64,000 bases of DNA, taken from the NCBI GenBank assembly GCA_964607415.1, contig CAZSKK010000001.1, positions 260,190-324,189 on the forward strand, written 5' to 3'. Origin of the DNA: an uncultured Candidatus Saccharibacteria bacterium (lineage in GTDB: Bacteria > Patescibacteriota > Dojkabacteria > J137). The notes under the pieces were generated by a model. That model saw nothing but the letters and a program-made list of their open reading frames with translations. It was not told the origin of the DNA and did no database searches. Shown piece by piece: positions 1-64,000 of the stretch; positions within the stretch are counted from its first letter, which is position 1; each line of letters begins with the position of its first letter. Both the position numbers and the translations under genes were made by a program.

Positions 1-456
1 AAAGCAGGACAAGCTATTTTTATACCAGATGGTAACCTTTATAGACCTGATGTAGCTATTCAAGGTATACCTAGAGGTGTTTTTATCAACCCCCTTTCGC
101 ATCCTGACTGTGGCGGATATAGTATTTCTAGGGGTTTTCTTTATTATCATAATGGTGTGGATATGGCTAGATGGCCTGGTTGTCCAATAGAAGCAGTTGC
201 TAATGGTTATGTTTATTTTGCGGGTTGGACAAACGATGGTGGTGGTTATAATGTAAGAATTGATCATGGTGGAGGAATAGTTTCTCACTATTATCATGGT
301 GATGGCACTATTTGGGTAAAAACAGGAGATCGTGTTCAACAAGGGCAACCTCTTTTGATGATGGGATGTACTGGTCTTTGTACTGGAACTCACTTACACT
401 TTAGTCTATTCAAGAATGGTGTTGCGGTAGATCCTTATGGATACGTTCCATATTAG
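1..456 (+). CDS. Peptidase M23 (LytM-type) family protein, C-terminal part; the 5' end is truncated by the window edge
   Basis: The frame is open from nt 1 with no stop, so the real start lies upstream of the window; the listed ORF begins at an internal Met. HNGVD (HxxxD) and HLHF (HxH) motifs are typical of the M23 catalytic domain. Confidence 0.7.
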   Translation, partial: KAGQAIFIPDGNLYRPDVAIQGIPRGVFINPLSHPDCGGYSISRGFLYYHNGVDMARWPGCPIEAVANGYVYFAGWTNDGGGYNVRIDHGGGIVSHYYHGDGTIWVKTGDRVQQGQPLLMMGCTGLCTGTHLHFSLFKNGVAVDPYGYVPY

Positions 457-666
457 TAGTGTAAGTTTAAGAGTTAAGAGTAAACAATAGCAACTTGACA
501 TTTAATCCTCTGATTTTAAATTCTAAATTAGAAATACTGAATTCTAAACAAGTACGAAGCACGAAAAGTAAATTAGAAAGTTTCATAATTATATTTTGTT
601 TAGAGTTTTTGATTTAATGTTTCTAATTTTTCTTAAATCTATATTTGACATTCAATATTCTAAATC

Positions 667-1965
667 ATGCGAAATACCAAAAAAGGTTTATTTTTTTATG
701 CATTTTTTCTTGTTGTAACTACCATACTTTGGTTATTTGCAAAGTATGAGCAAAGAGATTTTCTAACTGTTGAGGTATGGAATAGATATTTAGTACAAAT
801 TCTAGGATTGCTTGGAATCGTTTTTCTTACCCTAAATTTTGTTTTAGCAACCAGGTTAAAGTTTCTTGAAGAAATTTTTGGTGGGCTTGATAAACTTTAT
901 AAATACCACAAAATGTCTGGTAGAATTGGATTCACACTAATTTGGGCGCACCCCTTTTTCCAAATTGTAAAAAATTTTACAAATATAGAAATTATAAAAC
1001 TTTATTTTTTTCCAACAGGGCTTTTAGACTATACTTTGGGAATTTTGGCACTTTACACTTTTACGGTTCTGATTATTTTAACAGTCGTTGTTAAACTGCC
1101 TTATCACGTTTGGAAATACACCCATAAGTTGATGATTGTAGGGTATATTTTGGCTGCGTTTCACATTTATTTAATTAAAAGTGATGTTTCGGATTTTATT
1201 GCTTTAAGAGTATGGATTTTGGGATTAATTACGTTGGGAATTATTTCATACATTTACAAAGAATTTATTTATGTAACTTTTGGTCCGCGTTTTGACTATA
1301 CAGTTGAAAAAGTTAATATTAAAAATCCTATTACAGAAATTTATTTAAGACCCGTGTTAAAAAAAATGAAATTTGTTCCGGGCCAGTTTGCTTTTTTTTC
1401 TTTTCAAAATTCAAGAAAAGTATCGTCTGAATACCATCCGTATTCAATATCCAGTAACCCGAAAGATGAGATCTTAAGGGTTTCAGCTAAATCCCTTGGG
1501 GATCACACCTATACATTAAAGAATCTTGAAACGGGTGTAAAAGTAAGAGTATTAGGTCCTTATGGTAAATTTAGCTCTAATTTTACACATAGCTATGAGA
1601 ATGAAGTCTGGATTGCAGGAGGTATTGGAGTTACTCCTTTCCTTAGCATGTTAAATTCAATTAATGCTGAAAAAAAGATTGTATTTATTTATTCATGCAG
1701 GAATAGTGAGGAAACAGTTTATAAAGATGAAATACTAAAAAAAGTAGCAAACTTAAATAACGTTAAATTTATTTGTCACTATTCTGATTTAGAAGAATAT
1801 CTAACTGTAGAGAAAATAAAGCAACTATTAGACTTTGATATAGGTTTAAAAACCGGTATTTTTATCTGTGGCCCAAGAAAAATGATGAAAACTCTCAGTA
1901 AGCAGTTCAGGGCAGCAGGCGTTAAATCTGATAATATTATATTTGAAGATTTTGCATTAAAATAA
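667..1965 (+). CDS. Ferric-reductase/NADPH-oxidase (NOX)-like flavocytochrome: ferric reductase TM domain + FAD-binding + NAD(P)-binding domains
   Basis: Six N-terminal TM helices carry H-x13-H (HKMSGRIGFTLIWAH) and H-x12-H (HKLMIVGYILAAFH) bis-heme motifs. The C-terminal half has an FNR-like HPYSISS (FAD) motif, GPYG, and a GGIGVTPF NAD(P)-binding glycine-rich motif. The ~430 aa size is like bacterial SpNOX-type proteins. Confidence 0.7.
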   Translation: MRNTKKGLFFYAFFLVVTTILWLFAKYEQRDFLTVEVWNRYLVQILGLLGIVFLTLNFVLATRLKFLEEIFGGLDKLYKYHKMSGRIGFTLIWAHPFFQIVKNFTNIEIIKLYFFPTGLLDYTLGILALYTFTVLIILTVVVKLPYHVWKYTHKLMIVGYILAAFHIYLIKSDVSDFIALRVWILGLITLGIISYIYKEFIYVTFGPRFDYTVEKVNIKNPITEIYLRPVLKKMKFVPGQFAFFSFQNSRKVSSEYHPYSISSNPKDEILRVSAKSLGDHTYTLKNLETGVKVRVLGPYGKFSSNFTHSYENEVWIAGGIGVTPFLSMLNSINAEKKIVFIYSCRNSEETVYKDEILKKVANLNNVKFICHYSDLEEYLTVEKIKQLLDFDIGLKTGIFICGPRKMMKTLSKQFRAAGVKSDNIIFEDFALK

Positions 1966-2041
1966 GCTAATTATTTAATTAGTTGGTGGTTAATTTGTAT
2001 AGCCAATTTTATCAACTAATTAACTTTGCACCTATTAACAT

Positions 2042-2932
2042 ATGACCACAATACTTCAGGACTTAATAACAATTTTTCTTGGAATTACGGTTGAAGCATT
2101 CCCATTTTTAATTATAGGAGTGTGTTTTTCCGTTTTTGTTGAATTATTTATAAAAAGTGAGTGGATACTAAAAATAATTCCCAAAAATAGGTTCATATCT
2201 CATCCACTTATAGCTTTAATTGGAGTTTTTATGCCGGTTTGTGAATGTGGTAATGTGCCAGTAGCAAGAAGATTTTTGATGCATAAATTTACAGTTTCAC
2301 AAACAATCACCTTTTTACTTGCTGCGCCAATCATTAATCCAATTACCTTTATTTCAACATTAGAAGCATTTAACTTTGACCGTACAATTGCGCTTTATAG
2401 AGTATTGGCAGCATACATAATTGCGGTTTTACTTGGAATATTGATATCCTTCAAAAAAAATCAGGAAGATTTTTTAACGACAAATATGGTTCATGAAATT
2501 GAAATGTGTGAGCACGACCATTTACATGAGGGCAGATTTGAAAAAGGTTTAGAGGTCTTTAAAGATGAATTTTTTACAACAGCAAAGTTATTAATGATTG
2601 GCGCATTGATTGCCGCAATAACTCAAACTGTACTCCCTAGAAACATTATCGAATCTGTTGGATCTAGCCCTACTTTATCTATCCTTGCAATGTTAATTCT
2701 AGCTTTTATTGTATCTATTTGTTCAAATATTGACGCATTTTTTGCATTGGCCTATGTAAATACTTTTACAACAGGATCACTTTTAACGTTTATGGTTTTT
2801 GGTCCCATGATTGATATGAAAATTTTGACCATGTTAAAAAGTACTTTTAAAACAAAATTATTGATTTATATCACGGTAATAGTGGCTCTTATGAGTACAT
2901 TAACAGGTTTACTATTTAACTATTTTAGTTAA
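2042..2932 (+). CDS. Predicted permease, COG0701/DUF318 (ArsP_1-like) family
   Basis: Polytopic membrane protein with a CECGNVP motif and duplicated halves. Its stop overlaps the start of the next gene (TAATG), a pairing typical of COG0701 with a TIGR03943 partner. Confidence 0.55.
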   Translation: MTTILQDLITIFLGITVEAFPFLIIGVCFSVFVELFIKSEWILKIIPKNRFISHPLIALIGVFMPVCECGNVPVARRFLMHKFTVSQTITFLLAAPIINPITFISTLEAFNFDRTIALYRVLAAYIIAVLLGILISFKKNQEDFLTTNMVHEIEMCEHDHLHEGRFEKGLEVFKDEFFTTAKLLMIGALIAAITQTVLPRNIIESVGSSPTLSILAMLILAFIVSICSNIDAFFALAYVNTFTTGSLLTFMVFGPMIDMKILTMLKSTFKTKLLIYITVIVALMSTLTGLLFNYFS

Positions 2933-3696
2933 TGCCAATGGCAAAGTTTAATACAAAATCTTTTATACAATTTGTAATAATTTTTCTTTTTGGTGTTTAC
3001 ATTAGATATTTAATTATTACTAAAGGCATTGCATTTTATGTTAATCCCAGGTACTTCAACCTGATTGATGCATCAGGCATTGTTGCAGTTTTTGTCGGTT
3101 TACTTGGGATTGTCTTAGAGATAAGCAAAATTAAGGGTGGATTAAAGATTAAAAATTACAAATTAAAAATTGATCGATTAGTTCAATTTACTATTTCTAA
3201 CGCACTTATAGTTATATGCATAATCATAGGCTTTGTATTACCACCAAAGCAACTTTCAACAAGGGCAGCATCAAACAGGACCTCAAACGCTCAGGCAACA
3301 TTTGATGATAACTCAGACAACATAATTAATAGTTTTATGAGATCCTATGATACATACGATATTGCCGACTGGTTAAAATCATTTAATCGTGAACCTGATT
3401 TGACTTTATATGAAAATATTGAAGTTACTGTTAAAGGATTTGTTTTTGAATCCGATGATCTTGCTGAGGATGAGTTCTTGATTGGCAGGTTTGTAATTAG
3501 ATGCTGTGTTGTTGATGCAACTCCAGTTGGATTAGTTGTCAAAATGACAGACTGGAAAACTAAATATAAAGATGGCCAATGGCTTCAAGTTAAGGGTAAT
3601 TTTAAGATTTTTAACAATAATGATTCTAATAAGCTTTACATCGAACCAGTAGAGATTAATTTAATTGAGACACCCGATAATCCTTACATTTACTAA
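2932..3696 (+). CDS. TIGR03943/DUF1980 family protein (partner of the COG0701 permease)
   Basis: Two N-terminal TM helices plus a C-terminal soluble domain with an RCCVVDA motif. It is translationally coupled to the upstream permease. Confidence 0.55.
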   Translation: MPMAKFNTKSFIQFVIIFLFGVYIRYLIITKGIAFYVNPRYFNLIDASGIVAVFVGLLGIVLEISKIKGGLKIKNYKLKIDRLVQFTISNALIVICIIIGFVLPPKQLSTRAASNRTSNAQATFDDNSDNIINSFMRSYDTYDIADWLKSFNREPDLTLYENIEVTVKGFVFESDDLAEDEFLIGRFVIRCCVVDATPVGLVVKMTDWKTKYKDGQWLQVKGNFKIFNNNDSNKLYIEPVEINLIETPDNPYIY

Positions 3697-3700
3697 ATAT

Positions 3701-5110
3701 ATGAACATTGATTTTAATAAAATATCGATAATTTTTGCAGTAATTTTAAGTCTTTTGGTGGGCATCTTATCATGGATGCTTGAATTTTCACCTCCCAAAA
3801 TCAATAATATTCAGTTGGAAGGCAAATCTGATCAAGCAAATTTCATAAATCAAAAAATAATTATTGAATTTAACACGCCGATGAATTCTGAAAGTGTGGC
3901 TGCGAACCTTTCTATTACTCCATCGACAGAATTTGAATTGTTTTGGTCACAAACAAGTCTAAATGTATCTTTTAAAAAAGTGTTAAGTGCTTCTACAAAA
4001 TACTCCTTAAAAATATCAAAAGATGCAAAAGATATTTACAACGACAAAATCGACAAAGATTTTACCTTTGACTTCACTACAAAAGACGATTTATTGGCAT
4101 ATATTGAAAGATCTGATGATTCAACAGTTAAAAATTCAAAAATTATTCTTACAGACACTCAATTCTCTTTTAAAAATCAGTTATTTACTGGTGCCGATAT
4201 AGATTTTTTCGAATTAAATAGTGACTATCTAGTAGTTGTACAAAACCCCACCAATTCATATTCAACCTTAACTTTAAAAAATCTAAATACATTAACGGAA
4301 GAAAAAATTGAAATCGGCCAATCCAGAATTACTTTTTTAGACTTATCTCCTACTGAAAATAAATTTATTTACATAATTCAAAATGTATTTATTCAAAATA
4401 AAACTGTAATACCCAAACTTGCAAGCGAGATATTTTTGTTTGATGCATCAAATAAAAAATCCCAAAAGATAGATAATCCAGAAACTGCGGCAGATGTTTT
4501 GCAAGCATTTTTCTCACCAGATGGTAAAGGCTTGGTTATAAAAGGTTCAGATTCTGGTTATTTTTTTCAAAGTCTTATGGACAATACAGCACTAGATTTG
4601 GGAAAACATTTAGATGTAAGAGGATTTAATAGTCAAAAAAATAAGATTATGTTTATTGATGCCCCTTTTCAATCTGCCTCAGCTGCCTTTCCTTCAATAT
4701 CGACAGTTGATGGGAAAGGAACTATAGAAAATGTTACTGATGGGACAAACTATGCTATTGACCCGCAGTTCTTTTATTCTTCAGAAAAAATTGTTTTTAG
4801 TGAAAAAGTTCAAGAATTAGAAGGTACGAAGGGATTATTTGCCATAAAAACTTACGATTTGCCAACAGATGAAAAGAAAGATATTTATTTTAACAGCCAA
4901 TATAGTAGCGAGCTACCCACTCTAAGTTATGATGACAAATATGTAATTTTTGAAAAATACTCTCAAAAAGATCTTTCGTCCTTTGAGGGTTTAAGGAACT
5001 TTAGCTTTCAAAGTAAACCGTATAATGCAAACCTTGTTATCATAGATCTAACAACACTGGAGGTTATTGATAAAGGCATTAGAGGCGTGAATGCAGTTTG
5101 GGTGAGATAA
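3701..5110 (+). CDS. Hypothetical membrane-anchored/secreted protein
   Basis: Long ORF with an N-terminal hydrophobic anchor (IIFAVILSLLVGIL). The ATG at 3701 is preferred over the TTG at 3665, which would overlap the upstream gene. Confidence 0.5.
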   Translation: MNIDFNKISIIFAVILSLLVGILSWMLEFSPPKINNIQLEGKSDQANFINQKIIIEFNTPMNSESVAANLSITPSTEFELFWSQTSLNVSFKKVLSASTKYSLKISKDAKDIYNDKIDKDFTFDFTTKDDLLAYIERSDDSTVKNSKIILTDTQFSFKNQLFTGADIDFFELNSDYLVVVQNPTNSYSTLTLKNLNTLTEEKIEIGQSRITFLDLSPTENKFIYIIQNVFIQNKTVIPKLASEIFLFDASNKKSQKIDNPETAADVLQAFFSPDGKGLVIKGSDSGYFFQSLMDNTALDLGKHLDVRGFNSQKNKIMFIDAPFQSASAAFPSISTVDGKGTIENVTDGTNYAIDPQFFYSSEKIVFSEKVQELEGTKGLFAIKTYDLPTDEKKDIYFNSQYSSELPTLSYDDKYVIFEKYSQKDLSSFEGLRNFSFQSKPYNANLVIIDLTTLEVIDKGIRGVNAVWVR

Positions 5111-5201
5111 ATTAGTTCAAGTGCAAGTTCAAGTAATTTATTATTCTCAACAGCATAATATTTTGTTCGTGCCTACCTTAAACTTGAACTATTGCTAATT
5201 C

Positions 5202-5272
5202 TTGCCGGACAGGGACTCGAACCCCGATTAACTGCTCCAGAGGCAGTCGTCCTACCATTAGACGATCCGGCA
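5202..5272 (-). tRNA. tRNA-Gln (anticodon CUG)
   Basis: Reverse complement folds as a cloverleaf: acceptor TGCCGGA/TCCGGCA (U1-A72, typical of bacterial tRNA-Gln), anticodon stem ACTGC/GCAGT, loop CTCTGGA, T-arm CGGGG-TTCGAGT-CCCTG. No CCA is encoded. Confidence 0.8.
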
Positions 5273-5498
5273 TTTTATGTTTTAATGAGCGGTAGCGAAG
5301 CAAAAATATTTAAATTTATGCCGACCCGAACTTGTCTGGGGACCCTAACTAAAAATAAATTATTTCCGAAATACTTTTTGTGTCCTACTCCCTATATTCA
5401 TCGGGACTTTCGAAAATTACGAGTTTTGCTACGCTTTGCAATTAGTCATTAGATTTTAATGATTCGTCATTCAGTCGATTTTTTGGTTTTATCTGGTC

Positions 5499-5527
5499 AA
5501 TTCCTCGATTTGCCTCGGAATGACACA
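5499..5527 (-). repeat. Copy D of the dispersed 28-bp repeat (TGTCATTCCGAGGcAAATCGAGGAAT), minus orientation, near tRNA-Gln
   Basis: Near-identical to copies at 46018, 46420 and 47297; a partial second copy (cgtcattcagtcga) lies at 5464-5479. Confidence 0.7.
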
Positions 5528-5637
5528 AACAAGCTCAATAATCGACTGCTGGATTATACCAGAATAGTAATTTTTAAATAAACTCAATTTTTAAATTCTT
5601 TGAAATTATGTATTTGCATATTCGCACATTTCCAAAT

Positions 5638-6471
5638 TCAGTTTATTCCATAAGCAATACTTACAATTACAAGAAGTATCAATACATACTCACCGGCTAA
5701 TGAAGGAGTCAGAGTTTTGTGAATTACATGGTGAATTCCTGCAATAAAGATGTAAAAACAAACTGTTAGAATTAAAGTGGTTTCCAGCTGATTTAGCTCA
5801 CTTATTTTATTTAAAGCCACAAACAGTAAACCAATTATTAGTGCAGATAATAAAGAGGGAAGTAAAACTTTAAATCTTAAATGTTCCAGTTTCCATAAAA
5901 TTAGTGAATTTAGAAGTGCTGAAGCTACAAATGTATAAAGGCTTGAAGCTATTAAAAGATTATTATTTTCATTTGCCAAATTTACGAATACATTAATTGC
6001 AGTAAAAAAAATTAGAAATTTTATAATGTCATAAACATAATGTGTGTTACTCTCAGCTTTTTTTCGGTCTTCAAAATATGCTCTAATATTTGTAAATAGA
6101 ACAAAAAAACATAGAAAGGTTACCGTTAATATTGGCAAAAGAATCCCGTTCTTAAAGTTGTAATATCCAAAGCCAACCAGTGAAATATATAACGCTATTG
6201 GTAAAAACAGTTTGTTAACCGTAAATAAAAGATCTCTTTCTGCTTCTTTTATATCAAGAGCTTTGTAAGATTTTATTTGATTTGTTTGCCAAGTTACAAA
6301 AATTTCAATTATAAAAAACAAGAAGATTATTCCAGTAAACGTAATAAAATTACTTTGATTATTGTATTCGTGAAGTTCTTGAAGCGATATATAAATTCCA
6401 ATTGTTAAAGAAAGAGAGTAAAAAAAGGTCCATAAATTTTTTGCAACAAAATTTCTTAAAAAACTTAACAT
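5638..6471 (-). CDS. Hypothetical polytopic membrane protein
   Basis: ORF encoding about 7-8 hydrophobic helices; no recognisable motifs. Confidence 0.45.
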   Translation of the reverse strand: MLSFLRNFVAKNLWTFFYSLSLTIGIYISLQELHEYNNQSNFITFTGIIFLFFIIEIFVTWQTNQIKSYKALDIKEAERDLLFTVNKLFLPIALYISLVGFGYYNFKNGILLPILTVTFLCFFVLFTNIRAYFEDRKKAESNTHYVYDIIKFLIFFTAINVFVNLANENNNLLIASSLYTFVASALLNSLILWKLEHLRFKVLLPSLLSALIIGLLFVALNKISELNQLETTLILTVCFYIFIAGIHHVIHKTLTPSLAGEYVLILLVIVSIAYGIN

Positions 6472-6541
6472 TTTGGCTTCAAATTAACTTGTTATAAAGG
6501 TATGATATATTTTGTATGGGATAACTTCAAGTAATTTTTTA

Positions 6542-7624
6542 ATGAGCGCAACAAAAATTAGCTTAAAAATTTTAAATTCAAAAGCAATACTATTCATCTT
6601 TGCTATAGCAGTAATTGGGTTTAATTTTACCTTTTCGATTGATAAGATTGATGCTTCAATTGAAAACGAAGATTCAATTACAATAGAAAACTTATTAAAA
6701 CTTCACAACGATGAGAGAGAAAGTAAAGGGTTAAAACCATTAAGGTTAAACGACAAACTTTCTCTTTCTGCTCAAAATAAGGTTAAATCTATGCTTGGAG
6801 TTAATTGTTGGTCACACTATTGCCCAGAAGGAAAATCTCCGTGGAACTATTTTGAAGAATCAGGATATGAATATCAAATTGCTGGCGAAAATTTGGCTGA
6901 AGGTTTTTATGACATTAATGAAATGATGAGAGCCTGGCTTAACAGCGATTCTCACAAAGATAATATTTTAAAATCACAATTTGAAGATGTTGGCTTTGGA
7001 ATTGTAAGTGGAGATTTTCAAGGTAAAAACAATAATATTATTGTAGCAGTTCACTTTGGAACAACTAATAAAAAAGCTGCTATAGACTTAAAAACAGAAA
7101 TATTTATTGATTTTCCAAAAAATAATCAAGTATTTAGTACTGACAATTTCGAGATTAAAGGAAGAGCTATAGGCACTGAAAGTGTTTTTTTGTATTCAAA
7201 CGACACTTTTTTAGATACAGCTAAAGTTTCTGATGGAATTTTTACTTACAATGCTAAGGGATTTGAGGACGGACAATATACAATTTATGCAGAAGCGGTT
7301 CTCACAGATGATTCTAAAAATAAATCTAACTCTATTACTGTAATTGTCCGAAATACTTTAGGAAAAATAGAAGGATTATCTTCCAGTAATCTACCTATAG
7401 TGTCAACCGTATCTCCAGAAACCAAAAATTTACTAAATTTAGTATTTGCATTAGTATTTGCATTAATTTTTCTTATTGATTTCATACTACTAGAGTATAC
7501 TGACATGTTTGGAAGGCGGAAATCATTATCTCATTTTAATTTCTCAATATTTATAATTATAGCTCTTATAATAATAGTTGGTGGATTTGGCGGTCATTTA
7601 ACCGAAACTTCTGCTATTACATAA
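6542..7624 (+). CDS. CAP/SCP/PR-1 domain (YkwD-like) secreted protein with C-terminal membrane anchor
   Basis: N-terminal signal/anchor, then a CAP domain (LHNDERESKGLKPLRLNDKL...WLNSDSHKDNIL...FEDVGFGIV). C-terminal hydrophobic segment. ATG at 6542 preferred over TTG at 6512. Confidence 0.6.
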   Translation: MSATKISLKILNSKAILFIFAIAVIGFNFTFSIDKIDASIENEDSITIENLLKLHNDERESKGLKPLRLNDKLSLSAQNKVKSMLGVNCWSHYCPEGKSPWNYFEESGYEYQIAGENLAEGFYDINEMMRAWLNSDSHKDNILKSQFEDVGFGIVSGDFQGKNNNIIVAVHFGTTNKKAAIDLKTEIFIDFPKNNQVFSTDNFEIKGRAIGTESVFLYSNDTFLDTAKVSDGIFTYNAKGFEDGQYTIYAEAVLTDDSKNKSNSITVIVRNTLGKIEGLSSSNLPIVSTVSPETKNLLNLVFALVFALIFLIDFILLEYTDMFGRRKSLSHFNFSIFIIIALIIIVGGFGGHLTETSAIT

Positions 7625-7648
7625 ATATATAATTTTATTTAACGCCTT

Positions 7649-9160
7649 ATGCTAAAAGTAAAACTAATTTTGCCCTTTTTCGGTGTAAGAAACTTAAATG
7701 TTATAAAACTTTCTAAAAAAAGACCATTAATTGATAATTTGTTTAAATTAAACGTAAGTGTTTCGCAAATTATATTTTTAATATTTTTAGCTGTACTACC
7801 TTTTTCGGTTTTATTTTTTTCAAATGAAACCTACGAAACGGCTGTATTTTATGTTTTTTCAACATTAATAATAGTTCAAATAGGTCTTTTTATTAGCTCT
7901 ATCTTTTTGGGTGGAAAAAAAATGCTAATAGATCCAAAAGGCTTTGCTGTAGTTTTGGTTTTTGCTCTGTTAACAACAACATCAGCCATATCAACTGACC
8001 CACCAACCGTTGCAAACACTTTTGGCATTGATGCAATTAGGGGTATGGCAGGAGTTCTGATTATGATGATGGTTGCACTATTTTATTTAATTAATGTTAA
8101 TGTTACCGATTTTAGATTTTTAAAAAAATCAATTTTAAGCTTTGTTGCAGGTTCGATATTGTTGTCTTACTATTTTTTACTTTCAGGTAAGATAAACTTT
8201 TCAAATAGTATTTTTCTAATGACAGCATTAGTTATTGTATTTGGTACCTCTTTTTATTCTAAACGATTTAGATACATACCAGTTTTAGTTTCAGTATTTC
8301 TTTTGCTATTTTTGTATTTAAACGACATTTTTTCTATAAAACAACAAGGATTTGCAATAAGTCCTATTTTGTTAGTTTTTGCTACAGTTATCAGTTCATC
8401 TACATTATTTTTTACTTTATTAATTAAAAATAGAAACTTTTTTAATAAAAAACTATGGTCTATAGCTGAAACTAGTAATTTAACAATGGAGAGGGCTTTT
8501 CTAAAGTTTACAGATTTAATTGTATTATTGATCCCTGCTATTCTACTTTTATTATTTATTTATTTGGAAGTTGAAAAAGTTCAATTTGAAGATTTTATTT
8601 CAAATGCAGTTGATGATTTTGAAGGCGCGTGGAATGCAATAAGCTTGGATACGGTTGATTCTACAGTAAGAATAAGGAATATCGTATTTGGAATAGGTGG
8701 GGATTATTCGTTTGCAGGTAGATCTTTGTTGGCAAGTATTCTAACAGTTCAAGGAATCGTAGGGCTTTTTGCATATCTTTTGCTTTGGGTCTATTCTATA
8801 TTCTTATCACTAAAAGTAACTTTGTTGTCTTTTAGAAAAACAAATTATTATAAGCTTATACTTCCTTTTTCTTTTATTATAATATTTGTCCCTGTTTTAA
8901 GTATTTTTACATATTCTGGAATAATATTAATAATTTTGTTCTGGCTTTCACTAGGCATTTTAACTGCAAGTTATTCTATCCTGAAAAGATCAAATAAGCT
9001 TTTTTATAGTGAAAAGTATTGGCAAGTAGAAAATTTAAAATTTAGTAGTAGAGATTTAGGAAAAAACTCAACCCCAGTAAGGATAGTTTTAAGTTTAATT
9101 ACACTTGCAATCACAATTGTTTCAGTATATCTTATGATTAGTACAGTGGGAGAAGTGTAG
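7649..9160 (+). CDS. Hypothetical polytopic membrane protein (possibly O-antigen-ligase/Wzy-like)
   Basis: Over 10 predicted TM helices; family assignment is weak. Confidence 0.4.
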   Translation: MLKVKLILPFFGVRNLNVIKLSKKRPLIDNLFKLNVSVSQIIFLIFLAVLPFSVLFFSNETYETAVFYVFSTLIIVQIGLFISSIFLGGKKMLIDPKGFAVVLVFALLTTTSAISTDPPTVANTFGIDAIRGMAGVLIMMMVALFYLINVNVTDFRFLKKSILSFVAGSILLSYYFLLSGKINFSNSIFLMTALVIVFGTSFYSKRFRYIPVLVSVFLLLFLYLNDIFSIKQQGFAISPILLVFATVISSSTLFFTLLIKNRNFFNKKLWSIAETSNLTMERAFLKFTDLIVLLIPAILLLLFIYLEVEKVQFEDFISNAVDDFEGAWNAISLDTVDSTVRIRNIVFGIGGDYSFAGRSLLASILTVQGIVGLFAYLLLWVYSIFLSLKVTLLSFRKTNYYKLILPFSFIIIFVPVLSIFTYSGIILIILFWLSLGILTASYSILKRSNKLFYSEKYWQVENLKFSSRDLGKNSTPVRIVLSLITLAITIVSVYLMISTVGEV

Positions 9161-9281
9161 CTTAACAGGTTTAGAGGTTGAGAGCTAAAAAGGAAGTCAG
9201 CTCAGATCGAATGATTTTAAATATTTAACGTTAAAACGTTTCAACCTTAAAACTTTGAAACTAAAAATAATTACTTTATCT

Positions 9282-9316
9282 GCTAATAGCTATATGCTAT
9301 AGGCTAATTGCTAATA
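9282..9316. repeat. Heptamer tandem array (GCTAATA GCTATAT GCTATAG GCTAATT GCTAATA) immediately upstream of the Cys-rich protein start
   Basis: Five consecutive 7-bp units matching GCTRWWN, related to the AGCTGAT arrays at 30059 and 45252. Confidence 0.7.
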
Positions 9317-9319
9317 AAA

Positions 9320-11824
9320 ATGTCACGACAAAAAAAGATTTTAATTGGAATTCTTATTTTTCTTACTTTAATTCTTGCTGGAGTTTCAATTTACATAACC
9401 TATAAACTGACTCAAGAGGATCAAGCACCTGAGGATACAAGTGCTTCTGTGTTATGTAGTGCCTTTGATAGCTATGACTCATGTTCAAATGTTGGTGAAA
9501 TAAGATGTAACAATGGTAATGAACAAAGATGTACACGATTTTTCTGTCATGCTACCGATACAACTCAAGCTGCAAATGAAAATAGAGTTAGATGGAATAA
9601 CACAGGAAATACTTGTGGTGGGCAAGATGTTGATGATGGGGAAACCACAAATTTAAATTGTAATGGAGTTTCTTGTACTTTAACTCAATCTACTCAGTGT
9701 GCAAATGCAACAGGAACGATGTTTTATTGTCCAGGTGGCCTAGTTAATGGAAGCTGTTTAGAAAATCCAGTGTCAATTGGTACTTTTCAGCCAGGGCAAA
9801 CAGTCGATGTATCACAGTATTTTACAAGAGGTTGTGGGGGTTATCAAATTGATTTTGAAAGACAAGGTGCAGCACCAGGGTCAGCAACTTGTGGAGCTGC
9901 GACTTTTACAAATAATACCTGTTCACCTACAACTCCCCCACTTGATGGTCAGCAATGTACAAACAGTGCTGGATGTCTAATATTTTTGTGTCCTAATGGT
10001 TGTGGAACTGATGGTAGATGTCAAACAGGTGGAAGTGAAGCTGATGAAGGTGCTACTGTAGTGGTAGATCCAACCTGTTCTGGAGTAATTGGTGGAAATG
10101 GTTGTGGTCAAATCGATGAAATGACTGGTACGGACCCATTGAGTGGAACATTTTGTCAGGTTAGAGCAAACACTTGTGTGGATACTTCAACTCAAGTTTG
10201 CCAACCTGGTTGTAACGATATTTGCGCTCCAAATGCAAATAACCAACAAGGTAATTGTGCAACTGGTCAAATTTGTACCGATGTAAATGGAACAAATAGA
10301 TGTAGACTTGCAACAAATCCTACAAGTGCAACTTGCGAACCTCCAACACAACAACAGACAAGGCAAATTAGTTTTCAAGGAAACGTTTATTGTCAGGATG
10401 GTAATGGACCAGTTTATCAGATTCCAGGTGCTGTGGTTACAGCAAACATTCCTGGCCAAGGCCAATTTTATGAACAAACTAATTCAACTGGAGGTTTTCA
10501 GTTTGATAGGCAAAACTTAACTACAACAAATATGACACTACAGAATTTAAGTGTATCTTTGCCAAATGGAACCTTGCCTACAGGACAGTCTATTGCAGCA
10601 TTGGTAGGTCCTACAGCAACTAATTGTTCAACTGGTACTCAAACTGGTTGCACTGCAGGAACAGGAAATTATTGTTCTACTGGATCCGATCAGTACCAAG
10701 CTTGTACATTAAATGCGCCTCAAATTGTTAATCTTTATCAAAACTTTAACTTTAGATTTACAAACTGCAGTCCTCAACCAAATCAATGTATCGATTTAAT
10801 TGAAGGTGGAGAAGATCCAATTGATGCTGGAGTTGGTAATACTGTAAACTACACTTTACAGTATAGGTTTAATCAAGCTACTAATCCATTCCCAAATATT
10901 AGGCTTAGAGTAGGTCCTTCTGGTACACCTGTAGGAAGAGATTTCTATACGCCAGCAAATGTACTTGTTGCACCAGCAGTAATTTCAAACAATCCTTCCT
11001 ATAATCCTTCAACAGGTATATGGACTTACATATTTACTTGGGAATCTGCTGAAGTAGGTGGTGCTGATGTTGCAGATGGAACGTATGATGTAAGAGTTCT
11101 AACAGATGGTACAGGAGCAAGCGAGGTAACAACCCCTGTTGGTTGTTTGGAAACAATTACCATCACCAATGGAACAACCCAACAGCCAAACTTTCAGGTA
11201 GTTAAAGCTTCTACAAGTGTTTGTGAAGCAGATGGAGATGCTGCAATTAGTTATACTATTACCGTTACTAATATTGGACCAGTAACGGGCGTTATTGATT
11301 TTGTTGAAGACACATTAGATTCTACAGCAATCGCTTTGAACATACTTCCTACAAACATTAATCCTTCCTATGGAAGTTATTCTAATGGAAGAATTACTTG
11401 GATAGGCACTGTAGGGGATAGAACTTATACAGCTGGCCAATCTAGGAATTTTACTTACAGTTTAACTGTGCCAAGAAACAACTTGATTAGCTTTTTAAAT
11501 GGAGTTGACAATCAAGTTGAGGTTGAATTTACTACAACATCAACAAATACAAGAGTCTTCACGCTAACAACAATGTTAACTTGCTCTCTTCCTCCAATTC
11601 CATCAACAGCATTTGGAGATGATGGAGGTAGATATTTACTAATCGGTGGCATGCTAATGGTTATTGCTTTACTAATTTTCAAATTTAGATTGGGTGCTGG
11701 ATATGTAGACAAGTTAATGAATGAAGGCTTAGAATATACTTCAGAAAAGATTACTTCTTCTATGCCTTTTGAAAAAGGAATAGAAAAAAGATTAAAAAGA
11801 AAAACAGGCAAAAAGTCATACTGA
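9320..11824 (+). CDS. Large Cys-, Thr-, Asn-, Gly-, Gln-rich surface protein: N-terminal signal anchor, C-terminal TM helix and short cytoplasmic tail
   Basis: Dozens of cysteines in CxxGxC / TCGG / GCG spacing in the N-terminal ~400 aa; low-complexity T/N/Q-rich middle; C-terminal hydrophobic helix LLIGGMLMVIALLIF followed by a basic tail. Confidence 0.55.
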   Translation: MSRQKKILIGILIFLTLILAGVSIYITYKLTQEDQAPEDTSASVLCSAFDSYDSCSNVGEIRCNNGNEQRCTRFFCHATDTTQAANENRVRWNNTGNTCGGQDVDDGETTNLNCNGVSCTLTQSTQCANATGTMFYCPGGLVNGSCLENPVSIGTFQPGQTVDVSQYFTRGCGGYQIDFERQGAAPGSATCGAATFTNNTCSPTTPPLDGQQCTNSAGCLIFLCPNGCGTDGRCQTGGSEADEGATVVVDPTCSGVIGGNGCGQIDEMTGTDPLSGTFCQVRANTCVDTSTQVCQPGCNDICAPNANNQQGNCATGQICTDVNGTNRCRLATNPTSATCEPPTQQQTRQISFQGNVYCQDGNGPVYQIPGAVVTANIPGQGQFYEQTNSTGGFQFDRQNLTTTNMTLQNLSVSLPNGTLPTGQSIAALVGPTATNCSTGTQTGCTAGTGNYCSTGSDQYQACTLNAPQIVNLYQNFNFRFTNCSPQPNQCIDLIEGGEDPIDAGVGNTVNYTLQYRFNQATNPFPNIRLRVGPSGTPVGRDFYTPANVLVAPAVISNNPSYNPSTGIWTYIFTWESAEVGGADVADGTYDVRVLTDGTGASEVTTPVGCLETITITNGTTQQPNFQVVKASTSVCEADGDAAISYTITVTNIGPVTGVIDFVEDTLDSTAIALNILPTNINPSYGSYSNGRITWIGTVGDRTYTAGQSRNFTYSLTVPRNNLISFLNGVDNQVEVEFTTTSTNTRVFTLTTMLTCSLPPIPSTAFGDDGGRYLLIGGMLMVIALLIFKFRLGAGYVDKLMNEGLEYTSEKITSSMPFEKGIEKRLKRKTGKKSY

Positions 11825-11880
11825 TAAAAATTGTTAAAGTTGACATAGTTAGGTTACTTAAATCTTTTAATATAACTTTT

Positions 11881-12183
11881 ATGAAAACACTAAAAATTTT
11901 AATAACATTATTTTTATTTATAAGCTTAATTTTACCGTTTTCAGTTTTTGCCGAAGGAACAGGTGATCCAAATGCAGACCCAAACCAATTGCCTGAAGTT
12001 GTACAAGAAGGTGGAATTACCACAGAGGAATCGGAACAAATTCAAGAAGAAGCTCAAAATGAATCTAGCGAATCTACAAAAGATGATACAGAAACTTTTT
12101 TAACAGGAATTGGTGTGGGTGCTTCTCTTGGTTTGATCGTTGGAGGTGTTTTTGCCTGGGTTCTTAAAGATAAAATTCTTTAA
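11881..12183 (+). CDS. Small acidic secreted/anchored protein (signal peptide plus C-terminal TM)
   Basis: Signal-like MKTLKILITLFLFISLILPFSVFA, acidic middle, C-terminal GVGASLGLIVGGVFAWVL. Confidence 0.4.
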   Translation: MKTLKILITLFLFISLILPFSVFAEGTGDPNADPNQLPEVVQEGGITTEESEQIQEEAQNESSESTKDDTETFLTGIGVGASLGLIVGGVFAWVLKDKIL

Positions 12184-12194
12184 ACCTAATTAAA

Positions 12195-12479
12195 ATGTCT
12201 GATCTACTTTTCACCCTTGTTTTAAAAAATATTGCGTTGCCAATAGTTTTCTTTTTGATTTTAAAATCATCAATATTAGATGATGAAAATTCTTTTCTGG
12301 CTGTAGTTTTAACCTTAACTATCGTAAATATTATTCAAGTACTCCTTCAGTCCATTAGGATTCTTACCAATTCAATGATGATGAAAGGACGAAAAGTCAC
12401 AAGACTTTTAATTGCCATAGTTATTGAACTGGTAAGTGTATTAGGTTTTTGGTATTATTACCTTGCTAAATTTAATTAA
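12195..12479 (+). CDS. Small hypothetical membrane protein
   Basis: Three hydrophobic segments in 94 aa. Confidence 0.35.
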   Translation: MSDLLFTLVLKNIALPIVFFLILKSSILDDENSFLAVVLTLTIVNIIQVLLQSIRILTNSMMMKGRKVTRLLIAIVIELVSVLGFWYYYLAKFN

Positions 12480-12489
12480 TAATTAAACC

Positions 12490-13506
12490 ATGAAAACAAT
12501 TTATATTTCTGACTTACAAAAAAATCAAATTATTACAAATGAAGCATTTGTAATTGCTGAAGCAAAACGAATGGAGGATAAAAATGGAAAAACTTACTTT
12601 AATGTAACCTTAGCTGATAAAACAGGCAAAATTGAAGGCAAAATTTGGAGCGATAGCTTAGGGTCAATTGAAGTTAAAGCGATAAAAGAAGATAAAGTTG
12701 TACAAATAAGTGCAAAAGTTGATGAATATAAGGGCAAAATGCAGTTAAATGTTATGAGCTTAAATTCAGTTGATGAATCTTCATTAGAAGAATTCTTGGA
12801 ATCAAGTGAATTTAATGCCGATGAGATGTTTAAAGAAATAGAATCTGAAATTGAGAATATTAAAAATGTAAAAATAAAAAAGATGCTAAAAACAGTTATA
12901 TCTGATTCTGAGATAGGAAGAAGATTTAAGTATTGGCCCGCAGCTTCTAGCGTTCATCATGATTTTAGATCGGGACTGCTTCAGCACGTATTAGAAATGT
13001 TGAGTATCAGTAAGGGATTAATTCGATTTTACCCTGAAGTTAATTATGATATTTTAACGGCTGGAATTATAATGCATGATATTGGTAAAGTGTACGAATT
13101 GGATGCGCAAGGCATTACTGCAAGATATACAACAATTGGCTCTTTAATTGGACATATCCCTATTGGATTACAAATACTTGATAGATTTGGCAAGGATGTG
13201 TTGGATAAAAATGATTATTTCCATATTGCTCATTTGATTTTATCTCATCATGGTAGTAAAGATTTAGGCAGCCCTGTAGTTCCATCCACAGTTGAAGCTA
13301 TAATGCTCTCCAATATTGATCTTCTTTCATCTAAAGCTAGAACTGCTCAAAAAGCAACCGATTCTATTACTCAAGGAAATGAGTTTAGTGGGTTTAATCA
13401 ATGGCTTAATGGAACAAGATTATGGAAACAAGAAAATGCAGAATCCGAAATTGATGATAAAGATTTAGTAAATGATGATACTGGTGATCAACTTAGCTTA
13501 GGATAA
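12490..13506 (+). CDS. YhaM-like 3'-5' exoribonuclease (OB-fold + HD domain)
   Basis: N-terminal OB-fold-like region; HD motifs HHDF...HVLEML...IMHDIGK...HLILSHHG. Confidence 0.55.
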   Translation: MKTIYISDLQKNQIITNEAFVIAEAKRMEDKNGKTYFNVTLADKTGKIEGKIWSDSLGSIEVKAIKEDKVVQISAKVDEYKGKMQLNVMSLNSVDESSLEEFLESSEFNADEMFKEIESEIENIKNVKIKKMLKTVISDSEIGRRFKYWPAASSVHHDFRSGLLQHVLEMLSISKGLIRFYPEVNYDILTAGIIMHDIGKVYELDAQGITARYTTIGSLIGHIPIGLQILDRFGKDVLDKNDYFHIAHLILSHHGSKDLGSPVVPSTVEAIMLSNIDLLSSKARTAQKATDSITQGNEFSGFNQWLNGTRLWKQENAESEIDDKDLVNDDTGDQLSLG

Positions 13507-13515
13507 TTTATAACT

Positions 13516-14100
13516 ATGAGACTTTTTGTTGCGATATTCCCACCCAAAGAACACCTTGATTATTATAGAGATGTATTAAGAGTATTCAGCAAGCAAAAAA
13601 GAAATTTAAGACCTATTCCTGTTGATCAAACACATTTAACACTTAAATTCATTGGCAGTAATGTAAGTGAAGAGTCTAAAAATTTGATTGCTGAGCAATT
13701 ACTTGCATGGCAAGGTTCCTACCCAAAGCCAGAAATTAAAGTAAAGGCAATTAAGTTTGGCTTTGCTAATCAATCTTCACCAAGGCACCTGATTGCAGCA
13801 ATTGAAAGAAATAACGAATTAGATGAGCTTGGCAAAATGGTTCACGATGCAGTTAAAGCTCAAAAACAACGAGATACAATTAGGTGGAAAACTAAGTACT
13901 CCAGGAGTTATCATATAACCTTGGCCAAGCTAAAAGATACTGCAACAAATAGCTCTGGAAAACTTATTACTTCAAATATCAAGAATATTAAAATTCAACC
14001 ACCAAAGGCTTTTGTTCCTGATGAAATGTTTTTAATAGAAAGCTTAACTTCCAGAAGCGGAACTCCAATTTATAGAAGAATTGAAAGAATCAAGTTGTAA
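13516..14100 (+). CDS. RNA 2',3'-cyclic phosphodiesterase / 2'-5' RNA ligase (ThpR/LigT, 2H phosphoesterase)
   Basis: Two H-x-T-x motifs (HLTLKF and HITLAK) at canonical spacing. Confidence 0.7.
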   Translation: MRLFVAIFPPKEHLDYYRDVLRVFSKQKRNLRPIPVDQTHLTLKFIGSNVSEESKNLIAEQLLAWQGSYPKPEIKVKAIKFGFANQSSPRHLIAAIERNNELDELGKMVHDAVKAQKQRDTIRWKTKYSRSYHITLAKLKDTATNSSGKLITSNIKNIKIQPPKAFVPDEMFLIESLTSRSGTPIYRRIERIKL

Positions 14101-14164
14101 TTTTCAAATATCAATTTAAAGAGTTTTCAAAATGAACTGAAAATTGATACTTGTAAATTGAAAA

Positions 14165-14461
14165 TTACTTTTCAATCATCTTACTCGTTTTTATATATCC
14201 TAACTTCTCTCTTCCTTGGGTTGCATTTTTTAAAGCGTCTTTGCGTTCTAATCCTTTTGTTACAACATCTTCTTTTAAAACCTGTCCCTTATAGTCGTTC
14301 ATATTATGCTCAAACTCAATATCAGACACATCACATTCATTAACTTGAGAAACGTAATCTAAAATGCTATTAAATTCTTTTTCAAATTTATCAAGCTCCG
14401 TATCGCTAAATTGAAGCTTTGAAAGCTTAGCTATGTGTTTTATTTCGTCTTTTGTTACCAT
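14165..14461 (-). CDS. gatC: Asp-tRNA(Asn)/Glu-tRNA(Gln) amidotransferase subunit C
   Basis: 98 aa; IKHIAKLSKLQFSDTELDKFEKEFNSILDYVSQVNECDV matches the GatC pattern. Confidence 0.7.
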   Translation of the reverse strand: MVTKDEIKHIAKLSKLQFSDTELDKFEKEFNSILDYVSQVNECDVSDIEFEHNMNDYKGQVLKEDVVTKGLERKDALKNATQGREKLGYIKTSKMIEK

Positions 14462-14647
14462 AAAGAAAAGAATAATGATTTAAGAATAGTGACCTGCTAT
14501 CAGACTAGAGAAGTTAATTGGTTAGTTTGTTAACAGTTAATTAGTGAATTGAATAAATTAACATTTTACTAATTAACACTTAACTGCTCAAACCTCTAAC
14601 CTGAATTGCTGCTGTCTTACTCTCTACCTCTCTTACGCTCTAAACCT

Positions 14648-16015
14648 CTACAGCTCTATTTCCTCTTTCCAATCAGGAATATAACAATTATCAAATCCAA
14701 ATTTAGCTTTTATTTGTGATTTTAATGCCTCAGCCCTCTCCACTTCAGCATGAACTAAAAATATTCTACTTGTTTTTTCACCAAAAAAGCTGCCTAACCA
14801 TTTTAAATAATCGCTAGAATCTCCATGCGCGGAAAAGCCTTGTAGGTGATGAATCGAAGCATTTACTTTAACGTTAGTTCCACCAATATTAACAACTTTT
14901 GACCCTTCTACAAGTTCTCTACCAAGTGTTCCTTCTGCCTGAAAACCTACAAAAGCTACAGAGTTTTTATTATTTGTGAGTGCTGTCGCCAAGTGCTCCA
15001 TAATTCTACCACCATCAGCCATTCCACTTCCTGCCATAACAACAATTCCTGCTTTTTTAGAAAGCTTTAATGACTGCTTATGCTTTCTTACATATGTTAG
15101 GTTATCAAAATCAAAAAGATTCTTTTCGGTATTTTGAAGCGAGGTCATATAGATTGCAGTGATTCTTTGAGCTAATGGACTATCCAAGTAGAAAGGAATA
15201 TCATTATCTAGTTTTCCATTTTCTTTTGCTTCTCTAAAATCGTTAATAAGGGTTTGAGCCCTTTGCAACGCAAAACAAGGTATAAAAACAGATCCTCCTT
15301 TTGAAATTGTAGTCTTAATAATATCAATTAATGCAGCTACACCCTCATCTTCACTTGGGTGAATTTGTCCTCCATAAAGAGACTCCATTAAAACAATGTC
15401 TGCTTCATATTTATAGTTTGGGTCAAAGCTTTCAATTAATTTATCATTTTCACGGCCTATATCCCCAGAAAACAAGAGTTTTTTTATTTTTCCATCATCT
15501 TCAATTTCAACTTGAATAGAGGCAGCTCCAAGCACATGCCCTGCTCTAATATATTTAATTTTTATACCTTCTACAGGACTAAACTCTTCATTAAAGCTTA
15601 CCGAACGAAATTGTGAAATGGTATTCATTGCATCATCAGTATTATAAACAAGTGCGACTTTTTTAGTAAATTTGCCATAAAACATTCCTCTTTCAAAATT
15701 ACTCTCCTGAATTTTTGCTGAATCAAGTAAAAGTTCAGTACTAATTGAAATTGTATGGTTTGTTGCAAAAATTTCACCCTTAAAGCCATGTTTTACAAGT
15801 TTAGGTAACATTCCCGAATGATCAATATGTGCGTGAGTTAAAAGTGCAAAAGAAACTTCTTCTGGGTTATAAGTAAAATCTTCAAGGTTTCTAGATTCGA
15901 CGTCCGGGCCTTGAAACATTCCACAATCAACAACAAAATTTCCATGTTTAGTTTCTACATAATAATTTGAACCTGTAACTGTATGCGCAGCCCCGCAAAA
16001 TTTAATTTTAATCAT
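14648..16015 (-). CDS. beta-CASP family RNA-metabolising metallo-beta-lactamase (CPSF73/COG1236-like ribonuclease)
   Basis: HAHIDHSG (HxHxDH) MBL motif near the N-terminus, followed by beta-CASP-like region; 455 aa. Confidence 0.65.
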   Translation of the reverse strand: MIKIKFCGAAHTVTGSNYYVETKHGNFVVDCGMFQGPDVESRNLEDFTYNPEEVSFALLTHAHIDHSGMLPKLVKHGFKGEIFATNHTISISTELLLDSAKIQESNFERGMFYGKFTKKVALVYNTDDAMNTISQFRSVSFNEEFSPVEGIKIKYIRAGHVLGAASIQVEIEDDGKIKKLLFSGDIGRENDKLIESFDPNYKYEADIVLMESLYGGQIHPSEDEGVAALIDIIKTTISKGGSVFIPCFALQRAQTLINDFREAKENGKLDNDIPFYLDSPLAQRITAIYMTSLQNTEKNLFDFDNLTYVRKHKQSLKLSKKAGIVVMAGSGMADGGRIMEHLATALTNNKNSVAFVGFQAEGTLGRELVEGSKVVNIGGTNVKVNASIHHLQGFSAHGDSSDYLKWLGSFFGEKTSRIFLVHAEVERAEALKSQIKAKFGFDNCYIPDWKEEIEL

Positions 16016-16167
16016 GATTTTAGTTAAAAAAAAGTAATCACATTATGATAGCAAAAAACAGGTCTGGTTAGTAGGTAAACATGAATGCTTTCCTCTTCTT
16101 TGAGGGGAGGTTAGGGTGTGTGTTCATGCAGTACAAATTTTCCCATCATTTATAAATGCACACCTCA

Positions 16168-16188
16168 AACAGCATAAAATGCTGTTTA
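16168..16188. promoter_or_regulatory. Perfect 9-bp inverted repeat AAACAGCAT-AAA-ATGCTGTTT in the divergent RNase/rnpA intergenic region
   Basis: Read directly from sequence; a candidate operator or hairpin. Confidence 0.4.
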
Positions 16189-16211
16189 TCCCTCTCTAGA
16201 GGGGTGAATAC

Positions 16212-16220
16212 TGTTATAAT
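16212..16220 (+). promoter_or_regulatory. Extended -10 promoter element TGtTATAAT for rnpA; predicted transcript is leaderless or nearly so
   Basis: TGTTATAAT ends 6 nt before the rnpA ATG at 16227. Confidence 0.4.
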
Positions 16221-16226
16221 TGTTTT

Positions 16227-16559
16227 ATGTTTAAATCACACTTACGATTAAATCCAAAAGAAATTCCTGTGATTGCAAAGAAGGGTAAACGCTACTCAAG
16301 TGAGCTTCTGGATATAAAAATATGGTTTGATTCAAATCTTGAAAATTCACAATTTGCTATTAGCATTTCAACAAAGATTGATAAACGAGCAGTTGTTAGG
16401 AATAAAATTAAGCGAAAATTAAGAGTTGCAATACATGAATTAGAAAAAGAAAATTATTTTAAAAAAGGGAAATATCTAATCATTGTAAGAAGCGATAAGT
16501 TGAAGGAGGCTAAGAATGAGGAGTTGACGACTGCAATCAAAACAATTTTATCATTCTGA
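16227..16559 (+). CDS. rnpA: Ribonuclease P protein component
   Basis: 110 aa basic protein with RNR motif region VVRNKIKRKLR. No rpmH (L34) ORF is detectable upstream, which is unusual. Confidence 0.7.
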   Translation: MFKSHLRLNPKEIPVIAKKGKRYSSELLDIKIWFDSNLENSQFAISISTKIDKRAVVRNKIKRKLRVAIHELEKENYFKKGKYLIIVRSDKLKEAKNEELTTAIKTILSF

Positions 16560-16633
16560 AGAAAATCGAAGAATTGATAAAAATTGTCTTCTGCGTCATC
16601 TTTCGAGTTCCCCCAAGATGACACAGTTACTAC

Positions 16634-18451
16634 TTATCCAACATCCGGCTTATACGAAAGGTTTCCGCCCAAAAGAGTCCTAATATCTTTAATGTTGTGT
16701 TTAGCCATTGCCCATCTATCAAGGCCTAATCCAAAGGCATAACCTTGCCACTTGTTTGAATCAATTCCAGCCATTTGCAGAACTTTTGGATGAATAATTC
16801 CAGCACCACCCATTTCCAGCCAACCTCTGCCTTTACAAAGTGGACAACCTACCCCATGACAATTGAAGCACTGCATATCCGGACCAACACCCGGCTCAAC
16901 TTCTGGATAATATTTATTTCTATATCTTGTTACAACATCTTCACCAAGATAAGTTTTAAACAAATGCTCAATTGTAGAAATTAATTCGGCAAGGCTTACT
17001 TTTTCTTTTACAACAACAAGTTGATACTGGTGAAAAGTAAAGTGATTGCTTCTGTTAACCTTTTCGTTTCGGTAAACTCTTCCAGGCATTACTACTTTGT
17101 ATGGTGGTTCAAAAGTTTCTAAAACTCTAGCCTCAATAGAAGAAGTTTGTGTTCTTAATAAAATATTTGGTTCTTCAATAAAAATACTATCCTGTAGATC
17201 TCTAGCTGGATGGTCTAAAGGCAAATTTAATCTCTGAAAACAATATTCATCAGTTTCAATTTCAGGTCCATCCATAATGCTATAGCCTAATCTATTGAAG
17301 ATTTCATTTAACTCATTTATTGTTTGAGTTAATGGATGTATATGGCCAATTTTAGGTTTATTAAAATTTAACTGCTTCTGATCTTGAAGTAAATAAGACT
17401 TATCCTTTGATTGAAGTAAGGTTTTTTTAGCATCATTAATTTCAGCATCAATAATTGTTTTAACTTGGTTAACTTCTGCTCCATAAATTTTTCTCTTTTG
17501 TGGATCGATTTGGCTAATTTTAGACAAAGCTTCTTTTAGCACACCATCTTTACCTAAATAAGATCTCCAAAGATTTGTTAGTTCTTCTTCAGTTTTTAGT
17601 AAGCTAAGTTTTTCTTTTGCTTCAGCAATCAACGTTTTTAGTGAATCATTTGTAATTTCAACGCTTGAGCTCTTATCACTACTTGAATCTTGAATCTTAA
17701 TTCCTGAATCTATTAAGTAACTTATGGTAGTTTCATTATTTACACTTACAATATCACTAATTATTATATTTCCCACTTCAGACGTAGATTTGACGATTGT
17801 TCCTCCGTCAGCAACAGATCCAATGCCTTCAAGAGTTAACATTCTTAAAGGTTTGTTTTCAGGCAGATTTGGTTGAAGATAAATTGCTGTTTGTTTTAAC
17901 TCTTCTAAAGAAACCATTTTCCAGCTAAAGTGCATATTTTTATTAATAATTTCGTTTACTTTATCTTGAATTTTTTCTTTTACATCTGAAGGCACAATAC
18001 CTTTGTAAGTTATAAAAGGCTTTTTACCATGATCTCCTTTTTGAGGAGATAATGTATTTGGAGATAGCCCCAGCATAAAAACAGCAAAATCAATTATATG
18101 ACCTGCTGAGTGAATTTGCATATGTTTAAAACGTCTGTCCCAGTTTATGCTAGCCGTTACAACCTTACCAACCAAATCAGTCTTTTCAGTTTTAACATAA
18201 TGGCCGATTTCACCATCTTTAACTAAAACTTGATACACATCCAATTTTGTTCCATCATCTAAACTTAGTATTCCTTGATCTGTAGGTTGACCCCCTCCCA
18301 TTGGATAAAACACTGTTTTATCCAAAATGATTTTAGCTGCATCGCCTTCAGGAATTACTTCAAGAATTTTTGCTTTGGTTTCTTTTAAATATGGATCAAG
18401 TAGGTATAGTTGTTCTGTTTTCATTTGCTTTGAATTTGTACCTATTAACAT
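16634..18451 (-). CDS. pheS: Phenylalanine--tRNA ligase alpha subunit with an N-terminal AlaX-like (tRNA editing-type) domain
   Basis: C-terminal ~340 aa carry the PheS catalytic core (FQRLNLPLDHPARDLQDSIF, LLRTQTSSIEAR, GRVYRNE, FHQYQ, GLGLDRWAM) after a coiled-coil. The N-terminal ~265 aa match AlaX-M: DPYLKETKAKILEV...ILDKTVFYPMGGGQPTDQG, then HSAGH (HxxxH). The second zinc motif is degenerate (ADGGTIV instead of CGGTHV). Confidence 0.8.
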   Translation of the reverse strand: MLIGTNSKQMKTEQLYLLDPYLKETKAKILEVIPEGDAAKIILDKTVFYPMGGGQPTDQGILSLDDGTKLDVYQVLVKDGEIGHYVKTEKTDLVGKVVTASINWDRRFKHMQIHSAGHIIDFAVFMLGLSPNTLSPQKGDHGKKPFITYKGIVPSDVKEKIQDKVNEIINKNMHFSWKMVSLEELKQTAIYLQPNLPENKPLRMLTLEGIGSVADGGTIVKSTSEVGNIIISDIVSVNNETTISYLIDSGIKIQDSSSDKSSSVEITNDSLKTLIAEAKEKLSLLKTEEELTNLWRSYLGKDGVLKEALSKISQIDPQKRKIYGAEVNQVKTIIDAEINDAKKTLLQSKDKSYLLQDQKQLNFNKPKIGHIHPLTQTINELNEIFNRLGYSIMDGPEIETDEYCFQRLNLPLDHPARDLQDSIFIEEPNILLRTQTSSIEARVLETFEPPYKVVMPGRVYRNEKVNRSNHFTFHQYQLVVVKEKVSLAELISTIEHLFKTYLGEDVVTRYRNKYYPEVEPGVGPDMQCFNCHGVGCPLCKGRGWLEMGGAGIIHPKVLQMAGIDSNKWQGYAFGLGLDRWAMAKHNIKDIRTLLGGNLSYKPDVG

Positions 18452-18499
18452 TAAACTAATACTGATCTTACCAAAAACTAAGTGTTTTTGTAAGCCTGA

Positions 18500-20218
18500 T
18501 TACTTTAACTTAACATTTGAATTTAAAAACACTTTGATTTGTTTTTCAGGATTTATTTGAAAAATTTTACTCTGTTTCAAATCAAACTCAACACCACTAT
18601 CTAATTTTAAAAGCTCAGTGTCATTACTTTTACAATCATTATTTTTACAATCGATTTCCAACGAACCTGACTTGCTAAAGTCGATACCTAAAATCGTATA
18701 TTTGTTAACTAAAATGCCATCATTAACTTCGAAATTTATATCTGTAATAACTTGGTTTTTACCGGGGTCTGGAATTATGTGAAAAATTAGCACAGATCCT
18801 TTAATTTCAGGTTTTAATATTGGCTGTGTCATTCCAAGTTCAATCATTAATATACTCCTTCCTCCAGTTAATCCAGACTTAAGATTTTCACCATAATTAT
18901 TAATTGAACTTGAATTCTTTTTTAAATTGTAGTGATATCGATAAAGATCGTTGGCTGAAAATCTTTCTGACTCTAAAATAATGCGGTTAACCATGTTATC
19001 TTTTCCTAGTGTTGTTACAGGTGCAAATCTATAAAATACTAATAGAGAAAACGAATGAAAAGTTAGAAGTAAAAAGAAAGCAACAGCATTGTACTTTAGA
19101 TATTTGAGTGCCTTTACTTTATTTAAAATAAACGCAACTCCAACTGCACACACTGGAGCTAAAACGATAAAAAATCTTTGCCCAATACTATCCCCAGCCC
19201 ACCAGTTTGTCCAAAAGTTGTAAATCCCAAGTAAAAACAAGACTGGAAGTATGTAAAGTAGCCAGTCTTGTAAGTTTTTTCTTGCATATAAAAATAGACC
19301 TAACGTACCAAAAATCATTATAGGTGAATAAACAAACCACCCTCTAATATCAGAAAAAAGTAAGTTTAAAATATTGAAGTTTGATAAACTAAATCCACTA
19401 TCTCCTAGTGCAGTGTAGCCTGTTTCTAGCGCACTTCCATATGAAATGTAGTTGTAAGTTAGAAACAAAACGGAGCAAAATAATGCAGGTAGAAAAAAAT
19501 AAAACCAGGCTTTCTTTTTTAAAAATTTAAGAACATAAAAACAAATAGGTATTAATAAAACTAAATCTACAGGTCTTGTTAAAACCAGAAGTCCAGCTGC
19601 AGTTCCAGAAAAAAGTAAGTACTTGTATTCAAATATTTTCCCAAATTTTGTTAATGAGTAATAAAGCAAACTTATGCAAAAGAATTCGTATACATGTGAA
19701 TAGGAACCGTTAAACAATGAGTAACCTAAAACAAAAGATGACAAAGTTACAAAAAGTGTTGAAAGCTGGCTAATTTTATTGCTGAAATTTAAATTTCTTA
19801 AAGTTTTATAAATTAATAAAATGCTAATACTCAAAAAGAAAATTGCTGCAATTTGAATTGCAAATCCATCCGCAAAACTATGTCCATTGAAAGCTTTATA
19901 GTAGTCATTGTAAATTGTTCCGTTGTCAAAAAAATGTGCTGTAGATAAAAACGGCAGCCACAAAATTCCATTGCCAACCGTGTACTGCGTAACAAATTTA
20001 TTATCAAATTCAGAAACTCCATGACCGCCATACTCAAAATAATCCGGTGCTGCTTTGGTTACAAACGAACCATTTTCAACCATTGATTTTCCAACATGAT
20101 AATATCCATACCCATCACCCAAAATGAAAACTGAGCCAAGTACTTGGCCAATTAAAAACAAAACAAGAAAAATCAGTAAGAAATAAAAAATATTTTTCAT
20201 AAATACAGCATAGCGCAA
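18500..20218 (-). CDS. Large membrane protein, possibly GT-C fold glycosyltransferase (ArnT/PMT-like)
   Basis: About 11 TM helices in the N-terminal 400 aa, then a soluble C-terminal domain; family call is weak. Confidence 0.4.
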   Translation of the reverse strand: MRYAVFMKNIFYFLLIFLVLFLIGQVLGSVFILGDGYGYYHVGKSMVENGSFVTKAAPDYFEYGGHGVSEFDNKFVTQYTVGNGILWLPFLSTAHFFDNGTIYNDYYKAFNGHSFADGFAIQIAAIFFLSISILLIYKTLRNLNFSNKISQLSTLFVTLSSFVLGYSLFNGSYSHVYEFFCISLLYYSLTKFGKIFEYKYLLFSGTAAGLLVLTRPVDLVLLIPICFYVLKFLKKKAWFYFFLPALFCSVLFLTYNYISYGSALETGYTALGDSGFSLSNFNILNLLFSDIRGWFVYSPIMIFGTLGLFLYARKNLQDWLLYILPVLFLLGIYNFWTNWWAGDSIGQRFFIVLAPVCAVGVAFILNKVKALKYLKYNAVAFFLLLTFHSFSLLVFYRFAPVTTLGKDNMVNRIILESERFSANDLYRYHYNLKKNSSSINNYGENLKSGLTGGRSILMIELGMTQPILKPEIKGSVLIFHIIPDPGKNQVITDINFEVNDGILVNKYTILGIDFSKSGSLEIDCKNNDCKSNDTELLKLDSGVEFDLKQSKIFQINPEKQIKVFLNSNVKLK

Positions 20219-20246
20219 ATCTGTATTTCTTTAAATCCTTTTCTAC

Positions 20247-20308
20247 TAACCCCTCTCCCTTCGGGTATCTCCCCTTTAAAATAAAGGGGAGAATTAAAGA
20301 GGGGTTAT
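20247..20308. repeat. GC-rich structured intergenic element R1 (outer stem AACCCCTCT/AGAGGGGTT enclosing two hairpins)
   Basis: Inner hairpin 1 CCCTTCGGG; inner hairpin 2 TCTCCCCTTT-AAAAT-AAAGGGGAGA. It is homologous to elements at 28807 and 40628 with compensatory changes. Confidence 0.7.
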
Positions 20309-20340
20309 TAAACAACATTTTAAGTTATAATATATTGCCT

Positions 20341-23300
20341 ATGATTAACTTTGAAGCTGAGCTTAAAAAATTAAATTCCGAACAAAAACTGGCTGTTGAT
20401 ACAATCCAAGGTCCAGTTTTAGTTGTTGCAGGTCCTGGAACTGGTAAAACTCAAATGTTAGCTTTAAGAATTGCAAATATTTTAAGAACAACAGATACTA
20501 AACCTTCGAATATTCTTTGTTTAACATTTACAGAATCTGGCGTTTGGGCAATGCGTGAAAGACTTTTTAGAATAATTGGAACTGATGCTTACTTTGTTAG
20601 AATTCACACCTTTCATAGCTTTTGTAACGAAATAATTCAAACATTTCCCGAAAAATTTGCCTTTGCAAGAGAACTTAATCAACTTGATGATTTGACTAAG
20701 CTCAAAATTTTTAGGGAGATTTTGGACGATCTTGCTCAAAAAAGCGATGGCAAAGAAAAACTAAAGCTTGTTCCATTTAGTAACAAATACATGTTTTTGA
20801 ACGATATTAGTTCCAGCATTCAAACACTTAAACGTGAAGGAATTACACCTGATGAATTAAAAGAAAAAGCGGAGGTTAAACTTTCCGAATTAGAAGCTAA
20901 TCAAAAGATTAACAAAAGAACTGGAAAACCTACAGCCGATTGGCTTAGAGAAAGAGATCAAACCACTAAAAATTTTGAGCTTTTTGAAATCTATAATGCA
21001 TATAATCAAAAGTTGGTTGAAAACGGTTTATATGATTACGAAGACATGATTTTATTTGTGATTAAAAGGTTTGAGGAAGACGATCAGCTTCTAGCTTTTT
21101 ACCAAGAAAAGTTTTTGTATGTTTTGGTTGATGAGTTTCAGGATACAAATGGTGCACAAAATAAAATTTTGAAGTTACTTGGAAGCTTTGACAAAAGTCC
21201 AAACATATTTGCTGTAGGTGACGATGATCAAGCAATTTACAGGTTTCAGGGTGCAAATGTTGGAAATCTTATTGATTTTAAAAATAGCTTTGAAGACGTT
21301 AAAACAATCACTGTTACTACTAACTACAGATCTTCTCAATTGATTTTGGATCTTTCATCAAACTTAATTAAGCACAACACATTAAGACTTTCGAATATTG
21401 ATACAAGCTTAAATAAAAATTTAACTGCTGGAAACGCTATTCCAAATAAAAAAACAGAGGTTCATTCTTTTAAAGATTCCAGATCTGAAAACGAATTTAT
21501 TGCAAAAAAAATTCTCGAACTAAATTCTACTGGAGTTAAGTTTTCAGATATAGCTGTGTTATATAGAAATCATAAGGATTCTGAGGATTTAATTGATGTG
21601 CTTTTATCGGAAAAAGTTCCAATTAGACTTGCTGCAGGTAGAAATTCTTTAGATGAAAAACTTATTGATAATTTTATAACTCTACTTAAAGTAGTTCAAT
21701 ACACCGATAGCGATAGAGACTTTTTACTGTTTAAAGTTTTGTTCTTTGATTTTCTAAAATTTGAAAGAATTGATATTTTTAAAATTGTAAACTTTGCGCA
21801 TGAGAACAAAGAATCAATTTTTAATATTCTTTTGGATGGTGTAAAGCTTGAGAAATTAGGAATAAATAACATTGTTAATATTTCGGTATTACAAAATTTT
21901 GCAAGTAAAATTATAGATTGGAAAGCCGATTCCGAAAACCTAAGCTTTGCAGCCTTTATTCAAAAAATAATGTCGGAATCTGGTTTTTTAGATTATGTTT
22001 TTGGATCAGAACCATCAAACATTGAAGATATTAATTCTGTTAATTCTTTTTACGATTATATAAAATCAATCAATCGCGTAAATAAGCTTTTAAGCCTTGA
22101 ATCTTTTTTAAACGACATAAATCTTTTGAAAGAAAATAAACTTCAAGTTAGTGAAAAAGAGCTGGATGTTGATAAAGACGGAGTTAATTTAATGACAGCA
22201 CATAAATCAAAAGGATTGGAGTTTAAACACGTATTCATAATGAAATTTACTGAAAAAAGCTGGGGTGGAAAAGGCAGAAGCAAGATTATAAAGCTTCCAT
22301 TGCAAACTGCAGATGTTACGGATGAAGTAAGTAATCTTGAAGATGAACGCAGGCTTCTTTTTGTTGCAACTACAAGAGCTAAAGAGCATTTATATTTTAC
22401 GTATGCATCAGAGTATCCTTCTGGTAATACTACAACAGAGACAGGTCCTAGCATATTTATGTCTGAACTTGATGAAAAGCTGATTGAAAAGTTTAATGTT
22501 GAAAATGAAGAATTTAATATAGAACCTGTTAAAAAATTACTAAGTACTAAGCTTGGCTCACCTTATAACATTGAAGAAACTGAGTTTTTAAAACATGTAA
22601 TTGCCAAATTTAAATTGAGTGCCAGCTCATTAAATGAATATATTGAGTGCCCTTTAAAATTCAAATATAACAGACTTTTGAAAGTTCCGCACGCTAAGGA
22701 TAAAACTCTAAGCATGGGAACTGCCATTCACTTTGTAATGGAGCACTTTTATAAAAATTTAAAACTTGGTGAGCTTAAGGCTAAAGATTATTTTATATAT
22801 CAGTTCGAATGGGCTTTAAAAAAGGAACTGCTAGGTAAAGCCGAATATGAAGAAACTCTTAAAGAAGGTACACGAATTATTTCTGAGTATTATGATTATT
22901 ACGAAGGTACGTTTTTAAAACCTGCAGAAGTTGAATATGGATTTTATGGAAGAAATATTCTTTTAGAAAAAGATGGAATTGAACCAATATTACTTACAGG
23001 AAAAATCGATAGGGTTGAATATTTAAATACCAATCAAAGTTTGAATAGTTTGGACATTGATACCAGGGTTAAAATTGTAGATTACAAAACATCAAGTCCG
23101 AAGTCAAAAAACGATATTATGGGTAAAACTAAGTACTCCACGGGATCGATTTACAGACAGCTTGTTTTTTATAAACTACTTGCAGAAATTGATAACTTTT
23201 TTAGGCCTTCAACAAACTTTCCTAAATACAAAGTAGAACAAGTAGAAGTGGATTTTATTAAACCCGACAGCGGTAAATTTAAAAGAGAAGTTTTTGAAAT

Positions 23301-23433
23301 TCCAAATGAAGACGTCGAAAGTCTTAAAGAAACAATTTTTGGCATTATGACTAGAATTAGAAACTTAGAGTTTGGAGGAACAGATGAATATCCTCTTTGC
23401 GAAGAGTGTGAATATTGTAAAATGTTAAGTTAG
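20341..23433 (+). CDS. UvrD/PcrA-family helicase fused to a C-terminal PD-(D/E)XK nuclease with Cys cluster (AddA/AddB/Cas4-like)
   Basis: Walker A AGPGTGKT, motif II VLVDEFQDTN, motif III VGDDDQAIYRFQGA, TTNYRSS. C-terminus has GKIDRVE...VDYKTS nuclease motifs flanked by Cys residues (IECP; CEECEYC) in an Fe-S staple arrangement. ATG at 20341 preferred over TTG at 20335; TATAAT lies at 20326-20331. Confidence 0.75.
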   Translation: MINFEAELKKLNSEQKLAVDTIQGPVLVVAGPGTGKTQMLALRIANILRTTDTKPSNILCLTFTESGVWAMRERLFRIIGTDAYFVRIHTFHSFCNEIIQTFPEKFAFARELNQLDDLTKLKIFREILDDLAQKSDGKEKLKLVPFSNKYMFLNDISSSIQTLKREGITPDELKEKAEVKLSELEANQKINKRTGKPTADWLRERDQTTKNFELFEIYNAYNQKLVENGLYDYEDMILFVIKRFEEDDQLLAFYQEKFLYVLVDEFQDTNGAQNKILKLLGSFDKSPNIFAVGDDDQAIYRFQGANVGNLIDFKNSFEDVKTITVTTNYRSSQLILDLSSNLIKHNTLRLSNIDTSLNKNLTAGNAIPNKKTEVHSFKDSRSENEFIAKKILELNSTGVKFSDIAVLYRNHKDSEDLIDVLLSEKVPIRLAAGRNSLDEKLIDNFITLLKVVQYTDSDRDFLLFKVLFFDFLKFERIDIFKIVNFAHENKESIFNILLDGVKLEKLGINNIVNISVLQNFASKIIDWKADSENLSFAAFIQKIMSESGFLDYVFGSEPSNIEDINSVNSFYDYIKSINRVNKLLSLESFLNDINLLKENKLQVSEKELDVDKDGVNLMTAHKSKGLEFKHVFIMKFTEKSWGGKGRSKIIKLPLQTADVTDEVSNLEDERRLLFVATTRAKEHLYFTYASEYPSGNTTTETGPSIFMSELDEKLIEKFNVENEEFNIEPVKKLLSTKLGSPYNIEETEFLKHVIAKFKLSASSLNEYIECPLKFKYNRLLKVPHAKDKTLSMGTAIHFVMEHFYKNLKLGELKAKDYFIYQFEWALKKELLGKAEYEETLKEGTRIISEYYDYYEGTFLKPAEVEYGFYGRNILLEKDGIEPILLTGKIDRVEYLNTNQSLNSLDIDTRVKIVDYKTSSPKSKNDIMGKTKYSTGSIYRQLVFYKLLAEIDNFFRPSTNFPKYKVEQVEVDFIKPDSGKFKREVFEIPNEDVESLKETIFGIMTRIRNLEFGGTDEYPLCEECEYCKMLS

Positions 23434-23684
23434 GCTTCTTTTAGCACTTCAGGCAGTGTGCCTACTAAAGATTGCTCATCTAAAGGTAATGTTTCTACTT
23501 GTTGATTTAATTTATTTAAATCAATAAGTGCATCGTTACGCCTGATTTGAAAATTTTCCCAAGTTTCACCTGGTAGCCTTTCAATTATTTTAGCTTCCCA
23601 ACCTGAGCCATTGTTAGTATAAACATTCGTCATCAAAGGTATTCCTCCTAATGGTACTTCTTCAATGGATTCTGTCATTTCCAT
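23430..23684 (-). CDS. Hypothetical small protein
   Basis: 84-aa ORF co-oriented in the minus-strand gene string; no motifs. Confidence 0.3.
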   Translation of the reverse strand: MEMTESIEEVPLGGIPLMTNVYTNNGSGWEAKIIERLPGETWENFQIRRNDALIDLNKLNQQVETLPLDEQSLVGTLPEVLKEA

Positions 23685-23709
23685 GAAAATTAAAAAATAT
23701 TACAGTATT

Positions 23710-23994
23710 TTAGCTCTCTTCGTCTTTTCTAACCATGACCCAGTTACCATCCTCACCTAAAACAATTCTACCTCTTTTTTCAGTTTGAGTTGGGTATAAA
23801 TCAGGCTTCTGTATAATTCTTAAATCTGCCTCTCTCTTAAGAGCTCTAGCATTCATTGTATCTATTGCCACCTGGATACCGTTTCTTCCTAATTCATAAA
23901 GCTGTTCATCAGTTAATGCCTCATAATCTATTGATTCATCTTTCCAGCTTAGTATAAGTGGTCCTGTACCTGGCATGTTAAAAATCTGTAACAA
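23710..23994 (-). CDS. Hypothetical small protein
   Basis: 94-aa ORF co-oriented with neighbours; no motifs. Confidence 0.3.
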   Translation of the reverse strand: MLQIFNMPGTGPLILSWKDESIDYEALTDEQLYELGRNGIQVAIDTMNARALKREADLRIIQKPDLYPTQTEKRGRIVLGEDGNWVMVRKDEES

Positions 23995-24152
23995 TTAAAA
24001 AATTTAGGTGTGAGGCTTTAGGGTTTGAAGATTTTAGTTGCAAGAACTCTGTTTTCTTAAGTGTGTAATAGGAACAAAACATTTAAAAAGTTTAAGTATC
24101 AAAACTTAAATCATTCTAAACTAAGCCAAAAAAGATGACAAGGGGTTTGCTG

Positions 24153-24626
24153 CTACTTTTGGAAATCGAAAGAAAGATACTCGTATACATCTTTTGCATG
24201 GCCTTCAGGCTTTACCTTTTGCCATGACATAATAATTTTTCCAACTTCATCAATAGCATAAGTTGATCTCAATGTTCCCATATATCTCCTGCCAAACATA
24301 CTCTTTTCTACCCATATTCCAAAGGCTTCGTTTAGTTTGTGGTCAATATCAGACAACAACGTAAAGTTTAATCCATGCTTATTTATAAACTTTTGATGAG
24401 CTTTTATAGGATCAACACTTACTCCAATTATTTCGTATCCTAATTTTTTAATATCTTTGTTGTAATCTCTAAACTCACAGGCTTCAATTGTGCAGCCAGG
24501 AGTATCATCCTTTGGATAAAAATATAACACATATTTTTTACCAATTTGTTCACTCAAATCTGTCTGTGTGCCATCTAGCTTTACTAGTTTTATATTTTGA
24601 GGAACAAAATCTCCGTTTTGTAACAT
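24153..24626 (-). CDS. bcp: Thiol peroxidase / peroxiredoxin Bcp
   Basis: YFYPKDDTPGCTIEACEFRD peroxidatic-Cys motif; start placed at MLQNGDF to match Bcp N-termini. Confidence 0.85.
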   Translation of the reverse strand: MLQNGDFVPQNIKLVKLDGTQTDLSEQIGKKYVLYFYPKDDTPGCTIEACEFRDYNKDIKKLGYEIIGVSVDPIKAHQKFINKHGLNFTLLSDIDHKLNEAFGIWVEKSMFGRRYMGTLRSTYAIDEVGKIIMSWQKVKPEGHAKDVYEYLSFDFQK

Positions 24627-24633
24627 AGTTGTT

Positions 24634-24936
24634 TCATTGTTCAACATTAGAATTTATATATTGGTCATATTCATACTTGACTTCACAGAAATGGTTTTTT
24701 GTATTAGCTAGTCTTTCATCATAACCGTCGCTAAGCTCATTTTCCAGTTCAATAATGCTATTTTCAATACTAGCTATGTATGCTGAAAGTTCTAATAATT
24801 CATCATTTGAGAAATCTGGTAAATTTCTAATGGGATAATCTCCAATCAAATTTGTAATTGCATTATTAATTTCAACGATATAACCGTATAAAGCTGGATG
24901 CTCCAAATGTGTCCCTGCAGTTCTTAATTTATACAT
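24634..24936 (-). CDS. Hypothetical protein
   Basis: 100-aa ORF; no motifs. Confidence 0.3.
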   Translation of the reverse strand: MYKLRTAGTHLEHPALYGYIVEINNAITNLIGDYPIRNLPDFSNDELLELSAYIASIENSIIELENELSDGYDERLANTKNHFCEVKYEYDQYINSNVEQ

Positions 24937-24951
24937 AATTGGTATGATTTA

Positions 24952-25731
24952 CTACTTTGGTAATGGTATTAAAGCTCTAACATGCTTTTTATATTTCTGA
25001 TATTCCTTATTCTTATCATATTTCTTTTCCAGCATTGGAATTCCTGAAACTTTTATAAGCAAAAAATCTATTAGTAAAGGGCTAATTAATGCCACATAAC
25101 CAAAATCAACTGACAATGCAATTAAAAATAATCCCCACCATAGTGTTGCTTCGCCAAAATAATTTGGATGTCTTGAATATTTCCAAAGACCACTTTTCAT
25201 TATTGCATCTTTAGATACTTTTCCAGCTTTTTTCTTATTAACAAACTTAGTAAGTTCAAAATCACCTCTAACCTCAAAATAAAAGCCAAAAAGCCAAATT
25301 GATATACCTATAAAATCAACAAGGTTTAATTTTTGTAAACCTCCGTATGTATTAATCAAAACAATGCTTGATGCAATTGGAAGCATTAAAATACCTTGTA
25401 AAATAAATATTTGAAGATACGATCTAATTACAAAATTTTTACCCCAGTTTTTTCCCCAATTGGCGTATCTAAAGTCTTCGGCTTTTCCCTTATTTCTTAA
25501 AAAAATATGTATGGTAAGTCTAAATCCCCAGATACAAACTAAAACTGTTGCAACTACTTTTCGTGCATTAAAATCATCTGATGTGAAAAACGTAACTAAG
25601 GCAACTAAAGCAAATCCCAATCCCCAGAATATATCTATAATTGAATTATTTTTAAGATATAAAGCTAAAAAGAAGGCAAGGTGCATTAAAATTGCTACAG
25701 AAATTATTGCGTAAATTATTTGCAGCTCCAT
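24952..25731 (-). CDS. DUF1295 / ICMT / steroid-5-alpha-reductase-like membrane methyltransferase-family protein
   Basis: Multi-TM protein with C-terminal GLWKYSRHPNYFGEATLWWGLFLIAL signature. Confidence 0.5.
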   Translation of the reverse strand: MELQIIYAIISVAILMHLAFFLALYLKNNSIIDIFWGLGFALVALVTFFTSDDFNARKVVATVLVCIWGFRLTIHIFLRNKGKAEDFRYANWGKNWGKNFVIRSYLQIFILQGILMLPIASSIVLINTYGGLQKLNLVDFIGISIWLFGFYFEVRGDFELTKFVNKKKAGKVSKDAIMKSGLWKYSRHPNYFGEATLWWGLFLIALSVDFGYVALISPLLIDFLLIKVSGIPMLEKKYDKNKEYQKYKKHVRALIPLPK

Positions 25732-25805
25732 ATGGGCCAGTTTAAGTGTAAAAGTAAGTTTAAGAGCAAAACTTGTTATATTCTAAACTATTTTTATCAA
25801 GCTTA

Positions 25806-26219
25806 CTATTGTTCACCGTAGGGAAGATTCTTTATCCCGTCAAGCAAGGTAATTTTTGCGCTGTTGTTTTGCTTTATAATAAGGCTAAGAATGCGCTTAA
25901 TTTTCTCTGTCACTTGGTATGGTGGATACCCTTGAACCATAGTTTTTCCATATGCAAGAATTTCACCACTAACTATAAACTCTTCCGTTCCTATTTGTTC
26001 TGAAGCCCTAAGAAATCTTTTTTTGGTTTGATGAATTTCAGTCAATGAAATTCCATAATCTGAAAAGCCTTTAACAATCCATTCAAGAATTTCAGGCTCT
26101 ACAAAAGATAGACTCAACGTCAGAAAAAATTCACTTTCAATCTCTCTAACATTTAGTGTATCAGCAATTTGGTTAGGATCTTGAATTGGATAAATATCAA
26201 TACCGTCTAGGCTGGACAT
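25806..26219 (-). CDS. Hypothetical protein
   Basis: 137-aa ORF; no motifs. Confidence 0.3.
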   Translation of the reverse strand: MSSLDGIDIYPIQDPNQIADTLNVREIESEFFLTLSLSFVEPEILEWIVKGFSDYGISLTEIHQTKKRFLRASEQIGTEEFIVSGEILAYGKTMVQGYPPYQVTEKIKRILSLIIKQNNSAKITLLDGIKNLPYGEQ

Positions 26220-26285
26220 ACTAGTACCTTAAAATTTGTAGTTATAGCTATTGTAAATTATTTAGGCAAAACGTAAAAGTAAAGT

Positions 26286-26552
26286 TTATACTTCTACCGA
26301 GACATACTTTTCACAAATACCAACAATAACTGCAACATCATCCTCGCATAAATCTCTTTCTGAATTTGATGTTACTAAAAGTGATTTGAAATCTTTATAA
26401 GCAGTATTATTGAAGCTAACGTCTTCATATCCTAGAGCCTCAAGATCTTTTATTATACTTTTAGATTGGTTCTCCAGCCATACTGGAATAACAATTTTAA
26501 CGTAACCTGGAAATTCTTCGAATTTTGAATGTAATGGCATTATATTTTTCAT
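26286..26552 (-). CDS. Hypothetical protein
   Basis: 88-aa ORF, 3-nt gap to the upstream gene. Confidence 0.3.
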   Translation of the reverse strand: MKNIMPLHSKFEEFPGYVKIVIPVWLENQSKSIIKDLEALGYEDVSFNNTAYKDFKSLLVTSNSERDLCEDDVAVIVGICEKYVSVEV

Positions 26553-26555
26553 ATA

Positions 26556-26993
26556 TTAACTTTCATTTAAAGAATAAGTTTCTAAAAATTGAACAGGTGC
26601 ATTTATGATACCTCTAACATCATTTGCTACTAGTTCCAGCTTATTTTGTAAGCCTTCTTCTTGCGGATACGTACATTCAATTGTAAATATCCTTACAGGT
26701 TCATTCTGATTGTATAGAATTAGCGAATGTTCACTAAGTAGTATTTCTATACCTAATGCTTTAAGTCTTCTTTCTATGTTTGATATTGAAATAGAGGATT
26801 CAACAGGTACTTGTATCTTAATAACTAAAGCCTGTAGTAAATTCACTCCAGCAGAAAATGTTTCCCCTATTAAAATCACTTTTGCTTTATCTCCAAAAGA
26901 TTCCGCGTAAAGAGTAGCCCATGCTTCACTACTTATTTCATCTAATCTTCTATATCTCATAAAAAATGGAGGATGAGCTTCCACAAGCTTCAT
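26556..26993 (-). CDS. Hypothetical protein
   Basis: 145-aa ORF downstream of ppa in the same orientation. Confidence 0.35.
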   Translation of the reverse strand: MKLVEAHPPFFMRYRRLDEISSEAWATLYAESFGDKAKVILIGETFSAGVNLLQALVIKIQVPVESSISISNIERRLKALGIEILLSEHSLILYNQNEPVRIFTIECTYPQEEGLQNKLELVANDVRGIINAPVQFLETYSLNES

Positions 26994-27044
26994 CCTCCAT
27001 TTAAATTTAAATTAGCTTTAGTTAGGTGTTTTAAAGTTGAAACT

Positions 27045-27725
27045 CTATTTGCAGTTACATCCTTCACACTCACAATTTTCACACTCGCACTCCGCACAAT
27101 GCCCATGTTCACATTCTTCGCAATCACATTCACAATCAACTGTGTCAAGTTTTGGTGAGTATTCGCTGTCATATCTTTGTGCACATTCTTCAACAATCTT
27201 AACAGCTTCAGCAAAATCAAAGTACCCATTAACCTTGCAAGGTCCAGGTTTTTTTAAATCTTTATAATGTTCCCAGTAATAAGTTGTTTCTTTTTCAAAA
27301 TATTCACCTAAATCAGCAATAGACTTAATATGATCTACTCTTTTATCATCATTTAAAACACAAATTACTTTGTCGTCTACTTCGCCTCCATCTTCAAATT
27401 TCATTATTCCAATAATTCTTGCTTCTACTAACGATCCAGGAATTAAAGGTTCAGTAACATTTACAATTACTGCATCTAATGGATCACCATCCAAATCCCA
27501 GGTTTGAGGAATTGCTCCATATGTAAAGGGATAAACAAGCGATGAATATCCAACTCTATCAAGTTTCAAATGACCAGTTTCAGTAATTAATTCATATTTA
27601 TTTAACGTGTGTGAGTTTAATTCAACAATCACATTAATAATACTTTTTTCTTCGTTAGCAAATGGATCTACAATATGAAGTAGATTGGGCATAAAAATTG
27701 AAGGTGGTATTGGTAAGTTAGCCAT
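27045..27725 (-). CDS. ppa: Family I inorganic pyrophosphatase with a C-terminal Cys/Glu/His-rich tail
   Basis: PPase core DRVGYSSLVYPFTYGAIPQTWDLDGDPLDAVIV...EARIIGIMKFEDGGEVDDKVI; final ~30 aa are CECDCEECEHGHCAECECENCECEGCNCK. Confidence 0.8.
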   Translation of the reverse strand: MANLPIPPSIFMPNLLHIVDPFANEEKSIINVIVELNSHTLNKYELITETGHLKLDRVGYSSLVYPFTYGAIPQTWDLDGDPLDAVIVNVTEPLIPGSLVEARIIGIMKFEDGGEVDDKVICVLNDDKRVDHIKSIADLGEYFEKETTYYWEHYKDLKKPGPCKVNGYFDFAEAVKIVEECAQRYDSEYSPKLDTVDCECDCEECEHGHCAECECENCECEGCNCK

Positions 27726-27888
27726 TTTTTGAATTTAAAAATGTAAATTTATTCGTTAATTTGTTAATTTGTGCAAAGTTAATTAGGTTAGTATATTTGT
27801 GTAAGCAATTAGCCTGGAACTAATTAACTTATTAACTACTGGCTTGCCAGTCCTAAAAAGTATACAATAGTTAAGAATTATACACAAT

Positions 27889-28803
27889 ATGACTATGTCT
27901 CATTTTTCAAAAACTCAAAAATTTCTTGTTTACTTTGGCGTTGTAATTTTTATTGCAACAGTTTTTGCGGCGTTTATTTTTGCAATTCAAAGTTTTAGAA
28001 TCAAATCTTTTAAACTAATATTTGTAGAGCCAGACATAATTGTAAATACAAAAAATTCTTTAGGTGAAATAAACTCCGAAAAAAAGTTTTACTTTGGGGA
28101 AACCATAGAAACAAAAGACGTTGTAACTCAAATCAACTTCAAAAATGGTTTTATAATTTCAAATACAAAAGGATCTTTGGATCTTAAAAAAGATGATGCA
28201 AAAATTTCATTTGGGCTTTTCTTTTTTAATATTTCATCGCCATATTCTATTGTAGTAAATGAAAAACGTGTATTCTTAAATCCCGGATTTAAAGGTTTTT
28301 TTGATTCCCAAACCGAAACTTTATACACTATTGAAGGCACCGGAAGCTTTAATTCTGTTGAATTTAATGAAGATAATATTGTGCTTATTACTTCTGATAC
28401 TATTTCACAATCTGAAATTGATAGATCGATGGTTGCCAATAGCGTTAGGCTTAAGAACTTTTTAAATAATATTTCTAAGTTTGAAGCTTTAAGTAGCTTC
28501 TGGACTGATTTTTCGGCTCCTGAACTTTTTGAAATTTCTCCTGAAAATGAAGCTATACTAGGCATTCCTTTTTTAACTATAAGTATAAAAACGGAGCCTG
28601 ATATTAAAATCTCACTTTCCGATATAACTCTTGGCCAATCTGATGGGAATGGAGATTTTAGCTTTAATACTGTTCTTAAACCAGGGATTAATAATGTAAC
28701 AATTTTCTTGGATGATGAACTGCAGAATAGAAATACAGTTGAGCTTATATATATTTATGAAACGAACGCAACTTCAGGACCGGTATCTTACACTACTTTG
28801 TAA
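27889..28803 (+). CDS. Hypothetical membrane-anchored protein
   Basis: N-terminal TM (LVYFGVVIFIATVFAAFIFAI); no motifs. Confidence 0.4.
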   Translation: MTMSHFSKTQKFLVYFGVVIFIATVFAAFIFAIQSFRIKSFKLIFVEPDIIVNTKNSLGEINSEKKFYFGETIETKDVVTQINFKNGFIISNTKGSLDLKKDDAKISFGLFFFNISSPYSIVVNEKRVFLNPGFKGFFDSQTETLYTIEGTGSFNSVEFNEDNIVLITSDTISQSEIDRSMVANSVRLKNFLNNISKFEALSSFWTDFSAPELFEISPENEAILGIPFLTISIKTEPDIKISLSDITLGQSDGNGDFSFNTVLKPGINNVTIFLDDELQNRNTVELIYIYETNATSGPVSYTTL

Positions 28804-28806
28804 TAA

Positions 28807-28886
28807 ATAACCCCTCCGGCACTAAAAGTGCCACCTCCGCTTTAAAAAGGGGAGAAAGGCGCGTAGCACCAGGAGGGAGGGGTTAT
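28807..28886. repeat. GC-rich structured intergenic element R2 (ATAACCCCTCC...GGAGGGGTTAT)
   Basis: 11-bp outer stem; inner hairpins GGCAC-TAAAA-GTGCC and CTCCGCTTT-AAAAA-GGGGAG. Sits between convergent genes and probably acts as a bidirectional terminator. Confidence 0.65.
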
Positions 28887-28890
28887 TCAA

Positions 28891-29973
28891 CTACCCATTG
28901 TGCTTAAAAAGCATTATATCTCCATCTTTCACAATATATGTTTTTCCTTCTAACCTAACTTTGCCTTTTTCTTTAGATTTAACCCAACCACCAAACTCCA
29001 CAAAATCTTGCCAGAAAACTACATCTGCGGCAATAAAGTTTTTCATTATATCTGTATGAATAGCTCCAGACGCTTGTTGTGCGTTTTCACCTTGCCTGAT
29101 AGTCCAGGCCCTGACTTCTGTAGGGCCTGAGGTAAAATATGAAATCAAACCTAAATGCTTGTACGCCTCTTGAGTTAATGTTTGTAAGCCAGTTTTTTCT
29201 ATTCCTAATTCTTTCATAAATTCAGCTCTCTCATCTTCTGTCATATTTGTAAGCTCTGCCTCTGTTTGAACATCCATAGGAACTACAATATTCTCACCAA
29301 CTAATGGTTTAATTTTAGCCATAACTGCATCTTTTTCTGCATCTTTTACATTTAAAAGAAATATTACAGGTTTATCCGTTAATAAAAACATTGTTTTTCT
29401 AAGTTCTTCAACTTCTTCATTGTTTGAATGTGGAAATTCAACAGCAAGCTTTCCGTTAGATAGATGCTGCATAAAAGCTTCAATAAAATCAACAACTGGT
29501 TTCATTTTTGCGTCGGTTCTTGCAAATCCTTTAATTGAAGATTTCTTTTTTTCAACTGTTTCAATATCTTTTAAAATTAATTCTGTATTAATTAATTCTA
29601 TGTCTCTTGCTGGATCAATAGAATTTTCTACGTGAGTAATATTTGGATCCTCAAATCCTCTAACTAAATGTACGATTGCAGAAACTTCTCTGATGTTTGC
29701 TAAAAATTGATTTCCAAGTCCTTCACCACTTGCTGCACCTTTTACAAGGCCCGCTATATCAACAAATTCAACAACTGCATTTGTAATTTTTGCTGGTTTT
29801 TCAACTTCTGCAACTTTGTTTAATCTTTCATCAAAAACTGGAACAATTCCAAAGTTTGGATCGATTGTTGCAAAAGGATAATTTGCAGCTAAAACTTTTT
29901 GACTTGTTAGTGCATTAAATAATGTGGATTTACCAACATTTGGTAATCCTACAATTCCTAAAGATAGTTTCAT
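28891..29973 (-). CDS. ychF: Ribosome-binding ATPase YchF (Obg-family GTPase)
   Basis: G1 GIVGLPNVGKSTLFNALT and a C-terminal TGS domain. Confidence 0.85.
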   Translation of the reverse strand: MKLSLGIVGLPNVGKSTLFNALTSQKVLAANYPFATIDPNFGIVPVFDERLNKVAEVEKPAKITNAVVEFVDIAGLVKGAASGEGLGNQFLANIREVSAIVHLVRGFEDPNITHVENSIDPARDIELINTELILKDIETVEKKKSSIKGFARTDAKMKPVVDFIEAFMQHLSNGKLAVEFPHSNNEEVEELRKTMFLLTDKPVIFLLNVKDAEKDAVMAKIKPLVGENIVVPMDVQTEAELTNMTEDERAEFMKELGIEKTGLQTLTQEAYKHLGLISYFTSGPTEVRAWTIRQGENAQQASGAIHTDIMKNFIAADVVFWQDFVEFGGWVKSKEKGKVRLEGKTYIVKDGDIMLFKHNG

Positions 29974-30058
29974 ATATAGTCTGCTTATTCAACTTACCTC
30001 TCTGTAGCAGAGGTCGATCATGCATTTTGTTTCATGATCACGTGAGATAAATAAAATT

Positions 30059-30107
30059 AGCTGATAGCTGATAGCTGATAGCTGATAGCTGATAGCTGAT
30101 AGCTGAT
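30059..30107. repeat. Perfect tandem array (AGCTGAT)x7 in the divergent intergenic region
   Basis: 49 nt of exact 7-bp repeats; palindromes GATCATG...CATGATC and TCACGTGA lie just upstream. Confidence 0.85.
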
Positions 30108-30260
30108 ATTACATTTTAGATTACTTAGAACAATTAGTGAACTTAGATTAATTTACCAAAATGATTATAGCAGGAAATTTTAAATATATAATCAGAATAT
30201 TGCATGTCGACAGTTAATGCCGTCTCGTGCTATAATAGATTATTAGTTTATTAAAAATAT

Positions 30261-31310
30261 ATGGCCGATTTTGAAAATTCACATTCGACATACTTAATCG
30301 AAACATTAAGGGGTAACCTTACTGTTTCTGAACAGATTGAAGACCCTATTTTAATAAAACTTGCTGATGAGATTAGATCAATAGCAGATGACATTACCTT
30401 ATATTTTGATCAAAATTGTAGTAATAAGAAGGCTCCGCCTAACATTGTTTTAATTTCTGATGAACTTTTATCTGATTTTTCTGAGGTTAATAGCGGGTTA
30501 ATAAGTAAAAAAGCAAATCACACAGCATTTTATTTAGGCGACAGTACAATATTGATTAATATAACAAGAATTTTAAGTGATTTTGGATTACAAGAACATC
30601 AAATAAATAGACTGAATGAAAAATTAAGTGATGAAGACCAATTAACCCTTCTGGGACCAGATGGGAAACTTTTTTTAAAACTAAGACTTGCAATTGATTT
30701 TTTAGATCATTATGCTATTAAATTAGACGCGAGTAATGGGATACGCTCGCTATTCTCATTTAAGTGGGCTTCGTCAATAAAAAGTAAAGTATTTCATCGC
30801 AAAAATATAGGTATTGTTACTTCATTTGAAAGAGCAACTGAAAAAGGAGCTCGACCGAACTTAGATAATGCAATTTCACACAAAGACTTTTATCAAACAA
30901 ATCTTCTGAAAATATTGGGGTTAAATTTAATTCTGCCTTCAGTTTGTTCGGACACAGAACTAATGACAATTAGTACTGCAGTCTTAACAAGAATTGATGG
31001 TAATCCGAACTTCAACCTTTATAAACCAGATGAGTTTTCTGAAGAAATGAACCGAAATGGAATAAATATAAACGATATAATTGAGTTTTTAAATTCTGAG
31101 AACCCACTAGCCAATATGCTTAGAGTTAATGCATTTGAGCAGGTTGATAAGGTTTCACTAATTCAAACTTTTGCAAGAAGTATACTAAATCCAAACAAAA
31201 ACGATTCAATACTTAAAGCATATTTAATAGCTAGCACGGGAAAAATTAATAATGTTTCGCTTGAAGCCTTATTTCAATTCATATCGGCTACTAGAGATAC
31301 TGAGGGATAA
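30261..31310 (+). CDS. Hypothetical protein
   Basis: 349-aa ORF; no motifs. Confidence 0.4.
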   Translation: MADFENSHSTYLIETLRGNLTVSEQIEDPILIKLADEIRSIADDITLYFDQNCSNKKAPPNIVLISDELLSDFSEVNSGLISKKANHTAFYLGDSTILINITRILSDFGLQEHQINRLNEKLSDEDQLTLLGPDGKLFLKLRLAIDFLDHYAIKLDASNGIRSLFSFKWASSIKSKVFHRKNIGIVTSFERATEKGARPNLDNAISHKDFYQTNLLKILGLNLILPSVCSDTELMTISTAVLTRIDGNPNFNLYKPDEFSEEMNRNGININDIIEFLNSENPLANMLRVNAFEQVDKVSLIQTFARSILNPNKNDSILKAYLIASTGKINNVSLEALFQFISATRDTEG

Positions 31311-31345
31311 AGAGTAACCTTAACTTAAAAGAGGAAGTGATTGGA

Positions 31346-33856
31346 TCAATTAGAATATTTAGCTGTTTCTCGTACGCGCTCCACTTCTTGTGCTAGTAGC
31401 TCAATATACAAAGCATACCCAATCTGTGAAATATGACCGTGCTGTTTCTTACCTAACAAATCCCCTGCGCCCCTGATTTCTAAATCTTTAGATGCAATTC
31501 TGAATCCAGCGCCTAAATCCTGGTTATCAACCAAAGATTGTAAGCGCTCTAGATATTTTTTCTGAACAAATTTTTTTGTTTTATCGTTAGAAGTATCCAT
31601 CATTTCGTCTTTTTCTATTTTATAATCTTTAAGTTCTTTACCTTCATAAAACAAATAGCAAAATGCTTTTTCTGGGCTTCGCCCAACCCTGCCTCTAAGC
31701 TGATACAGCTGTGACAGCCCAAATTTATGAGCCTTATTAATTATTATTGTATTAACATTTGAAAGGTCTATTCCATTTTCAATGATAGTTGTACAAATCA
31801 AACAATCATATTTTTTTTCATAAAACTCAAACATAATTTTATCAAGTTCATCTGGATTCATTTGTCCATGAGCAAAAACAAACCTAATTTTTGGCGCAAG
31901 AGTCTCAAGTTTCTTTTTTATAGACTGAATTGTTTGAACTTCGTTATGCAAAAAATAAACCTGACCTCCACGCTGAACCTCAAATTCAATAGCCTTAATA
32001 GCCTTGTTCCAATCGTCTTTTATTATTTCGGTTTTAATAGATTGTCTGCCTTTTGGGGGAGTAGTTATAATCGAAATATTTTGAAGAGAGGACAAAGCTA
32101 AACTTAAAGTTCTTGGAATTGGCGTTGCACTAACACTTAAAACATGAACTCCGTAATTTAACTTTTTGAGTTTTTCCTTTTGAGTAACTCCAAATTTTTG
32201 TTCTTCATCTAAGATTATTAACCCAAGATTTTTAAATTCAACGTCATTACTTAAAAGTCTATGCGTTCCAATAACAATATCTACTTTGCCTTCTTTTAGT
32301 CTTTCTAAAACTTTTTTATTTTCGTAAGGTTTTTTAAATCTAGAAATGTAGTCTATTTCGATTGGAAATTCTTTAAATCTTTCCTTAAAAACTTTAAAAT
32401 GCTGCGCTGTTAATACTGTTGTAGGAGTCAAAACTGCAACTTGTAAACCCTTTTCAACAATCTTAAATGCGGCTCGCATCATAACTTCAGTTTTGCCAAA
32501 GCCTACATCCCCAACCAATAATCGATCCATAGGCTTATCTTTTACCAAATCTTCAAGAATTTCATTTGCAGACCTTATTTGATCCTCAGTTTCTTCAAAC
32601 TTAAATTCATTAACAAACTCTTTATATTCTTTTGAATCTTTCTCAAAAATCGGCTCAGCATGGGAAATTTCCCGTTTAGCATAATGTTCCAAAAGTTCCT
32701 TAGCCAAAAGCCTTACAGAAACTTTAACTTTTGACTTTAAGTGTTCCCAGGAAGCTTTTCCAAGTCTTGTTAATCTTGGATCCATGCCGCTATTTCCGAT
32801 ATATTTTGTAATTTTTTCTATTTGGTGTATAGGAACATAAAGCTCGTCGCCTTCTGCATATTTGATTAATAAATAATCTTCGGCGGTACCAAAAGATTCT
32901 TCCTGCTTCATTCCTGAATAAACCCCAACGCCGTAGTCTTCATGAACAACAAAATCACCAATTTCAATATTCCCTTCAAACTGTCTAAGTAATTTCTGAA
33001 TGTTGTTTGAATTAGATTTTTTAATTTTAGAAACAAATACAGTTCCAAAAAGCTCTCTATCAGTAAATATTGCAATTCTTTCTGACTCTGAAAGAAGTCC
33101 AGCCTGAAGTTTTGGAATATGCTTAAACTTCTTAATTTTTGTTTTGGTATATTTAGCTAAAGTTGTGTTTAATTCATCTTCATGATTAGTTTGAATTAAA
33201 ATTTCATAGCCGTTATTTTTAAGTTTTTCAATCTCTTGTTCAAATATATTTAATTTTGAAAAGAAAAGTGGTGGGAAAGTGTAGTCAGTTTCAGTGTAAT
33301 CGCAGTCTTTTGGAATTTCGTTGAGTTTGGAGGAAGTGAAGATTAAACTCTTGAAACCGGAAGATGGAAGTCGGATACCAGTAGGAGAGTTTCCAGCCTC
33401 TGACCTCTGGTATCCGATAACTACTCGTATACCACTCAGGTCATCCCCTTCATCTTTTTTATATTCAGAAATCACTAATTCATTTAAATCTTTTAACTTT
33501 CTACCCAAAATATCATCATACAAATACATTGATTCTAATTTATCTCCAAAAAACTCAAGCTTAATTGGGAAATCATAACCATATGGCCAAACCGAAACTA
33601 TATCTCCTTTTACACTAAATTCTCCTTTTTGAGTAAGTATATTTTGTCTTTCAAGAGATTTAGATAAGTTTTGAACGAAGTCAGAAAACTTTATCTCATT
33701 AGAATATAGAATATATGAGTGTTGAATGTATTCAAAAGCCTCAATGCTAAATCCTTCGGAATAGACGTGCAAGTTTTCCCCATTTATAAAAAGAGGTACC
33801 AGATGAAGGGGAGCTTTTATTATCCTAACACTTTTCATGACTATGCATTTTAACAT
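31346..33856 (-). CDS. mfd: Transcription-repair coupling factor Mfd (compact, 836 aa)
   Basis: Walker [21 protein letters not shown] box [12 protein letters not shown], helicase C motifs and TRG-like C-terminus. The N-terminal UvrB-homology module is much shortened. Confidence 0.8.
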
Positions 33857-33894
33857 GAGTACTGTAATATTTAATTAGTTAAGTAATTTAAGAA

Positions 33895-34671
33895 ATGTCT
33901 TTGTTAGTTTTTAAAGCAATTTCAGAAAATCCAAGAGAATCTTTATCGAGACGTGCGCTAGCCACTTCAATACATAATGAGCTTTCACAAATCTTTGATT
34001 CACTGCAAATCAATGACATACCTGAAATTAATATTTTAGATAGCCAAGAGGAAGATTCAGTACAAAAAGCTCTAAAACTTTTGAGTCAGTTTGATTTAGA
34101 AGAAATTAAAGATTTTATTGAGAAAATAACTGTAAAGGCAACCATTCTGCAGCTCCACACAAATGAATATAAAATTTATTTAGACAGTCTTTTTTTGCCC
34201 TTGTTAAAAGCAAAATTGTATAACGATGAGTTTAATGTCTCAGTTACAGAATCATTTAAGGGGGGAGATCTTTCCAGTAGAGCTACTTTGTTTCTTGCTA
34301 GAGCTGGTATTGTAAAGTTAAAGCAGCTTTTAAATCTAACTTTTCCAGAACTTTTGGCTATTTATAATAATAATTACGCTGCCAGCTCTTCCGCCAATAA
34401 AATTAGTGACGCTCTTCAATTAAAAGGAATGCGCTTATTGAATAGCTATGAAAGAAGGCTAACAAAATTAGACGCTCTGGGTACAAAAGGTGCAAGTTTA
34501 TGCATTTGCGCGGGAATTCTTACTCAAGAAGAATTATGGGAAAAACAATATTCTGGAGCTCAACTTCAAAAAAATCTTGCCCAATATATAGTTCATAGGA
34601 AAAGATATTTGGATCTTAAGTTCCAACAGATACCAATAGTTAAATCATGGATTAATGAAAACGAACATTAA
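33895..34671 (+). CDS. Hypothetical protein with RNAP alpha-CTD-like HhH module (paralog of 35830..36618)
   Basis: SSRATLFLARAGIVKLKQLLNLTFPELL...KISDALQLKGMRLL resembles the alpha-CTD fold pattern; shares motifs with its paralog. Confidence 0.45.
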   Translation: MSLLVFKAISENPRESLSRRALATSIHNELSQIFDSLQINDIPEINILDSQEEDSVQKALKLLSQFDLEEIKDFIEKITVKATILQLHTNEYKIYLDSLFLPLLKAKLYNDEFNVSVTESFKGGDLSSRATLFLARAGIVKLKQLLNLTFPELLAIYNNNYAASSSANKISDALQLKGMRLLNSYERRLTKLDALGTKGASLCICAGILTQEELWEKQYSGAQLQKNLAQYIVHRKRYLDLKFQQIPIVKSWINENEH

Positions 34672-34739
34672 CTTTCTAACACCTTAGAAAGCCTCTAGCC
34701 TGTATAACTTTCAGTAATACTTACTATCTTTTCTAGAAG

Positions 34740-35789
34740 TTAATTATTCCTACCTAATCTTCTTTCATTAATAAACCTTTCAATTACAATGTGTGTTATT
34801 TCTGAAAGGATTAAAAGTGAATGTAAGTAAGTTCTTCCTTCTTGTGTGTCCATACTACTAACCATAAACTTAACAAAATCTTCTCTTAATTCTTCTGGGC
34901 ATAGCAGGCATTGTAAAGGAATTTCGTACATATTCATAACATCTGCTCTGTCTAACCAAATATTGTTACCCCTTACGTGAATATCTGAAATCATTAAATT
35001 TTCAGGAATATTTACGCCAAGATTTTGGAATATATCCACTAGCCGATATGAATTTCCACTACCATCCAGTAGTAAATTTCTTAAATATTGACTGAGTTCA
35101 TTAATTATAGGATTTACTGTAATATCTCTACTTGCTTTTAAATACTTATCAAATTCCTCCTCGTTTTGTATATTTGTAAAATCAAATTCAGGATCATTTC
35201 TAACATCATCTTGATACTTGTCCCATATATTAACAATATACTGATATGTAAACCAATCTTTATTTAAAACAGCATCCCTTACTTTTTTGTTAGAAAAATA
35301 ATCATCATAGTTCTTCCTTGATTCCTGTCGTCTTTTTCTTGCATGGACAATACTGACTTCTGCTCTTTTATGAATTTCCTCATCAACAAAAGGTGAAATT
35401 TCAGCTATCAAAGCTTGAATTAGAATTTGTCTTTCTTCCTTTGTATAACCTTTATTGTATTTTTCTATGTCAGCGTCAACCTTATCTTGAATAAATTTTG
35501 CAATTGAGCTCCAAGCTTTTTCTTCAAGATTATGAGTCCAGTGGTGGCTGTATTCAGCTTTCTTATCTTCGGGAAAATTAACAAGATTTACGTACATTGT
35601 TACAAGTGTTTTGGCCTGAAAAGAAAGCTGATACTGCGCAAATGCATATGCTTTCTGATAAATCTGAAGATCCAAAGTCTTTTCTTCTTCAGGTGTTAGG
35701 TTAAATGGATTTTCTGATTGTGGAGTAACCTCACTTTCAACATCTTTGTCATTTGGCAAATTTGGTAAATTATTAAATGAATCACTCAT
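34740..35789 (-). CDS. Hypothetical protein
   Basis: 349-aa ORF flanked by the two alpha-CTD-like paralogs; no motifs. Confidence 0.4.
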   Translation of the reverse strand: MSDSFNNLPNLPNDKDVESEVTPQSENPFNLTPEEEKTLDLQIYQKAYAFAQYQLSFQAKTLVTMYVNLVNFPEDKKAEYSHHWTHNLEEKAWSSIAKFIQDKVDADIEKYNKGYTKEERQILIQALIAEISPFVDEEIHKRAEVSIVHARKRRQESRKNYDDYFSNKKVRDAVLNKDWFTYQYIVNIWDKYQDDVRNDPEFDFTNIQNEEEFDKYLKASRDITVNPIINELSQYLRNLLLDGSGNSYRLVDIFQNLGVNIPENLMISDIHVRGNNIWLDRADVMNMYEIPLQCLLCPEELREDFVKFMVSSMDTQEGRTYLHSLLILSEITHIVIERFINERRLGRNN

Positions 35790-35829
35790 ATTTAGTATAT
35801 AACTAATTAATATACTCTATTAGTAAAGT

Positions 35830-36618
35830 TTGGTGTACAATTTATCAATGGCCTTATTTGTATTTGAAGCTGCTGAACAAAATGAAGATACTCCTCTGAA
35901 CAAGTCCTATGCGCACTCCTTGTATCTTGCTCTTTCATCAGCTCTTGAGGTTACACAGTCACAGGATATATTTTTTCAAGAAATTGTAGATCAATTAACT
36001 CATGAACCTCAGTCTGCAAATGTTGTTGACGTGGCATTAAATTTACTAGTGACAAAGCTTAAATTCCCAAATAGTTCAATTTTTGATGTTTGGCGAAGAT
36101 CAAAAGAATTGGAAATATATGTTAGTCCATCTGATTTTTATAATTACTTGAGTTTAAGGGGTTTGCTTCAAAAGCCCATGGAAATAAAGGTCATAGGAAT
36201 ATCTGAGTTATTTCGTGATAATAAACTAACCTCAAGTGCTTTACAAAGAAATGGTATAGGCACTTTAAAACAGCTGATAAACTTAACCCTAACAGAGTTA
36301 GGCTCTTTAGATAGAATTGGAAAAACTAATATTCAGCATGTACTCCAAATGCTTACACCGCTAGGATATAGTCTACTTACTGAAAGTCAAAGAAAGCGAA
36401 GTAAATTAGATAAACTCGGTACCGATGGTGCGGTGTTTTCAATTAGATGTAAAATTTACAATCTGGACGATTTACTGAATTCTGAATTTTTAACTGCATA
36501 TAAAACAAATAGGAATTCTGCGAACGAACTTGGAAGATTAATGTTTGGTATGAATGAATTTGAACAATCAACTTTCATGAAAGGATGGAGAAAATTTAAT
36601 AAGCTTGACGAACAGTAA
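35830..36618 (+). CDS. Hypothetical protein with RNAP alpha-CTD-like HhH module (paralog of 33895..34671)
   Basis: LTSSALQRNGIGTLKQLINLTLTELGSLDRIGKTNIQHVLQMLTPLGYSL follows the alpha-CTD signature; N-terminus also conserved with the paralog. Confidence 0.45.
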   Translation: MVYNLSMALFVFEAAEQNEDTPLNKSYAHSLYLALSSALEVTQSQDIFFQEIVDQLTHEPQSANVVDVALNLLVTKLKFPNSSIFDVWRRSKELEIYVSPSDFYNYLSLRGLLQKPMEIKVIGISELFRDNKLTSSALQRNGIGTLKQLINLTLTELGSLDRIGKTNIQHVLQMLTPLGYSLLTESQRKRSKLDKLGTDGAVFSIRCKIYNLDDLLNSEFLTAYKTNRNSANELGRLMFGMNEFEQSTFMKGWRKFNKLDEQ

Positions 36619-39600
36619 CTATATGATCTTCTTCAACCACTGCCCCGTGTAACTTTCGGAAACATTTGAAATTTGCGCTGGAGTTCCTTCGGCAATTATT
36701 TGACCTCCTCCTTGTCCTCCCTCGGGACCTAAATCAATGATCCAATCTGCTGTTTTTATTACATCAAGATTATGCTCAATTACAATAACTGTATTTCCCC
36801 TAGCTACTAGCCCGTGTAGCACAACCAAAAGTTTTCTAACATCTTCAAAATGTAATCCTGTGGTCGGTTCGTCTAAAATATATAATGTTTTACCTGTATA
36901 TCTTTTAGATAACTCCGATGAAAGTTTAACTCTTTGTGATTCTCCACCAGAAAGTGTTGTGGCACCTTGTCCTAGCCTAATATATCCTAACCCAACATCA
37001 TTTAATGTTTGAAGTTTACTTTTAATTACTGGAACTTTATCAAAAAATTCAACAGCTTCTTCAACAGGCATATTCAAAACCTCGGAGATATTCTTACCTT
37101 TATAGTCTATTTGAAGTGTTTCTCTGTTATATCTTAAACCTTTGCATTCTTCACAAGTTACATAAACATCAGGCAAAAACTGCATCGCAATTTTAATTAC
37201 TCCAGCTCCTTCACACTTTTCACACCTTCCACCTTTAACATTGAAGCTAAATCTGCCAGATTTATAACCCCTGATTTTTGACTCTTTGGTTTGAGCAAAA
37301 ATCTCCCTTATTTGGGTAAAAACTCCAGTATAAGTTGCTGGATTTGATCTTGGTGTCCTTCCGATTGGAGATTGATCAATATCAATAATTTTATCAATGT
37401 TCTCAATTCCACGTAGTTCTTTGTAAGCACCAGGGTTATCACTAGCCCCATTTATCTGCTTTGCTAGTGCTTTATACAGCACGTCATTTACGAGTGAGGA
37501 TTTTCCTGAGCCTGAAACTCCAGTTATACTTACAAATCTACCCAATGGAATTTCCAGGTCAACGTTTTTAAGATTATTATGAGTGACGCCATAAAGCTTA
37601 ATGTAATTTCCATTAGATTTTCTAAATTCATGAATACCTATTTCTTTAAGCTCTTTTTTGATTTCAGTTATATCAATTTTTCTTTTGCCACTTAAATACT
37701 TTCCTGTGATAGATCTTTCCTGTTTTATTATGTCTTCTACATTTCCAGTAGCAACAACTTCGCCGCCGTGTTCACCTGCTAAAGGTCCTATGTCCACAAC
37801 GTAATCAGCTTTCCTTATCGTATCTTCATCATGTTCAACAACAACAACAGTGTTTCCAATATCCCTTAAATTTTCTAAGGTTTTAATCAGCCTGTCATTA
37901 TCACGCTGATGTAGGCCAATTGATGGCTCATCAAGTACATACATAACTCCAGTTAAACCTGTTCCTATTTGAGAGGCAAGCCTTATACGCTGAGATTCTC
38001 CCCCCGAAAGTGTTCTTGCAGTCCTATTTAGAGTTAAATATTCAAGTCCAACAGAGTTTAAAAAATTCAATCTTACGGCTATCTCTTTAAAAATTTGTTT
38101 ACCAATTTGCATTTCTTGCTCAGAAAGCTTATCTTCGCTAGCTAAAATTTCTGGAAAAGTAAAAAGTTCAGTAAGCACTGAACCTGCAATCTCCCCTCCT
38201 GATAGAGGATTAGGGGGAGTGTCTTCTCGGGATTGAAGTGATGTTATCCACCTGTGCGCATCTTTAATAGACATATTTCCAATATCTACAATATTTTTGC
38301 CTTCAATTGTTACGGCCAAAGCTTCTTTTTTAAGTCTGTATCCTTTGCATTCTGCGCAGGGTTTTTCAATCATGTATTGCTCAATTTCAGATCTAATATA
38401 TTCTGAATCTGTTTCGCTGTATCGTCTTAGAAGATTTGGAATTACGCCTTCAAATTCAATTTTTAGTGATCTCATTTCTCCGTTCGAATCTTCATATTCA
38501 ATGTCAAATTTTTCATTTTTGACTCCATAAAGTAAGATTTCAAGCTGCTCTTCAGGCAATTTTCCAAGAGATTTTCTTAAATCAATTTTCTTTTTTTCAG
38601 AAACTTTCTGAATTAATCTCATCGTAAATGATTTTGGGTTTTCAATAACTCTATTCCAAGGATAAATTCCACCCTCCATAACAGTTAACCTTGGATTATA
38701 AATATTTGATGGATCAATTTCTTTTATTGTGCCAAGACCATTACAAACAGGGCATGCACCAAAAGGAGAGTTAAAAGAAAAAGTGTGTGGTTCAATTTCT
38801 GAAAAAGATTGTCCTGATTCTGGATCTACTAACTTTTCAGAGTAAAAAACATCATCTGATTGGCCATCAGGAAGATTCACTAAAACTTCTCCATCTCCTA
38901 AATTAATTGAAAGCTCTATTGAATCAGTTAATCTTTTTAAAAGCTCTGAATCATCTTTTGAGTTTTTATCAATAACAAGTCTATCAATAACAAGTTCAAT
39001 ATTGTGTTTTTTAAATTTATCAAGCTTTATTTCTTCTTCAAGACTATAAACATTTCCATCAACTCTAACTCTTACAAAACCCTGAGATAAGAATCTTGAA
39101 AACAATTCTTCGTATGTTCCTTTTCTATTTTTGATTAGGGGTGCAAGTACTATTATTTTTATTGAAGATAGATCTCCCTCTCCCTTGGGAGAGGGTTGGG
39201 GTGAGGTAAACCTCATGTAGTAATTTAAAATATCATCTACAATTTGTTGAACTGTTTGTTTTTCTAATCTTCTACCTGAAATTGGACTTCTTGCATGGCC
39301 GCATCTTGCAAAAAATAATCTTAAATAATCGTAAATTTCGGTAACAGTTCCAACAGTTGAACGAGGATTGTGACCTGCAGATTTTTGATCTATTGAAATT
39401 GCTGGAGATAAACCTTCTATAAGATCCACATCAGGTTTTTCCATTAAACCCAAAAATTGCCTTGCATATGCAGACAATGATTCGACATACCTGCGCTGAC
39501 CTTCAGCATACAATGTATCAAACGCTAAAGATGATTTTCCAGAGCCTGAAAGGCCTGTAATTACCGTAAGTTTATCTTTTGGAAGATCTACGTCTATATT

Positions 39601-39654
39601 CTTAAGATTATTAGTCCTAGCACCTCTAATTTTGATTATATCCATGTGTTGCAT
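36619..39654 (-). CDS. uvrA: Excinuclease ABC subunit A
   Basis: [61 protein letters not shown], both ABC modules and zinc-finger Cys clusters. Start placed at [13 protein letters not shown]; the extra 29 codons in the ORF track lie upstream of the predicted promoter. Confidence 0.9.
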
Positions 39655-39684
39655 AACTGAGAAATGTGAAGTTTGTAACAGAAG

Positions 39685-39693
39685 ATTATAACA
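39685..39693 (-). promoter_or_regulatory. Extended -10 promoter (TGtTATAAT on minus strand) for uvrA
   Basis: Plus-strand ATTATAACA is the reverse complement of TGTTATAAT, 31 nt upstream of the chosen uvrA start. Confidence 0.4.
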
Positions 39694-39830
39694 CAGCCTC
39701 GCCCCTTTCGCATTCACGAAGACCCTCTCCTGAGACAACATATTATGCTGTAGAATGGAGCTAATAAAATCTCAATAGGCTAATATCCTGTCCTCGGGGT
39801 GGCGAGCAAAGTGAGCCGGGTGATGCTGTG

Positions 39831-40589
39831 TTACTCCACCAACAGCAGCAAATACATTGCTCCAATTCCTAAACAAAAAGCTGTAATTTCCAACGCATAT
39901 TTAAATATGCCTGATTTTTTGTGGATTTCTGGAAGTAAATCAGCCAAAGCGATGTAAATAAATTGGCCTACAACTAAGGGTACTAAATATTTTTCGGAGT
40001 TCTCAGTTACAGAACTTATTGCAACGCCTATAATCGCACCCAAAACCGCTGTTAATGCTGTCAACACATTCACAATTAATATTTTTCTTCTCCTCAGCCC
40101 TGCATATTTTAATACCCCAGCGTCTGCAAGTTCTTGTGGGATTTCGTGTAGACTTACAGCAATCGTAGTTGCTATTCCTGTTGCAGGTGCTACTGCAAAG
40201 CTTGCAGCAATTGCAAGACCATCTAAAAAATTGTGAAAAGCATCTCCTATTAAATTTACCCTAACCAACACGCTTTTATTCTTGTGCTCATGTGGGTGAT
40301 CAATTTCTTCTCTGGAATCATGGCTACAATGGAAATAGGCTTCAATTAAAAGCATTAGTATGACTCCTGTAAATATCAAAAGTGTTGTTTGATTTTCGTA
40401 ACCAAATTGTTCGATGTGCTCACCAAGTAGATGAATTAGAGCATCAGCTAAAAGACTTCCAGCTGCAAATGCAACAATCGCAGTTATAATTTTGTCCCCG
40501 GATTTTATATTTTTTAAAAGTACAAGAAGTCCTAGGAATGAAATTGAGCTTACAATTAAGGTTGCAATTAATGAGTAGATTAGTTCCAT
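39831..40589 (-). CDS. ZIP-family divalent metal transporter (ZupT-like)
   Basis: HNFLDGLAIAASF and HEIPQELADAGVL signature helices; 8 TM. Confidence 0.8.
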   Translation of the reverse strand: MELIYSLIATLIVSSISFLGLLVLLKNIKSGDKIITAIVAFAAGSLLADALIHLLGEHIEQFGYENQTTLLIFTGVILMLLIEAYFHCSHDSREEIDHPHEHKNKSVLVRVNLIGDAFHNFLDGLAIAASFAVAPATGIATTIAVSLHEIPQELADAGVLKYAGLRRRKILIVNVLTALTAVLGAIIGVAISSVTENSEKYLVPLVVGQFIYIALADLLPEIHKKSGIFKYALEITAFCLGIGAMYLLLLVE

Positions 40590-40627
40590 ATTTATTATAG
40601 TTTAGAATTAAGATGAATGATTCAAGA

Positions 40628-40694
40628 ATAACCCCTCCGGCTCTCCGAGCCACCTCCCCTTTGATTAAAGGGGAGGAATTAAAGGAGGGGTTGT
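40628..40694. repeat. GC-rich structured intergenic element R3 (ATAACCCCTCC...GGAGGGGTTGT)
   Basis: Inner hairpins GGCTC-TCC-GAGCC and CCTCCCCTTT-GATT-AAAGGGGAGG. Linker AATTAAA is identical to R1. It overlaps the last ~10 codons of the inositol-monophosphatase-like gene. Confidence 0.7.
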
Positions 40695-41459
40695 ATCTAA
40701 TATCATTCTACCAATCTTGTCAACTACTCCAGAGTTCCCAACTGCCAATATATTCATACTTTCATTTAATTTTAATGTTTCAACTTTGCACCCTGCCTTT
40801 TCGGCAATAAAGCTTCCTGCCCCAAAATCTACCAAGTTTTTTAAGTCTGAGTTATCATAAAATTTTACAAAAACTCCAGGGAATCCTAAAGATATCCAGC
40901 AAAGTGTAAGTGAATCTATACCAAAAATCCTAATTCGCATAGATTCCTCAGCAATTTTATTAATTAATTCCCCAGAATTTTTATAACTTCTTAAATCTAA
41001 AAATACTTGTGTCTGATCTAACTGATCTATTTTAGTACCATTTATTTGTTTGTTATTTAAAAAGCTTCCAGCAGAGTCGGCAAAAAACAACTCTTTTGTT
41101 GTGGGTGAATAAACAATCCCAAGAATAGTTTCATTATTATGTCTTAATGCTAAGGAAACTCCCCATAAACTCACTCCTCTTGCGTAATATTTTGTTCCAT
41201 CAATCGGATCTAAATACCAAACATATTCTTTATTATTTCTTAACAAATCAAATTCCTCTCCATAAAATCCTATTTCTGGAAAAGTTTTATTTAAAAACTT
41301 GTAAAAGCTTCTTTCTAGCTCTTTATCGATTTTTGTAACGACATCAAAATTCTCTCCTTTATATTCAAGTCCTATGTCATTTTGCAAAGCTTTAAGTGCA
41401 TAATCGCCTTGTTGAACAACAAATCTTTTCAATAGGTTGACCTGGGGTTTTGTTAACAT
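40665..41459 (-). CDS. Inositol monophosphatase family protein (SuhB/CysQ-like)
   Basis: WYLDPIDGTKYYARG (DPIDGT) metal-binding motif; the C-terminal PPLIPPL residues are encoded by repeat R3. Confidence 0.75.
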   Translation of the reverse strand: MLTKPQVNLLKRFVVQQGDYALKALQNDIGLEYKGENFDVVTKIDKELERSFYKFLNKTFPEIGFYGEEFDLLRNNKEYVWYLDPIDGTKYYARGVSLWGVSLALRHNNETILGIVYSPTTKELFFADSAGSFLNNKQINGTKIDQLDQTQVFLDLRSYKNSGELINKIAEESMRIRIFGIDSLTLCWISLGFPGVFVKFYDNSDLKNLVDFGAGSFIAEKAGCKVETLKLNESMNILAVGNSGVVDKIGRMILDTTPPLIPPL

Positions 41460-41515
41460 GAAAGTTTAAGGTAAAATGTGGTGCGTAAAAATTTTAACAT
41501 TTTTTAATTGAATGT

Positions 41516-42829
41516 ATGAATAAAGCTATTACTTTTTTTGTGGCAGGTGGAAAAGGTACCCAGCCTTTTATGGATTTATATTTAAAAAGTAAATATGATT
41601 GCCACATTGTTATAAATACAGTTGATTGGGGTGGGCATAGTGGTGTAATTGGAAGAATATTAGAAAGGCTTAATCTAAAATTTCTTCCTACAGGTGATTT
41701 AAGGAACAATATAGCAAACATACTTTTGCTTAATGGCAAAGAAGAAATAGCAAATATGCTGCAAAAACGTGTTGAAACTTTAACTGATGCACAGGTTGAA
41801 GTTAGAAAACTATGTGAAGTTAGAAAGGTTGATGATAATTTAACCTTGGGAGTTTTTGAATTTTTCAATATATACAAAAAGGGACTTGAAGAAAGCATAA
41901 AGCATGGTGAAATAGGAGAAATTGAAGGCATAAAACATAATATTGGAAACCTTTTTTTTGTAGGCATTGCCTATGCTCTTAAAAATGAAGATAGAAAATT
42001 TGGAGGGTTTAGTGCTTTGCTCTCTAAAATTAAAGAAATGGAATTAATTCCAAAAAATATTTTCTTTCATTACCTTTTTGATACACGCCTAACACTTTCA
42101 TTTCGAACTAAAGATGGGGTTATTTACTACGGTGAAGACGTCTATGATCACATCAATTCCCAGGTTGAACTTTCCACATTAAATTATATTGATCCTGAAA
42201 CAAAAATTAAGTTCTTTGATTTGAATAAACATATAATCAAACTAATTGAGGAATCTGATTTAATAATTTTCCCAACTGGGTCAGAAAGCAATTGTTATCC
42301 TGCAATAAAGATGTATGCAAAATACCTAAAGTCTAAACAAATTATAAAATTTGTAAATATTTTAGCTTTGCCCAATTCTGAAGGAATTGGTGCAGAAATG
42401 GTTTATCTTTACGGACTTGGATTAAAGCCTAAATTTCTGTTTCCAAAACCAATGGATGTTATTATAAAAGATTTAGATCCAAATACTACAAATATTTTCT
42501 TTAGAGACTTGGGAATTTACACTGCTGTCGAAGAAAAAAGACCACAATTTTATAAAGAAGCAAGAATAAAGGACAGACTCTACGATATGGCGAAGATTAA
42601 GTTATATAAGTTTCACCAAGGCCAGCAAACAGAATTGGATAATATCGTAAAAGATATTATTAAAAACATTGAACCAGTAATGGATGTTCTGGCATTCAAC
42701 AGTAACAACAAATCTACCATTGCAAATTCAATAAAAAACAAAGGTAAATATGACGTAGCTTTATTGGACAAAGGACTAAGACATGATAGAAACCAAGTAA
42801 GCAAGATTGTAGAAGATTCTTTAAAATGA
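41516..42829 (+). CDS. CofD/YvcK (UPF0052) superfamily protein, distant
   Basis: FFVAGGKGTQPFMDLYLKSK (GGTGT-like) and VDWGGHSGVIGRI (DDGGSSGRLR-like) motifs. Confidence 0.45.
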   Translation: MNKAITFFVAGGKGTQPFMDLYLKSKYDCHIVINTVDWGGHSGVIGRILERLNLKFLPTGDLRNNIANILLLNGKEEIANMLQKRVETLTDAQVEVRKLCEVRKVDDNLTLGVFEFFNIYKKGLEESIKHGEIGEIEGIKHNIGNLFFVGIAYALKNEDRKFGGFSALLSKIKEMELIPKNIFFHYLFDTRLTLSFRTKDGVIYYGEDVYDHINSQVELSTLNYIDPETKIKFFDLNKHIIKLIEESDLIIFPTGSESNCYPAIKMYAKYLKSKQIIKFVNILALPNSEGIGAEMVYLYGLGLKPKFLFPKPMDVIIKDLDPNTTNIFFRDLGIYTAVEEKRPQFYKEARIKDRLYDMAKIKLYKFHQGQQTELDNIVKDIIKNIEPVMDVLAFNSNNKSTIANSIKNKGKYDVALLDKGLRHDRNQVSKIVEDSLK

Positions 42830-43082
42830 CAACAGGTTAACCGTTGCAGCAAAAAATTTCCCTTGTTTTTTTCTGAAAAATATTTTATTCTTTGATATAT
42901 CAACTACATAAATAAACACCCTTTTATTTGTTAATATTTTCAACATCAAATCAAGCCTAATCGATTACAAACACCAAAACCCACCTTTTATAGTTATTTT
43001 CTCTGAACTAAGGCAAGAACCTGATTTAATCAAATTTACCCGTGAAGTTACCGAAAAGGTTATAGAAATTGATCAAAATTTA

Positions 43083-43502
43083 ATGCCAAATGAACAAGCG
43101 CCTTTAATTGTTAATGTTGTTGATTTTAGAAAGCTAAATATAAATCAGTCACTAATTAATAGCATTTTTGATTTGCAAAGTTCTCTGGCAGAAAATGAGC
43201 AACTTGTTAATGATTTTAAAACTTTATTTAGGTATAAAGGTGGATATTTAACTTATATTTTGCTAGATGTGACTTTGGAAGATTTAAAAGATAGCCTTGA
43301 TGCTAAACCTGCCAATCCTAAGTATCAACTTATTCTTGCGATATATGGAATACTTTCCAGTGCAAGAATTGGAGGCGGTTTTGCTAAGGAGTTTGATACA
43401 GGCGCCGACAGTGTTATAGAACAATTAAAGAAGCACCCACTTTATAGAATGAGGGATAAAAGAGCAATACTTACTAAAGGTAAAAAGAAGAATTTAATTT
43501 AA
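43083..43502 (+). CDS. Hypothetical protein, paralog A of a tandem pair; true start probably upstream near 43014
   Basis: Shares PLIVNVVDF, KGGYLTYIL, IGGGFAKEF, HPLYRMR motifs with 43885..44367. In-frame upstream codons also match the paralog N-terminus but lack an ATG. Confidence 0.5.
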   Translation: MPNEQAPLIVNVVDFRKLNINQSLINSIFDLQSSLAENEQLVNDFKTLFRYKGGYLTYILLDVTLEDLKDSLDAKPANPKYQLILAIYGILSSARIGGGFAKEFDTGADSVIEQLKKHPLYRMRDKRAILTKGKKKNLI

Positions 43503-43516
43503 ATTAAATTTAAAAT

Positions 43517-43762
43517 ATGCAAAAACCAGATGATGCGACAATGCTTAGGCTTAAAAATTTAGCTTACGTAGGAAATGCAGTTTTTAAAAACGCTAGTGAT
43601 GTTACTGGTCAGAATGATTTTTTCCTAGCAATGCAGGCTTTGCTTGATTTTGAAAAGGGAATTAATGATTTAGAGCTTGATTTTGAAACTGCTGAAGGTA
43701 TGAAAAATCTTATAAAGTACTTGAAAATTAAAATTGAAAGAAGAATGAAGGAACGACTTTAA
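43517..43762 (+). CDS. Hypothetical small protein between the tandem paralogs
   Basis: 81-aa ORF, same strand, tight spacing. Confidence 0.35.
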   Translation: MQKPDDATMLRLKNLAYVGNAVFKNASDVTGQNDFFLAMQALLDFEKGINDLELDFETAEGMKNLIKYLKIKIERRMKERL

Positions 43763-43884
43763 GAAGTTTAAAAAGAATCTCCAAACTTAAAACTGATTAC
43801 AGTACATATTAAACATAGTTTATAGCAACAAAAGTTATTGACTACAAAGATGCGTATCTATCACTAAAACTTGTACAAGTTTCA

Positions 43885-44367
43885 ATGTCACCAGGCATTG
43901 ATTTTATAGAAGTGGCTCGCATAGTCGATAAAATCCTTTCCAAACTTGACTTTACTTTAAGTTCTAACGAACTTCCACTTGTAGTTTGTGTTGCAGACTT
44001 TAGAAATATAAAGGTTAATCAAAGTTTAATAAATCAAATTGTCCGATTGACTGAATCATTAACAATTGAAGATGATGATATAGCTAATTTAGAATATATG
44101 AGCAAGTATAAAGGAGGCTTTTTAGCATATGTTATTGCCGATGACAGCCTTGAGGATTTGAAACTGAAAGCACATTCTAATCAGAATGATTTAAAATACC
44201 AGTTTTTATTAAAAGTATTCGATCTTCTTTCTGCAATGAAAGTAGGTGGTGGTTTTGCAAAAGATCTGCTCGAAGTAAAGTCTTTATTAAAAAATCATCC
44301 TCTTTATAAACTTAGAAACAACGAGACTACTTTAGCAGCAAATCCTCAGTCAAAGCTAAAATACTGA
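43885..44367 (+). CDS. Hypothetical protein, paralog B of the tandem pair
   Basis: PLVVCVADF, KGGFLAYVI, VGGGFAKDL, HPLYKLR conserved with paralog A. Confidence 0.5.
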   Translation: MSPGIDFIEVARIVDKILSKLDFTLSSNELPLVVCVADFRNIKVNQSLINQIVRLTESLTIEDDDIANLEYMSKYKGGFLAYVIADDSLEDLKLKAHSNQNDLKYQFLLKVFDLLSAMKVGGGFAKDLLEVKSLLKNHPLYKLRNNETTLAANPQSKLKY

Positions 44368-44664
44368 GTTCTTAATGCAGACTTCAAATGCACCACCTTG
44401 CCCTGTAAAGTATCCAGCTTGTTTAAATTCCTCAACAAATTTATTTTGTTTAAGTAGTTTTTGAACTAATGGTTTTACAATTCGCCCTTTCCCTGTGATT
44501 ACAAGAACTTTGGAAAAGCCAAAGTTGTATGAATCTTCCAAAAAATCAAAAAGAAGCTTTTCTATATCAAAATGTGTTAGCTCTCCAAACTCGTGATAAT
44601 CAAGTTTATCCTGAAACTGCAGGTTTTCTAGTTCAAATTGAGTCTTACTCTTAGTCTTCATCAT
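44356..44664 (-). CDS. Smr (small MutS-related) domain protein
   Basis: KVLVITGKGRIVKPLVQKLLK matches the Smr domain; start moved to MMKTKS to avoid overlap. Confidence 0.55.
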   Translation of the reverse strand: MMKTKSKTQFELENLQFQDKLDYHEFGELTHFDIEKLLFDFLEDSYNFGFSKVLVITGKGRIVKPLVQKLLKQNKFVEEFKQAGYFTGQGGAFEVCIKNSVF

Positions 44665-45223
44665 AAAGTGTATTTGGCTCGCCCACATATTTATCGGTGT
44701 TGGCCAGCTCATCTATTTTATCAGCAAGATCTACAAGCTCTTGAGGTACTGTGTCCTCTAAACCATAAAGTTTAATTGATTTAAATTCGTCATCTAGCCG
44801 TAACGAAATAGTTGTAGAAGGCAAATCAGTTATATAAGGATCAACATATTCATCATCAAGATCAAAAAAATCAACGTCTTCAAACTCGCGAATTATTTTT
44901 GTTACATTGGCTTCAGGTATTGAATAGCTTTCGTTTTTTCCAGGGCTTTGCACAAAATTTCTACCTTCAAAGATTACTTCACCCGCTTCTGTTATAGTAA
45001 CAGTGTAATCCGGACAGAAACCAAAACACGCTTGTCTATCTAGTGTTATTTCAGCCTTGTCGTAATTAGAATATTCAGAATTATCTCCAACGGAAAAATT
45101 TATGTCTGAATCAAAATCTGAATTAAATAACATCGTTGCAGCAAGAACGCAGCAACTTATAATGCAACAAAGAACAATAAAAACTACAACAAAAAATGCT
45201 AATCCTTTTGAATTTTTTTCCAT
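44651..45223 (-). CDS. Hypothetical secreted/membrane-anchored protein
   Basis: N-terminal hydrophobic anchor LAFFVVVFIVLCCIISCCVLAA. Confidence 0.4.
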   Translation of the reverse strand: MEKNSKGLAFFVVVFIVLCCIISCCVLAATMLFNSDFDSDINFSVGDNSEYSNYDKAEITLDRQACFGFCPDYTVTITEAGEVIFEGRNFVQSPGKNESYSIPEANVTKIIREFEDVDFFDLDDEYVDPYITDLPSTTISLRLDDEFKSIKLYGLEDTVPQELVDLADKIDELANTDKYVGEPNTLYDED

Positions 45224-45251
45224 AATTTCTTGTTAATGGTTAATAGTTAAT

Positions 45252-45294
45252 AGCTGATAGCTGATAGCTGATAGCTGAATTAAGCATAGCTGAT
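45252..45294. repeat. Tandem AGCTGAT heptamers (three perfect plus imperfect copies; TTAATAG units just upstream)
   Basis: AGCTGATAGCTGATAGCTGATAGCTGAA...AGCTGAT, in a divergent intergenic region. Confidence 0.8.
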
Positions 45295-45335
45295 AAACAC
45301 TCAGTTTTCAACTTGCCCCATGCTATAATTCATTT

Positions 45336-45986
45336 ATGTCGATCCCTAAACATCTTAATTTAAAAAATATATATAGGCTTTACATAATAATAACTTTCGT
45401 ACTAATGTTTATTTTGTCTATAGTTGTAAGTACTATACGAGTTGATGCGTTACTATCCTCAAGTAATAATGCCGTAACTAATTATCCACAAATAGTTTTA
45501 AGAGCTTCTGAATTTAAAACTCAAAAGCAAATTAAACAGATAAACATAACTAATTATAAAAGTTGTGACGGCAATTGGATTGATAGTGAAAAGACCGGCA
45601 GAGTGAACCTAGAAGTAACTTCTTTAAATCAGTGGGCAACAAATTCAAATCCTACAATTATTTCGGAGAGCATCCAAAATCAAAATAAGGTAATTATTGG
45701 ACATAACTATTGTCTTAATGGCAGTTGCAATTCACCCGGAACTGAGTTTTCCAGAATCATTAATCTTTCCGAAGGTGAACCTGTAAAGGTCTGCATTAAC
45801 CAAAATGAGTTTAACGGAAAAGTCTATGTGGCAAAATCTTTTTCAGAATATGATACTTACATTATGAGCGATTGGCTTAAACAGCCGAGCGTAACATTGT
45901 TTACTTCTTATGGTAATTGTAAGGATGCAGCATGCTCAGCAAGTGATAGAAGGTGGGTGATAGGAGCGGTTGAGGCGAAGAGGTAG
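45336..45986 (+). CDS. Hypothetical secreted/membrane-anchored Cys-containing protein
   Basis: N-terminal TM; no motifs. Confidence 0.4.
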   Translation: MSIPKHLNLKNIYRLYIIITFVLMFILSIVVSTIRVDALLSSSNNAVTNYPQIVLRASEFKTQKQIKQINITNYKSCDGNWIDSEKTGRVNLEVTSLNQWATNSNPTIISESIQNQNKVIIGHNYCLNGSCNSPGTEFSRIINLSEGEPVKVCINQNEFNGKVYVAKSFSEYDTYIMSDWLKQPSVTLFTSYGNCKDAACSASDRRWVIGAVEAKR

Positions 45987-46017
45987 ATAGATTATAAAAA
46001 ACCTTCATTCTAGATCC

Positions 46018-46048
46018 TGTGTCATTCCGAGGGAAATCGAGGAATACA
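46018..46048 (+). repeat. Copy A of the 28-bp repeat, left inverted repeat flanking the GIY-YIG gene
   Basis: TGTGTCATTCCGAGGGAAATCGAGGAATAC. Confidence 0.75.
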
Positions 46049-46103
46049 CTGGAAAATTTGTATTTGAGTACAATGTTAATTCTAAATATTGAGCATATAA
46101 TTA

Positions 46104-46415
46104 ATGATGCGAGAATATAAATTTTTTGTATACATACTTTTATGTGCAGATAATACCTACTATATAGGCGTAACTAATAATTTAGATAGAAGAATTAGCG
46201 AGCATAACTCTGGTGAAGTTGAAGGTTTTACAAGTTCAAGACTTCCGGTTCACTTACTTAAGTCATTCGGATTTAATGATATACGTTTAGCTATTGCATT
46301 TGAAAAACAAATTAAGAACTGGAGCAGAAAAAAGAAAGAAGCGTTAATTAATGAAGAATGGAATATTATCAGTAAGTTAGCAAAAAGGAGAACACCTAAT
46401 AAGCCACGTTCTTAG
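46104..46415 (+). CDS. GIY-YIG nuclease family protein (small, YhbQ/UPF0213-like)
   Basis: FFVYILLCADNTYYIGVTNNLDRRISEHN is a GIY-YIG core. Confidence 0.75.
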   Translation: MMREYKFFVYILLCADNTYYIGVTNNLDRRISEHNSGEVEGFTSSRLPVHLLKSFGFNDIRLAIAFEKQIKNWSRKKKEALINEEWNIISKLAKRRTPNKPRS

Positions 46416-46419
46416 TATG

Positions 46420-46448
46420 TCTCCCTCGATTTCCCTCGGGATGACATA
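46420..46448 (-). repeat. Copy B of the 28-bp repeat, right inverted repeat flanking the GIY-YIG gene
   Basis: Reverse complement TATGTCATCCCGAGGGAAATCGAGGGAGA, about 24/28 identical to copy A. Confidence 0.75.
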
Positions 46449-46618
46449 ATCTACTTAATCTTCAGCGTTAGACGCTTGATATGCATAGTGATCTAGTTCC
46501 AAGTTTGAAACGTCAATTTTTAAATCTTTTAGAATTGTAAGTTGATTGTTTATGGAAGTTTCTAGTTGTGTCATGTAGATATTTTACAATAAACTAAACG
46601 CAAGTGATGAGTTATTAT

Positions 46619-47251
46619 CTAGATTAATTCAACCTTATTATCATGAACAAATAACCCTTGTTCGTCGGTTATTGTATAAGTTCTTATCCCCTTCGCCTCA
46701 AATAGATCCTTTATATTTCGTAGCCCCGCTTGAAATTCTTCGTTTTTCCAATGTGGAATTGGAGCAAAGTCTATAACGCCTAAACCTTCATCTACTTTCT
46801 CTGGTGCCCTTTCAGGATGGTCTAACTCTTTATATGTATCAATTTCTTTATATGCAAAAATAGCTCCAGCAGATTCACCTCCGTACACAATCTTATCTTC
46901 AGCAATCAAATCTTTAATAATTTCACGACTGTTAGTTTTTTCCATCCAATAAGAGAGAATATAAGCGGTCCCACCGCTAACAAAAATAAAATCATAGTTA
47001 CCTAAAAATTCCTTAAAGTTAAAGTTTGGATCAATTCTGTATGCTCTTTCAAAGTCAAATTCTTGAAAATTAGGAAAGATTTTTTGCCACTTCTTTTCGC
47101 CTTCAATCATCCATGAAGATTTATAGGGCTTATAGTTACCAGGAGTATTGATGTACAAAAATTTTACTTCTTCTAACGGTTTATTAATGAAAGTCTTAAG
47201 TTTTTCTATATGTTTTGAACTTAGGTTTTGAGAAAAGAGGGCTAATTTCAT
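46619..47251 (-). CDS. Peptidase S51 (PepE/cyanophycinase-like) family protein
   Basis: FIFVSGGTAYILSYWM...VYGGESAGAIFAYKE matches the S51 Ser-nucleophile region. Confidence 0.45.
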   Translation of the reverse strand: MKLALFSQNLSSKHIEKLKTFINKPLEEVKFLYINTPGNYKPYKSSWMIEGEKKWQKIFPNFQEFDFERAYRIDPNFNFKEFLGNYDFIFVSGGTAYILSYWMEKTNSREIIKDLIAEDKIVYGGESAGAIFAYKEIDTYKELDHPERAPEKVDEGLGVIDFAPIPHWKNEEFQAGLRNIKDLFEAKGIRTYTITDEQGLFVHDNKVELI

Positions 47252-47296
47252 AAAGTCATTTTACAATAAAAATATGCGTCACTCGAAGAGATTCTT

Positions 47297-47328
47297 GTGT
47301 CATTCCGAGGGAAATCGAGGAATAGACA
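47297..47328 (+). repeat. Copy C of the 28-bp repeat
   Basis: TGTGTCATTCCGAGGGAAATCGAGGAATAGACA between the S51 and MBL genes. Confidence 0.75.
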
Positions 47329-47335
47329 TTAGTAA

Positions 47336-47980
47336 TTAATCTTCAACATTAAAACTCTGACCATCAAACAATTCAATAAACTGAATGTTTTGTTTTTCTA
47401 AAACCAATTTAGGAACCACAAAAGATGTGCCTCCTTGTGCTTTTAAAACTGCATCGTGAACGGGAAATGCTTTTTTAGGATTAACTTGTAGAGCATAATC
47501 TATTGCGTCAGATATCTTTACCCATGGACCTGCAACTGGCAGCGCCAACAAGTCTACCTGTTTTTCTGGAATTGTAAAAGCATCTCCAGGATAAAAAAGT
47601 TTATTATCAATAAAAAATCCTATGTTTGTAGATTGAGGAATTGTTGAATGAATTTGAGCGTGGAGTTCACCATAAGCTTCAATTGATACGTTACTAAAAG
47701 TTTTAGAATCACCATTTTTAAAAACTGTTGCTTGAATGTTTTCAACTTTAAGAAGATCCGAAACTACTTGTGTTGTATAAACAACGGCATTTGGATTATT
47801 TTTAAGAACAATTTTTAAAGATTCAATGTGCAAATGGTCAGAGTGTTCGTGAGTAATTAGGACTAGATCAATGTTTTCTAAGGCATTTTGAGCATCAGAA
47901 TAAATTCCAGGGTCAGTTAAAATCCGAAGCCCTTTGACTTCGATTAATAAACAGCAGTGAGAGAGTTTGGTTATGGTCAT
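47336..47980 (-). CDS. MBL-fold metallo-hydrolase
   Basis: LVLITHEHSDHLH (HxHxDH). Confidence 0.65.
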   Translation of the reverse strand: MTITKLSHCCLLIEVKGLRILTDPGIYSDAQNALENIDLVLITHEHSDHLHIESLKIVLKNNPNAVVYTTQVVSDLLKVENIQATVFKNGDSKTFSNVSIEAYGELHAQIHSTIPQSTNIGFFIDNKLFYPGDAFTIPEKQVDLLALPVAGPWVKISDAIDYALQVNPKKAFPVHDAVLKAQGGTSFVVPKLVLEKQNIQFIELFDGQSFNVED

Positions 47981-47990
47981 TAATTTGATC

Positions 47991-48836
47991 TTAAAGCTTT
48001 ATTCCAGCTTTATCCGATTTAATAATCAAGTAATTAATAAACGACGAACTAGAAACAAGAAAGAAACGTGCATCTTCAAACTCTAACTTATCTTTGTCTA
48101 ATAGTGAATGACGTATGCCTCCTTCCTCATTAGTGTAACCATATAATTTTTTAAATGACTCTTTAAGTGCTGGGTGAATCTCAACCTTTCCTGACTTTTC
48201 AATAATGTTGAGTGCATCTCCTAGAGTAGCTTTGACATTATTTGAAATTTTTTTACAGATAGCTTCAACAGCACTTATAGATTCCTTAATTGAGTTACGA
48301 TAGTCTGGTACATTTTTATCTGAAATTTTATCAAGAGCATTTCTTAAATGAGAAGATACGTAATTAGGTGAGCTATCAATTGCACTTTCAATCTCTTCTA
48401 TTTCTTCTTTGGAAGTAATTTCCACAATACTTTCATCAACTATCCTGTAAGCAGATAATTCCCTTTCTAAAACATTATTGCAATCATTAATGAATGTATT
48501 TACATTGTAGCCAGGATAGCGTTTTATTGTAAATTCAATAAAGTCATACGCTTCATACCATTCAAACGAAAAATAATCAGCTCTTATTCCACTATATGTA
48601 TTTTTTGTATAAAGCTCTAATGTATCTAAAGGCCTCTTAAAAAAGCCAATCCAGAGAGCCTTAAAATAAGAATGCATTCTTTCATCATAACTTAACCATT
48701 CTTCTTTTCTTAACTCCTCCCAGATATAAAGTGATAAAACATTCCATAAGCCCACCTTTAAATCATCATCCATCGATTCTTTTTGAATTATTTGCTTTGG
48801 TTCCTTTATCCCTAATCTTTGCGAAAATATTACCAT
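47991..48836 (-). CDS. AbiJ-like abortive-infection candidate (N-terminal AbiJ-NTD-like region plus Abi_C/HEPN-like C-terminus)
   Basis: N-terminus MVIFSQRLGIKEPKQIIQKESMDDDLKVGLWNVL and C-terminus ATLGDALNIIEKSGKVEIHPALKESFKKLYGYTNEEGGIRHSL resemble the Abi_C conserved block as I recall it; not verified. Confidence 0.4.
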   Translation of the reverse strand: MVIFSQRLGIKEPKQIIQKESMDDDLKVGLWNVLSLYIWEELRKEEWLSYDERMHSYFKALWIGFFKRPLDTLELYTKNTYSGIRADYFSFEWYEAYDFIEFTIKRYPGYNVNTFINDCNNVLERELSAYRIVDESIVEITSKEEIEEIESAIDSSPNYVSSHLRNALDKISDKNVPDYRNSIKESISAVEAICKKISNNVKATLGDALNIIEKSGKVEIHPALKESFKKLYGYTNEEGGIRHSLLDKDKLEFEDARFFLVSSSSFINYLIIKSDKAGIKL

Positions 48837-48956
48837 GAATTTACTTTAAGAATTTAACTTAACAATTATACCTCTTTGTGCAAAAATCTTGCCGACAAAA
48901 TTTGTATTATTACATTAAGTTTTAGGATTATGTTGAAAGAGGAAAGTTTAACCTTT

Positions 48957-48985
48957 AAGCGCCTCTTTCGAGGCGCTTTTTTAGA
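48957..48985. terminator. Hairpin AAGCGCCTC-TTTC-GAGGCGCTT followed by TTTTT (bidirectional terminator candidate)
   Basis: 9-bp GC-rich stem with a T-run on the plus strand and A-run upstream, so usable from both strands. Confidence 0.55.
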
Positions 48986-49142
48986 TTACTTCTGCTAAAT
49001 GCAAAAGGTATACAAAAAGACCTGTTGGGATTATAAACAATGCCCAACCTAGTCCAAGGCCAACTGGTGAACCCCAGCTGAACCAGGAACCCCATGCTTT
49101 CCATGGTAGATCTTCCCATTTTTTATTTTCTGTGTTTTCCAT
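48981..49142 (-). CDS. Possible small Trp-rich membrane protein (53 aa)
   Basis: ATG-initiated ORF MENTENKKWEDLPWKAWGSWFSWGSPVGLGLGWALFIIPTGLFVYLLHLAEVI ends right before the hairpin; not in the ORF track, so treat with caution. Confidence 0.3.
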   Translation of the reverse strand: MENTENKKWEDLPWKAWGSWFSWGSPVGLGLGWALFIIPTGLFVYLLHLAEVI

Positions 49143-49309
49143 TTTAAGAAAATAACAAGTAAGTAAAATATACTTGTTCTTCTGTGTTGGCCCTTCTTAT
49201 GCTGCCTCAAGGTTAAAGACAAAGAGTTTTAATCCAACAAAACAATTATAAGCCAAACTATGCGTTTGCGCTACATAGTTTTTAGCTAATGGATTTAGTA
49301 AAATTGAGT

Positions 49310-49921
49310 ATGACAATAAAGTTCATTTACTTTGATGTTGGAGGTGTTGTAATTAAAGATTTTTCCAAAACTAATAAATGGGATCAAATGCTTTCCGATC
49401 TTAATATTTCAGGCGCTAAAAAAGAAGAATTTGAAAAGCTATTTACACCTTTTGAATCTGAAGCATGTATTGGTAGAAATATTCAAGAGTTTGTTGAAAT
49501 TGCTTCCAAAGAGCTAGGAATTACTTTTCCAAAAGACTACGCTTTTTTGAATGATTTTGTAAATAGATTTGAAACCAATGAAAGCTTATGGCCAATAATT
49601 AAAAAGATACAAGAAAAATCCAAGATTGGACTACTTACAAACATGTATCCCGAAATGCTTGGATTAATTTACGAAAGAGATCTTATGCCTGCAATCGACT
49701 TTGACGTGATAATTGATTCAAGTATTATTAAATTTAGAAAACCACAAGATGAAATTTTTAAAATTGCTGAAGATTTAGCCAAGTGTAATCCTTCAGAAAT
49801 ATTATTTATTGAAAATAGTCAGATGCATATTGATGCAGCAAAACTGCGCGGTTGGCAAACTCTACTTTATGATCCCGCTGATGTAAACACCTCCAATAAA
49901 AAGCTCCAAGAAATTATTTAG
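49310..49921 (+). CDS. HAD-superfamily hydrolase
   Basis: Motif I IYFDVGGVV near the N-terminus, K-P motif III, terminal acidic motif; start chosen at MTIKF. Confidence 0.5.
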   Translation: MTIKFIYFDVGGVVIKDFSKTNKWDQMLSDLNISGAKKEEFEKLFTPFESEACIGRNIQEFVEIASKELGITFPKDYAFLNDFVNRFETNESLWPIIKKIQEKSKIGLLTNMYPEMLGLIYERDLMPAIDFDVIIDSSIIKFRKPQDEIFKIAEDLAKCNPSEILFIENSQMHIDAAKLRGWQTLLYDPADVNTSNKKLQEII

Positions 49922-50309
49922 TTTCATTCCTTAGATACTCTATTACTTTATCAATCATTGCATTTAACATTGTAATTTCGTCTTCAGTTGTAGGTTTACC
50001 ATTAAGATAGTTAAATCTGTAACTAGTAAACTTATCTATTTCCTCACAAAGAAATTCATCCGCCACTATACCTCTTCGTTTCATCAAACATAACTGAGTC
50101 ATTACCAATCCTATATTATTTCCTCGGCATTTTAGTTTTGTATAATCAATACCAGTATCCTGTGGATTACTTTCAAGAGTATGTGTATCAATTGGTGGTA
50201 TATAATCACTATATTCAACTTGAAAATTACCAAACCATTGCAGATAAAATTCAGCAGTTTGCTCTGGTCTTTTAGTTTCATAACTTTGAAGAATTCTTAA
50301 ATCATCCAT
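49914..50309 (-). CDS. Hypothetical protein
   Basis: 131-aa ORF; no motifs. Confidence 0.35.
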   Translation of the reverse strand: MDDLRILQSYETKRPEQTAEFYLQWFGNFQVEYSDYIPPIDTHTLESNPQDTGIDYTKLKCRGNNIGLVMTQLCLMKRRGIVADEFLCEEIDKFTSYRFNYLNGKPTTEDEITMLNAMIDKVIEYLRNETK

Positions 50310-50381
50310 GATCTAATTTTACTACTCAAAGTCAAGTTTAAGTTTTGAACTTATACTGCATGTATGAAGGTATTTCTGAGC

Positions 50382-50669
50382 CTACTTCTTCTTTTTCTTA
50401 GCTCCATCAAGTTTTAAAGTATTAGACTCATCTCTATGAACACCTGTAGACCCAACATGCTTATCACCAATTTGATCTCCATTTTTTATAATGTAGACAA
50501 TTGCCATTCCGTGCCCACGCCCAAGTTCAAATTCATCTTTGAGCCAGTTTAGAATTTCACCTGCCTTTGTGTTTTTATCAAAGCCTTTCTTTTTTGCTAG
50601 GGCAATTAGCTCATTTGGAGTTTTGCCAGTTTTGGCTTCTATATTGTCTAAATATGCTTGAAATGACAT
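50382..50669 (-). CDS. DUF4287 domain protein
   Basis: MSFQAYLDNIEAKTGKTPNELIALAKKKGF matches the DUF4287 N-terminus. Confidence 0.5.
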   Translation of the reverse strand: MSFQAYLDNIEAKTGKTPNELIALAKKKGFDKNTKAGEILNWLKDEFELGRGHGMAIVYIIKNGDQIGDKHVGSTGVHRDESNTLKLDGAKKKKK

Positions 50670-50684
50670 AATTCGTTTTAAAAG

Positions 50685-51059
50685 TTAATACAATTTATCT
50701 TGTCCGATTCTTTTTAAATTTGCATCCAAACTATACTTTACAATCTCTTTAATCAAATCATAAGGAATTGGATCTTTAAGTTGAAACTGCATTGTGCCCT
50801 TGCCTTTTATATACGGTTTTACTTTCTCTTCAATGTCTTTAGGAAATGATGGAATTGGATATATCCCAATGTGATTTTTAAAACCTGCTAAATAAATTAC
50901 ATATTTACCATTTAATTTAAAAACTGCTACTCCATAACTTATCGATTCCACCGTTTCTTTGGGCAACTGATTTATAATCAATTTACGAATTTTTTGGAAT
51001 TCTTTTTTTGTATTTTCAGGTAAGGAATTTTTATATTCATCAACAGTTTTAAAAGCCAT
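50685..51059 (-). CDS. DUF1801 (YdhG-like) domain protein
   Basis: MAFKTVDEYKNSLPENTKKEFQKIRKLI...ISYGVAVFKLNGK pattern. Confidence 0.5.
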   Translation of the reverse strand: MAFKTVDEYKNSLPENTKKEFQKIRKLIINQLPKETVESISYGVAVFKLNGKYVIYLAGFKNHIGIYPIPSFPKDIEEKVKPYIKGKGTMQFQLKDPIPYDLIKEIVKYSLDANLKRIGQDKLY

Positions 51060-51190
51060 GATAAATTATTAAAAAATTAAATTTAAAATTGATCAAAAAT
51101 AGCCGTATTTTATCCATAATTACATTGTACATTAACTTTATTGAATAAGAAATTTTACAGTGTTAAAATCGCAGTATATTTTTTACCTGA

Positions 51191-51604
51191 ATGCTTGTGG
51201 AAAGCAATGAGAATTTTTCCCAGATTATCAATCAGACGTCACCGTATGTTGTGGAACAATACGGAAGTTTAATAGAAAAAATGAATGAAATTGATCCAAC
51301 GGTCAGTAAGCATTTTGTTTTTATAATTGGATACGCAGATGATAATGCTGAGTTACTTAATTTGAGAGAAAAACAATACGATATTCCAACATACTTAGAC
51401 TTATCTGTACTTAAACTGACTAGTTTTATTAATGAACAAATTGAAGGACTAAGCTCAGAGCATCTCACAAAAATTGGGCAAGCAGTTTCTTTAGCAAACT
51501 TACTTGCAGAACGTCAGAAGGAATCGTTGCTTTTAGCTCAAAATGGAATGGGTACAATTTTAAACATTATAGACAGTAGTAAAGGCGATAGAAAAGAAAG
51601 CTAA
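51191..51604 (+). CDS. Hypothetical protein
   Basis: 137-aa ORF; no motifs. Confidence 0.35.
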   Translation: MLVESNENFSQIINQTSPYVVEQYGSLIEKMNEIDPTVSKHFVFIIGYADDNAELLNLREKQYDIPTYLDLSVLKLTSFINEQIEGLSSEHLTKIGQAVSLANLLAERQKESLLLAQNGMGTILNIIDSSKGDRKES

Positions 51605-51638
51605 AAAAGTTTAAACAGGTTATAATTAAATGCACTTA

Positions 51639-51725
51639 GGAGAGGTGCAAGAGTGGTTGAATTGGCAGTCCTGGAAAGACTGTGTACTCCCTGGAGTACC
51701 GCAGGTTCGAATCCTGTCCTCTCCG
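51639..51725 (+). tRNA. tRNA-Ser (anticodon GGA), class II with long variable arm
   Basis: Acceptor GGAGAGG/CCTCTCC, anticodon stem CAGTC/GACTG, loop CTGGAAA, variable arm GTACTCC-CTG-GAGTAC, T-arm GCAGG-TTCGAAT-CCTGT, discriminator G. TATAAT lies at 51621-51626. Confidence 0.85.
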
Positions 51726-51791
51726 ATTAAACTAGGCCATAATAAATATTCCTTTTCCTTCTAATAAAGAAAATCTGATAAAATAATCATC

Positions 51792-52097
51792 ATGACTAAA
51801 AAAAGTATTTCAGGTGGCACTGTCCATAAACTTTCTCCAGATTTAAAAGAAGCTTTAGCTTCTGATCCCAAAGCTTTAGAAGCATGGGAAAGTCTTACTC
51901 CACTTGCACGTAACGAATGGATTTGTTGGGTTATGTTTGTAAAAAAAGAAGAAACCAGAAAAGAACATGTTAAAAGAGTTGTATCTGAATTAAAAGAAGG
52001 CAAGCGAAGACCTTGTTGCTGGTTAGGTTGCATTCATCGAACAGATAAAAAAATAAGCCCATCAGTTCAATCAGTTTTGAACAAAAGATCCAAATAG
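51792..52097 (+). CDS. YdeI/OmpD-associated family protein
   Basis: LTPLARNEWICWVMFVKKEETRKEHVKRVVSELKEGKRRPCCW. Confidence 0.5.
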   Translation: MTKKSISGGTVHKLSPDLKEALASDPKALEAWESLTPLARNEWICWVMFVKKEETRKEHVKRVVSELKEGKRRPCCWLGCIHRTDKKISPSVQSVLNKRSK

Positions 52098-52172
52098 AGT
52101 TGCTTCAAAATTTCAACTTGTACACCTAGGCACACATTTATATAAATCAACTTACTTATTATCATCCCCGAA

Positions 52173-52544
52173 ATGGACATGCCTACTGAACCAAATCCAG
52201 ATACACAAACGAAAACAGAAAAAGAGAATGCAATTGCAAACTTGGTAATTGAATATTTTAATAATTTTTGCAGAAGTGAAGAAAGGTTTAATTTTGCTTT
52301 AAATATTACAAAGGCTAGTAATGAGAAACCTTTTCCACTACGGTTTGAAGTTCGCGAAATCTTTTATCCGATGTTTCTGATTGAATACGCAGAATTAGTC
52401 AAAAACATAAGTGGTAATAGTATTTTGGGAGTTAATGATGAATTCCCAATTTTGAAAAGTTCAACAAGTAAGCATCATAACTACAAAATAATATTTACTG
52501 TCGACCTGAAATGGGTTACAGAATTACCTCCTTTTTCATTCTGA
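52173..52544 (+). CDS. Hypothetical protein
   Basis: 123-aa ORF; no motifs. Confidence 0.35.
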   Translation: MDMPTEPNPDTQTKTEKENAIANLVIEYFNNFCRSEERFNFALNITKASNEKPFPLRFEVREIFYPMFLIEYAELVKNISGNSILGVNDEFPILKSSTSKHHNYKIIFTVDLKWVTELPPFSF

Positions 52545-52605
52545 TATAATATATTACAAATTTGTATAGCTATTACTTTAATCTTAAACTTATACTTAAA
52601 CTCGT

Positions 52606-52887
52606 ATGTATCCACTTTTTGGTAAATTTACAGCTAAACCGGAAAATAGACAAAAACTTTATTTAATCCTAAAAGAAAGTGCTAAGAGGCTTGAAGCTGA
52701 AGTAGAGGGTTGCATTTTTTACAAAGTCTATCTTGATAAAAATGATTCTGAAGCTATCTGGATTTTTGAACTTTGGGAAGACAAAAAATTCCACGATGAT
52801 TCACTTAAACTTGAAAATGTCATTAATGTAATAAAAGATGCAAAGCCTTTAATTACAGAAATAAATCATATTGATTTAAAAATATAA
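52606..52887 (+). CDS. Antibiotic biosynthesis monooxygenase (ABM) domain protein
   Basis: 93 aa; IWIFELWEDKKFHDDSLKLENV pattern of ABM/YgiN-like proteins. Confidence 0.5.
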   Translation: MYPLFGKFTAKPENRQKLYLILKESAKRLEAEVEGCIFYKVYLDKNDSEAIWIFELWEDKKFHDDSLKLENVINVIKDAKPLITEINHIDLKI

Positions 52888-52888
52888 A

Positions 52889-53236
52889 ATGAGTATAACT
52901 CATACAAAAACTTTAACCAATGGCGACAAAATTGACATTTTTAAATTAATTCAACTTCTTAAAAGTAGGCCAGTAGTTACAAAAAGTATTGATGAGCTGC
53001 CTATTCCCAACAAAAGTAAAAAAACGGGGTTTTCCCAAAAGCGATTAAAAGTAGCCGATATATCTTTCCCAATAATTATAGATAAAGATAATAATATTAT
53101 TGATGGAAGACATAGATTAGCAAAGTTAGTGAAGCAAGGTGAAGAAAAAATAAAAGTGATTATTGCAACAGATTTTGATCTAAAAAGCTGCGCAATCGTT
53201 AGTGGTAGCAAGCTGACTGATTATTCTGAAATTTAA
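52889..53236 (+). CDS. ParB-like nuclease (ParBc/sulfiredoxin-fold) domain protein
   Basis: IIIDKDNNIIDGRHRLAKL contains the ParB N-terminal DGxHR motif. Confidence 0.45.
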   Translation: MSITHTKTLTNGDKIDIFKLIQLLKSRPVVTKSIDELPIPNKSKKTGFSQKRLKVADISFPIIIDKDNNIIDGRHRLAKLVKQGEEKIKVIIATDFDLKSCAIVSGSKLTDYSEI

Positions 53237-53528
53237 TAGTTTTCTTTTTATAGTGTACTTCGGCCATGTTATAGGTTTACTTGAAATTGATGGCTATGCT
53301 CACCTAATCTTTATAGAACCTAGCTTATGCTACTTTTAAACAACTTGCCTTAAATACAACAAGTATATCTTTTAATTTTACTCTAAAGCTTTAACTCAAC
53401 AAGTTTGTATTTTCATTTTGAGAAAAAATGACAATGTATTAGAATTTAGTATGCTCAATTCGCTGACTTCAACTACCGAAGCTCAGAAATTTATCTTCAA
53501 AGTCTTTACTTTTTATTCTTTATACCCT

Positions 53529-55235
53529 ATGAGGAAAGTACCACTCAAAGCGTTTGGCGTTTTTGCCTTGACGCTGGTTCTTACTTTGTCTGGTTTTTCA
53601 ATGTTTCTAAGTAGCGTACATGCTACGCCGCTTTCAACGTTACAAGAAGATTTTGTAGACTTGGACGACTGGACAAACCTTCACGATAACCTTTATAGTT
53701 CTTCCATAAGCTCTGGTGAATTACTCTTTGCAAACATTCATAGTTTAGGTGTTGGAAAATTAGAATCTGAGTACGTAGAAGTTTCTAATTTACCCCATAC
53801 TTTAACTTACAGAACAAAAACTCAAGGTGCAAAATTTGTAAGAATTCAAGTAAAAGGGTTTGATTCTGATTTTGAACCAACTGAAGAATTTACCTGTACT
53901 GAAGAAAATCTGGAAGGAACAGTTGCGTACGATGAATATGAATGTCCGGTTACACTGTCTGAAGAGAACATAAATACTAGATATGTAAAAGTTACTATTA
54001 TGTTTAAAGCTAAAGTTCCTGGAGGGAAAACATGGTTTGATTATATTTATTTAGACGAAGATACAGTTACTGCAAAGACGTGGCAAGAATTAGGTTCAGG
54101 ATCAGCTTCATCAAACGGAATTTCTAATACTTCAACTGCATCAGAATTGTGGGGCTTGGAATATGATTCCAATGATAATCCTGTTGTAGGCTGGATAGAT
54201 ACGGATACAGGTGTAAGCCATGTTCAAAAATTTAACGGTACTAGTTGGGATGAGCTTGGAGACCCAGGAGATCAAGGTGGATATCTTGCGTTTGACTCAA
54301 ATGATGATTTATATGTAACCTGGTGGGCTCAACAATCTGGCGGTGATAACGAAATCTATGTTAAAAAGTTTGATGGAACAGATTGGGTTGATGTTGGTTC
54401 AGGTTCTGGATCAGGTGGAGGAATTAGTAATAATTCAACTGATTCAGTTGGCCCAAGAATGGTTATAGACTCGAACGATAATATTTATGTAATCTGGCAT
54501 GATGCAGATTCAGGGGATTATGAAATTTATGTAAAAAAATTTAACGGCACAAATTGGGTAGATGCTGGTACTAACTCTTCTTCAAGCGGAGGAATTAGCA
54601 ATAACGGTGGACACTCTTTCATAACTGATATAGAGCTAATGGCTGATGGTGTAACACCAGTAGCCGCATGGCAAGATCAATCAGGTGGAGGTAATAATGT
54701 TTATATGAAAAAATTTAATGGCACAAGCTGGATTGAACTTTACTCAGGCTCTGCCTCAAGTGGTGGGGTTACAGGCAGTAATCAAGCCGGCTTTAGATCA
54801 ATGGCTATTGACTTAACTGACAATATTTACATAACATGGATTGATTACAAATCTCAAGGATCTAATGAAGATATTTACGTAAAAAGATTTGATGGCAGTA
54901 ATTGGTATGAAGTTGGTACTGGTTCGGCATCAAGCTCTGGAATTGGAAATACAGGAACCACATGGGGACATGTTGATATAAATCTAGACGAAAATGGACT
55001 TCCATATGTTGCCTGGGCTGAAACAAATGGTGGTGACTTTGAAACATTTGTAAAGAGATTTGACGGAACAAGTTGGGTTAGTATTGCAGGTTCTGGAACT
55101 GGAACGGGTATTAGTAATACTTCTGCAAGATCTTCCTCACCAAGGGTTAGGATATCATCAACGGGTGTCCCTCTGGTTGCATGGATTGATGCTACACCTG
55201 GAAATGATGAAATTTTTGTAAAGTGGTATAAGTAA
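53529..55235 (+). CDS. Secreted repeat protein, probable 7-bladed beta-propeller
   Basis: Signal peptide MRKVPLKAFGVFALTLVLTLSGFSMFLSSVHA, then about seven ~55-aa repeats each with [YF]VKKF[ND]GT.W...G.GS.SSGGIS. Confidence 0.5.
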   Translation: MRKVPLKAFGVFALTLVLTLSGFSMFLSSVHATPLSTLQEDFVDLDDWTNLHDNLYSSSISSGELLFANIHSLGVGKLESEYVEVSNLPHTLTYRTKTQGAKFVRIQVKGFDSDFEPTEEFTCTEENLEGTVAYDEYECPVTLSEENINTRYVKVTIMFKAKVPGGKTWFDYIYLDEDTVTAKTWQELGSGSASSNGISNTSTASELWGLEYDSNDNPVVGWIDTDTGVSHVQKFNGTSWDELGDPGDQGGYLAFDSNDDLYVTWWAQQSGGDNEIYVKKFDGTDWVDVGSGSGSGGGISNNSTDSVGPRMVIDSNDNIYVIWHDADSGDYEIYVKKFNGTNWVDAGTNSSSSGGISNNGGHSFITDIELMADGVTPVAAWQDQSGGGNNVYMKKFNGTSWIELYSGSASSGGVTGSNQAGFRSMAIDLTDNIYITWIDYKSQGSNEDIYVKRFDGSNWYEVGTGSASSSGIGNTGTTWGHVDINLDENGLPYVAWAETNGGDFETFVKRFDGTSWVSIAGSGTGTGISNTSARSSSPRVRISSTGVPLVAWIDATPGNDEIFVKWYK

Positions 55236-55287
55236 TTTGGTATCAAGAGCGGCTCAGAAAAAATTTCTGAGCCGCTTAAATAATTGT

Positions 55288-56313
55288 TTAAGCAGCTTTT
55301 TTAGCACTAAAAGATAAATAACCCACTCCTTTATATAATTTAACAATACTGCCCCAGAATTTCTTGACTAATGTTGTTCCAGAAGTGCCATAATAATGAT
55401 TAAGTGGTTCATCAAGTGCGCCTTGATTTAAAAGATCCTGAACCATAGGCATTAATGGTCCCATATACGGCGTAAGTTCGTTAACTTGTACATCAGTAAA
55501 TCCTCCACTAACAAGTAATTCTTCCAGTTTTTCTGGCGCAATAAACCCTGGAGAAGCAAAGCCTTTTTTCATTAAAACTTTGCCCCAAAATGGTACGTTT
55601 GAAAGGTAGGGGTTTGTTCCAGCGAAAACTCCACCGGGAAGCAATGTCAATCTTGCGTTTTCAATAACTCTAGGAACATTTGTGTGCAAAAGCATCTCTT
55701 GCGCCAAAACTACATGTGCAGGTCCTAAATCAGGGTTGAAACCTTCAACACTTCCTCTTAAATATCTAATGTTACTCCTTAGTGTTATCTCAGGATCCTC
55801 AATCATCTTAGCTGCAATCTCGTTCCCTCTTGCAAGTTGTTTTGGTGAGATATCTATACCTATAAATTGACAATTAGAATAAAGGAGAGCTCCAGCTCTC
55901 TCTGCTCCACCTGCACCACATCCAAAACCCTGTATAATCATTCCATCTTGCATGCCTGAAATTTCAAATAGGTGCTTAGTTGCAGCATACTGTGCTTCTG
56001 CAGGTGTAGAATAATTTCTAAAAAAAAGTCCTACATGACTACCTGTGCAATACTCTAGCGGAACTATAACATTGCCTTCCTGTACTATTTTTTCTCTGCC
56101 AACTCCCCAAGCTGCAAGCCAAAAATCTGCAGTTGCTTCATACACTGCGGCTACATTGCCTGTAAATATTCCATTGGCTAAATTCATTAATAAGGGCTTA
56201 TTGTTTTCAGGAATATCAGTTGCTAACTCTATCTGATAGCTTATCTTTTTTAGCTTTTCTGTTGGGTTTGGATCTTCAAAAAATTCAGAATCCAAGTTTG
56301 TTTGATCACTCAT
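55288..56313 (-). CDS. Class I SAM-dependent methyltransferase
   Basis: GFGCGAGGAERAGALL motif I and IGIDIS motif II. Confidence 0.5.
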   Translation of the reverse strand: MSDQTNLDSEFFEDPNPTEKLKKISYQIELATDIPENNKPLLMNLANGIFTGNVAAVYEATADFWLAAWGVGREKIVQEGNVIVPLEYCTGSHVGLFFRNYSTPAEAQYAATKHLFEISGMQDGMIIQGFGCGAGGAERAGALLYSNCQFIGIDISPKQLARGNEIAAKMIEDPEITLRSNIRYLRGSVEGFNPDLGPAHVVLAQEMLLHTNVPRVIENARLTLLPGGVFAGTNPYLSNVPFWGKVLMKKGFASPGFIAPEKLEELLVSGGFTDVQVNELTPYMGPLMPMVQDLLNQGALDEPLNHYYGTSGTTLVKKFWGSIVKLYKGVGYLSFSAKKAA

Positions 56314-56746
56314 ATTATTTTTGTTAAAAATTAAAATCTTTTAGCTTGCTAATTAGGATGTTAGACACGTGAATAAAACTTCTACTAATAGAAGTCATTT
56401 ATATTTAAATATTTGAAAAAATTAATAAAGACCTTGTTTTGAACGGGAATGGGTGTACTTTTACTTAAATTTTTGCTTCCGTCGGTTGACATTGGATAGA
56501 CAAAAATTAAATTTATTCGATTCTATCATTTTAATATCTTTTTACAAGGACTACTCATTAATATTTTCAAAAGAACTTGTTTTAACATAAGTAATTTACT
56601 AAAAATTCGCTATTAATATTTTGTCGATAATTGTCGGAAGACTGAATATAAACCATATCTACTCAATCTAAACTTTACACCAGAAAAATTCAATCTATTT
56701 TCAGCAATAATGTATACTGTAATTGTAGTCATTAAACCTTATAACT

Positions 56747-57130
56747 ATGAAATTAAATGCTGTAGGTGTAACATCAAAAAACATTAGTAAATCAGTTGAA
56801 TTTTACAAAACTTTAGGTCTTAAATTTCCCGAATTTAAAAAAGATGATCAGCACGTTGAATCAATTTCAGAAAGCGGCTCAATAAAATTAATGATAGATA
56901 GCCCTAGCCTTATTTTTGATATAATTGGACAAACACCAGCTCCATCTAATCACTCCGCTTTTGCAATCGAATATAAAGATGCAAACGAAGTTAATAAAAT
57001 TATTAAAAATTTAAAAGAAAAAGGATTTGAAGTTTTCAAGGAGCCTTGGGATGCATTTTGGGGACAACGGTACGCAATAGTTAAAGATCCTGGTGGATAT
57101 TTAGTTGATTTATATGCTTATCAAAAATAG
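56747..57130 (+). CDS. VOC/glyoxalase/bleomycin-resistance family protein
   Basis: 127 aa; N-terminal MKLNAVGVTSKNISKSVEFYKTLGL pattern. Confidence 0.55.
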   Translation: MKLNAVGVTSKNISKSVEFYKTLGLKFPEFKKDDQHVESISESGSIKLMIDSPSLIFDIIGQTPAPSNHSAFAIEYKDANEVNKIIKNLKEKGFEVFKEPWDAFWGQRYAIVKDPGGYLVDLYAYQK

Positions 57131-57135
57131 CCAAT

Positions 57136-57726
57136 ATGTCAAACCCCAATAAAGATTTAGACTATACATTTGAAAAACAATCACTTTATGACTTTTCTAA
57201 CACCTTCGATCACCTTGTAGGAGAAAATACTGTTGAATTTATAAAAAAGTCTCTGGCCGAAATATCAGACGATCATCAAAGAGTTGTTGATTTGGGAGCA
57301 GGAGAAGGCGTTCTGTTAAGGCAAATGCAAAATGAATTGGAAAGAACCGGAATGTCAAATATTGAATTTGAAAACGTATCACTTAGAGAAATGCGCAAGG
57401 ATGCGCAAATAGCTTCAGATACGCACTGGAATATAAAATATACCCTGCAAGATGTGAATGAATGGCTAGCAAAACAACCAAATCAAAGTATTGATGTAAT
57501 AAACACGTCACATTTACTTGAGCATTTAGAAAATCCCTTACACTCAATTATTATAATGCTAACAAAATTAAAGAACGGAGGAGTTTTATTTTGCACTGCT
57601 GAATTTATGACAAATGGTGTTTCAGATAGTGACTTAAAAGAACTATTTAAAGGACTTGAATATGCAAACTTTCAGATCAATTCGAAAAAAACAGCTAATG
57701 GCTGGGCCTTTGTTATTAAAAAATGA
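57136..57726 (+). CDS. Class I SAM-dependent methyltransferase
   Basis: VVDLGAGEGVLL motif I; stop overlaps the next gene start. Confidence 0.55.
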   Translation: MSNPNKDLDYTFEKQSLYDFSNTFDHLVGENTVEFIKKSLAEISDDHQRVVDLGAGEGVLLRQMQNELERTGMSNIEFENVSLREMRKDAQIASDTHWNIKYTLQDVNEWLAKQPNQSIDVINTSHLLEHLENPLHSIIIMLTKLKNGGVLFCTAEFMTNGVSDSDLKELFKGLEYANFQINSKKTANGWAFVIKK

Positions 57727-58679
57727 TCATGTACTTATCATTGCTGGATGCTATAACTCCAATTAATCTTAAAGACGAAAAGGTAAAGTTTTTTAAAAAT
57801 AACTTCAACTATAACCCTGCTTTTGAATATAAATGGGAAAAAATTCAATTTGAACGTAATAAGTATAAAAATCCTTTTAAGCAAGGTTTAATTTATGCGG
57901 TTTTGGATCAGAATACAAATTTAATTATTGAAAATGCCAAAAGCTACTTTGGGGTTGATATAAATAAGTATAAGAAAAAAGCGCAGGAGATTATAAAAAA
58001 TACTGGATTAACTTATCTAAATCAAAATGTTGAAGACCTAGCCAATGAATTTGAAAAAGCTTTCAATTACTTTGATTTGCAAGAATATAAAGTGGAAATT
58101 GCTGATTTGCATGGATTTAATTGTAGACCTAAGACAATTACAAAAATAATGCAGATTTCTAAATATGCTAATTTAGATTTGGCTTCAATTTCTGGAACAA
58201 TTAAGCACGAAATGGTTCATGTTCTAAGACACGAAAATAAAATTTTTAATAACCTAAAAAAATCGCATGACTATTTATCCACAGAGGAAGGATTAGCTTC
58301 GTTTTTGCAGGATAAATCAGCAGATAGCGGGCTATCACTATTTCAACATGCAGCTGAATATTTAGCAACAGAGATCGCGCTTGAAGGTTCTTTTATAGAT
58401 ATTTTTAATTTTTTCCTGCAAGCTGGATTCACCAAAGACCTTGCCTGGAAAAGAGCAACTAGGCATAAATTTGGATTTAAGGATACTTCTAAACCTGGTG
58501 ATATTATCAAACCTGCAATGTACTTTTACTTTGAGAATGAGATAAAAAAACTAAATATAGATGAAATATTACGATTATTTATAGGAAAAATTTCAATAGA
58601 TGATTTGAAATATTACCCTGAATATAAAGGCAGGTTTGAGAAGGAAAAATTAATTGAATTTTTTAGTTTAATGATATAG
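57723..58679 (+). CDS. DUF1704 / QEGLA-motif family protein
   Basis: HEMVH (HExxH) plus STEEGLASF (QEGLA-like) about 40 aa downstream. Confidence 0.45.
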   Translation: MIMYLSLLDAITPINLKDEKVKFFKNNFNYNPAFEYKWEKIQFERNKYKNPFKQGLIYAVLDQNTNLIIENAKSYFGVDINKYKKKAQEIIKNTGLTYLNQNVEDLANEFEKAFNYFDLQEYKVEIADLHGFNCRPKTITKIMQISKYANLDLASISGTIKHEMVHVLRHENKIFNNLKKSHDYLSTEEGLASFLQDKSADSGLSLFQHAAEYLATEIALEGSFIDIFNFFLQAGFTKDLAWKRATRHKFGFKDTSKPGDIIKPAMYFYFENEIKKLNIDEILRLFIGKISIDDLKYYPEYKGRFEKEKLIEFFSLMI

Positions 58680-58866
58680 CAGTAAATGATTTTTAAGAAT
58701 TAATTAATTTTTCAGCTGTTAATTTGTTATTAGTAATTAGTCAATTTGACATTGTACGAAGAACTTCATGCTTGCATTTATCCAAATTATCTTATAAACT
58801 TACACATAGAAGTCCCTACCAGGGAATTAATGGTTTTATATTTTATTAGTTATTATTTAAGAATAT

Positions 58867-59241
58867 ATGGCTGAAGCAGCAACACCTTCTCCAAGTAAAA
58901 CATCTATAGGAATAGATGAAAATCTAGCAGGAGTATTAGCATACTTCTTTGCTCCACTATCAAGTATTTTGCTTATAGTAATGGAGAAAAACAGCAAGTC
59001 TGTTAAATTTCACGCATACCAATCACTTGGTCTTGTAGTAGCATGGTTTGTAATAACATTTGGATACTCATTTTCATGGTTTCTTCCAGACTTTTTGTCT
59101 TTATTAGTATCTTGCGCATTATCATTACTAGGTCTTGCTACATTCGCTTTGTGGATTTTCTTAATGTGGAAAGCTTACAACAATGAAATGTATAAACTTC
59201 CTGTAATTGGAGATTTTGCTGAAAAACAAGCAAATAAGTAA
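58867..59241 (+). CDS. Hypothetical small membrane protein
   Basis: Three TM helices in 124 aa. Confidence 0.4.
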   Translation: MAEAATPSPSKTSIGIDENLAGVLAYFFAPLSSILLIVMEKNSKSVKFHAYQSLGLVVAWFVITFGYSFSWFLPDFLSLLVSCALSLLGLATFALWIFLMWKAYNNEMYKLPVIGDFAEKQANK

Positions 59242-59273
59242 GGTTACTGTAAGAGAAATTTGACAGAATTTAA

Positions 59274-59299
59274 GAAGCTCGAGGAAATCCTCGAGCTTC
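59274..59299 (+). terminator. Hairpin GAAGCTCGAGG-AAAT-CCTCGAGCTTC then TTCACCCTATTTT
   Basis: 11-bp perfect stem 33 nt after the stop of the 58867..59241 gene. Confidence 0.5.
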
Positions 59300-59437
59300 T
59301 TCACCCTATTTTGAAAATGCTAGACTTAACTGCAATTAAAATGCATGGTTTGCCACTTAAGCATAACAAGTTCTAAGTGGAATCTTTGACTCTGCATTTT
59401 CGCCCTAAAGAAAAATATATTAATTAACTGAATCGAT

Positions 59438-59713
59438 ATGACAATATTATTAGGCGCAGTAGGAGCTACAATCATTTTGATAGCATTTGTTGCATTACAA
59501 TTACATAAGCTAAAACAATCAGACCTTAATTATCACCTATTAAATCTTATTGGTAGCATAATTCTAATAATGTACGATATTCTACTTGAAAGTCTGCCGT
59601 TCCTCACTCTAAATACTATATGGGGTATTTCAGCTCTTTTCGGCGTAATAAAAATAATAAAAACTTACAAAAATTTAAGCTTAAAAAATCATCTGAGTAG
59701 CAAAACAAGTTAG
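59438..59713 (+). CDS. Small membrane protein, LAB_N-like (tandem paralog 1)
   Basis: HLLNLIGSIILIMYDILLESLPFLTLNTIWG resembles LAB_N; paralogous to the next gene. Confidence 0.4.
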   Translation: MTILLGAVGATIILIAFVALQLHKLKQSDLNYHLLNLIGSIILIMYDILLESLPFLTLNTIWGISALFGVIKIIKTYKNLSLKNHLSSKTS

Positions 59714-59743
59714 AATAGAATAGATTACTTTTTAAGTTTTTAT

Positions 59744-59974
59744 ATGACTACTCTTGTTGGAACTTTTGGTGCTTTTCTTATTTTAATTGCTTTTATTTTG
59801 AATCAGTTTCATATATGGAAAGATACTGATTTTAAGTATGACTTACTAAATTTTTTGGGGAGTCTATTGCTGGTAACTTATGCTTTACTTTTGAAAAGTT
59901 ATCCTTTTATAATTCTAAACACTGTTTGGGGATTAATTTCGTTAAAAGACTTGATTACAAAGATAAAAAACTAA
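59744..59974 (+). CDS. Small membrane protein, LAB_N-like (tandem paralog 2)
   Basis: DLLNFLGSLLLVTYALLLKSYPFIILNTVWG; homologous to the previous gene. Confidence 0.4.
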   Translation: MTTLVGTFGAFLILIAFILNQFHIWKDTDFKYDLLNFLGSLLLVTYALLLKSYPFIILNTVWGLISLKDLITKIKN

Positions 59975-59985
59975 ACTGTTCAGAT

Positions 59986-60013
59986 AAGAGGGCTGGCAAT
60001 AGCCAGCCCTCTT
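59986..60013. terminator. Perfect 12-bp hairpin AAGAGGGCTGGC-AATA-GCCAGCCCTCTT between convergent genes
   Basis: Read from sequence; T-rich tracts on both sides. Confidence 0.5.
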
Positions 60014-60022
60014 GTATAGCAC

Positions 60023-62749
60023 TTACTCTACAACCGCAAAGTTAATTCTCTTAAATAATCTCCCTCTTATTTCTCTTAATTTTTCAATTATTGAATAATA
60101 GGCAGGGAACGCTAAGATAACCAATATAACGCTTGAAATCAAACCAAAAATTATACTAAATGCTAGACTTTCCCAGAATGGTTCGGATAAAGCAAGCGGT
60201 AGTAATCCTACAATAGTAGTTGAAGATGTAGTAGCAATTGCTCTAAATCTGGATCTAACAGCTCCTGAAATTGATTCCCTGATACCTTTCCCTTCCTTTC
60301 TTGCTTGATTTGCAAAATCCATTAGAACAATTGTATTGTTTACAACTATTCCTGCAAGACCTATTACTCCAATCATTACAAAGAAGCTTAGTGGATTGTT
60401 GGTTATAAACAAACCTGGGAATAATCCAGGGAATGTTAATGGAATAGCAAACATTACAAGCATAGGCTGTGAAAATGAGTTAAACTGAATCACTAACAGT
60501 ACATATAAAAGAATCATTGTCGCGCCAAATGCAAAGATTGCTCCATAAAAAGATTCAAGGTTTTCACTTTCCTGACCTTTGTCAAACTCAATGGAATCAT
60601 CAGTTAAGTCAAGACTTGTTAATTTACCATTATCGTATTCATTTTTTATTCTATTTTCAATATCCAGAACTATTCTCGTATCTGTAGTATTTGAAAGCTT
60701 TGCCTTAACTTGAGCAAATCTTCTTCCATTGTTTTTTGATACTGTATCTAAATCAGTTACAAGAACTTCAGTAATATCTGTATCTGTAAAATCCGTATTT
60801 TTTAAGTACATTTCAAATTCTGAAGTTGCATTTTCTAAAATTAACTGACTATCTGAATATACTTGCATAAAAAACTGATAGTCTTCTTCTGGTGGGCCAA
60901 CACTGCTTGATGCAGGCTTAATCTGAGCATCTTTGAAGTCACCAAACTCATCTTTGAGTTTTTCTGTCATTTGCTTTGAAGTTATATCCCTTTCATCAAT
61001 TGGTGTTAATTCAATTGTAAGAAAAGCGCTGCTTTCGTTACCTTCAAAATATACAGCAGATTCAATATTTTCTTCACCAATTACTTTCACTGCTTTCTCT
61101 TCAATAGATTTTGCAATTGCTTCTGCTGAATCTATTTCAGTACCAGGATAATAATTAATTGCAATATTTAGTTGTTCAGAATCTTTCACTTCTGGAAAAA
61201 TATTAAATTCAAGTTTAGATGAAAAGCTAGCTCCTAAAACAACTAGCACTAATCCTAAAATTGCAATTGCGATTGTAAGCACTTTTTTCCCAAGATAAAA
61301 GTAAATCAGTTTATAAATCTGATCTCCCAACTTTTCTATAAGTCTTCCTGGTCCAAATGCAATACTATCTATAACCTTTGAAATACCCTTGTATTTCTTG
61401 CCTTCGTTTCTTTTTAAAATAATACCAGATAAAAATGGCATTATTGTAAGAGCTGTTATCAAAGAATAAAACAAGGTTAATATAACAGTGACAGGAATTA
61501 AATAAATAAACTCTCCCAAAATACCGCTAATAAATAGCATAGGCATAAATGCAAGAACTATAGCAATTGTTCCCGAAATATCTGCAGGCCCCACCTCACT
61601 GATGGCCTCTCTTATGGCATCCGTTCTTCTTTTCCCATCTCGAAGTTTTTTCTCTATTGCCTCAATCACAACCGTACCATCGTCTACCAAAAGACCCAGA
61701 ACAAGTATCAATGCAAATAACGTGATTACATTTAGTGTATTTCCCGTTAGGTACAAAGTAATGAAGGTTAAAGACATTACAGTTGGTATAAAAATAGCAG
61801 TAACTATAGAAGTTCTCCAGCTAATAAATATGAATGCAACAATAATAACAGCTAGAATTCCTTCAAGTGCATTTTGTTCCAAAGAAGAAATTTGGTCTTT
61901 AACGGATCCAGCAAAATCTCCTCCGTATGAAACATTATAGCCATCTAGCTTACCTTGTTCTTTTAAATCATTAATTTTGTGTTGTATTGCATCTGACAAT
62001 TCAATCACTCCTACATTTTCATTTTTTCTAACAACTCCTATGCTTACTGCAGGCTCAAAAATTACTTTACCTTCTTCATTTTTATAAGCAATTCTTTGGA
62101 AACTTGATTTAAAATCAAAAGTTTCTCCATTAGAATTGGTTTCTTGTGTTATTTGCTCAATAACTTCAGCAGATAAGACTTCTGGCAACTTCTCAATTTC
62201 TTTAACAATTTCGGCTGCTTTCACCTGCTGTTCTTGTATCAAGACACCGTTTGCCGAGCTCACTGTAAAAACCATATCATTCTTTCCATCAACTGAACTT
62301 GCATTGATTGATTGATAGTTCAACTCTATATTTGCAGGCAGTTTTAGAGAACTCTGGAGTTCGTTTTTTGCAAGTTTAATACCTTCCTCTGAAGTTAAAT
62401 CAGATGAAAATGTTACAAAAAAGTAAACTCCATTTTCAGTGGTTGTTGAGCTTACTTCTTCAACTTCTGATAAATTTGCAAGCGCGAGCTCTACAGGTCT
62501 TGTAATCAATTGATCGTTTTGGTCTGGAGTTTCAACAAAACTTCTAGTTGAAATTACACCCGCTGGAAACTGAACAGATGGAAAGCCATCTCTTTGTAGA
62601 AAAACTTGATAGGACAAAAGTCCAAATATCAAAATCCCTACGAAAATAAGAAAAGTTGATCTTGCATTTTTGGCAAATGCAAGACTTGTATTTGCAATCA
62701 TCGTTCGATAAGTGCCATACTCTTTCCTATTAGTCTTGTAATTAGACAT
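60023..62749 (-). CDS. RND-superfamily efflux transporter permease (AcrB/MMPL-like)
   Basis: 908 aa, 12 TM in two 6-TM bundles with periplasmic loops; GLLVDDGTVVIEAIEKKL and GTIAIVLAFMPMLFISGILGEF blocks. Confidence 0.7.
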   Translation of the reverse strand: MSNYKTNRKEYGTYRTMIANTSLAFAKNARSTFLIFVGILIFGLLSYQVFLQRDGFPSVQFPAGVISTRSFVETPDQNDQLITRPVELALANLSEVEEVSSTTTENGVYFFVTFSSDLTSEEGIKLAKNELQSSLKLPANIELNYQSINASSVDGKNDMVFTVSSANGVLIQEQQVKAAEIVKEIEKLPEVLSAEVIEQITQETNSNGETFDFKSSFQRIAYKNEEGKVIFEPAVSIGVVRKNENVGVIELSDAIQHKINDLKEQGKLDGYNVSYGGDFAGSVKDQISSLEQNALEGILAVIIVAFIFISWRTSIVTAIFIPTVMSLTFITLYLTGNTLNVITLFALILVLGLLVDDGTVVIEAIEKKLRDGKRRTDAIREAISEVGPADISGTIAIVLAFMPMLFISGILGEFIYLIPVTVILTLFYSLITALTIMPFLSGIILKRNEGKKYKGISKVIDSIAFGPGRLIEKLGDQIYKLIYFYLGKKVLTIAIAILGLVLVVLGASFSSKLEFNIFPEVKDSEQLNIAINYYPGTEIDSAEAIAKSIEEKAVKVIGEENIESAVYFEGNESSAFLTIELTPIDERDITSKQMTEKLKDEFGDFKDAQIKPASSSVGPPEEDYQFFMQVYSDSQLILENATSEFEMYLKNTDFTDTDITEVLVTDLDTVSKNNGRRFAQVKAKLSNTTDTRIVLDIENRIKNEYDNGKLTSLDLTDDSIEFDKGQESENLESFYGAIFAFGATMILLYVLLVIQFNSFSQPMLVMFAIPLTFPGLFPGLFITNNPLSFFVMIGVIGLAGIVVNNTIVLMDFANQARKEGKGIRESISGAVRSRFRAIATTSSTTIVGLLPLALSEPFWESLAFSIIFGLISSVILVILAFPAYYSIIEKLREIRGRLFKRINFAVVE

Positions 62750-62826
62750 AAAGAAATTGTAAAAAATAATGTAAAGAAAACCTTAAAATTTTAAAACTCT
62801 AAAAATTATAAGACAATTTAGAAGAA

Positions 62827-63261
62827 TTAAGTTTTGATATAATCATTAATATTTTTAATTAAATTATCCAGTTGGTTTTCAAAAGATGAAACTTTAACCT
62901 TATTCTTGCCATTAAGAATTTTGCTTACAAATTCACCCTCCAAAAAAGTTACTAGATCCATTGCAGTTTTTTTCCCTTTTTCTGTGAGCTTAATTTTTTT
63001 AAATCTTCTATCTTCTTTTGATTCAATTGATGTTATTAAGCCTTTCTTTTCCAGGCTAAGAATAATTCTGCTCACCATTCCTTTACTTAATCCGCACCAG
63101 TTAGTTAACTGTGTTTGACTTGTATCAGGTTCCTTAAATAAACAAATAAGAATACTGAAACTTGTGTAATCAAGGCCAAATTTCTTTTTTACAAGTTCGT
63201 TTGCAAGCTTATCCATTGAATGAACAATGTTATGTAGTTTATGTGTAATAAAATCATGCAT
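62827..63261 (-). CDS. MarR-family transcriptional regulator
   Basis: winged HTH LTNWCGLSKGMVSRIILSLEKKGLITSIESKEDRRFKKIKLTEKG; directly upstream of the RND gene. Confidence 0.75.
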   Translation of the reverse strand: MHDFITHKLHNIVHSMDKLANELVKKKFGLDYTSFSILICLFKEPDTSQTQLTNWCGLSKGMVSRIILSLEKKGLITSIESKEDRRFKKIKLTEKGKKTAMDLVTFLEGEFVSKILNGKNKVKVSSFENQLDNLIKNINDYIKT

Positions 63262-63265
63262 AGAT

Positions 63266-63289
63266 AAATAGTTTACCAGTAAACTATTT
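63266..63289. promoter_or_regulatory. Palindrome AAATAGTTTAC-CA-GTAAACTATTT immediately upstream of the MarR start (candidate autoregulatory operator)
   Basis: 11-bp perfect inverted arms with 2-nt spacer, 5 nt from the start codon. Confidence 0.45.
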
Positions 63290-63887
63290 GGTTGTAAATG
63301 GAAATTTCATTATGTTGGAAAGTTAAAAGGTCTAAATTTTAAAACGTTCTAGTCTTTAAGCCTTATAACAATAGAACAAATCACAATTCTAAAATCAAGA
63401 AATCTACATTAAATAAAATTTTTCTACTCAGAATATACAATGTTGTCAGTTAAGCACTTATAAGCAAGTAAAGTTCTGTCCAAAACTTCTGGAAAACACA
63501 CCAATACTTTTACTAATATATTGAATTTTCAGTTTTTAACCTATAGTTGTAGAGTAGTTCTCAATTGTTGACAACATTTTGTCTTTCTTTTAGACTTGAA
63601 ATAGATTCAAAAGAAGAAAAGCCTCGAAACTTTTACTGCCACTTTTTAATTCAAAAAAACTGACTATTTTTTTGAATTTACAAAATTTTCAAAGAAGAAA
63701 TATAAAGGAAGACTCTGGTTATATTTTTTGCATAGAAATTGGTTCGCGTACTAAATTCTTGCTAAAAAATTCTTCCTGCAATAAATTCCATTAAAGTGAG
63801 TACGTTCTCTGTCATTATGCACGCATTTATAACTAACCTAAAGTTTTAGCTAAAAAAGCTATGTATTTTAGTTGTTAAAAACAATCA

Positions 63888-64000
63888 ATGGAAAATTTAC
63901 CTAAAGAAAACAATTGGCAAACTACAATATTGGAAAGTGCCTATAAACTTATTCCTATAATTAGTAGAATGCCAAACCTTAAAGGTTATTTTGCCGCTGC
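63888..64000 (+). CDS. Start of an ORF running off the window end (MENLPKENNWQTTILESAYKLIPIISRMPNLKGYFAA...)
   Basis: ATG at 63888 open to the window end after a 627-bp non-coding stretch. Confidence 0.3.
   Translation, partial: MENLPKENNWQTTILESAYKLIPIISRMPNLKGYFAA

Follow-up and report, generated by a model that had tools for sequence, protein, structure and literature searches.

Heptanucleotide tandem repeats with a shared GCTA core ahead of three start codons in a Patescibacteria genome

Why does one 7-nt unit recur in tandem ahead of the start codons of three genes, encoding an 834-aa Cys-rich protein, the ribosome-binding ATPase YchF and a DUF6438 protein, among which we found no common function? 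The three arrays lie in 64 kb of DNA from the small, Dojkabacteria-like genome of a member of the Patescibacteria (the whole stretch analyzed, referred to here as the window; about 82 kb of the host genome was covered). A preliminary description had located all three correctly, giving one as a perfect (AGCTGAT)x7 run, which extends to 7.3 copies, and placing a five-unit GCTA array against the start of the Cys-rich protein, where it does abut the ATG. For the remaining array the reported imperfect units are present, but the perfect copies number 4.1 rather than three.

Three arrays and the genes they face

The arrays and the genes around them are as follows.

9282–9316, + strand: array A, five heterogeneous heptads (GCTAATA GCTATAT GCTATAG GCTAATT GCTAATA)
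9320–11824, + strand: 834-aa Cys-rich protein, 40 Cys, hydrophobic segments at the N- and C-terminus
28891–29973, − strand: ychF, ribosome-binding ATPase (Pfam YchF-GTPase_C, 1.6e-34; MMR_HSR1, 2.3e-22)
29974–30057, − strand: leader segment of 84 nt from array B to the ychF ATG, with two small hairpins
30058–30108, − strand: array B, perfect (AGCTGAT) x7.3, TRF score 102
30261–31310, + strand: hypothetical gene, 349 aa
44651–45223, − strand: DUF6438 gene (Pfam DUF6438, 1.1e-30), membrane anchor at the N-terminus
45232–45294: array C region, GTTAATA x3.1, then perfect AGCTGAT x4.1, then one isolated copy
45233–45281, − strand: seven phased heptads of array C (in DUF6438 sense AATTCAG, CTATCAG x3, CTATTAA x2, CCATTAA)
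45250–45278, − strand: perfect part of array C, 4.1 copies
45336–45986, + strand: weakly sortase-like gene

Written on the strand of the gene that follows, the unit is canonically 5'-CAGCTAT-3', with GCTAWNN as its relaxed form, and array B reads (ATCAGCT)n or GCTATCA in the sense of ychF. Phased repetition of this kind is far beyond chance in the window: AGCTGATAGCTGAT with up to two mismatches has 12 matches against 0.38 expected, a number reached by none of 100 shuffles, and GCTANNNGCTA has 14 against 1.14. The relaxed GCTAWNN x4 matches arrays A, B and C only (0.00 expected), and when all 4-mers were scanned at periods 5–12 for at least four phased copies, the same three arrays were recovered together with three unrelated weak sites. 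No further phased GCTA or TAGC array was found within the 64 kb, and no such array was found inside coding sequence of the window, all three being non-coding and each lying ahead of a start codon. Single AGCTGAT heptamers are not enriched in the window, where the 13 copies outside the arrays compare with some 8.8 expected. The earlier claim that non-random arrays with a common core occupy 5' non-coding positions is thus borne out.

Orientation identifies the genes that the arrays face. Array A matches the + strand and arrays B and C the − strand, so that each reads in the sense of the gene that starts next, the ATG being 3 nt (A, ATG at 9320), 9 nt (C) or 84 nt (B) away. Array B lies between ychF and the 349-aa gene, and array C between the DUF6438 gene and the weakly sortase-like gene; the preliminary description had placed both beside divergent hypothetical genes, and the genes they face are ychF and DUF6438, not the divergent genes on their other side. 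The best named homologues of this ychF are from Candidatus Dojkabacteria; the Cys-rich protein matches no Pfam family. Predicted promoter elements at the two divergent sites are the following.

30164–30172, − strand: ychF promoter, extended −10 TGCTATAAT, 56 nt upstream of array B
30228–30236, + strand: extended −10 TGCTATAAT of the 349-aa gene (ATG 30261), 120 bp from array B
45283–45311, − strand: DUF6438 promoter TTGAAA-17 nt-TATGCT, upstream of array C
45287–45294: isolated heptamer copy near array C, overlapped by the DUF6438 promoter
45321–45329, + strand: extended −10 TGCTATAAT of the sortase-like gene, 6 nt before ATG 45336

Because the predicted ychF and DUF6438 promoters lie upstream of the arrays, arrays B and C are probably parts of the transcribed 5' leaders of these two genes rather than spacers in the promoters of the divergent ones. 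Viewed from array B, the −10 element of the 349-aa gene sits beyond the ychF promoter, and the sortase-like gene has a leaderless layout, with array C about 27–90 bp upstream of its −10 element. With the arrays probably in leaders, the proposal that a 7-bp period modulates expression through the helical phasing of promoter regions does not apply in the form in which it was made. The promoter predictions have counterparts in relatives: the TGCTATAAT of ychF is kept in the related strain L306 (YchF 97% identical), 49 nt from the array, and L309 keeps both the TGCTATAAT of the sortase-like gene and, read from its sequence, a DUF6438 promoter of the form TTGAAT-17 nt-TATGCT.

The predicted structure of the leader RNA is not above that of shuffled sequence (z=-0.36); the prediction contains no long hairpin involving the repeats, and no Rfam family matches the leader RNA. 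A Shine-Dalgarno motif occurs at 3 of 67 genes, and the genome uses no such motif.

Array conservation and length differences between strains

Array A is conserved in place across considerable divergence. In four relatives (L312–L315), whose neighboring protein is 63–66% identical and whose flanking intergenic DNA is 64% identical, the same position holds five units, GCTAATA GCTAATT GCTAGAA GCTAACTT GCTAATC, followed by AA and the ATG. Unit number, position and the GCTA core are constant, whereas the other positions drift: between lineages the core is identical at 20 of 20 positions as compared with 9 of 15 elsewhere (Fisher p=0.003), and over all ten units departures from the unit consensus number 0 of 40 in the core as compared with 13 of 30 outside it (p=2.5e-6), although both p-values are optimistic, since units within one array are not independent. 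The suggestion that the arrays are iterated binding sites draws some support from this pattern; for the single regulator proposed with it, the window proteins that were scanned yielded no candidate.

The perfect arrays, B and C, differ in length. Array B has 7.3 copies in the window and 3.6 at the orthologous site of L306, which lacks the 84-nt leader segment, leaving a gap of only 6 nt from array to ATG; a search of the window and of every retrieved locus gave no second copy of this segment. All four Logan contigs of the window strain, assembled with k=31, break within array B. Array C has 4.1 copies in the window, 2.1 in L309 and L310 and at least 4.3 in L311, with the same 3' boundary in all three relatives as here, and in L309 a 21-nt hairpin is inserted within it. 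The DUF6438 protein is encoded in identical form on 14 contigs. Array C has exactly four copies on seven independent contigs; some contigs from otherwise identical strains (L007, L009, L013) break at or extend the array, L013 starting with 'AT' ahead of four units, which implies a fifth. The comparison of copy number that the preliminary description had called for thus reveals differences at both sites, and the arrays are neither invariant nor as frequent inside genes as outside them.

Site C deserves caution, because the array and the DNA that follows it, as far as about +110 of the DUF6438 coding sequence, are near-identical between lineages, so that conservation of the array may stem from recombination instead of selection on the array.

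A possible role in the leader and known heptamer systems

These observations make it very probable that arrays A, B and C are one lineage-specific family of slippage-prone heptanucleotide tandem repeats located in leaders. Also in favor of this reading, a Peregrinibacteria contig has four GCTA heptads in sense orientation in the interval from rpsK to rpsD, 27 nt upstream of the ATG of rpsD. The arrays of ychF and DUF6438 would be transcribed within the 5' leader as (AUCAGCU)n, and replication slippage would lengthen or shorten the perfect arrays in 7-nt steps, giving rise to the length differences between strains. The phased GCTA core is apparently held by selection, and its retention suggests that the leader is read by a factor recognizing GCUA(W) every 7 nt. 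Two candidate readers can be imagined, an oligomeric RNA-binding factor or the host translation-initiation machinery acting without a Shine-Dalgarno motif, and in either case the repeat number might tune expression of the downstream gene. As a precedent for the former, HutP and TRAP are oligomeric RNA-binding rings of Firmicutes that read 3–4-nt motifs at fixed short spacing in mRNA leaders, TRAP recognizing GAG/UAG-N2-3 repeats and HutP UAG-N4 repeats with a spacing of exactly 7 nt; here, however, it is the antisense strand that shows UAG-N4, and the RNA in gene sense has GCUA(W). From sequence comparison, a selected cis-regulatory role for the leader arrays is possible, if somewhat short of probable, and we regard the account as a whole, from leader family through slippage to a core that is read, as about evenly balanced between right and wrong. 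Against it stand the mixed functions of the downstream genes, a predicted leader RNA no more folded than shuffled sequence, the large changes that the leaders tolerate, and the lack of start-codon or orientation preference among AGCTGAT arrays of other phyla.

No new type of system is involved: the arrays join known but poorly understood lineage-specific heptamer families, namely TAACTGA, GGGAATC and STRR. [quoted passage not shown] The genes that follow are functionally mixed, with housekeeping genes among them, and strain indels come in 7-nt steps (PMC4679880). The likeness to the present arrays extends to the favored heptamer near starts, the 7-nt indels, the mixed downstream genes and the lack of Shine-Dalgarno use. 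The units differ by one base (TAACTGA and TAGCTGA), and TAGCTGA is never repeated in the BOGUAY genome (MacGregor 2015, PMC4679880); furthermore, the gene-sense strand here is the complement (TCAGCTA / GCTAW), not TAGCTGA, and the present host is one of the Patescibacteria, with three sites so far. Likewise, Xanthomonas GGGAATC and Nostoc GGGGA(C/T)T are lineage-specific intergenic families (Rehm et al. 2015, PMC4692102), to which STRR heptamers of heterocystous cyanobacteria, as in Calothrix PCC 7601, can be added as cited in PMC4692102. The Xanthomonas family includes perfect arrays as well as heterogeneous ones that keep a core, (GGGANTN)n, and has orthologous intergenic sites and length variation (PMC4692102). 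Both that family and ours are intergenic and combine perfect with heterogeneous arrays around a conserved core, but the Xanthomonas and Nostoc units are G-rich, G-quadruplex-capable and present at some 180 or more loci per genome (PMC4692102), whereas ours is an AT-rich unit built on a GCTA core, for which no structure is predicted.

The best experimentally supported model of how the present arrays could work is by analogy the Haemophilus influenzae repeat (ATCTTTC)n of the hmw1A and hmw2A 5' UTRs, which is transcribed, occupies the interval between promoter and start codon, changes length by slippage and grades expression (PMC12721329, PMC8262952), that of hmw1A being inversely proportional to repeat number (PMC12721329). 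Both are 7-nt leader repeats, yet hmw leaders have 11 or more, which make up one arm of a long hairpin that RNase III cuts (PMC12721329, PMC8262952), as compared with 2–7 copies and no significant fold here, and the hmw genes encode pathogen adhesins, whereas one target here is ychF.

Alternative explanations

The arrays might instead be neutral or tolerated simple-sequence repeats, with slippage favoring 7-nt units and non-coding DNA permitting them without any selected function, which we consider a realistic possibility, though on the unlikely side. Heptanucleotides are the most abundant class of long simple-sequence repeats in many prokaryotes, an excess for which polymerase slippage has been proposed (Mrazek 2007, as cited in PMC4679880 and PMC4692102), and AGCTGAT arrays, which occur in many phyla, are part of that excess: at 119 genome loci with such arrays, period 7 accounts for 513 of 1173 TRF rows, the units being for the most part unrelated; AGCTGAT x3 occurs 39 times in viral contigs against 0–17 for control heptamers, only about 2.5 times commoner; and the cross-phylum arrays have no preference for start codons or orientation. 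The leaders also tolerate large changes, such as the difference between 3.6 and 7.3 copies with an 84-nt indel at ychF and the insertion in array C of L309. It is harder to reconcile with neutrality that one core occurs at three independent sites in a window not otherwise rich in heptamer arrays, that the orientation towards the start codon is the same in all three, and that array A, which is not homogenized by slippage, has kept five phased GCTA cores despite its diverged flanks.

A constant core with variable flanking positions would also suit DNA operators, in which a small dimeric protein, for example of the ribbon-helix-helix omega type, would bind one heptad per dimer, coat the array and repress or block transcription of the adjoining gene or genes. 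The omega repressor of pSM19035 shows that a 7-bp period is workable, with contiguous WATCACW heptads (7–10 units per site, one dimer each) serving as operator and centromere (PMC9499535, PMC2441792), and in our own comparison the present unit, written TATCAGC, matches WATCACW at 5 of 7 positions. Array C, moreover, stands upstream of the −10 element of a divergent gene as well. The omega arrays, however, overlap promoters and belong to a plasmid that encodes the cognate protein nearby (PMC9499535, PMC2441792), whereas those here do not cover the predicted promoters of the adjoining genes but follow them on the downstream side, and the window proteins that were scanned yielded no candidate binder, ribbon-helix-helix or other. 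An operator would not demand sense orientation or a start-codon position, and 240 degrees between successive sites suits only omega-type wrapping binders; we find operators improbable.

Another earlier suggestion was that of phase-variable contingency loci, where units gained or lost rapidly would turn surface or accessory genes on and off, or grade their expression, among the cells of a population. Candidate-phylum bacteria live attached to hosts, and variation of surface proteins would be sensible in that setting. The arrays vary in length among strains, the contigs of L007, L009 and L013 hint at within-sample variants at array C, and the placement between predicted promoter and start codon resembles hmw1A (PMC12721329). 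The fit is nevertheless poor, because the longest perfect array precedes housekeeping ychF, whereas the array of the surface protein is heterogeneous, poorly slippage-prone and constant at five units in both lineages. The exact four copies that seven independent contigs share at site C, the 2–7 copies here against a minimum of eleven in natural hmw leaders (PMC12721329), and the lack of a predicted long repeat hairpin point the same way, making contingency loci highly improbable.

Period-7 arrays and their gene context

The positions that the preliminary description assigned to three tandem arrays of 7-nt units are borne out on inspection of the sequence, and all three arrays lie between ORFs, in non-coding DNA. 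Their canonical unit, AGCTGAT (TAGCTGA in rotation), reads CAGCTAT in the sense of the adjoining gene, with GCTAWNN as its relaxed form.

Arrays, neighbouring genes and promoter-like elements (window positions)
Array A, 9282-9316, relaxed motif on plus strand: GCTAATA GCTATAT GCTATAG GCTAATT GCTAATA, 3 nt from an ATG; between a 503-aa gene (+) and the 834-aa Cys-rich protein gene (+)
Array B, 30058-30108, relaxed motif on minus strand: perfect period 7, 7.3 copies, TRF score 102, 84 nt from the ychF ATG; between ychF, 28891-29973 (-), and a 349-aa hypothetical gene (+)
Array C, 45232-45294, relaxed motif on minus strand: GTTAATA x3.1, then perfect AGCTGAT x4.1 (45250-45278), then one isolated copy, 9 nt from an ATG; between the DUF6438 gene, 44651-45223 (-), and a weakly sortase-like gene (+)
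TGCTATAAT, 30164-30172, minus strand: 56 nt upstream of array B; predicted ychF promoter
TGCTATAAT, 30228-30236, plus strand: for the divergent 349-aa gene; beyond the ychF promoter as seen from array B
TGCTATAAT, 45321-45329, plus strand: 6 nt ahead of the ATG at 45336; leaderless layout
TTGAAA-17 nt-TATGCT, immediately upstream of array C: promoter-like, for the DUF6438 gene

The window has 30-35% G+C, and the proteins nearest to its YchF carry the name Candidatus Dojkabacteria, which makes this a Patescibacteria genome. Its arrays stand well clear of chance. A 14-mer search allowing up to two mismatches gave 12 matches against 0.38 expected, GCTANNNGCTA gave 14 against 1.14, and four successive GCTAWNN units occur at arrays A, B and C only, against 0.00 expected; none of 100 shuffles reached the observed count for any of these patterns. 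When all 4-mers were scanned across the window at periods of 5-12 with at least four copies, the three arrays were recovered together with three unrelated weak sites; the GCTAW core is common to three sites in 64 kb, and no second phased 4-mer family recurs. Outside the arrays the window holds a single GCTA-N3-GCTA dimer, intragenic and at chance level, and isolated AGCTGAT heptamers are not enriched there, so that only the arrays are special. Further weak period-7 TRF rows (513-548, 3141-3171, 17682-17711 and 58720-58746) were set aside as degenerate, A/T-rich and unrelated in sequence.

The strands on which the relaxed motif lies at the three sites put each array, read as GCTAW, in the sense orientation of the gene that it precedes: the 834-aa gene at A, ychF at B and DUF6438 at C. 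Shine-Dalgarno sites are essentially unused in the window, an SD-like motif preceding only 3 of 67 genes. The extended -10 element TGCTATAAT has three copies in the window, all of them adjoining array B or C. The preliminary description had placed the arrays in promoter regions; arrays B and C lie instead downstream of the predicted ychF and DUF6438 promoters and, on the strength of promoter prediction and conservation, both are predicted to belong to the transcribed 5′ leaders of these genes and not to be promoter spacers of the divergent genes. A known RNA element was considered and rejected: the predicted fold of the ychF leader is no better than that of shuffled sequence, and an Rfam scan at the gathering threshold returned two tRNAs and no other match. 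Relaxing the Rfam threshold to E values up to 1 gave nothing at sites B and C and, at site A, a single chance-level match to RsaOG (19 bits against a threshold of 50).

Other short periodicities lie close to two of the arrays. Abutting array B at 30109-30150, within the predicted ychF leader, TTAG (CTAA when read in the sense of ychF) occurs four times with a spacing of 9 nt; this run is not conserved in the close relative L306. Upstream of array A, at 9227-9261, is an 8-nt periodic stretch, AACGTTAA AACGTTTC AACCTTAA AACTTTGA AACTAAAA, which is partially conserved in the site A relatives L312-L315. The two 349-aa hypothetical proteins flanking mfd are not paralogues.

The three sites in related genomes

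At site B, a relative whose YchF is 97% identical (L306) shares with the window both the TGCTATAAT element and the position of the array, with 3.6 copies against 7.3 in the window. An 84-nt segment with two small hairpins (29974-30057), which separates array B from the ychF ATG in the window and in the same-strain contigs L001-L004, is not found in L306, where only 6 nt lie between the array and the start codon. In a more distant relative, with YchF 69% identical (L307), the array upstream of ychF is missing.

At site C, contigs of the same strain carry exactly four copies in seven cases and break at the array in three, one of which (L013) opens with the tail of a fifth unit and must hold at least five. 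Relatives with DUF6438 proteins 74-79% identical share the 3′ boundary of the array, CAGCTAT TAACTAT TAACCAT TAAC(A/G)AGAAATT ATG, and differ in copy number: 4.1 in the window, 2.1 in L309 and L310, and at least 4.3 in L311. In L309, whose genome has about 32% G+C, a GC-rich hairpin of 21 nt, CCGTGCCTGACGGCAGGCAGG, is inserted in the orthologous array (2557-2577), and L310 has it as well. The arrays thus seem to be spots where small insertions land or are tolerated; a mobile-element origin for this hairpin and for the 84-nt segment at array B is not borne out, since neither has further copies in the DNA examined. The DUF6438 protein itself has 190 aa in the window (44651-45223) and 309 aa, with a C-terminal extension, in relatives (L309 2619-3548). 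Across lineages, site C is near-identical over a block that runs from the array into the coding sequence as far as about +110, with third-codon-position identity over the whole gene of only 0.53, which suggests recombination or nucleotide-level constraint on the leader and the first ~110 nt of the gene; the conservation of array C may therefore come from recombination and not from selection on the array.

The copy numbers from Logan contigs are to be read as bounded by the 31-nt word length of those assemblies. The repeat exceeds the assembler word (k=31), and for this reason all four site B contigs (L001-L004) break inside the array; no Logan k=31 contig joins its two flanks, the one towards ychF and the far one, and L007, L009, L013 and L311 likewise end exactly inside arrays. 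In practical terms, such arrays break short-word assemblies, as four of four Logan contigs at array B illustrate, and strains could be told apart by array length. The 7-nt steps, together with the perfect units, lead us to infer that slippage produced the differences in length at sites B and C.

Site A behaves differently in that unit number is five in the window and five in the relatives. In L312-L315, where the flanking 503-aa protein is 63-66% identical, the units GCTAATA GCTAATT GCTAGAA GCTAACTT GCTAATC stand in the same place, followed by AA and the ATG, within intergenic DNA that is 64% identical between lineages. Between lineages, 20 of 20 positions of the GCTA core agree, compared with 9 of 15 elsewhere in the units (p=0.003), and the ten units compared with their consensus depart from it at 0 of 40 core and 13 of 30 non-core positions (p=2.5e-6), both p-values being optimistic because units within an array have a common ancestry.

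Repeat families and possible roles

Families of heptamer repeats have been reported for decades, in cyanobacteria, Xanthomonas, Beggiatoaceae and Bacteroidetes, and we know of no function assigned to them. We file arrays A-C as a new member of these lineage-specific intergenic families (of the TAACTGA, GGGAATC and STRR type), an assignment that rests on three sites in about 82 kb of genome (the window and about 18 kb of flanks). It is made because the testable defining features are present: head-to-tail 7-nt units beyond chance, a core at several loci, non-coding placement and length variation between orthologous sites. Such variation, with both perfect and heterogeneous arrays at orthologous intergenic sites, is also described for the (GGGANTN)n repeats of Xanthomonas (Rehm et al. 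2015, PMC4692102). Similar in form is TAACTGA, of which a Beggiatoaceae genome has 169 sites, each a set of 2-6 copies (MacGregor 2015, PMC4679880); most sets end only a few nucleotides ahead of a start codon, with few ribosome-binding sites, their genes share no functional theme, strains differ by 7-nt indels, and a role in translation was suggested (PMC4679880). Like these repeats, the window arrays abut start codons in the place of a Shine-Dalgarno site. However, the window unit TAGCTGA is one base off and the gene-sense strand carries its complement, so that unit and orientation are not those of the TAACTGA family; TAGCTGA is listed among the variants in the Beggiatoaceae genome, where it is never repeated (PMC4679880). 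Our literature search found neither the exact repeat string of the window nor a paper tying Dojkabacteria to tandem repeats.

A selected cis role for the arrays is suggested by the shared core, the sense orientation at three of three sites, the position at start codons and the conservation of the core at site A; against it, the arrays tolerate indels and the downstream genes are unrelated to one another, and on this balance we hold such a role to be a serious but tentative reading, somewhat short of probable. The preliminary description had offered two roles, iterated sites for a regulator and slippage-prone contingency loci. The arrays do lie between a predicted promoter and an ATG, and a contingency repeat is expected in a promoter, 5′ UTR or coding sequence; such repeats are also expected at surface or host-interaction genes, whereas here it is ychF that follows the longest perfect array, and the surface-protein gene has a heterogeneous one. 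The contingency idea fits poorly because the most unstable array is the one before ychF and the surface-protein array is stable at five units. As for regulator sites, a 7-bp period can be a true DNA-binding array, as the heptads of omega proteins demonstrate (PMC9499535, PMC2441792). The window unit, written TATCAGC, agrees with the omega heptad WATCACW at five of seven positions and is not that heptad, and arrays B and C lie downstream of predicted -10 elements, whereas omega operators lie over or before the promoter. HutP and TRAP bind leader sites with UAG or GAG triplets at fixed spacing in the sense RNA; at A, B and C, by comparison, UAG-N4 is antisense and GCUAW is what the sense RNA contains. 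Among 40 window proteins, Pfam scans found no ribbon-helix-helix, HutP, TRAP, CsrA or cold-shock candidate, and we accordingly set aside a binder encoded nearby, for which these scans offered no candidate family.

Should the arrays be functional, their location downstream of predicted promoters leads us to prefer a role at the RNA level, in the leader, to one as DNA operators. That a transcribed 7-nt repeat can grade expression has been worked out experimentally for the hmw1A leader of H. influenzae, which requires at least 11 units and a long hairpin cleaved by RNase III (PMC12721329). A bolder and, in our estimation, unlikely version of the leader role is that phased GCUA(W) heptads would form a recognition platform for an oligomeric RNA-binding protein or for a ribosome that initiates independently of Shine-Dalgarno pairing, and thus a signal for translation initiation or translational control, set in strength by copy number and reset by slippage. 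Its scope would be the Dojkabacteria-like lineage and perhaps candidate-phylum bacteria more widely. The host genome is of the very small, gene-dense candidate-phylum type, with little room for junk; the arrays are consistently oriented against start codons, and one of them keeps its phased core across species. If this pattern were found genome-wide, it would be among the cleaner arguments that heptamer repeats are read and are not slippage debris, and it would have implications for translation initiation in genomes where Shine-Dalgarno sites go unused.

Heptamer arrays in other lineages

Three successive AGCTGAT units occur in at least 119 stretches of reference genomes of 32-72% G+C, whose hosts include Cyanobacteria, Gemmatimonadota, Acidobacteriota, Chloroflexota, Bacteroidota, Planctomycetota, Vibrio and Pseudoalteromonas. 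Among the matches listed, 119 loci (L015-L133) chosen only for (AGCTGAT)x3, period 7 accounts for 513 of 1173 TRF rows; AGCTGAT makes up only 157 of these 513, the remainder being unrelated units, and units distant from an AGCTGAT array are essentially random relative to it. Counts in viral contigs are given below.

Three-copy matches in viral contigs
TAGCTGA (= AGCTGAT), query: 39
TAACTGA, known repeat family: 107
TATCTGA, single-base variant: 15
TACCTGA, single-base variant: 17
AGTCGAT, composition-matched control: 15
ACGTGAT, composition-matched control: 0
GATGTCA, composition-matched control: 11

That AGCTGAT might be a universal special motif is contradicted by host loci full of unrelated period-7 arrays and by viral-contig controls of 0-17 against 39. 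These same two observations indicate that its wide spread reflects mainly the known general excess of heptanucleotide repeats, with the unit itself modestly favoured. As Mrazek 2007 is summarized in PMC4679880 and PMC4692102, heptanucleotide repeats are the most abundant class of long simple sequence repeats in many prokaryotes, and a proposed cause is slippage linked to the footprint of the polymerase. Among the matches listed, the cross-phylum arrays are mostly intergenic, and with crude ORF calls they favour neither orientation, are not enriched in divergent intergenic regions and do not adjoin start codons; a general tie to start codons or divergent promoters across phyla is thus unsupported for this set and these calls. 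Loci saturated with period 7 among the matches listed include genomes of 65-72% G+C, for example in Gemmatimonadota, Acidobacteriota and Chloroflexota.

In JGI metagenomes the site C leader pattern had no match, and a site-A-like pattern had one, at an unrelated locus on a Candidatus Peregrinibacteria contig (L352). There, at 3532-3559, the gap between rpsK and rpsD holds GGCTAATAGCTAATTGCTAGAGGCTAAC, a run of four sense-oriented GCTA heptads 27 nt ahead of the ATG of rpsD that is identical to the site A orthologue in L312 at 25 of 26 positions. This similarity in unit order could be chance, and we do not treat it as significant because GCTA-phased arrays are common enough to yield one match; were phased leader heptads indeed a recognition platform, the rpsK-rpsD array would be a further instance.

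In a member of the Kiritimatiellia (L073, 67% G+C), four-unit GCTATNN arrays form inverted pairs at about 684-769 and about 7026-7163, at least the first of them between convergent ORFs; these pairs could form hairpins and work in the manner of bidirectional terminators. In the same genome as the window, about 3.3 kb to its left (L316 5975-6030), the irregular stretch GCATTTA GCTAATG GCTTATT GCTAAAA GCTAAA GCTATAA occupies a convergent intergenic region with no start codon adjoining. It is a counter-example to the start-codon rule, and may be a decayed array.

Follow-up and report, generated by a model that had tools for sequence, protein, structure and literature searches.

A phenylalanyl-tRNA synthetase alpha subunit fused to an AlaX-M-type module with an aspartate in place of the catalytic cysteine: a candidate tethered deacylase

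Our analysis of a 64-kb stretch of Dojkabacteria DNA (the window) revealed on the negative strand a pheS gene whose product carries an additional N-terminal domain. In order, the protein consists of an AlaX-M-type module (residues 10 to 246), a disordered linker of 24 amino acids (aa) and a complete PheS. The open reading frame (ORF) is a single uninterrupted frame without a frameshift and the same architecture was found in 26 relatives, which rules out a frameshift or two separate genes and bears out the in-frame fusion that had been predicted from the sequence. Residues are numbered here from the first ATG; however, because every homologue begins with MKT and residues 1 to 7 are disordered in the full-length model (pLDDT below 50), the true start is probably M10 at position 18424, giving a protein of 596 aa. 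A promoter and terminator scan around the gene yielded sites no commoner than in shuffled sequence, and the tRNA genes within the window were those for tRNA-Gln and tRNA-Ser only. All the motifs quoted in the original prediction are present, and their coordinates were verified. The features of the locus are as follows.

16634-18451, negative strand: fused pheS ORF, 605 aa from the first ATG, with the stop codon at 16634-16636
17714-18424, negative strand: AlaX-M-type module (residues 10-246), N-terminal beta-barrel plus editing core (NCBIfam, AlphaFold2, Foldseek, dN/dS)
18272-18310, negative strand: Gly-rich beta-barrel motif FYPMGGGQPTDQG (residues 48-60), at least 85% conserved in the canonical and Asp-variant groups and invariant in the fused set
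18098-18112, negative strand: HxxxH, the first metal/catalytic motif, kept as H114-S-A-G-H118; invariant in alignments A1 and A3 and aligned to the HxxxH of AlaRS and AlaX-M
18017-18037, negative strand: G-D-H-G-K-K-P (residues 139-145), with H141 conserved across the whole AlaX-M-like set
17795-17812, negative strand: A-D215-G-G-T-I219, counterpart of CxGxH (alignment to 2zze and 2e1b; D, G, G and T invariant; clade-wide motif table)
17717-17770, negative strand: C-terminal beta-hairpin of the module (residues 228-245), reading D233, V235, V237, N238 and T242 (comparison with the canonical group)
17642-17713, negative strand: Ser/Asp-rich low-complexity linker (residues 247-270), predicted to be disordered and variable in length among relatives
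17387-17641, negative strand: N-terminal helical (coiled-coil) tRNA-binding arm of PheS (residues 271-355; Pfam, model helices, unfused alignment)
16655-17365, negative strand: class II catalytic core of PheS (residues 363-599; Pfam tRNA-synt_2d)
16835-16870, negative strand: CxxC-x4-CxxC knuckle in the PheS core (C528, C531, C536 and C539), invariant in A1

The profile searches supported both halves of the protein. Residues 271 to 599 contain what defines a bacterial PheS, namely, the N-terminal helical arm and a class II core with motifs 1 to 3. The arm was matched by Phe_tRNA-synt_N (PF02912) at residues 287 to 351 (E value of 2.9e-13) and forms helices at residues 269 to 354 of the full-length model, and the alignment of unfused PheS proteins to the window protein begins at residue 271. 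The core was matched by tRNA-synt_2d (PF01409) at residues 363 to 599 (E value of 1.3e-72) and evolves with a dN/dS of 0.011. The score against the NCBIfam pheS model TIGR00468 was 235.5 bits, just below the cut-off of 237.45. On the N-terminal side, the AlaXM model (NF040865) matched residues 12 to 234 over profile positions 1 to 219 of 234 (E value of 1.9e-44), and the C-terminal end of tRNA-synt_2c, corresponding to the AlaRS beta-barrel, was found by Pfam at residues 27 to 106 (E value of 2.1e-11). Despite the near full-length coverage, the AlaXM score of 152.1 bits did not reach the equivalog cut-off of 300 bits.

An AlphaFold2 model of the module alone (pLDDT of 94.4, pTM of 0.90) displayed the AlaX-like fold, with the conserved pocket residues preserved. 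In Foldseek comparisons, the model matched the AlaRS editing region 2zzf with a TM score of 0.89 on the query and the AlaX-M structures 9iuw and 2e1b with TM scores of 0.83 to 0.87 on the target. Compared with the AlaX-like family, taken here as AlaRS-Ed, AlaX-S, AlaX-M and AlaX-L (SCOP 4001430), the module has the ThrRS/AlaRS editing-domain fold, the N-terminal beta-barrel of the M form and the HxxxH motif (H114 and H118). It lacks the CxGxH motif, of which D215-G-G-T-I219 keeps the central Gly alone, as well as the basic hairpin expected of AlaX-M/L.

When aligned to the solved structures, A-D-G-G-T-I lies opposite (A/P)-C-G-G-T-H of P. horikoshii AlaRS and AlaX-M. This alignment thus gives a replacement of the catalytic Cys by Asp (D215) and of the fourth zinc ligand, His, by Ile (I219), so that two of the four canonical ligands are exchanged and HxxxH is kept, just as had been proposed. 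The site had also been called partly degenerate, and this description did not hold. Residues H114, H118, D215, G216, G217 and T218 are invariant in 26 of 26 fused proteins, and D215-G-G-T is also invariant in 119 aligned sequences comprising the window module and 118 free-standing relatives of 53 to 61% identity. The module, with a dN/dS of 0.087, is under strong purifying selection. As the Asp is both invariant and clade defining and the dN/dS is this low, the altered metal site is, judged from sequence, remodelled and maintained and shows no decay. Further, GGGQPxDxG, R107, H114, H118, H141, R203, G216, G217 and Y245 are conserved in canonical and variant groups alike. The position of D140 we take to be that of Ser587 in E. 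coli AlaRS. The two His residues and the Asp of the module, together with a water molecule, could still bind a metal.

The C-terminal hairpin departs from that of canonical AlaX proteins as well. In the canonical group, its mean charge is +4.2 and position 242 is Lys or Arg in 95% of 107 sequences, whereas the hairpins of PheS-fused members average −1.7 and that of the window protein has a charge of −2, with a Thr at position 242. The net charge of the whole module is −3 in the window protein and about −4 on average in the fused members. An Arg in this hairpin reportedly gives AlaX its specificity for tRNAAla, and position 242 of the module presumably corresponds to that residue (R693 of AlaRS). 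PMC11295145, citing Novoa et al. (2015), likewise says that an Arg confers the tRNA specificity of AlaX. The basic hairpin is lost across the Asp-variant clade, which is consistent with tRNA binding having been passed to a partner. Between this hairpin and PheS, residues 250 to 263 of the linker have pLDDT values below 50. The linker varies in length, with about 45 extra aa in relative P0010, and the dN/dS over residues 247 to 285 is 0.44. Because the linker is disordered and the pTM of the full-length model is 0.46, the modelling indicates that the module is tethered to PheS rather than packed against it.

The H-H-D signature marks a large family of free-standing proteins of approximately 240 aa in Chlamydiota, Patescibacteria and Chloroflexota. 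In the module tree, whose deep nodes are weakly supported, and in the motif table, the Asp-for-Cys exchange defines one clade, within which the fourth-ligand position is occupied by Ile, Gln, Leu or occasionally His. No description of this Asp-variant AlaX branch was found in the literature searched. All fusions to PheS and PheT fall inside this single clade: the module is attached to the N-terminus of PheS in at least 10 clusters (50% identity) and to the C-terminus of PheT in at least five (P0242, P0249, P0251, P0262 and P0267), the nearest relatives of P0242 being without it. The PheS cores of the other fused clusters are only 32 to 47% identical to that of the window protein, compared with 69 to 75% for the unfused Dojkabacteria PheS proteins, so these fusions arose independently. 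Within the top 150 representatives, there was no fusion to any other synthetase and a single fusion to an aminotransferase, which involved a canonical C..H member. The repeated fusion to both subunits gives a Rosetta-stone link to PheRS. In gene order, linkage to PheRS is the exception. In a Levybacteria chromosome, a free-standing Asp-variant gene lies 2 nt downstream of pheT (order pheS-pheT-alaX-like). Nevertheless, the gene is free-standing in 77 of 80 genome loci and lies near pheST in no more than one or two (L029 and, loosely, L078); a conserved operon of free-standing copies with pheST is thus mostly absent. Collectively, the data show that the module is folded, is maintained by selection and belongs to a distinct AlaX-M-type clade.

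The explanation that we tentatively favor is that the module constitutes a tethered, PheRS-dependent aminoacyl-tRNA deacylase and provides the synthetase with a second proofreading site. Members of the clade, whether free or tethered, would work together with PheRS: the synthetase would hold the tRNA, and the module would hydrolyze an undesired aminoacyl ester at the 3′ terminus of a tRNA held by PheRS or just released from it. A flexible tether would place the module at the N-terminus of the alpha subunit in the window protein and at the C-terminus of the beta subunit in other lineages, beside the intact B3/B4 site of PheT. With Asp in place of Cys, the site would no longer be sensitive to oxidation or need a protective zinc, and we propose that the fourth ligand is free to vary because an Asp site would need no such zinc. 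Of this explanation, we infer the catalytic activity of the module, tRNAPhe as its tRNA, which amino acid it removes and the redox argument. To our knowledge, there is no mis-charging product beyond those handled by B3/B4, and PheRS already has a working editing site, both of which speak against a second one. The AlaX pocket, moreover, is built for Ser and Gly and not for aromatic residues. AlaX catalysis was reported not to require zinc, which instead protects the catalytic Cys against oxidation (PMC12003907), and therefore a Cys-free, zinc-independent variant is chemically plausible. On the other hand, the Cys was reported to be crucial for proofreading in AlaRS and ThrRS (PMC12003907), and the Asp variant could thus be inactive as a deacylase. 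The original prediction had considered a diverged trans-editing module, which comes close to the tethered deacylase favored here; the free-standing family and the repeated fusions to both PheRS subunits emerged only from the present analysis. A broader proposal, possible in our view and rather doubtful, is that the whole Asp-variant clade represents a hitherto unrecognized, zinc-independent, oxidation-proof deacylase family that serves PheRS and tRNAPhe instead of AlaRS and tRNAAla. Such a third, AlaX-derived quality-control layer for Phe codons would consist of separate proteins in Chlamydiota, Chloroflexota and many Patescibacteria and of fusions to either PheRS subunit elsewhere, and it might clear a mis-acylation product not handled by B3/B4.

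As had been noted, no pheT gene lies near the fused pheS: PheT was not among the large ORFs of the window in family scans, and a tblastn search of the window with two PheT proteins gave a best E value of 0.02 over 29 aa. This absence, as well as the lack of the B2 OB-fold in the PheT proteins encoded next to group-2 fused pheS genes, would fit a module that substitutes for PheT or for its lost functions, be it editing or the B2 tRNA-binding domain, in line with the earlier idea of a scaffold replacing PheT functions. However, unfused Dojkabacteria share the same pheS-rnpA-betaCASP-gatC-LigT synteny, also without pheT, and three other lineages have pheT right behind the fused pheS; the missing neighbor is therefore a Dojkabacteria trait that is not linked to the fusion. 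Dojkabacteria do encode a standard PheT of 798 aa (P0410), although a scan of metagenomes with a Dojkabacteria PheT recovered three loci only and did not locate pheT in a genome of the window's own subgroup. The PheT proteins that adjoin fused pheS or carry the module themselves retain the B3/B4 editing residues (the His of QPxHxFD and the equivalents of E334, T354 and A356, as listed in PMC3553970). With a Glu-to-Gln change in P0413 as the sole exception among module-linked PheT proteins, compensation for dead PheT editing is ruled out, and the intact motifs argue that the module is an addition to PheT and not a substitute for it. Compensation for a lost B2 domain is ruled out as well, since a full-length PheT with B2 (L094) still follows a fused pheS. 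Together with the lineages in which PheT itself bears the module, these observations contradict the scaffold idea and leave substitution for PheT largely refuted and highly improbable.

Two further explanations were considered. The nearest families in sequence and fold, AlaX-M and the AlaRS editing region, would also suit an ordinary AlaX-M function, that is, trans-editing of Ser- or Gly-tRNAAla by a factor that happens to carry the Cys-to-Asp exchange and is fused to PheRS only for co-expression, stability or docking, unrelated to tRNAPhe. In support of this, the module retains R203, the Gly-rich motif and HxxxH just as canonical AlaX does, the majority of the free-standing copies show no linkage to pheST, and the free-standing relatives bear the names AlaX or alanyl-tRNA editing protein in the sources. 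These names, however, are automatic annotations, the basic hairpin is gone from the clade, and with it a residue that is almost always Lys or Arg in canonical members, and repeated independent fusion to both subunits of one synthetase and to no other, as seen among the top 150 representatives, is hard to ascribe to chance. We consider a tRNAAla editor rather unlikely. With the fate of the AlaRS editing domain in mind, we also searched 915 kb of locus sequence for alaS and did not find it. We regard as unlikely, too, a non-catalytic tRNA-binding or assembly appendage that aids the binding or release of tRNAPhe by PheRS, similar to the AlaX-like domain of apicomplexan TrpRS or the AlaX/ThrRS-like fold of mitoribosomal mL39. 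Both attachment points lie on tRNA-contacting appendages of PheRS, the N-terminal arm of the alpha subunit and the C-terminal anticodon-binding domain of the beta subunit, mitoribosomal chains were among the weak Foldseek matches, and the Cys that is reportedly crucial for proofreading elsewhere is missing. The AlaX-like domain (AXD) of Plasmodium TrpRS, joined by a 72-aa linker, is needed for tRNA binding and aminoacylation and not for editing (PMC3680381). Yet this domain has none of the four ligands (D, S, N and V; PMC3680381), whereas H114, H118, D215, G216, G217, T218 and the Gly-rich pocket motif of the module are invariant across phyla, as expected of a working active site. In addition, the basic tRNA-contact hairpin was lost and not gained, and the module is net negative.

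Several known systems resemble the proposed tethered deacylase in part. AlaX-M (P. horikoshii PH0108, PDB 2E1B; P. furiosus 9IUW) shares with the module the two-part fold of approximately 240 aa, the Gly-rich motif, HxxxH and the central Gly of the second motif, and it is the best NCBIfam match and a close structural one, yet the module scores 152 against 300 bits. Moreover, AlaX-M is free-standing and acts on tRNAAla, whereas the module has Asp for Cys and Ile or Gln for His, lacks the basic hairpin and is fused to PheS or PheT. The cis-editing domain of AlaRS (2ZZF, 2ZTG and 3WQY), the best structural match, has a homologous barrel and core and is a proofreading part of a class II synthetase; however, it lies C-terminal to the catalytic and tRNA-recognition domains, while the module, with its H-H-D site, is attached N-terminally to PheRS by a disordered tether. 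ThrRS N2, a member of the same superfamily, is likewise an N-terminal, AlaX-type part of a class II synthetase and works without bound zinc (PMC12003907). Nevertheless, it keeps the Cys and His as well as the shell residue Tyr173, whose aligned position in the module is aliphatic (L205 by alignment offset and mostly Leu in the group), and its fold is much less similar (Foldseek TM score of about 0.5, rmsd of 7 to 8 Å). The apicomplexan TrpRS AXD (PMC3680381) is also of AlaX type and is joined through a long flexible linker to the N-terminus of a synthetase that is neither AlaRS nor ThrRS, but it is AlaX-S-like, without the beta-barrel, has lost the four ligands and is considered non-catalytic, in contrast to the invariant H-H-D that the module keeps under purifying selection. 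Finally, PheT B3/B4 and its free-standing derivative CtdA demonstrate that PheRS-linked editing is possible within the enzyme or as a separate protein. The B3/B4 fold is unrelated to that of the module, and the lineages examined still have B3/B4 in apparently intact form.

The HxxxH/CxGxH zinc site has been described as invariant across life, with an essential Cys (PMC12003907), and AlaX-type editing domains have been attributed to AlaRS and ThrRS alone (AARS Online, PMC11580382). The Asp-variant clade breaks both statements, as its Cys is always Asp and its members have repeatedly joined PheRS on either subunit. If active, the module would be a new proofreading partner of PheRS and a natural experiment on the need of AlaX chemistry for Cys and zinc, and it may show how small-genome bacteria of the CPR and intracellular Chlamydiota secure the fidelity of translation. 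If inactive, it would stand as the second example, arisen independently, of an AlaX fold converted into an appendage of a synthetase. Some of the families that have free-standing members include cultivable organisms (Parachlamydiaceae, Waddliaceae, Simkaniaceae and Chloroflexia), which makes the clade experimentally approachable.

The Cys knuckle in the PheS core was considered as a part of the fusion story as well. It occurs in 81 of 94 unfused relatives as well as in 25 of 26 fused ones and, being common in the former, constitutes a lineage trait that does not belong to the fusion story.

The fused gene and the domains of its product (residues counted from the first ATG) were arranged as follows:

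16634-18451, minus strand: fused AlaX-like::pheS gene, a single uninterrupted ORF of 605 codons
Residues 12-234, minus strand: AlaX-M match (NCBIfam, E = 1.9e-44), spanning nearly the whole profile
Residues 27-106, minus strand: beta-barrel ahead of the editing core, matching the AlaRS model at its C-terminal end (Pfam)
Residues 287-351, minus strand: PheS N-terminal helical domain (Pfam)
Residues 363-599, minus strand: PheS class II core (Pfam, E = 1.3e-72)

The original prediction of an AlaX-like domain and PheS in one frame, with an altered metal motif, was borne out by the ORF, the Pfam and NCBIfam matches, the alignment and the structural model, and profile searches recovered both the AlaX-M-type and the PheS domains. 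The AlaX-M score of 152 bits was far below the 300-bit equivalog cut-off, and the NCBIfam pheS model scored 235.5 against a cut-off of 237.45. A-D-G-G-T-I of the window protein aligned with (A/P)-C-G-G-T-H of solved AlaRS and AlaX-M, and HxxxH (H114, H118) was retained. The AlphaFold2 model of the module alone (residues 10-246) had a confident AlaX-type fold (pLDDT of 94.4, pTM of 0.90), which superposed on the editing region of P. horikoshii AlaRS (TM score of 0.89) and on AlaX-M (TM score of 0.83-0.87, target-normalised). The true start of the gene is probably M10 (position 18424). The full-length model (pTM of 0.46) consisted of two well-folded halves and a linker (residues 250-263) with pLDDT below 50. 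This linker differed in length and sequence among relatives and was under relaxed constraint: compared with its 91%-identical relative, the window gene had dN/dS values of 0.44 in the linker, 0.087 in the module, 0.086 in the helical arm and 0.011 in the core. A disordered, variable and weakly constrained linker between two folded halves suggested that the module is tethered rather than packed against PheS.

Sequence comparison showed the AlaX-like::PheS fusion to be real and recurrent. The same architecture was found in 26 full-length relatives, with group 1 sharing 56-91% identity with the window protein (some members carry the name Candidatus Dojkabacteria) and group 2 about 41%. H114, H118, D215, G216, G217 and T218 were invariant among the 26, and T218 was followed by Ile (group 1) or Gln (group 2). 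The zinc site had been described as partly degenerate; the fixed D215-G-G-T and the module dN/dS argued against this, and the altered site is a family signature rather than a sign of decay. A module-only search returned more than 500 free-standing proteins of about 240 aa (53-62% identity), and HSAGH, GDHGKKP and VADGGT(I/Q) were present in all free-standing relatives examined. When 1.84 billion representatives were searched exhaustively with HMMER, 7333 matched, and motifs were tabulated for the closest ones: canonical AlaX proteins retained P-C-G-G-T-H, and one clade, with Asp at the position of the catalytic Cys (the Asp clade), carried D-G-G-(T/V) and next to it I, Q or L, some members having H instead. 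HxxxH/CxGxH is reported to be universally conserved in the AlaX-like family, with the Cys crucial for proofreading and the zinc, dispensable for catalysis, shielding it from oxidation (PMC12003907). The Asp clade breaks this invariance.

Among the 150 best representatives, N-terminal fusions to PheS occurred in at least 10 clusters and C-terminal fusions to PheT in five (P0242, P0249, P0251, P0262 and P0267); the only other partners, DHHA1 (AlaX-L) and one aminotransferase, were joined to canonical C..H members. The latter, P0366 (677 aa), combines a class-V aminotransferase with a canonical AlaX-like domain. One PheS fusion, P0257 (607 aa), retains C..H in its module and has Gln for the first His of HxxxH. 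A neighbour-joining tree placed all PheS and PheT fusions within the single Asp-variant clade, mixed with free-standing members, with weak deep support. PheS cores of other fused lineages were only 32-47% identical to the window core (modules, 35-49%), whereas the many unfused Dojkabacteria-type PheS proteins, of ordinary length (~340 aa), shared 69-75% identity with the PheS part of the window protein; the module thus became attached to different PheS lineages independently. The nearest relatives of the P0242 PheT fusion were without the module.

In species-representative genomes, 77 of 80 loci were free-standing and three were PheS fusions. Hosts of the former included Chlamydiota, many Patescibacteria classes and Chloroflexota, and most copies were unlinked to pheST. 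On a Candidatus Levybacteria chromosome (OY970292.1, locus L029) the order was pheS-pheT-alaX-like, with the free-standing gene starting 2 nt past the pheT stop. This pheT (L029 2047-3998) comprises two ORFs (423 and 221 aa) with an in-frame stop near 3316-3318; this may reflect a sequencing error or a pseudogene, or PheT may be truly split here. Many small-genome MAGs with a free-standing gene (L011, L019, L022 and others) are TPA assemblies titled "uncultured Gammaproteobacteria"; their gene content is Patescibacteria-like, so these labels look unreliable.

As originally noted, pheT was absent from the neighbourhood, and neither ORF family scans nor tblastn detected it within 64 kb. Other group-1 fused loci resembled the window and likewise had no adjacent pheT, and an unfused Dojkabacteria genome showed the same order (pheS, rnpA, beta-CASP nuclease, gatC, LigT), also without it. 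In group 2 (thrS/infC-rpmI-rplT-pheS-pheT) pheT lies directly downstream of the fused pheS, and a third fused lineage (P0244 cluster) has a full-length PheT of 812 aa, B2 domain included, after the fused pheS. Therefore, the missing pheT has no connection with the fusion. Dojkabacteria encode a standard PheT (P0410, 798 aa), and we infer one for the window's own subgroup, of which no contig could be shown to carry pheT. The B2 OB-fold (tRNA_bind) insertion is missing from group-2 PheT at L003 11761-13707 (648 aa) and L004 11758-13782 (674 aa), and in P0242 and relatives a tRNA_bind domain follows the C-terminal FDX-ACB domain instead of lying near the N-terminus.

Editing by E. coli PheRS involves betaR244, betaH265 (in QPxHxFD), betaG318, betaE334, betaT354 and betaA356 (PMC3553970). 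The His, Glu and Thr-x-Ala equivalents were kept in PheT adjoining fused pheS and in PheT::module fusions, with one exception: P0413 (L094 8001-10439), directly after a fused AlaX-like::PheS, has Gln at the betaGlu334 position (ILQVENFEM), which is Glu in all other PheT examined. A module replacing PheT functions, as proposed originally, is at odds with a PheT that adjoins or carries it and keeps its editing residues; the module would rather supplement PheT editing.

The most economical reading is that the module is a predicted catalytically competent deacylase of AlaX ancestry, with tRNA supplied by PheRS. The Asp may position or activate water in place of Cys, and this substitution would make the protective zinc unnecessary, leaving the fourth ligand free to vary. 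Alternatively, the module could be an ordinary Ser/Gly-tRNAAla editor carried on PheRS. Bearing on tRNA choice, the C-terminal hairpin of canonical C..H proteins was strongly basic (mean charge of +4.2), with K/R at the T242-aligned position in 95% (n = 107 sequences); mean charge in the Asp clade was -1.7 in PheS fusions, -0.8 in PheT fusions and near zero in free-standing members, and the T242-aligned position was basic in only 40-45%. We take this position to be AlaRS R693, the residue giving AlaX its tRNAAla (G3:U70) specificity. In AlaXp, specificity may depend on just one Arg (PMC11295145). Loss of the basic patch, a change coupled to the Cys-to-Asp replacement, suggests that the Asp clade no longer recognises tRNA by itself in the AlaX manner. 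The other alternative, a non-catalytic tRNA-binding appendage, has a precedent in the AXD of Plasmodium TrpRS; however, all four ligands are gone from the AXD (PMC3680381), whereas H-H-D is invariant in the module, which favours the deacylase. Full-text literature searches turned up neither an AlaX-PheRS fusion nor the Asp-variant clade; AARS Online (PMC11580382) lists AlaX-type domains in AlaRS and ThrRS only, and automatic database names of these proteins are PheS or 'alanine--tRNA ligase-related'.

Two further features were noted in the window:

16835-16870, minus strand: CxxC-x4-CxxC knuckle (CFNCHGVGCPLC), PheS core residues 528-539, inserted into the hairpin that lies between class II motifs
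14648-16015, minus strand: metallo-beta-lactamase/beta-CASP nuclease of 455 aa, next to gatC

The knuckle did not vary across the fused set, and 81 of 94 unfused Patescibacteria-type PheS relatives also had it; to our knowledge absent from textbook bacterial PheS, it resembles a zinc-knuckle insertion specific to the lineage. Four large plus-strand ORFs had no NCBIfam match at E ≤ 1e-5: 3665-5110 (481 aa), 7649-9160 (503 aa), 9308-11824 (838 aa) and 53418-55235 (605 aa). Among NCBIfam models the nuclease best matched that of type VII CRISPR-associated Cas14 (374 bits versus a cut-off of 800); its synteny with pheS and rnpA in every Dojkabacteria locus seen makes a housekeeping RNase J/CPSF-like enzyme more likely.

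Follow-up and report, generated by a model that had tools for sequence, protein, structure and literature searches.

REP and REPIN elements, which occur with RAYT genes in E. coli and Pseudomonas, are short GC-rich extragenic palindromes, often in inverted pairs, that lie mostly 3' of genes and at times inside them, and whose hairpins are kept by compensatory change. They are non-autonomous, with a presumed partner gene flanked by repeats, and are said by Nunvar in 2010 and by Bertels and Rainey in 2011 to be mobilised by RAYT tyrosine transposases. Bacterial MITEs include the Correia elements of Neisseria and pneumococcal RUP and BOX; they are small elements in multiple copies, bounded by terminal inverted repeats, have an AT-rich TA-type target, vary between presence and absence, and can alter neighbouring genes. 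Rickettsia palindromic elements (RPEs), reportedly described by Ogata in 2000, are 100-150 bp long, specific to Rickettsia, and land both intergenically and in frame in genes of an AT-rich reduced genome. Yeast mitochondrial GC clusters are GC-rich palindromic mobile islands in a very AT-rich genome. Integron attC sites have, on the folded strand, AAC...GTT ends and a branched top, with R boxes that give TAAC...GTTA-like termini, and genes lie between one site and the next. REP elements carry an unpaired GTAG or CGTC (TGTC/CCTC) tag beside a single stem of ~8-9 bp or longer (Di Nocera 2013, PMC3733652).

We analysed a 64,000-nt stretch of DNA from an uncultured Candidatus Saccharibacteria bacterium (hereafter the window), in which three elements, R1 to R3, share many of the REP/REPIN and MITE traits listed above (Table 1). 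A covariance model of the terminal module, scanned without filters across the entire window, matched R1, R2 and R3 and nothing else (next-best match E 0.19, no fourth copy), at the positions given in a preliminary description of the same DNA. The hairpin-2 pattern has a chance expectation of 0.02 for the whole window. The three-way junction proposed in that description was the MFE fold of all three elements, with z of -4.9 to -6.5 under RNA parameters and -4.9 to -6.7 under DNA parameters. Its other structural claims also held in the sequence, namely a T-A to C-G swap in the basal pair of hairpin 2 between R1 and R3, a hairpin 1 of three differing but fully paired sequences, the linker common to R1 and R3 with an insertion at that point in R2, and three distinct contexts (divergent gap, convergent gene ends and the IMPase 3' end). 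It did not mention the G.G mismatch in hairpin 2 of R2 (CTCCGCTTT/AAAGGGGAG), because of which we regard R2 as a partly decayed copy. Both termini were exact at R1 and R2; at R3 TAACCCCTC was exact and the 3' arm had one mismatch, leaving a T.G pair. At 61-78 bp, with inverted repeats of 9-11 bp (TAACCCCTC(C)/(G)GAGGGGTTA), the elements have the size and terminal repeats of MITEs.

Table 1 Features of the window. CM, match to the module covariance model.
Feature	Position	Strand	Description
R1	20247-20307	none	Gap between divergent genes; CM 52.2 bits, E 2e-11
R1 terminus	20247-20255		TAACCCCTC
R1 hairpin 1	20257-20265		CCCTTCGGG
R1 hairpin 2	20268-20292		(T)CTCCCCTTT-AAAAT-AAAGGGGAG(A)
R1 linker	20292-20298		AATTAAA
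R1 terminus	20299-20307		GAGGGGTTA
PMT_2 glycosyltransferase	18500-20218	-	Neighbour of R1
AddA-like helicase-nuclease	20335-23433	+	Neighbour of R1
R2	28808-28885	none	Fills an 87-bp convergent gap; CM 31.1 bits, E 4e-6
R2 terminus	28808-28816
R2 hairpin 1	28818-28832		GGCAC-TAAAA-GTGCC
R2 hairpin 2	28834-28854		G.G mismatch
R2 insertion	28855-28876		22 nt
R2 terminus	28877-28885
Gene of unknown kind	27889-28803	+	304 aa; neighbour of R2
ychF	28891-29973	-	Neighbour of R2
GC-rich palindrome in uvrA	39172-39204	-	33 nt, core CCCTCTCCC-AAG-GGAGAGGG; in-frame insert
R3	40629-40693	none	Overlaps IMPase 3' end; CM 50.6 bits, E 5e-11
R3 terminus	40629-40637
R3 hairpin 1	40639-40651		GGCTC-TCC-GAGCC
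R3 hairpin 2	40653-40676		CCTCCCCTTT-GATT-AAAGGGGAGG
R3 linker	40677-40684		AATTAAA(G)
R3 terminus	40685-40693		GAGGGGTTG
IMPase-like gene 3' end	40665-40697	-	In or beside R3; gene 40665-41459
IMPase stop codon	40665-40667		Inside R3 hairpin 2
GIY-YIG gene	46104-46415		Inverted TGTC-tagged repeats on either side
Orphan TGTC-tagged repeat	5503-5522
Orphan TGTC-tagged repeat	47301-47320

The search for further copies that the preliminary description called for found many, at least 120 loci in each of two sources, a genome collection and metagenomes, and R1 shared 86-91% BLAST identity over ~50 nt with metagenomic copies. The terminal module of the family consists of TAACCCCTC, a hypervariable perfect hairpin 1 and a conserved hairpin 2, (C/T)CTCCCCTT(T)...(A)AAGGGGAG(G/A); the order of these parts and the linker were common to R1-R3 and the metagenomic copies. 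Full-length relatives of ~130-200 bp carry inverted modules at both ends (TAACCCCTC-h1-h2 ... h2'-h1'-GAGGGGTTA), as was clear in an alignment of ~180-bp elements, and spacings between paired termini clustered at 117-160 and 177-314 bp. In each window copy the module model matched either strand, with one hairpin 2 common to the two matches. The window copies derive from such two-module elements by maximal collapse: a single hairpin 2 serves both modules, the right hairpin 1 has been lost, and what was described as the "outer stem" of the junction is hence the terminal inverted repeat. Forms of the family were found in many bacterial phyla, with the 9-nt terminus identical across several of them. 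Modules lacking hairpin 1 ("class B") also occur in metagenomes.

The covariance model gave 169 matches in 568 kb, and covariation was evaluated on 124 distinct related copies. In ~170 metagenome relatives every pair of hairpin 1 varied while pairing was kept, and in the alignment, which was fitted to the model, both-sided changes were found at 5/5 hairpin-1 pairs and three hairpin-2 pairs. Double changes numbered 22-44 at four hairpin-1 pairs and 3 at the loop-closing pair, with one-sided changes of 0, 0, 0, 0 and 4 at the five pairs. The covariation score was 0.176 compared to 0.040 in shuffles (0/500 reached 0.176) and at most 0.033 with partners slid. The helix-preserving covariation first seen among three copies also holds on the larger set, and the data support selection of the helices for pairing. 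The pairing was almost entirely Watson-Crick, with only 8 G.U among ~1500 paired cells (~0.5%), and 182 Watson-Crick pairs versus 2 G.T pairs in the distinct hairpin-1 stems.

The best-surviving alternative to mobile DNA is a cis-acting structured RNA family at gene 3' ends that blocks 3'-5' exonucleases or acts as factor-dependent terminators. Helix-preserving covariation is what a functional RNA would also show, and the fold is very stable. Module ends cluster after the stops of co-oriented genes (30/66 within 20 nt, with five using TAA as the stop), which could reflect selection on 3'-end RNA or target choice, and a T-run directly follows hairpin 2 in some metagenomic relatives (loci L142, L158, L197, L139 and others). 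REP elements are known to stabilise mRNA 5' of them (PMC3733652). However, the elements are palindromic at all levels, fold alike on both strands with about equal energies under RNA or DNA parameters, and almost lack the G.U pairs noted above, so the strand specificity of a generic structured ncRNA is missing. Polarity relative to transcription was also mixed, with R2 in the sense orientation of one gene, R3 in antisense to its genes and R1 in a divergent promoter gap. No terminator-like call was made at R1, R2 or R3 on either strand, their tails being TTATT with no T-tract. Over the window only two tRNAs reached the Rfam 15 gathering threshold, permissive scans of R1 and R3 returned only noise far below threshold, and Rfam had zero matches at the elements in 17 related loci, in agreement with the initial failure to recognise a known family. 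Copies were also absent at the matching gene ends of close relatives, and both R3 and an insert in uvrA alter coding sequence. We consider such an RNA family unlikely. Among the natures originally proposed, the REP-like DNA-level site is the one we favour; a role as a dedicated sRNA, as an attenuator or as a terminator is unsupported given the alike folding of both strands, the near absence of one-sided changes, the mixed polarity, the lack of a T-tract, the insertions and the lack of an Rfam match.

One insertion concerns the IMPase-like gene, which codes ...DTTPPLIPPL at its 3' end, whereas orthologues at 65-67% identity end ...GRMILV* without an R3-type tail and have no element in the IMPase-ZIP spacer. 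R3 replaced the ancestral stop with a gain of ~10 codons, in line with the earlier claim that it supplies the last codons of the gene. R2 was absent after ychF in a strain with a 97%-identical YchF, and R2 and R3 were both missing in relatives 87-97% identical; sequence from close relatives (~16 kb) and from one that is more distant (21 kb) was free of copies. We recovered no exact, highly identical empty site for any of the three. In other lineages presence and absence were polymorphic inside populations, and one metagenomic locus, sampled three times, was empty in one sample, occupied in another and, in the third, occupied by an element carrying a nested 49-bp palindrome inside its hairpin 1. 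With three window copies, their absence at orthologous gene ends of relatives and this three-state locus, the family has the multiple copies and insertion polymorphism of MITEs. The palindrome in uvrA adds 11 residues and is absent from a relative (L127) that is 88% identical there. It is possibly related to the family, with a layout like that of "class B" modules, though without TAACCCCTC termini. An in-frame element was also observed in a Dojkabacteria ORF (L279). Among 46 complete elements, 44 were flanked by TAAC...GTTA, 10 of these by TTAAC...GTTAA, with TA/TTAA inseparable from the inverted repeat; beyond these flanks there was no direct repeat from which a target-site duplication could be delimited. 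Logan assemblies from six samples, independent of one another, break within R3 yet run through the diverged R2, as would follow from repeated R3-like 31-mers in the genome. The copy number this implies for the whole source genome is inferred from assembly breaks, which strain microdiversity could also cause.

R1-R3 are therefore probably short non-autonomous copies of GC-rich nested-palindromic mobile DNA repeats of a MITE/REPIN-like kind, and our favoured reading is that they act like selfish mobile DNA in an AT-rich candidate-phylum genome. They are multi-copy, are inserted in intergenic gaps and a gene 3' end, and pair symmetrically on both strands. Spread may proceed via a single-stranded or cruciform DNA intermediate, which would be recognised in trans by a nuclease or transposase encoded outside the window. 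Effects at the RNA level, such as 3' hairpins on transcripts and the new protein tail, would be by-products.

The family differs from each described system. Unlike REP elements, the window copies have no unpaired GTAG/CGTC tag, start with TAACCCCTC and hold two to three hairpins, and they do not classify as GTAG- or CGTC-tagged REPs; no RAYT or other transposase was seen in the subset of window ORFs scanned against Pfam, and the genes bracketed elsewhere encode DUF559 or GIY-YIG proteins instead. The in-frame insertions (R3 tail, uvrA, Dojkabacteria ORF) are RPE-like, but RPEs are set apart by description, in their size, in their restriction to Rickettsia and in not being GC islands with the present sequence, and the window host is a Patescibacteria relative, not Rickettsia. 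Compared to MITEs, no IS turned up whose inverted repeats would make it the parent, and the window repeats contain their own hairpins, including the hypervariable perfect hairpin 1. Yeast mitochondrial GC clusters, although likewise GC-rich palindromic islands in AT-rich DNA, belong to a eukaryotic organelle and have a sequence unrelated to that of the window copies.

Candidate enzymes came from genes lying between reversed termini, which encoded DUF559 or GIY-YIG proteins. DUF559 (Vsr-like) genes were tightly bracketed by GAGGGGTTA ... TAACCCCTC in Bacteroidota, Alphaproteobacteria and others, including one GC-rich unassigned contig; the arrangement GAGGGGTTA-[422-463 bp with a DUF559 ORF]-TAACCCCTC was found in one Mesorhizobium MAG and two metagenome contigs of unassigned origin. 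Ten DUF559 ORFs occurred in 1.5 Mb of element-bearing loci, 8/10 with a terminus within 45 nt, against a background of 12% of 1304 genes (Fisher p 2e-6). In the reverse direction, 3/3 DUF559 loci picked from a protein database regardless of the element had a module beside the gene, all three from a single clade whose named homologues are Bacteroidales (Paludibacter, Dysgonomonas, Petrimonas); one of the three genes takes its stop codon from the TAA of TAACCCCTC. A Patescibacteria MAG contained a GIY-YIG ORF between ...TCGAGGGGTTAC and GTAACCCCTCGA.... The window itself contained no DUF559 or TAACCCCTC-flanked nuclease gene and, among the ORFs scanned, no transposase. Nor did we find an autonomous, transposase-coding element with matching ends that could be the parent; termini paired 0.9-4.5 kb apart held housekeeping genes only. 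These small nucleases would be the best enzyme candidates, and we tentatively suggest that the elements could be non-autonomous partners or homing targets of stand-alone DUF559 (Vsr/PD-(D/E)XK-like) and YhbQ-like GIY-YIG nucleases, a lead and not a demonstrated mechanism. The literature searched described neither such a repeat-nuclease partnership nor a function for DUF559, a large family. If true, it would resemble REPIN-RAYT with different enzymes, give DUF559 a testable role and explain the cross-phylum identity of the 9-nt terminus.

DUF559 ORFs between successive elements are also cassette-like, which bears on a less probable alternative, a DNA site used by the host for protein binding or recombination, either attC-like or a nucleoid-protein/gyrase site. 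The TAAC...GTTA termini resemble attC R boxes, and the elements share with attC a long imperfect palindrome and a variable, at times branched, folded top. Yet only AAC/GTT fit: assessed by features and not by a formal model, the attC asymmetries were missing, with no unpaired central spacer or extrahelical bases, a perfectly paired outer stem and window flanks that do not match RYYYAAC/GTTRRRY. There was no integrase gene or cassette array, the neighbours were housekeeping genes, and the window copies were single and scattered, making host use improbable. Chance or convergent likeness among unrelated GC-rich hairpins, which is conceivable since short C-run/G-run hairpins evolve easily and the first genome scan required termini, is effectively refuted by the low chance expectation, the BLAST identity of R1 to metagenomic copies, covariance-model E-values down to 1e-11 and the common module order and linker.

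A parallel to the suggested nuclease partnership is seen in the window, whose GIY-YIG gene lies between inverted TGTC-tagged repeats; the repeat also occurs as two orphans (Table 1). This hints that GIY-YIG proteins may be partners of the "transposase-less" CGTC/TGTC REP superfamily.

R1, R2 and R3, the three GC-rich elements of the window, are probably members of a new family of small palindromic mobile repeats, and the finding itself is real. All three were located where the preliminary description had placed them and in the types of gene context it gave. R1 lies between the PMT_2 glycosyltransferase and AddA-like genes, R2 between a 304-aa gene and ychF, and R3 at the 3' end of an IMPase-like gene near the ZIP gene and uvrA. 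The three-way junction described there is the predicted fold of each (z of -4.9 to -6.5 with RNA parameters, -4.9 to -6.7 with DNA parameters), and its details also held, namely the T-A/C-G swap in hairpin 2, the AATTAAA linker with an insertion in R2, and a hairpin 1 with three different, fully paired sequences. The hairpin 2 pattern has 0.02 expected chance occurrences in the window at 32% GC. A covariance model of the module (terminus TAACCCCTC, hypervariable hairpin 1, conserved hairpin 2) searched against the entire window with filters disabled recovered only R1-R3 (E 2e-11, 5e-11, 4e-6), with the next hit at E 0.19. R2 is a decaying copy, since its hairpin 2 carries a G.G mismatch. Searching for identical AddA-like proteins, as a route to R1 in other assemblies, returned no record.

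Features located in the window and, for the module variant, in a Candidatus Dojkabacteria assembly
Feature	Position	Strand	Remarks
R1	20247-20307		bounded by exact 9-mers TAACCCCTC and GAGGGGTTA
R2	28808-28885		bounded by exact 9-mers TAACCCCTC and GAGGGGTTA
R3	40629-40693		right end is GAGGGGTTG
Tandem heptamer (GCTGATA)x7	30061-30107		located upstream of ychF; contigs of four independent assemblies end precisely here, not at R2
33-nt GC-rich palindrome CCCTCTCCC-AAG-GGAGAGGG	39172-39204	-	in uvrA (36619-39741), in frame
103-aa GIY-YIG nuclease ORF	46104-46415	+	Pfam E 2.6e-18
Inverted copies of GTGTCATTCCGAGGGAAATCGAGGAAT	46023-46042, 46424-46443		flanking the GIY-YIG ORF
Orphan copies of GTGTCATTCCGAGGGAAATCGAGGAAT	5503-5522, 47301-47320		0 expected by chance
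Module variant AACCCCCTC-TGCCGGAGGACCGGCA-TCTCCCCGAAGGGGAGA	L279 16134-16177		Candidatus Dojkabacteria, GCA_030950485.1; within a called ORF, apparently in frame by sequence; sole copy there

The family extends well beyond the window. A scan for TAACCCCTC-N30-60-GAGGGGTTA in one genome per species returned at least 120 loci, and the matches listed came from Mesorhizobium and other Rhizobiales, Pontibacter and other Bacteroidota, Patescibacteria, Saccharibacteria, Nitrospirota, Planctomycetota, and others. The interiors of these listed matches, which the pattern left unconstrained, were nested C-run/G-run palindromes, and several contained a CCTCCCCTTA...TAAGGGGAGG hairpin resembling hairpin 2. 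A metagenome scan for TAACCCCTC-N8-25-CTCCNCTTT-N3-6-AAGGGGAG gave at least 134 matches, and R1 was 86-91% identical over ~50 nt to many of those listed. In metagenomic copies the module is terminal in a longer element: when 18 copies from a single contig group were aligned, they defined elements of ~180 bp with the module on the left and a diverged inverted module on the right, comprising hairpin 2' (GTCCCCTTA...TAAGGGGAC), hairpin 1' (GCC-GAAG-GC) and then GAGGGGTTA. Distances between paired termini clustered at 117-160 and 177-314 bp. Each of R1-R3 matches the model on both strands around one hairpin 2, with the minus-strand hairpin 1 replaced by TTTAATT, which makes the window copies inverted pairs of the shortest possible form. 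Their outer stem is thus the terminal inverted repeat and the three-way junction its geometric consequence. A different palindromic element of ~75 bp, GTCATTTCGACC...GGTCGAAATGAC, was nested in ~180-bp TAACCCCTC elements at three loci (L150 at ~5700-5800, L166 and L234), a bare 16-bp palindrome, GAGGGGTTAACCCCTC, occurred in L088 (5156 and 5219) and in Kribbella (L120, 1030), and Streptomyces (L010, L014) carried a 640-bp repeat bounded by GAGGGGTTAACCCC...GGGGTTAACCCCTC with no recognisable ORF.

Conservation of structure, as first claimed from three copies, is genuine. Hairpin 1, which the search pattern did not constrain, formed a stem of at least 4 bp in 39 of 70 distinct versions; shuffles averaged 12 and reached at most 19. 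MAFFT alone failed to align hairpin 1, so the covariance model was seeded with 14 sequences that had been normalised for length and in some of which one or two bases of a loop or linker had been edited; counts were made on real hits only. The model had 169 hits in 568 kb, of which 150 hits were aligned to give 124 distinct rows. Both sides varied in all five hairpin 1 pairs (one pair was CG in 45 rows, GC in 38 and UA in 4), while one-sided changes numbered 0, 0, 0, 0 and 4. In this alignment, which was fitted to the structure, 90.8% of cells were paired and the covariation score was 0.176, compared with 0.040 in shuffles (0/500) and at most 0.033 with slid partners.

The preliminary description had left the choice between an RNA family, a terminator and a DNA-level REP-like site. 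Classification as attC sites was rejected, as the stems are perfectly paired and there is no cassette array. The elements are not intrinsic terminators either, because no terminator-like T-tract follows R1, R2 or R3, and membership of an Rfam family was rejected since none matched R1-R3 or the 17 related loci scanned. An RNA family of another kind would account for the covariation, and functional RNAs normally tolerate wobble pairs and intermediate states. Only 8 G.U pairs were found among ~1500 paired cells, distinct hairpin 1 stems held 182 Watson-Crick pairs and 2 G.T pairs, and the reverse-complement strand of R1-R3 folds as well as the forward strand. The commonest hairpin 1 loop is TTC with a C-G closing pair; an argument that a UUCG tetraloop means RNA was dropped, because the opposite strand reads C-GAA-G, a very stable DNA mini-hairpin, and the loop thus favours neither strand. 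The DNA-level REP-like site is therefore the favoured option, and the perfect two-strand symmetry fits hairpins that need to form in DNA or palindromes renewed by templated processes.

Comparison with relatives is consistent with mobility. The IMPase-like protein ends ...GRMILDTTPPLIPPL, while orthologues with 65-67% identity terminate ...GRMILV. One relative shares 87-89% identity with the window across the adjacent zip and uvrA genes. DNA homology to it was lost after ...ATATTAG and regained at TTCTTGAATC, shortly before the ZIP gene; between these limits the window has R3 and the relative has ~165 bp of AT-rich spacer. At the place of R2, a strain with a 97%-identical YchF has unrelated sequence after ychF and no element. 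No copies were present in ~16 kb of close relatives or in 21 kb of a relative with 69% YchF identity, and one variant was found in a Dojkabacteria genome, so the distribution is patchy, as that of mobile DNA would be. That assembly (L279) and a second from Dojkabacteria (L278) also differ in genes for an ABC ATPase, a glycosyltransferase and RecQ, each intact in one and split in the other, for which pseudogenisation or an assembly error might be responsible. A single locus, lying downstream of a DUF559 gene, was polymorphic among three metagenomes: L262 lacked the element, L261 had it, and in L260 its hairpin 1 contained a nested 49-bp palindrome. Templated renewal of palindromes is directly visible here. 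Contigs of six independent sequencing runs all end inside R3, five of the six at the same base in the hairpin 2 loop, and contigs read straight through the diverged R2; we infer that the genome has R3-like 31-mers at more than one place. The breaks in R3 could alternatively stem from strain microdiversity.

Module ends adjoined gene 3' ends (n = 66) more often than gene starts (n = 43). Of those at 3' ends, 30/66 lay within 20 nt of the stop codon, and in five the TAA of the module was the stop codon. This bias could reflect a TAA/TTAA-type target or mere tolerance of such insertions; no target duplication beyond TA/TTAA was visible in the element flanks. Orientation relative to transcription is mixed among the window copies: R2 has the sense orientation for one gene, R3 the antisense orientation for both the IMPase-like and ZIP genes, and R1 sits in a divergent gap. 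The apparent co-orientation of modules with the genes before them was dropped as a line of argument, since it loses meaning when both element ends bear a module. Incidental effects on genes are visible in the IMPase tail and in the possibly related palindrome within uvrA, which adds 11 residues to UvrA immediately before the UvrA_inter domain and is missing in the relative L127 (88% identical in uvrA). The 89-nt spacer that separates the 3' end of ZIP from the uvrA start, and whose counterpart in the relative is 286 nt long, holds a GC-rich stretch (39778-39840) with no Rfam match at E ≤ 0.1. A divergent intergenic gap (16090-16215) contains the GC-rich fragments GAGGGGAGGTTAGGG and CCCTCTCTAGAGGGG, which may be decayed relics of related palindromes.

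Among known systems, elements of the window type work like REP/REPIN sequences and MITEs, and like Rickettsia RPEs they enter coding sequence. They have the size, inverted repeats, copy number and polymorphism of MITEs, but no target duplication beyond TA/TTAA and no parent transposon were found. They do not belong to the GTAG/CGTC REP superfamilies because they have neither the tag nor the stem layout. Literature searches with the literal TAACCCCTC, GAGGGGTTA and CTCCCCTTT/AAAGGGGAG returned only primers and unrelated matches, and the screen of GC-rich intergenic regions of Stav 2019 contained nothing matching the elements. When AT-rich genomes are screened by GC content, such islands look like structured RNAs; they also disrupt short-read assemblies and alter protein ends, examples being the IMPase tail, the uvrA insert and spurious ORFs. 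The YchF encoded in the window has its closest named homologues in Candidatus Dojkabacteria (Patescibacteria/CPR; 58-65% identity), and the genome is compact: 64 kb hold 67 ORFs. An active, gene-remodelling palindromic repeat is noteworthy in Patescibacteria, whose small genomes are regarded as poor in mobile DNA.

The most interesting part is that distant phyla share a terminal module that is tied to genes for two small nucleases, DUF559 (Vsr-like) and GIY-YIG. No transposase was found between distant inverted modules at four loci (L144, L150, L181 and L088), where the ORFs were DUF3316, ValRS-neighbour genes, TrpA/B and AspRS. Clustering of all ORFs from the 241 listed element-bearing loci (1.5 Mb) identified DUF559 as a recurrent small family (Pfam E 4e-27 to 3e-37). 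A DUF559 HMM found 10 ORFs in those loci, and 8/10 had an exact terminus within 45 nt vs 12% of 1304 genes (Fisher p 2e-6). The geometry was constant, with ...GAGGGGTTA, ~25-60 nt, the DUF559 ORF, ~0-25 nt and TAACCCCTC..., and a Mesorhizobium MAG and two metagenome contigs had GAGGGGTT-to-AACCCCTC spans of 422, 459 and 463 bp; DUF559 was bracketed likewise on a GC-rich contig. In the reverse test, DUF559 proteins picked regardless of the element had a module beside the gene in 3/3 loci, all of one clade whose named homologues were Bacteroidales. At a Petrimonas locus the TAA of TAACCCCTC is the DUF559 stop codon. Among the listed titles and abstracts of papers mentioning DUF559, none deals with repeats.

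The window has no DUF559 gene. Its GIY-YIG ORF is a candidate partner gene of GTGTCATTCCGAGGGAAATCGAGGAAT, which is a second, TGTC-tagged repeat family and is alignable by eye to the repeat of a Patescibacteria MAG in which a GIY-YIG ORF (Pfam E 5e-15) lies between ...TCGAGGGGTTAC and GTAACCCCTCGA.... A causal partnership between the elements and either nuclease is a tentative proposition that we consider rather doubtful, and we report it as a lead, not a result. If causal, it would be a new propagation route for miniature repeats and would offer a function for two very common uncharacterised nuclease families. CGTC REPs are said to be without a known transposase (PMC3733652). On a contig that also carries a Flavo-1 RNA, two CGTC-tagged hairpins, CGTCACCCCGAACTTGTTTCGGG and CGTCATGCTGAACTCGTTTCAGC, lie on either side of a GIY-YIG ORF (L138, 4588-4824).
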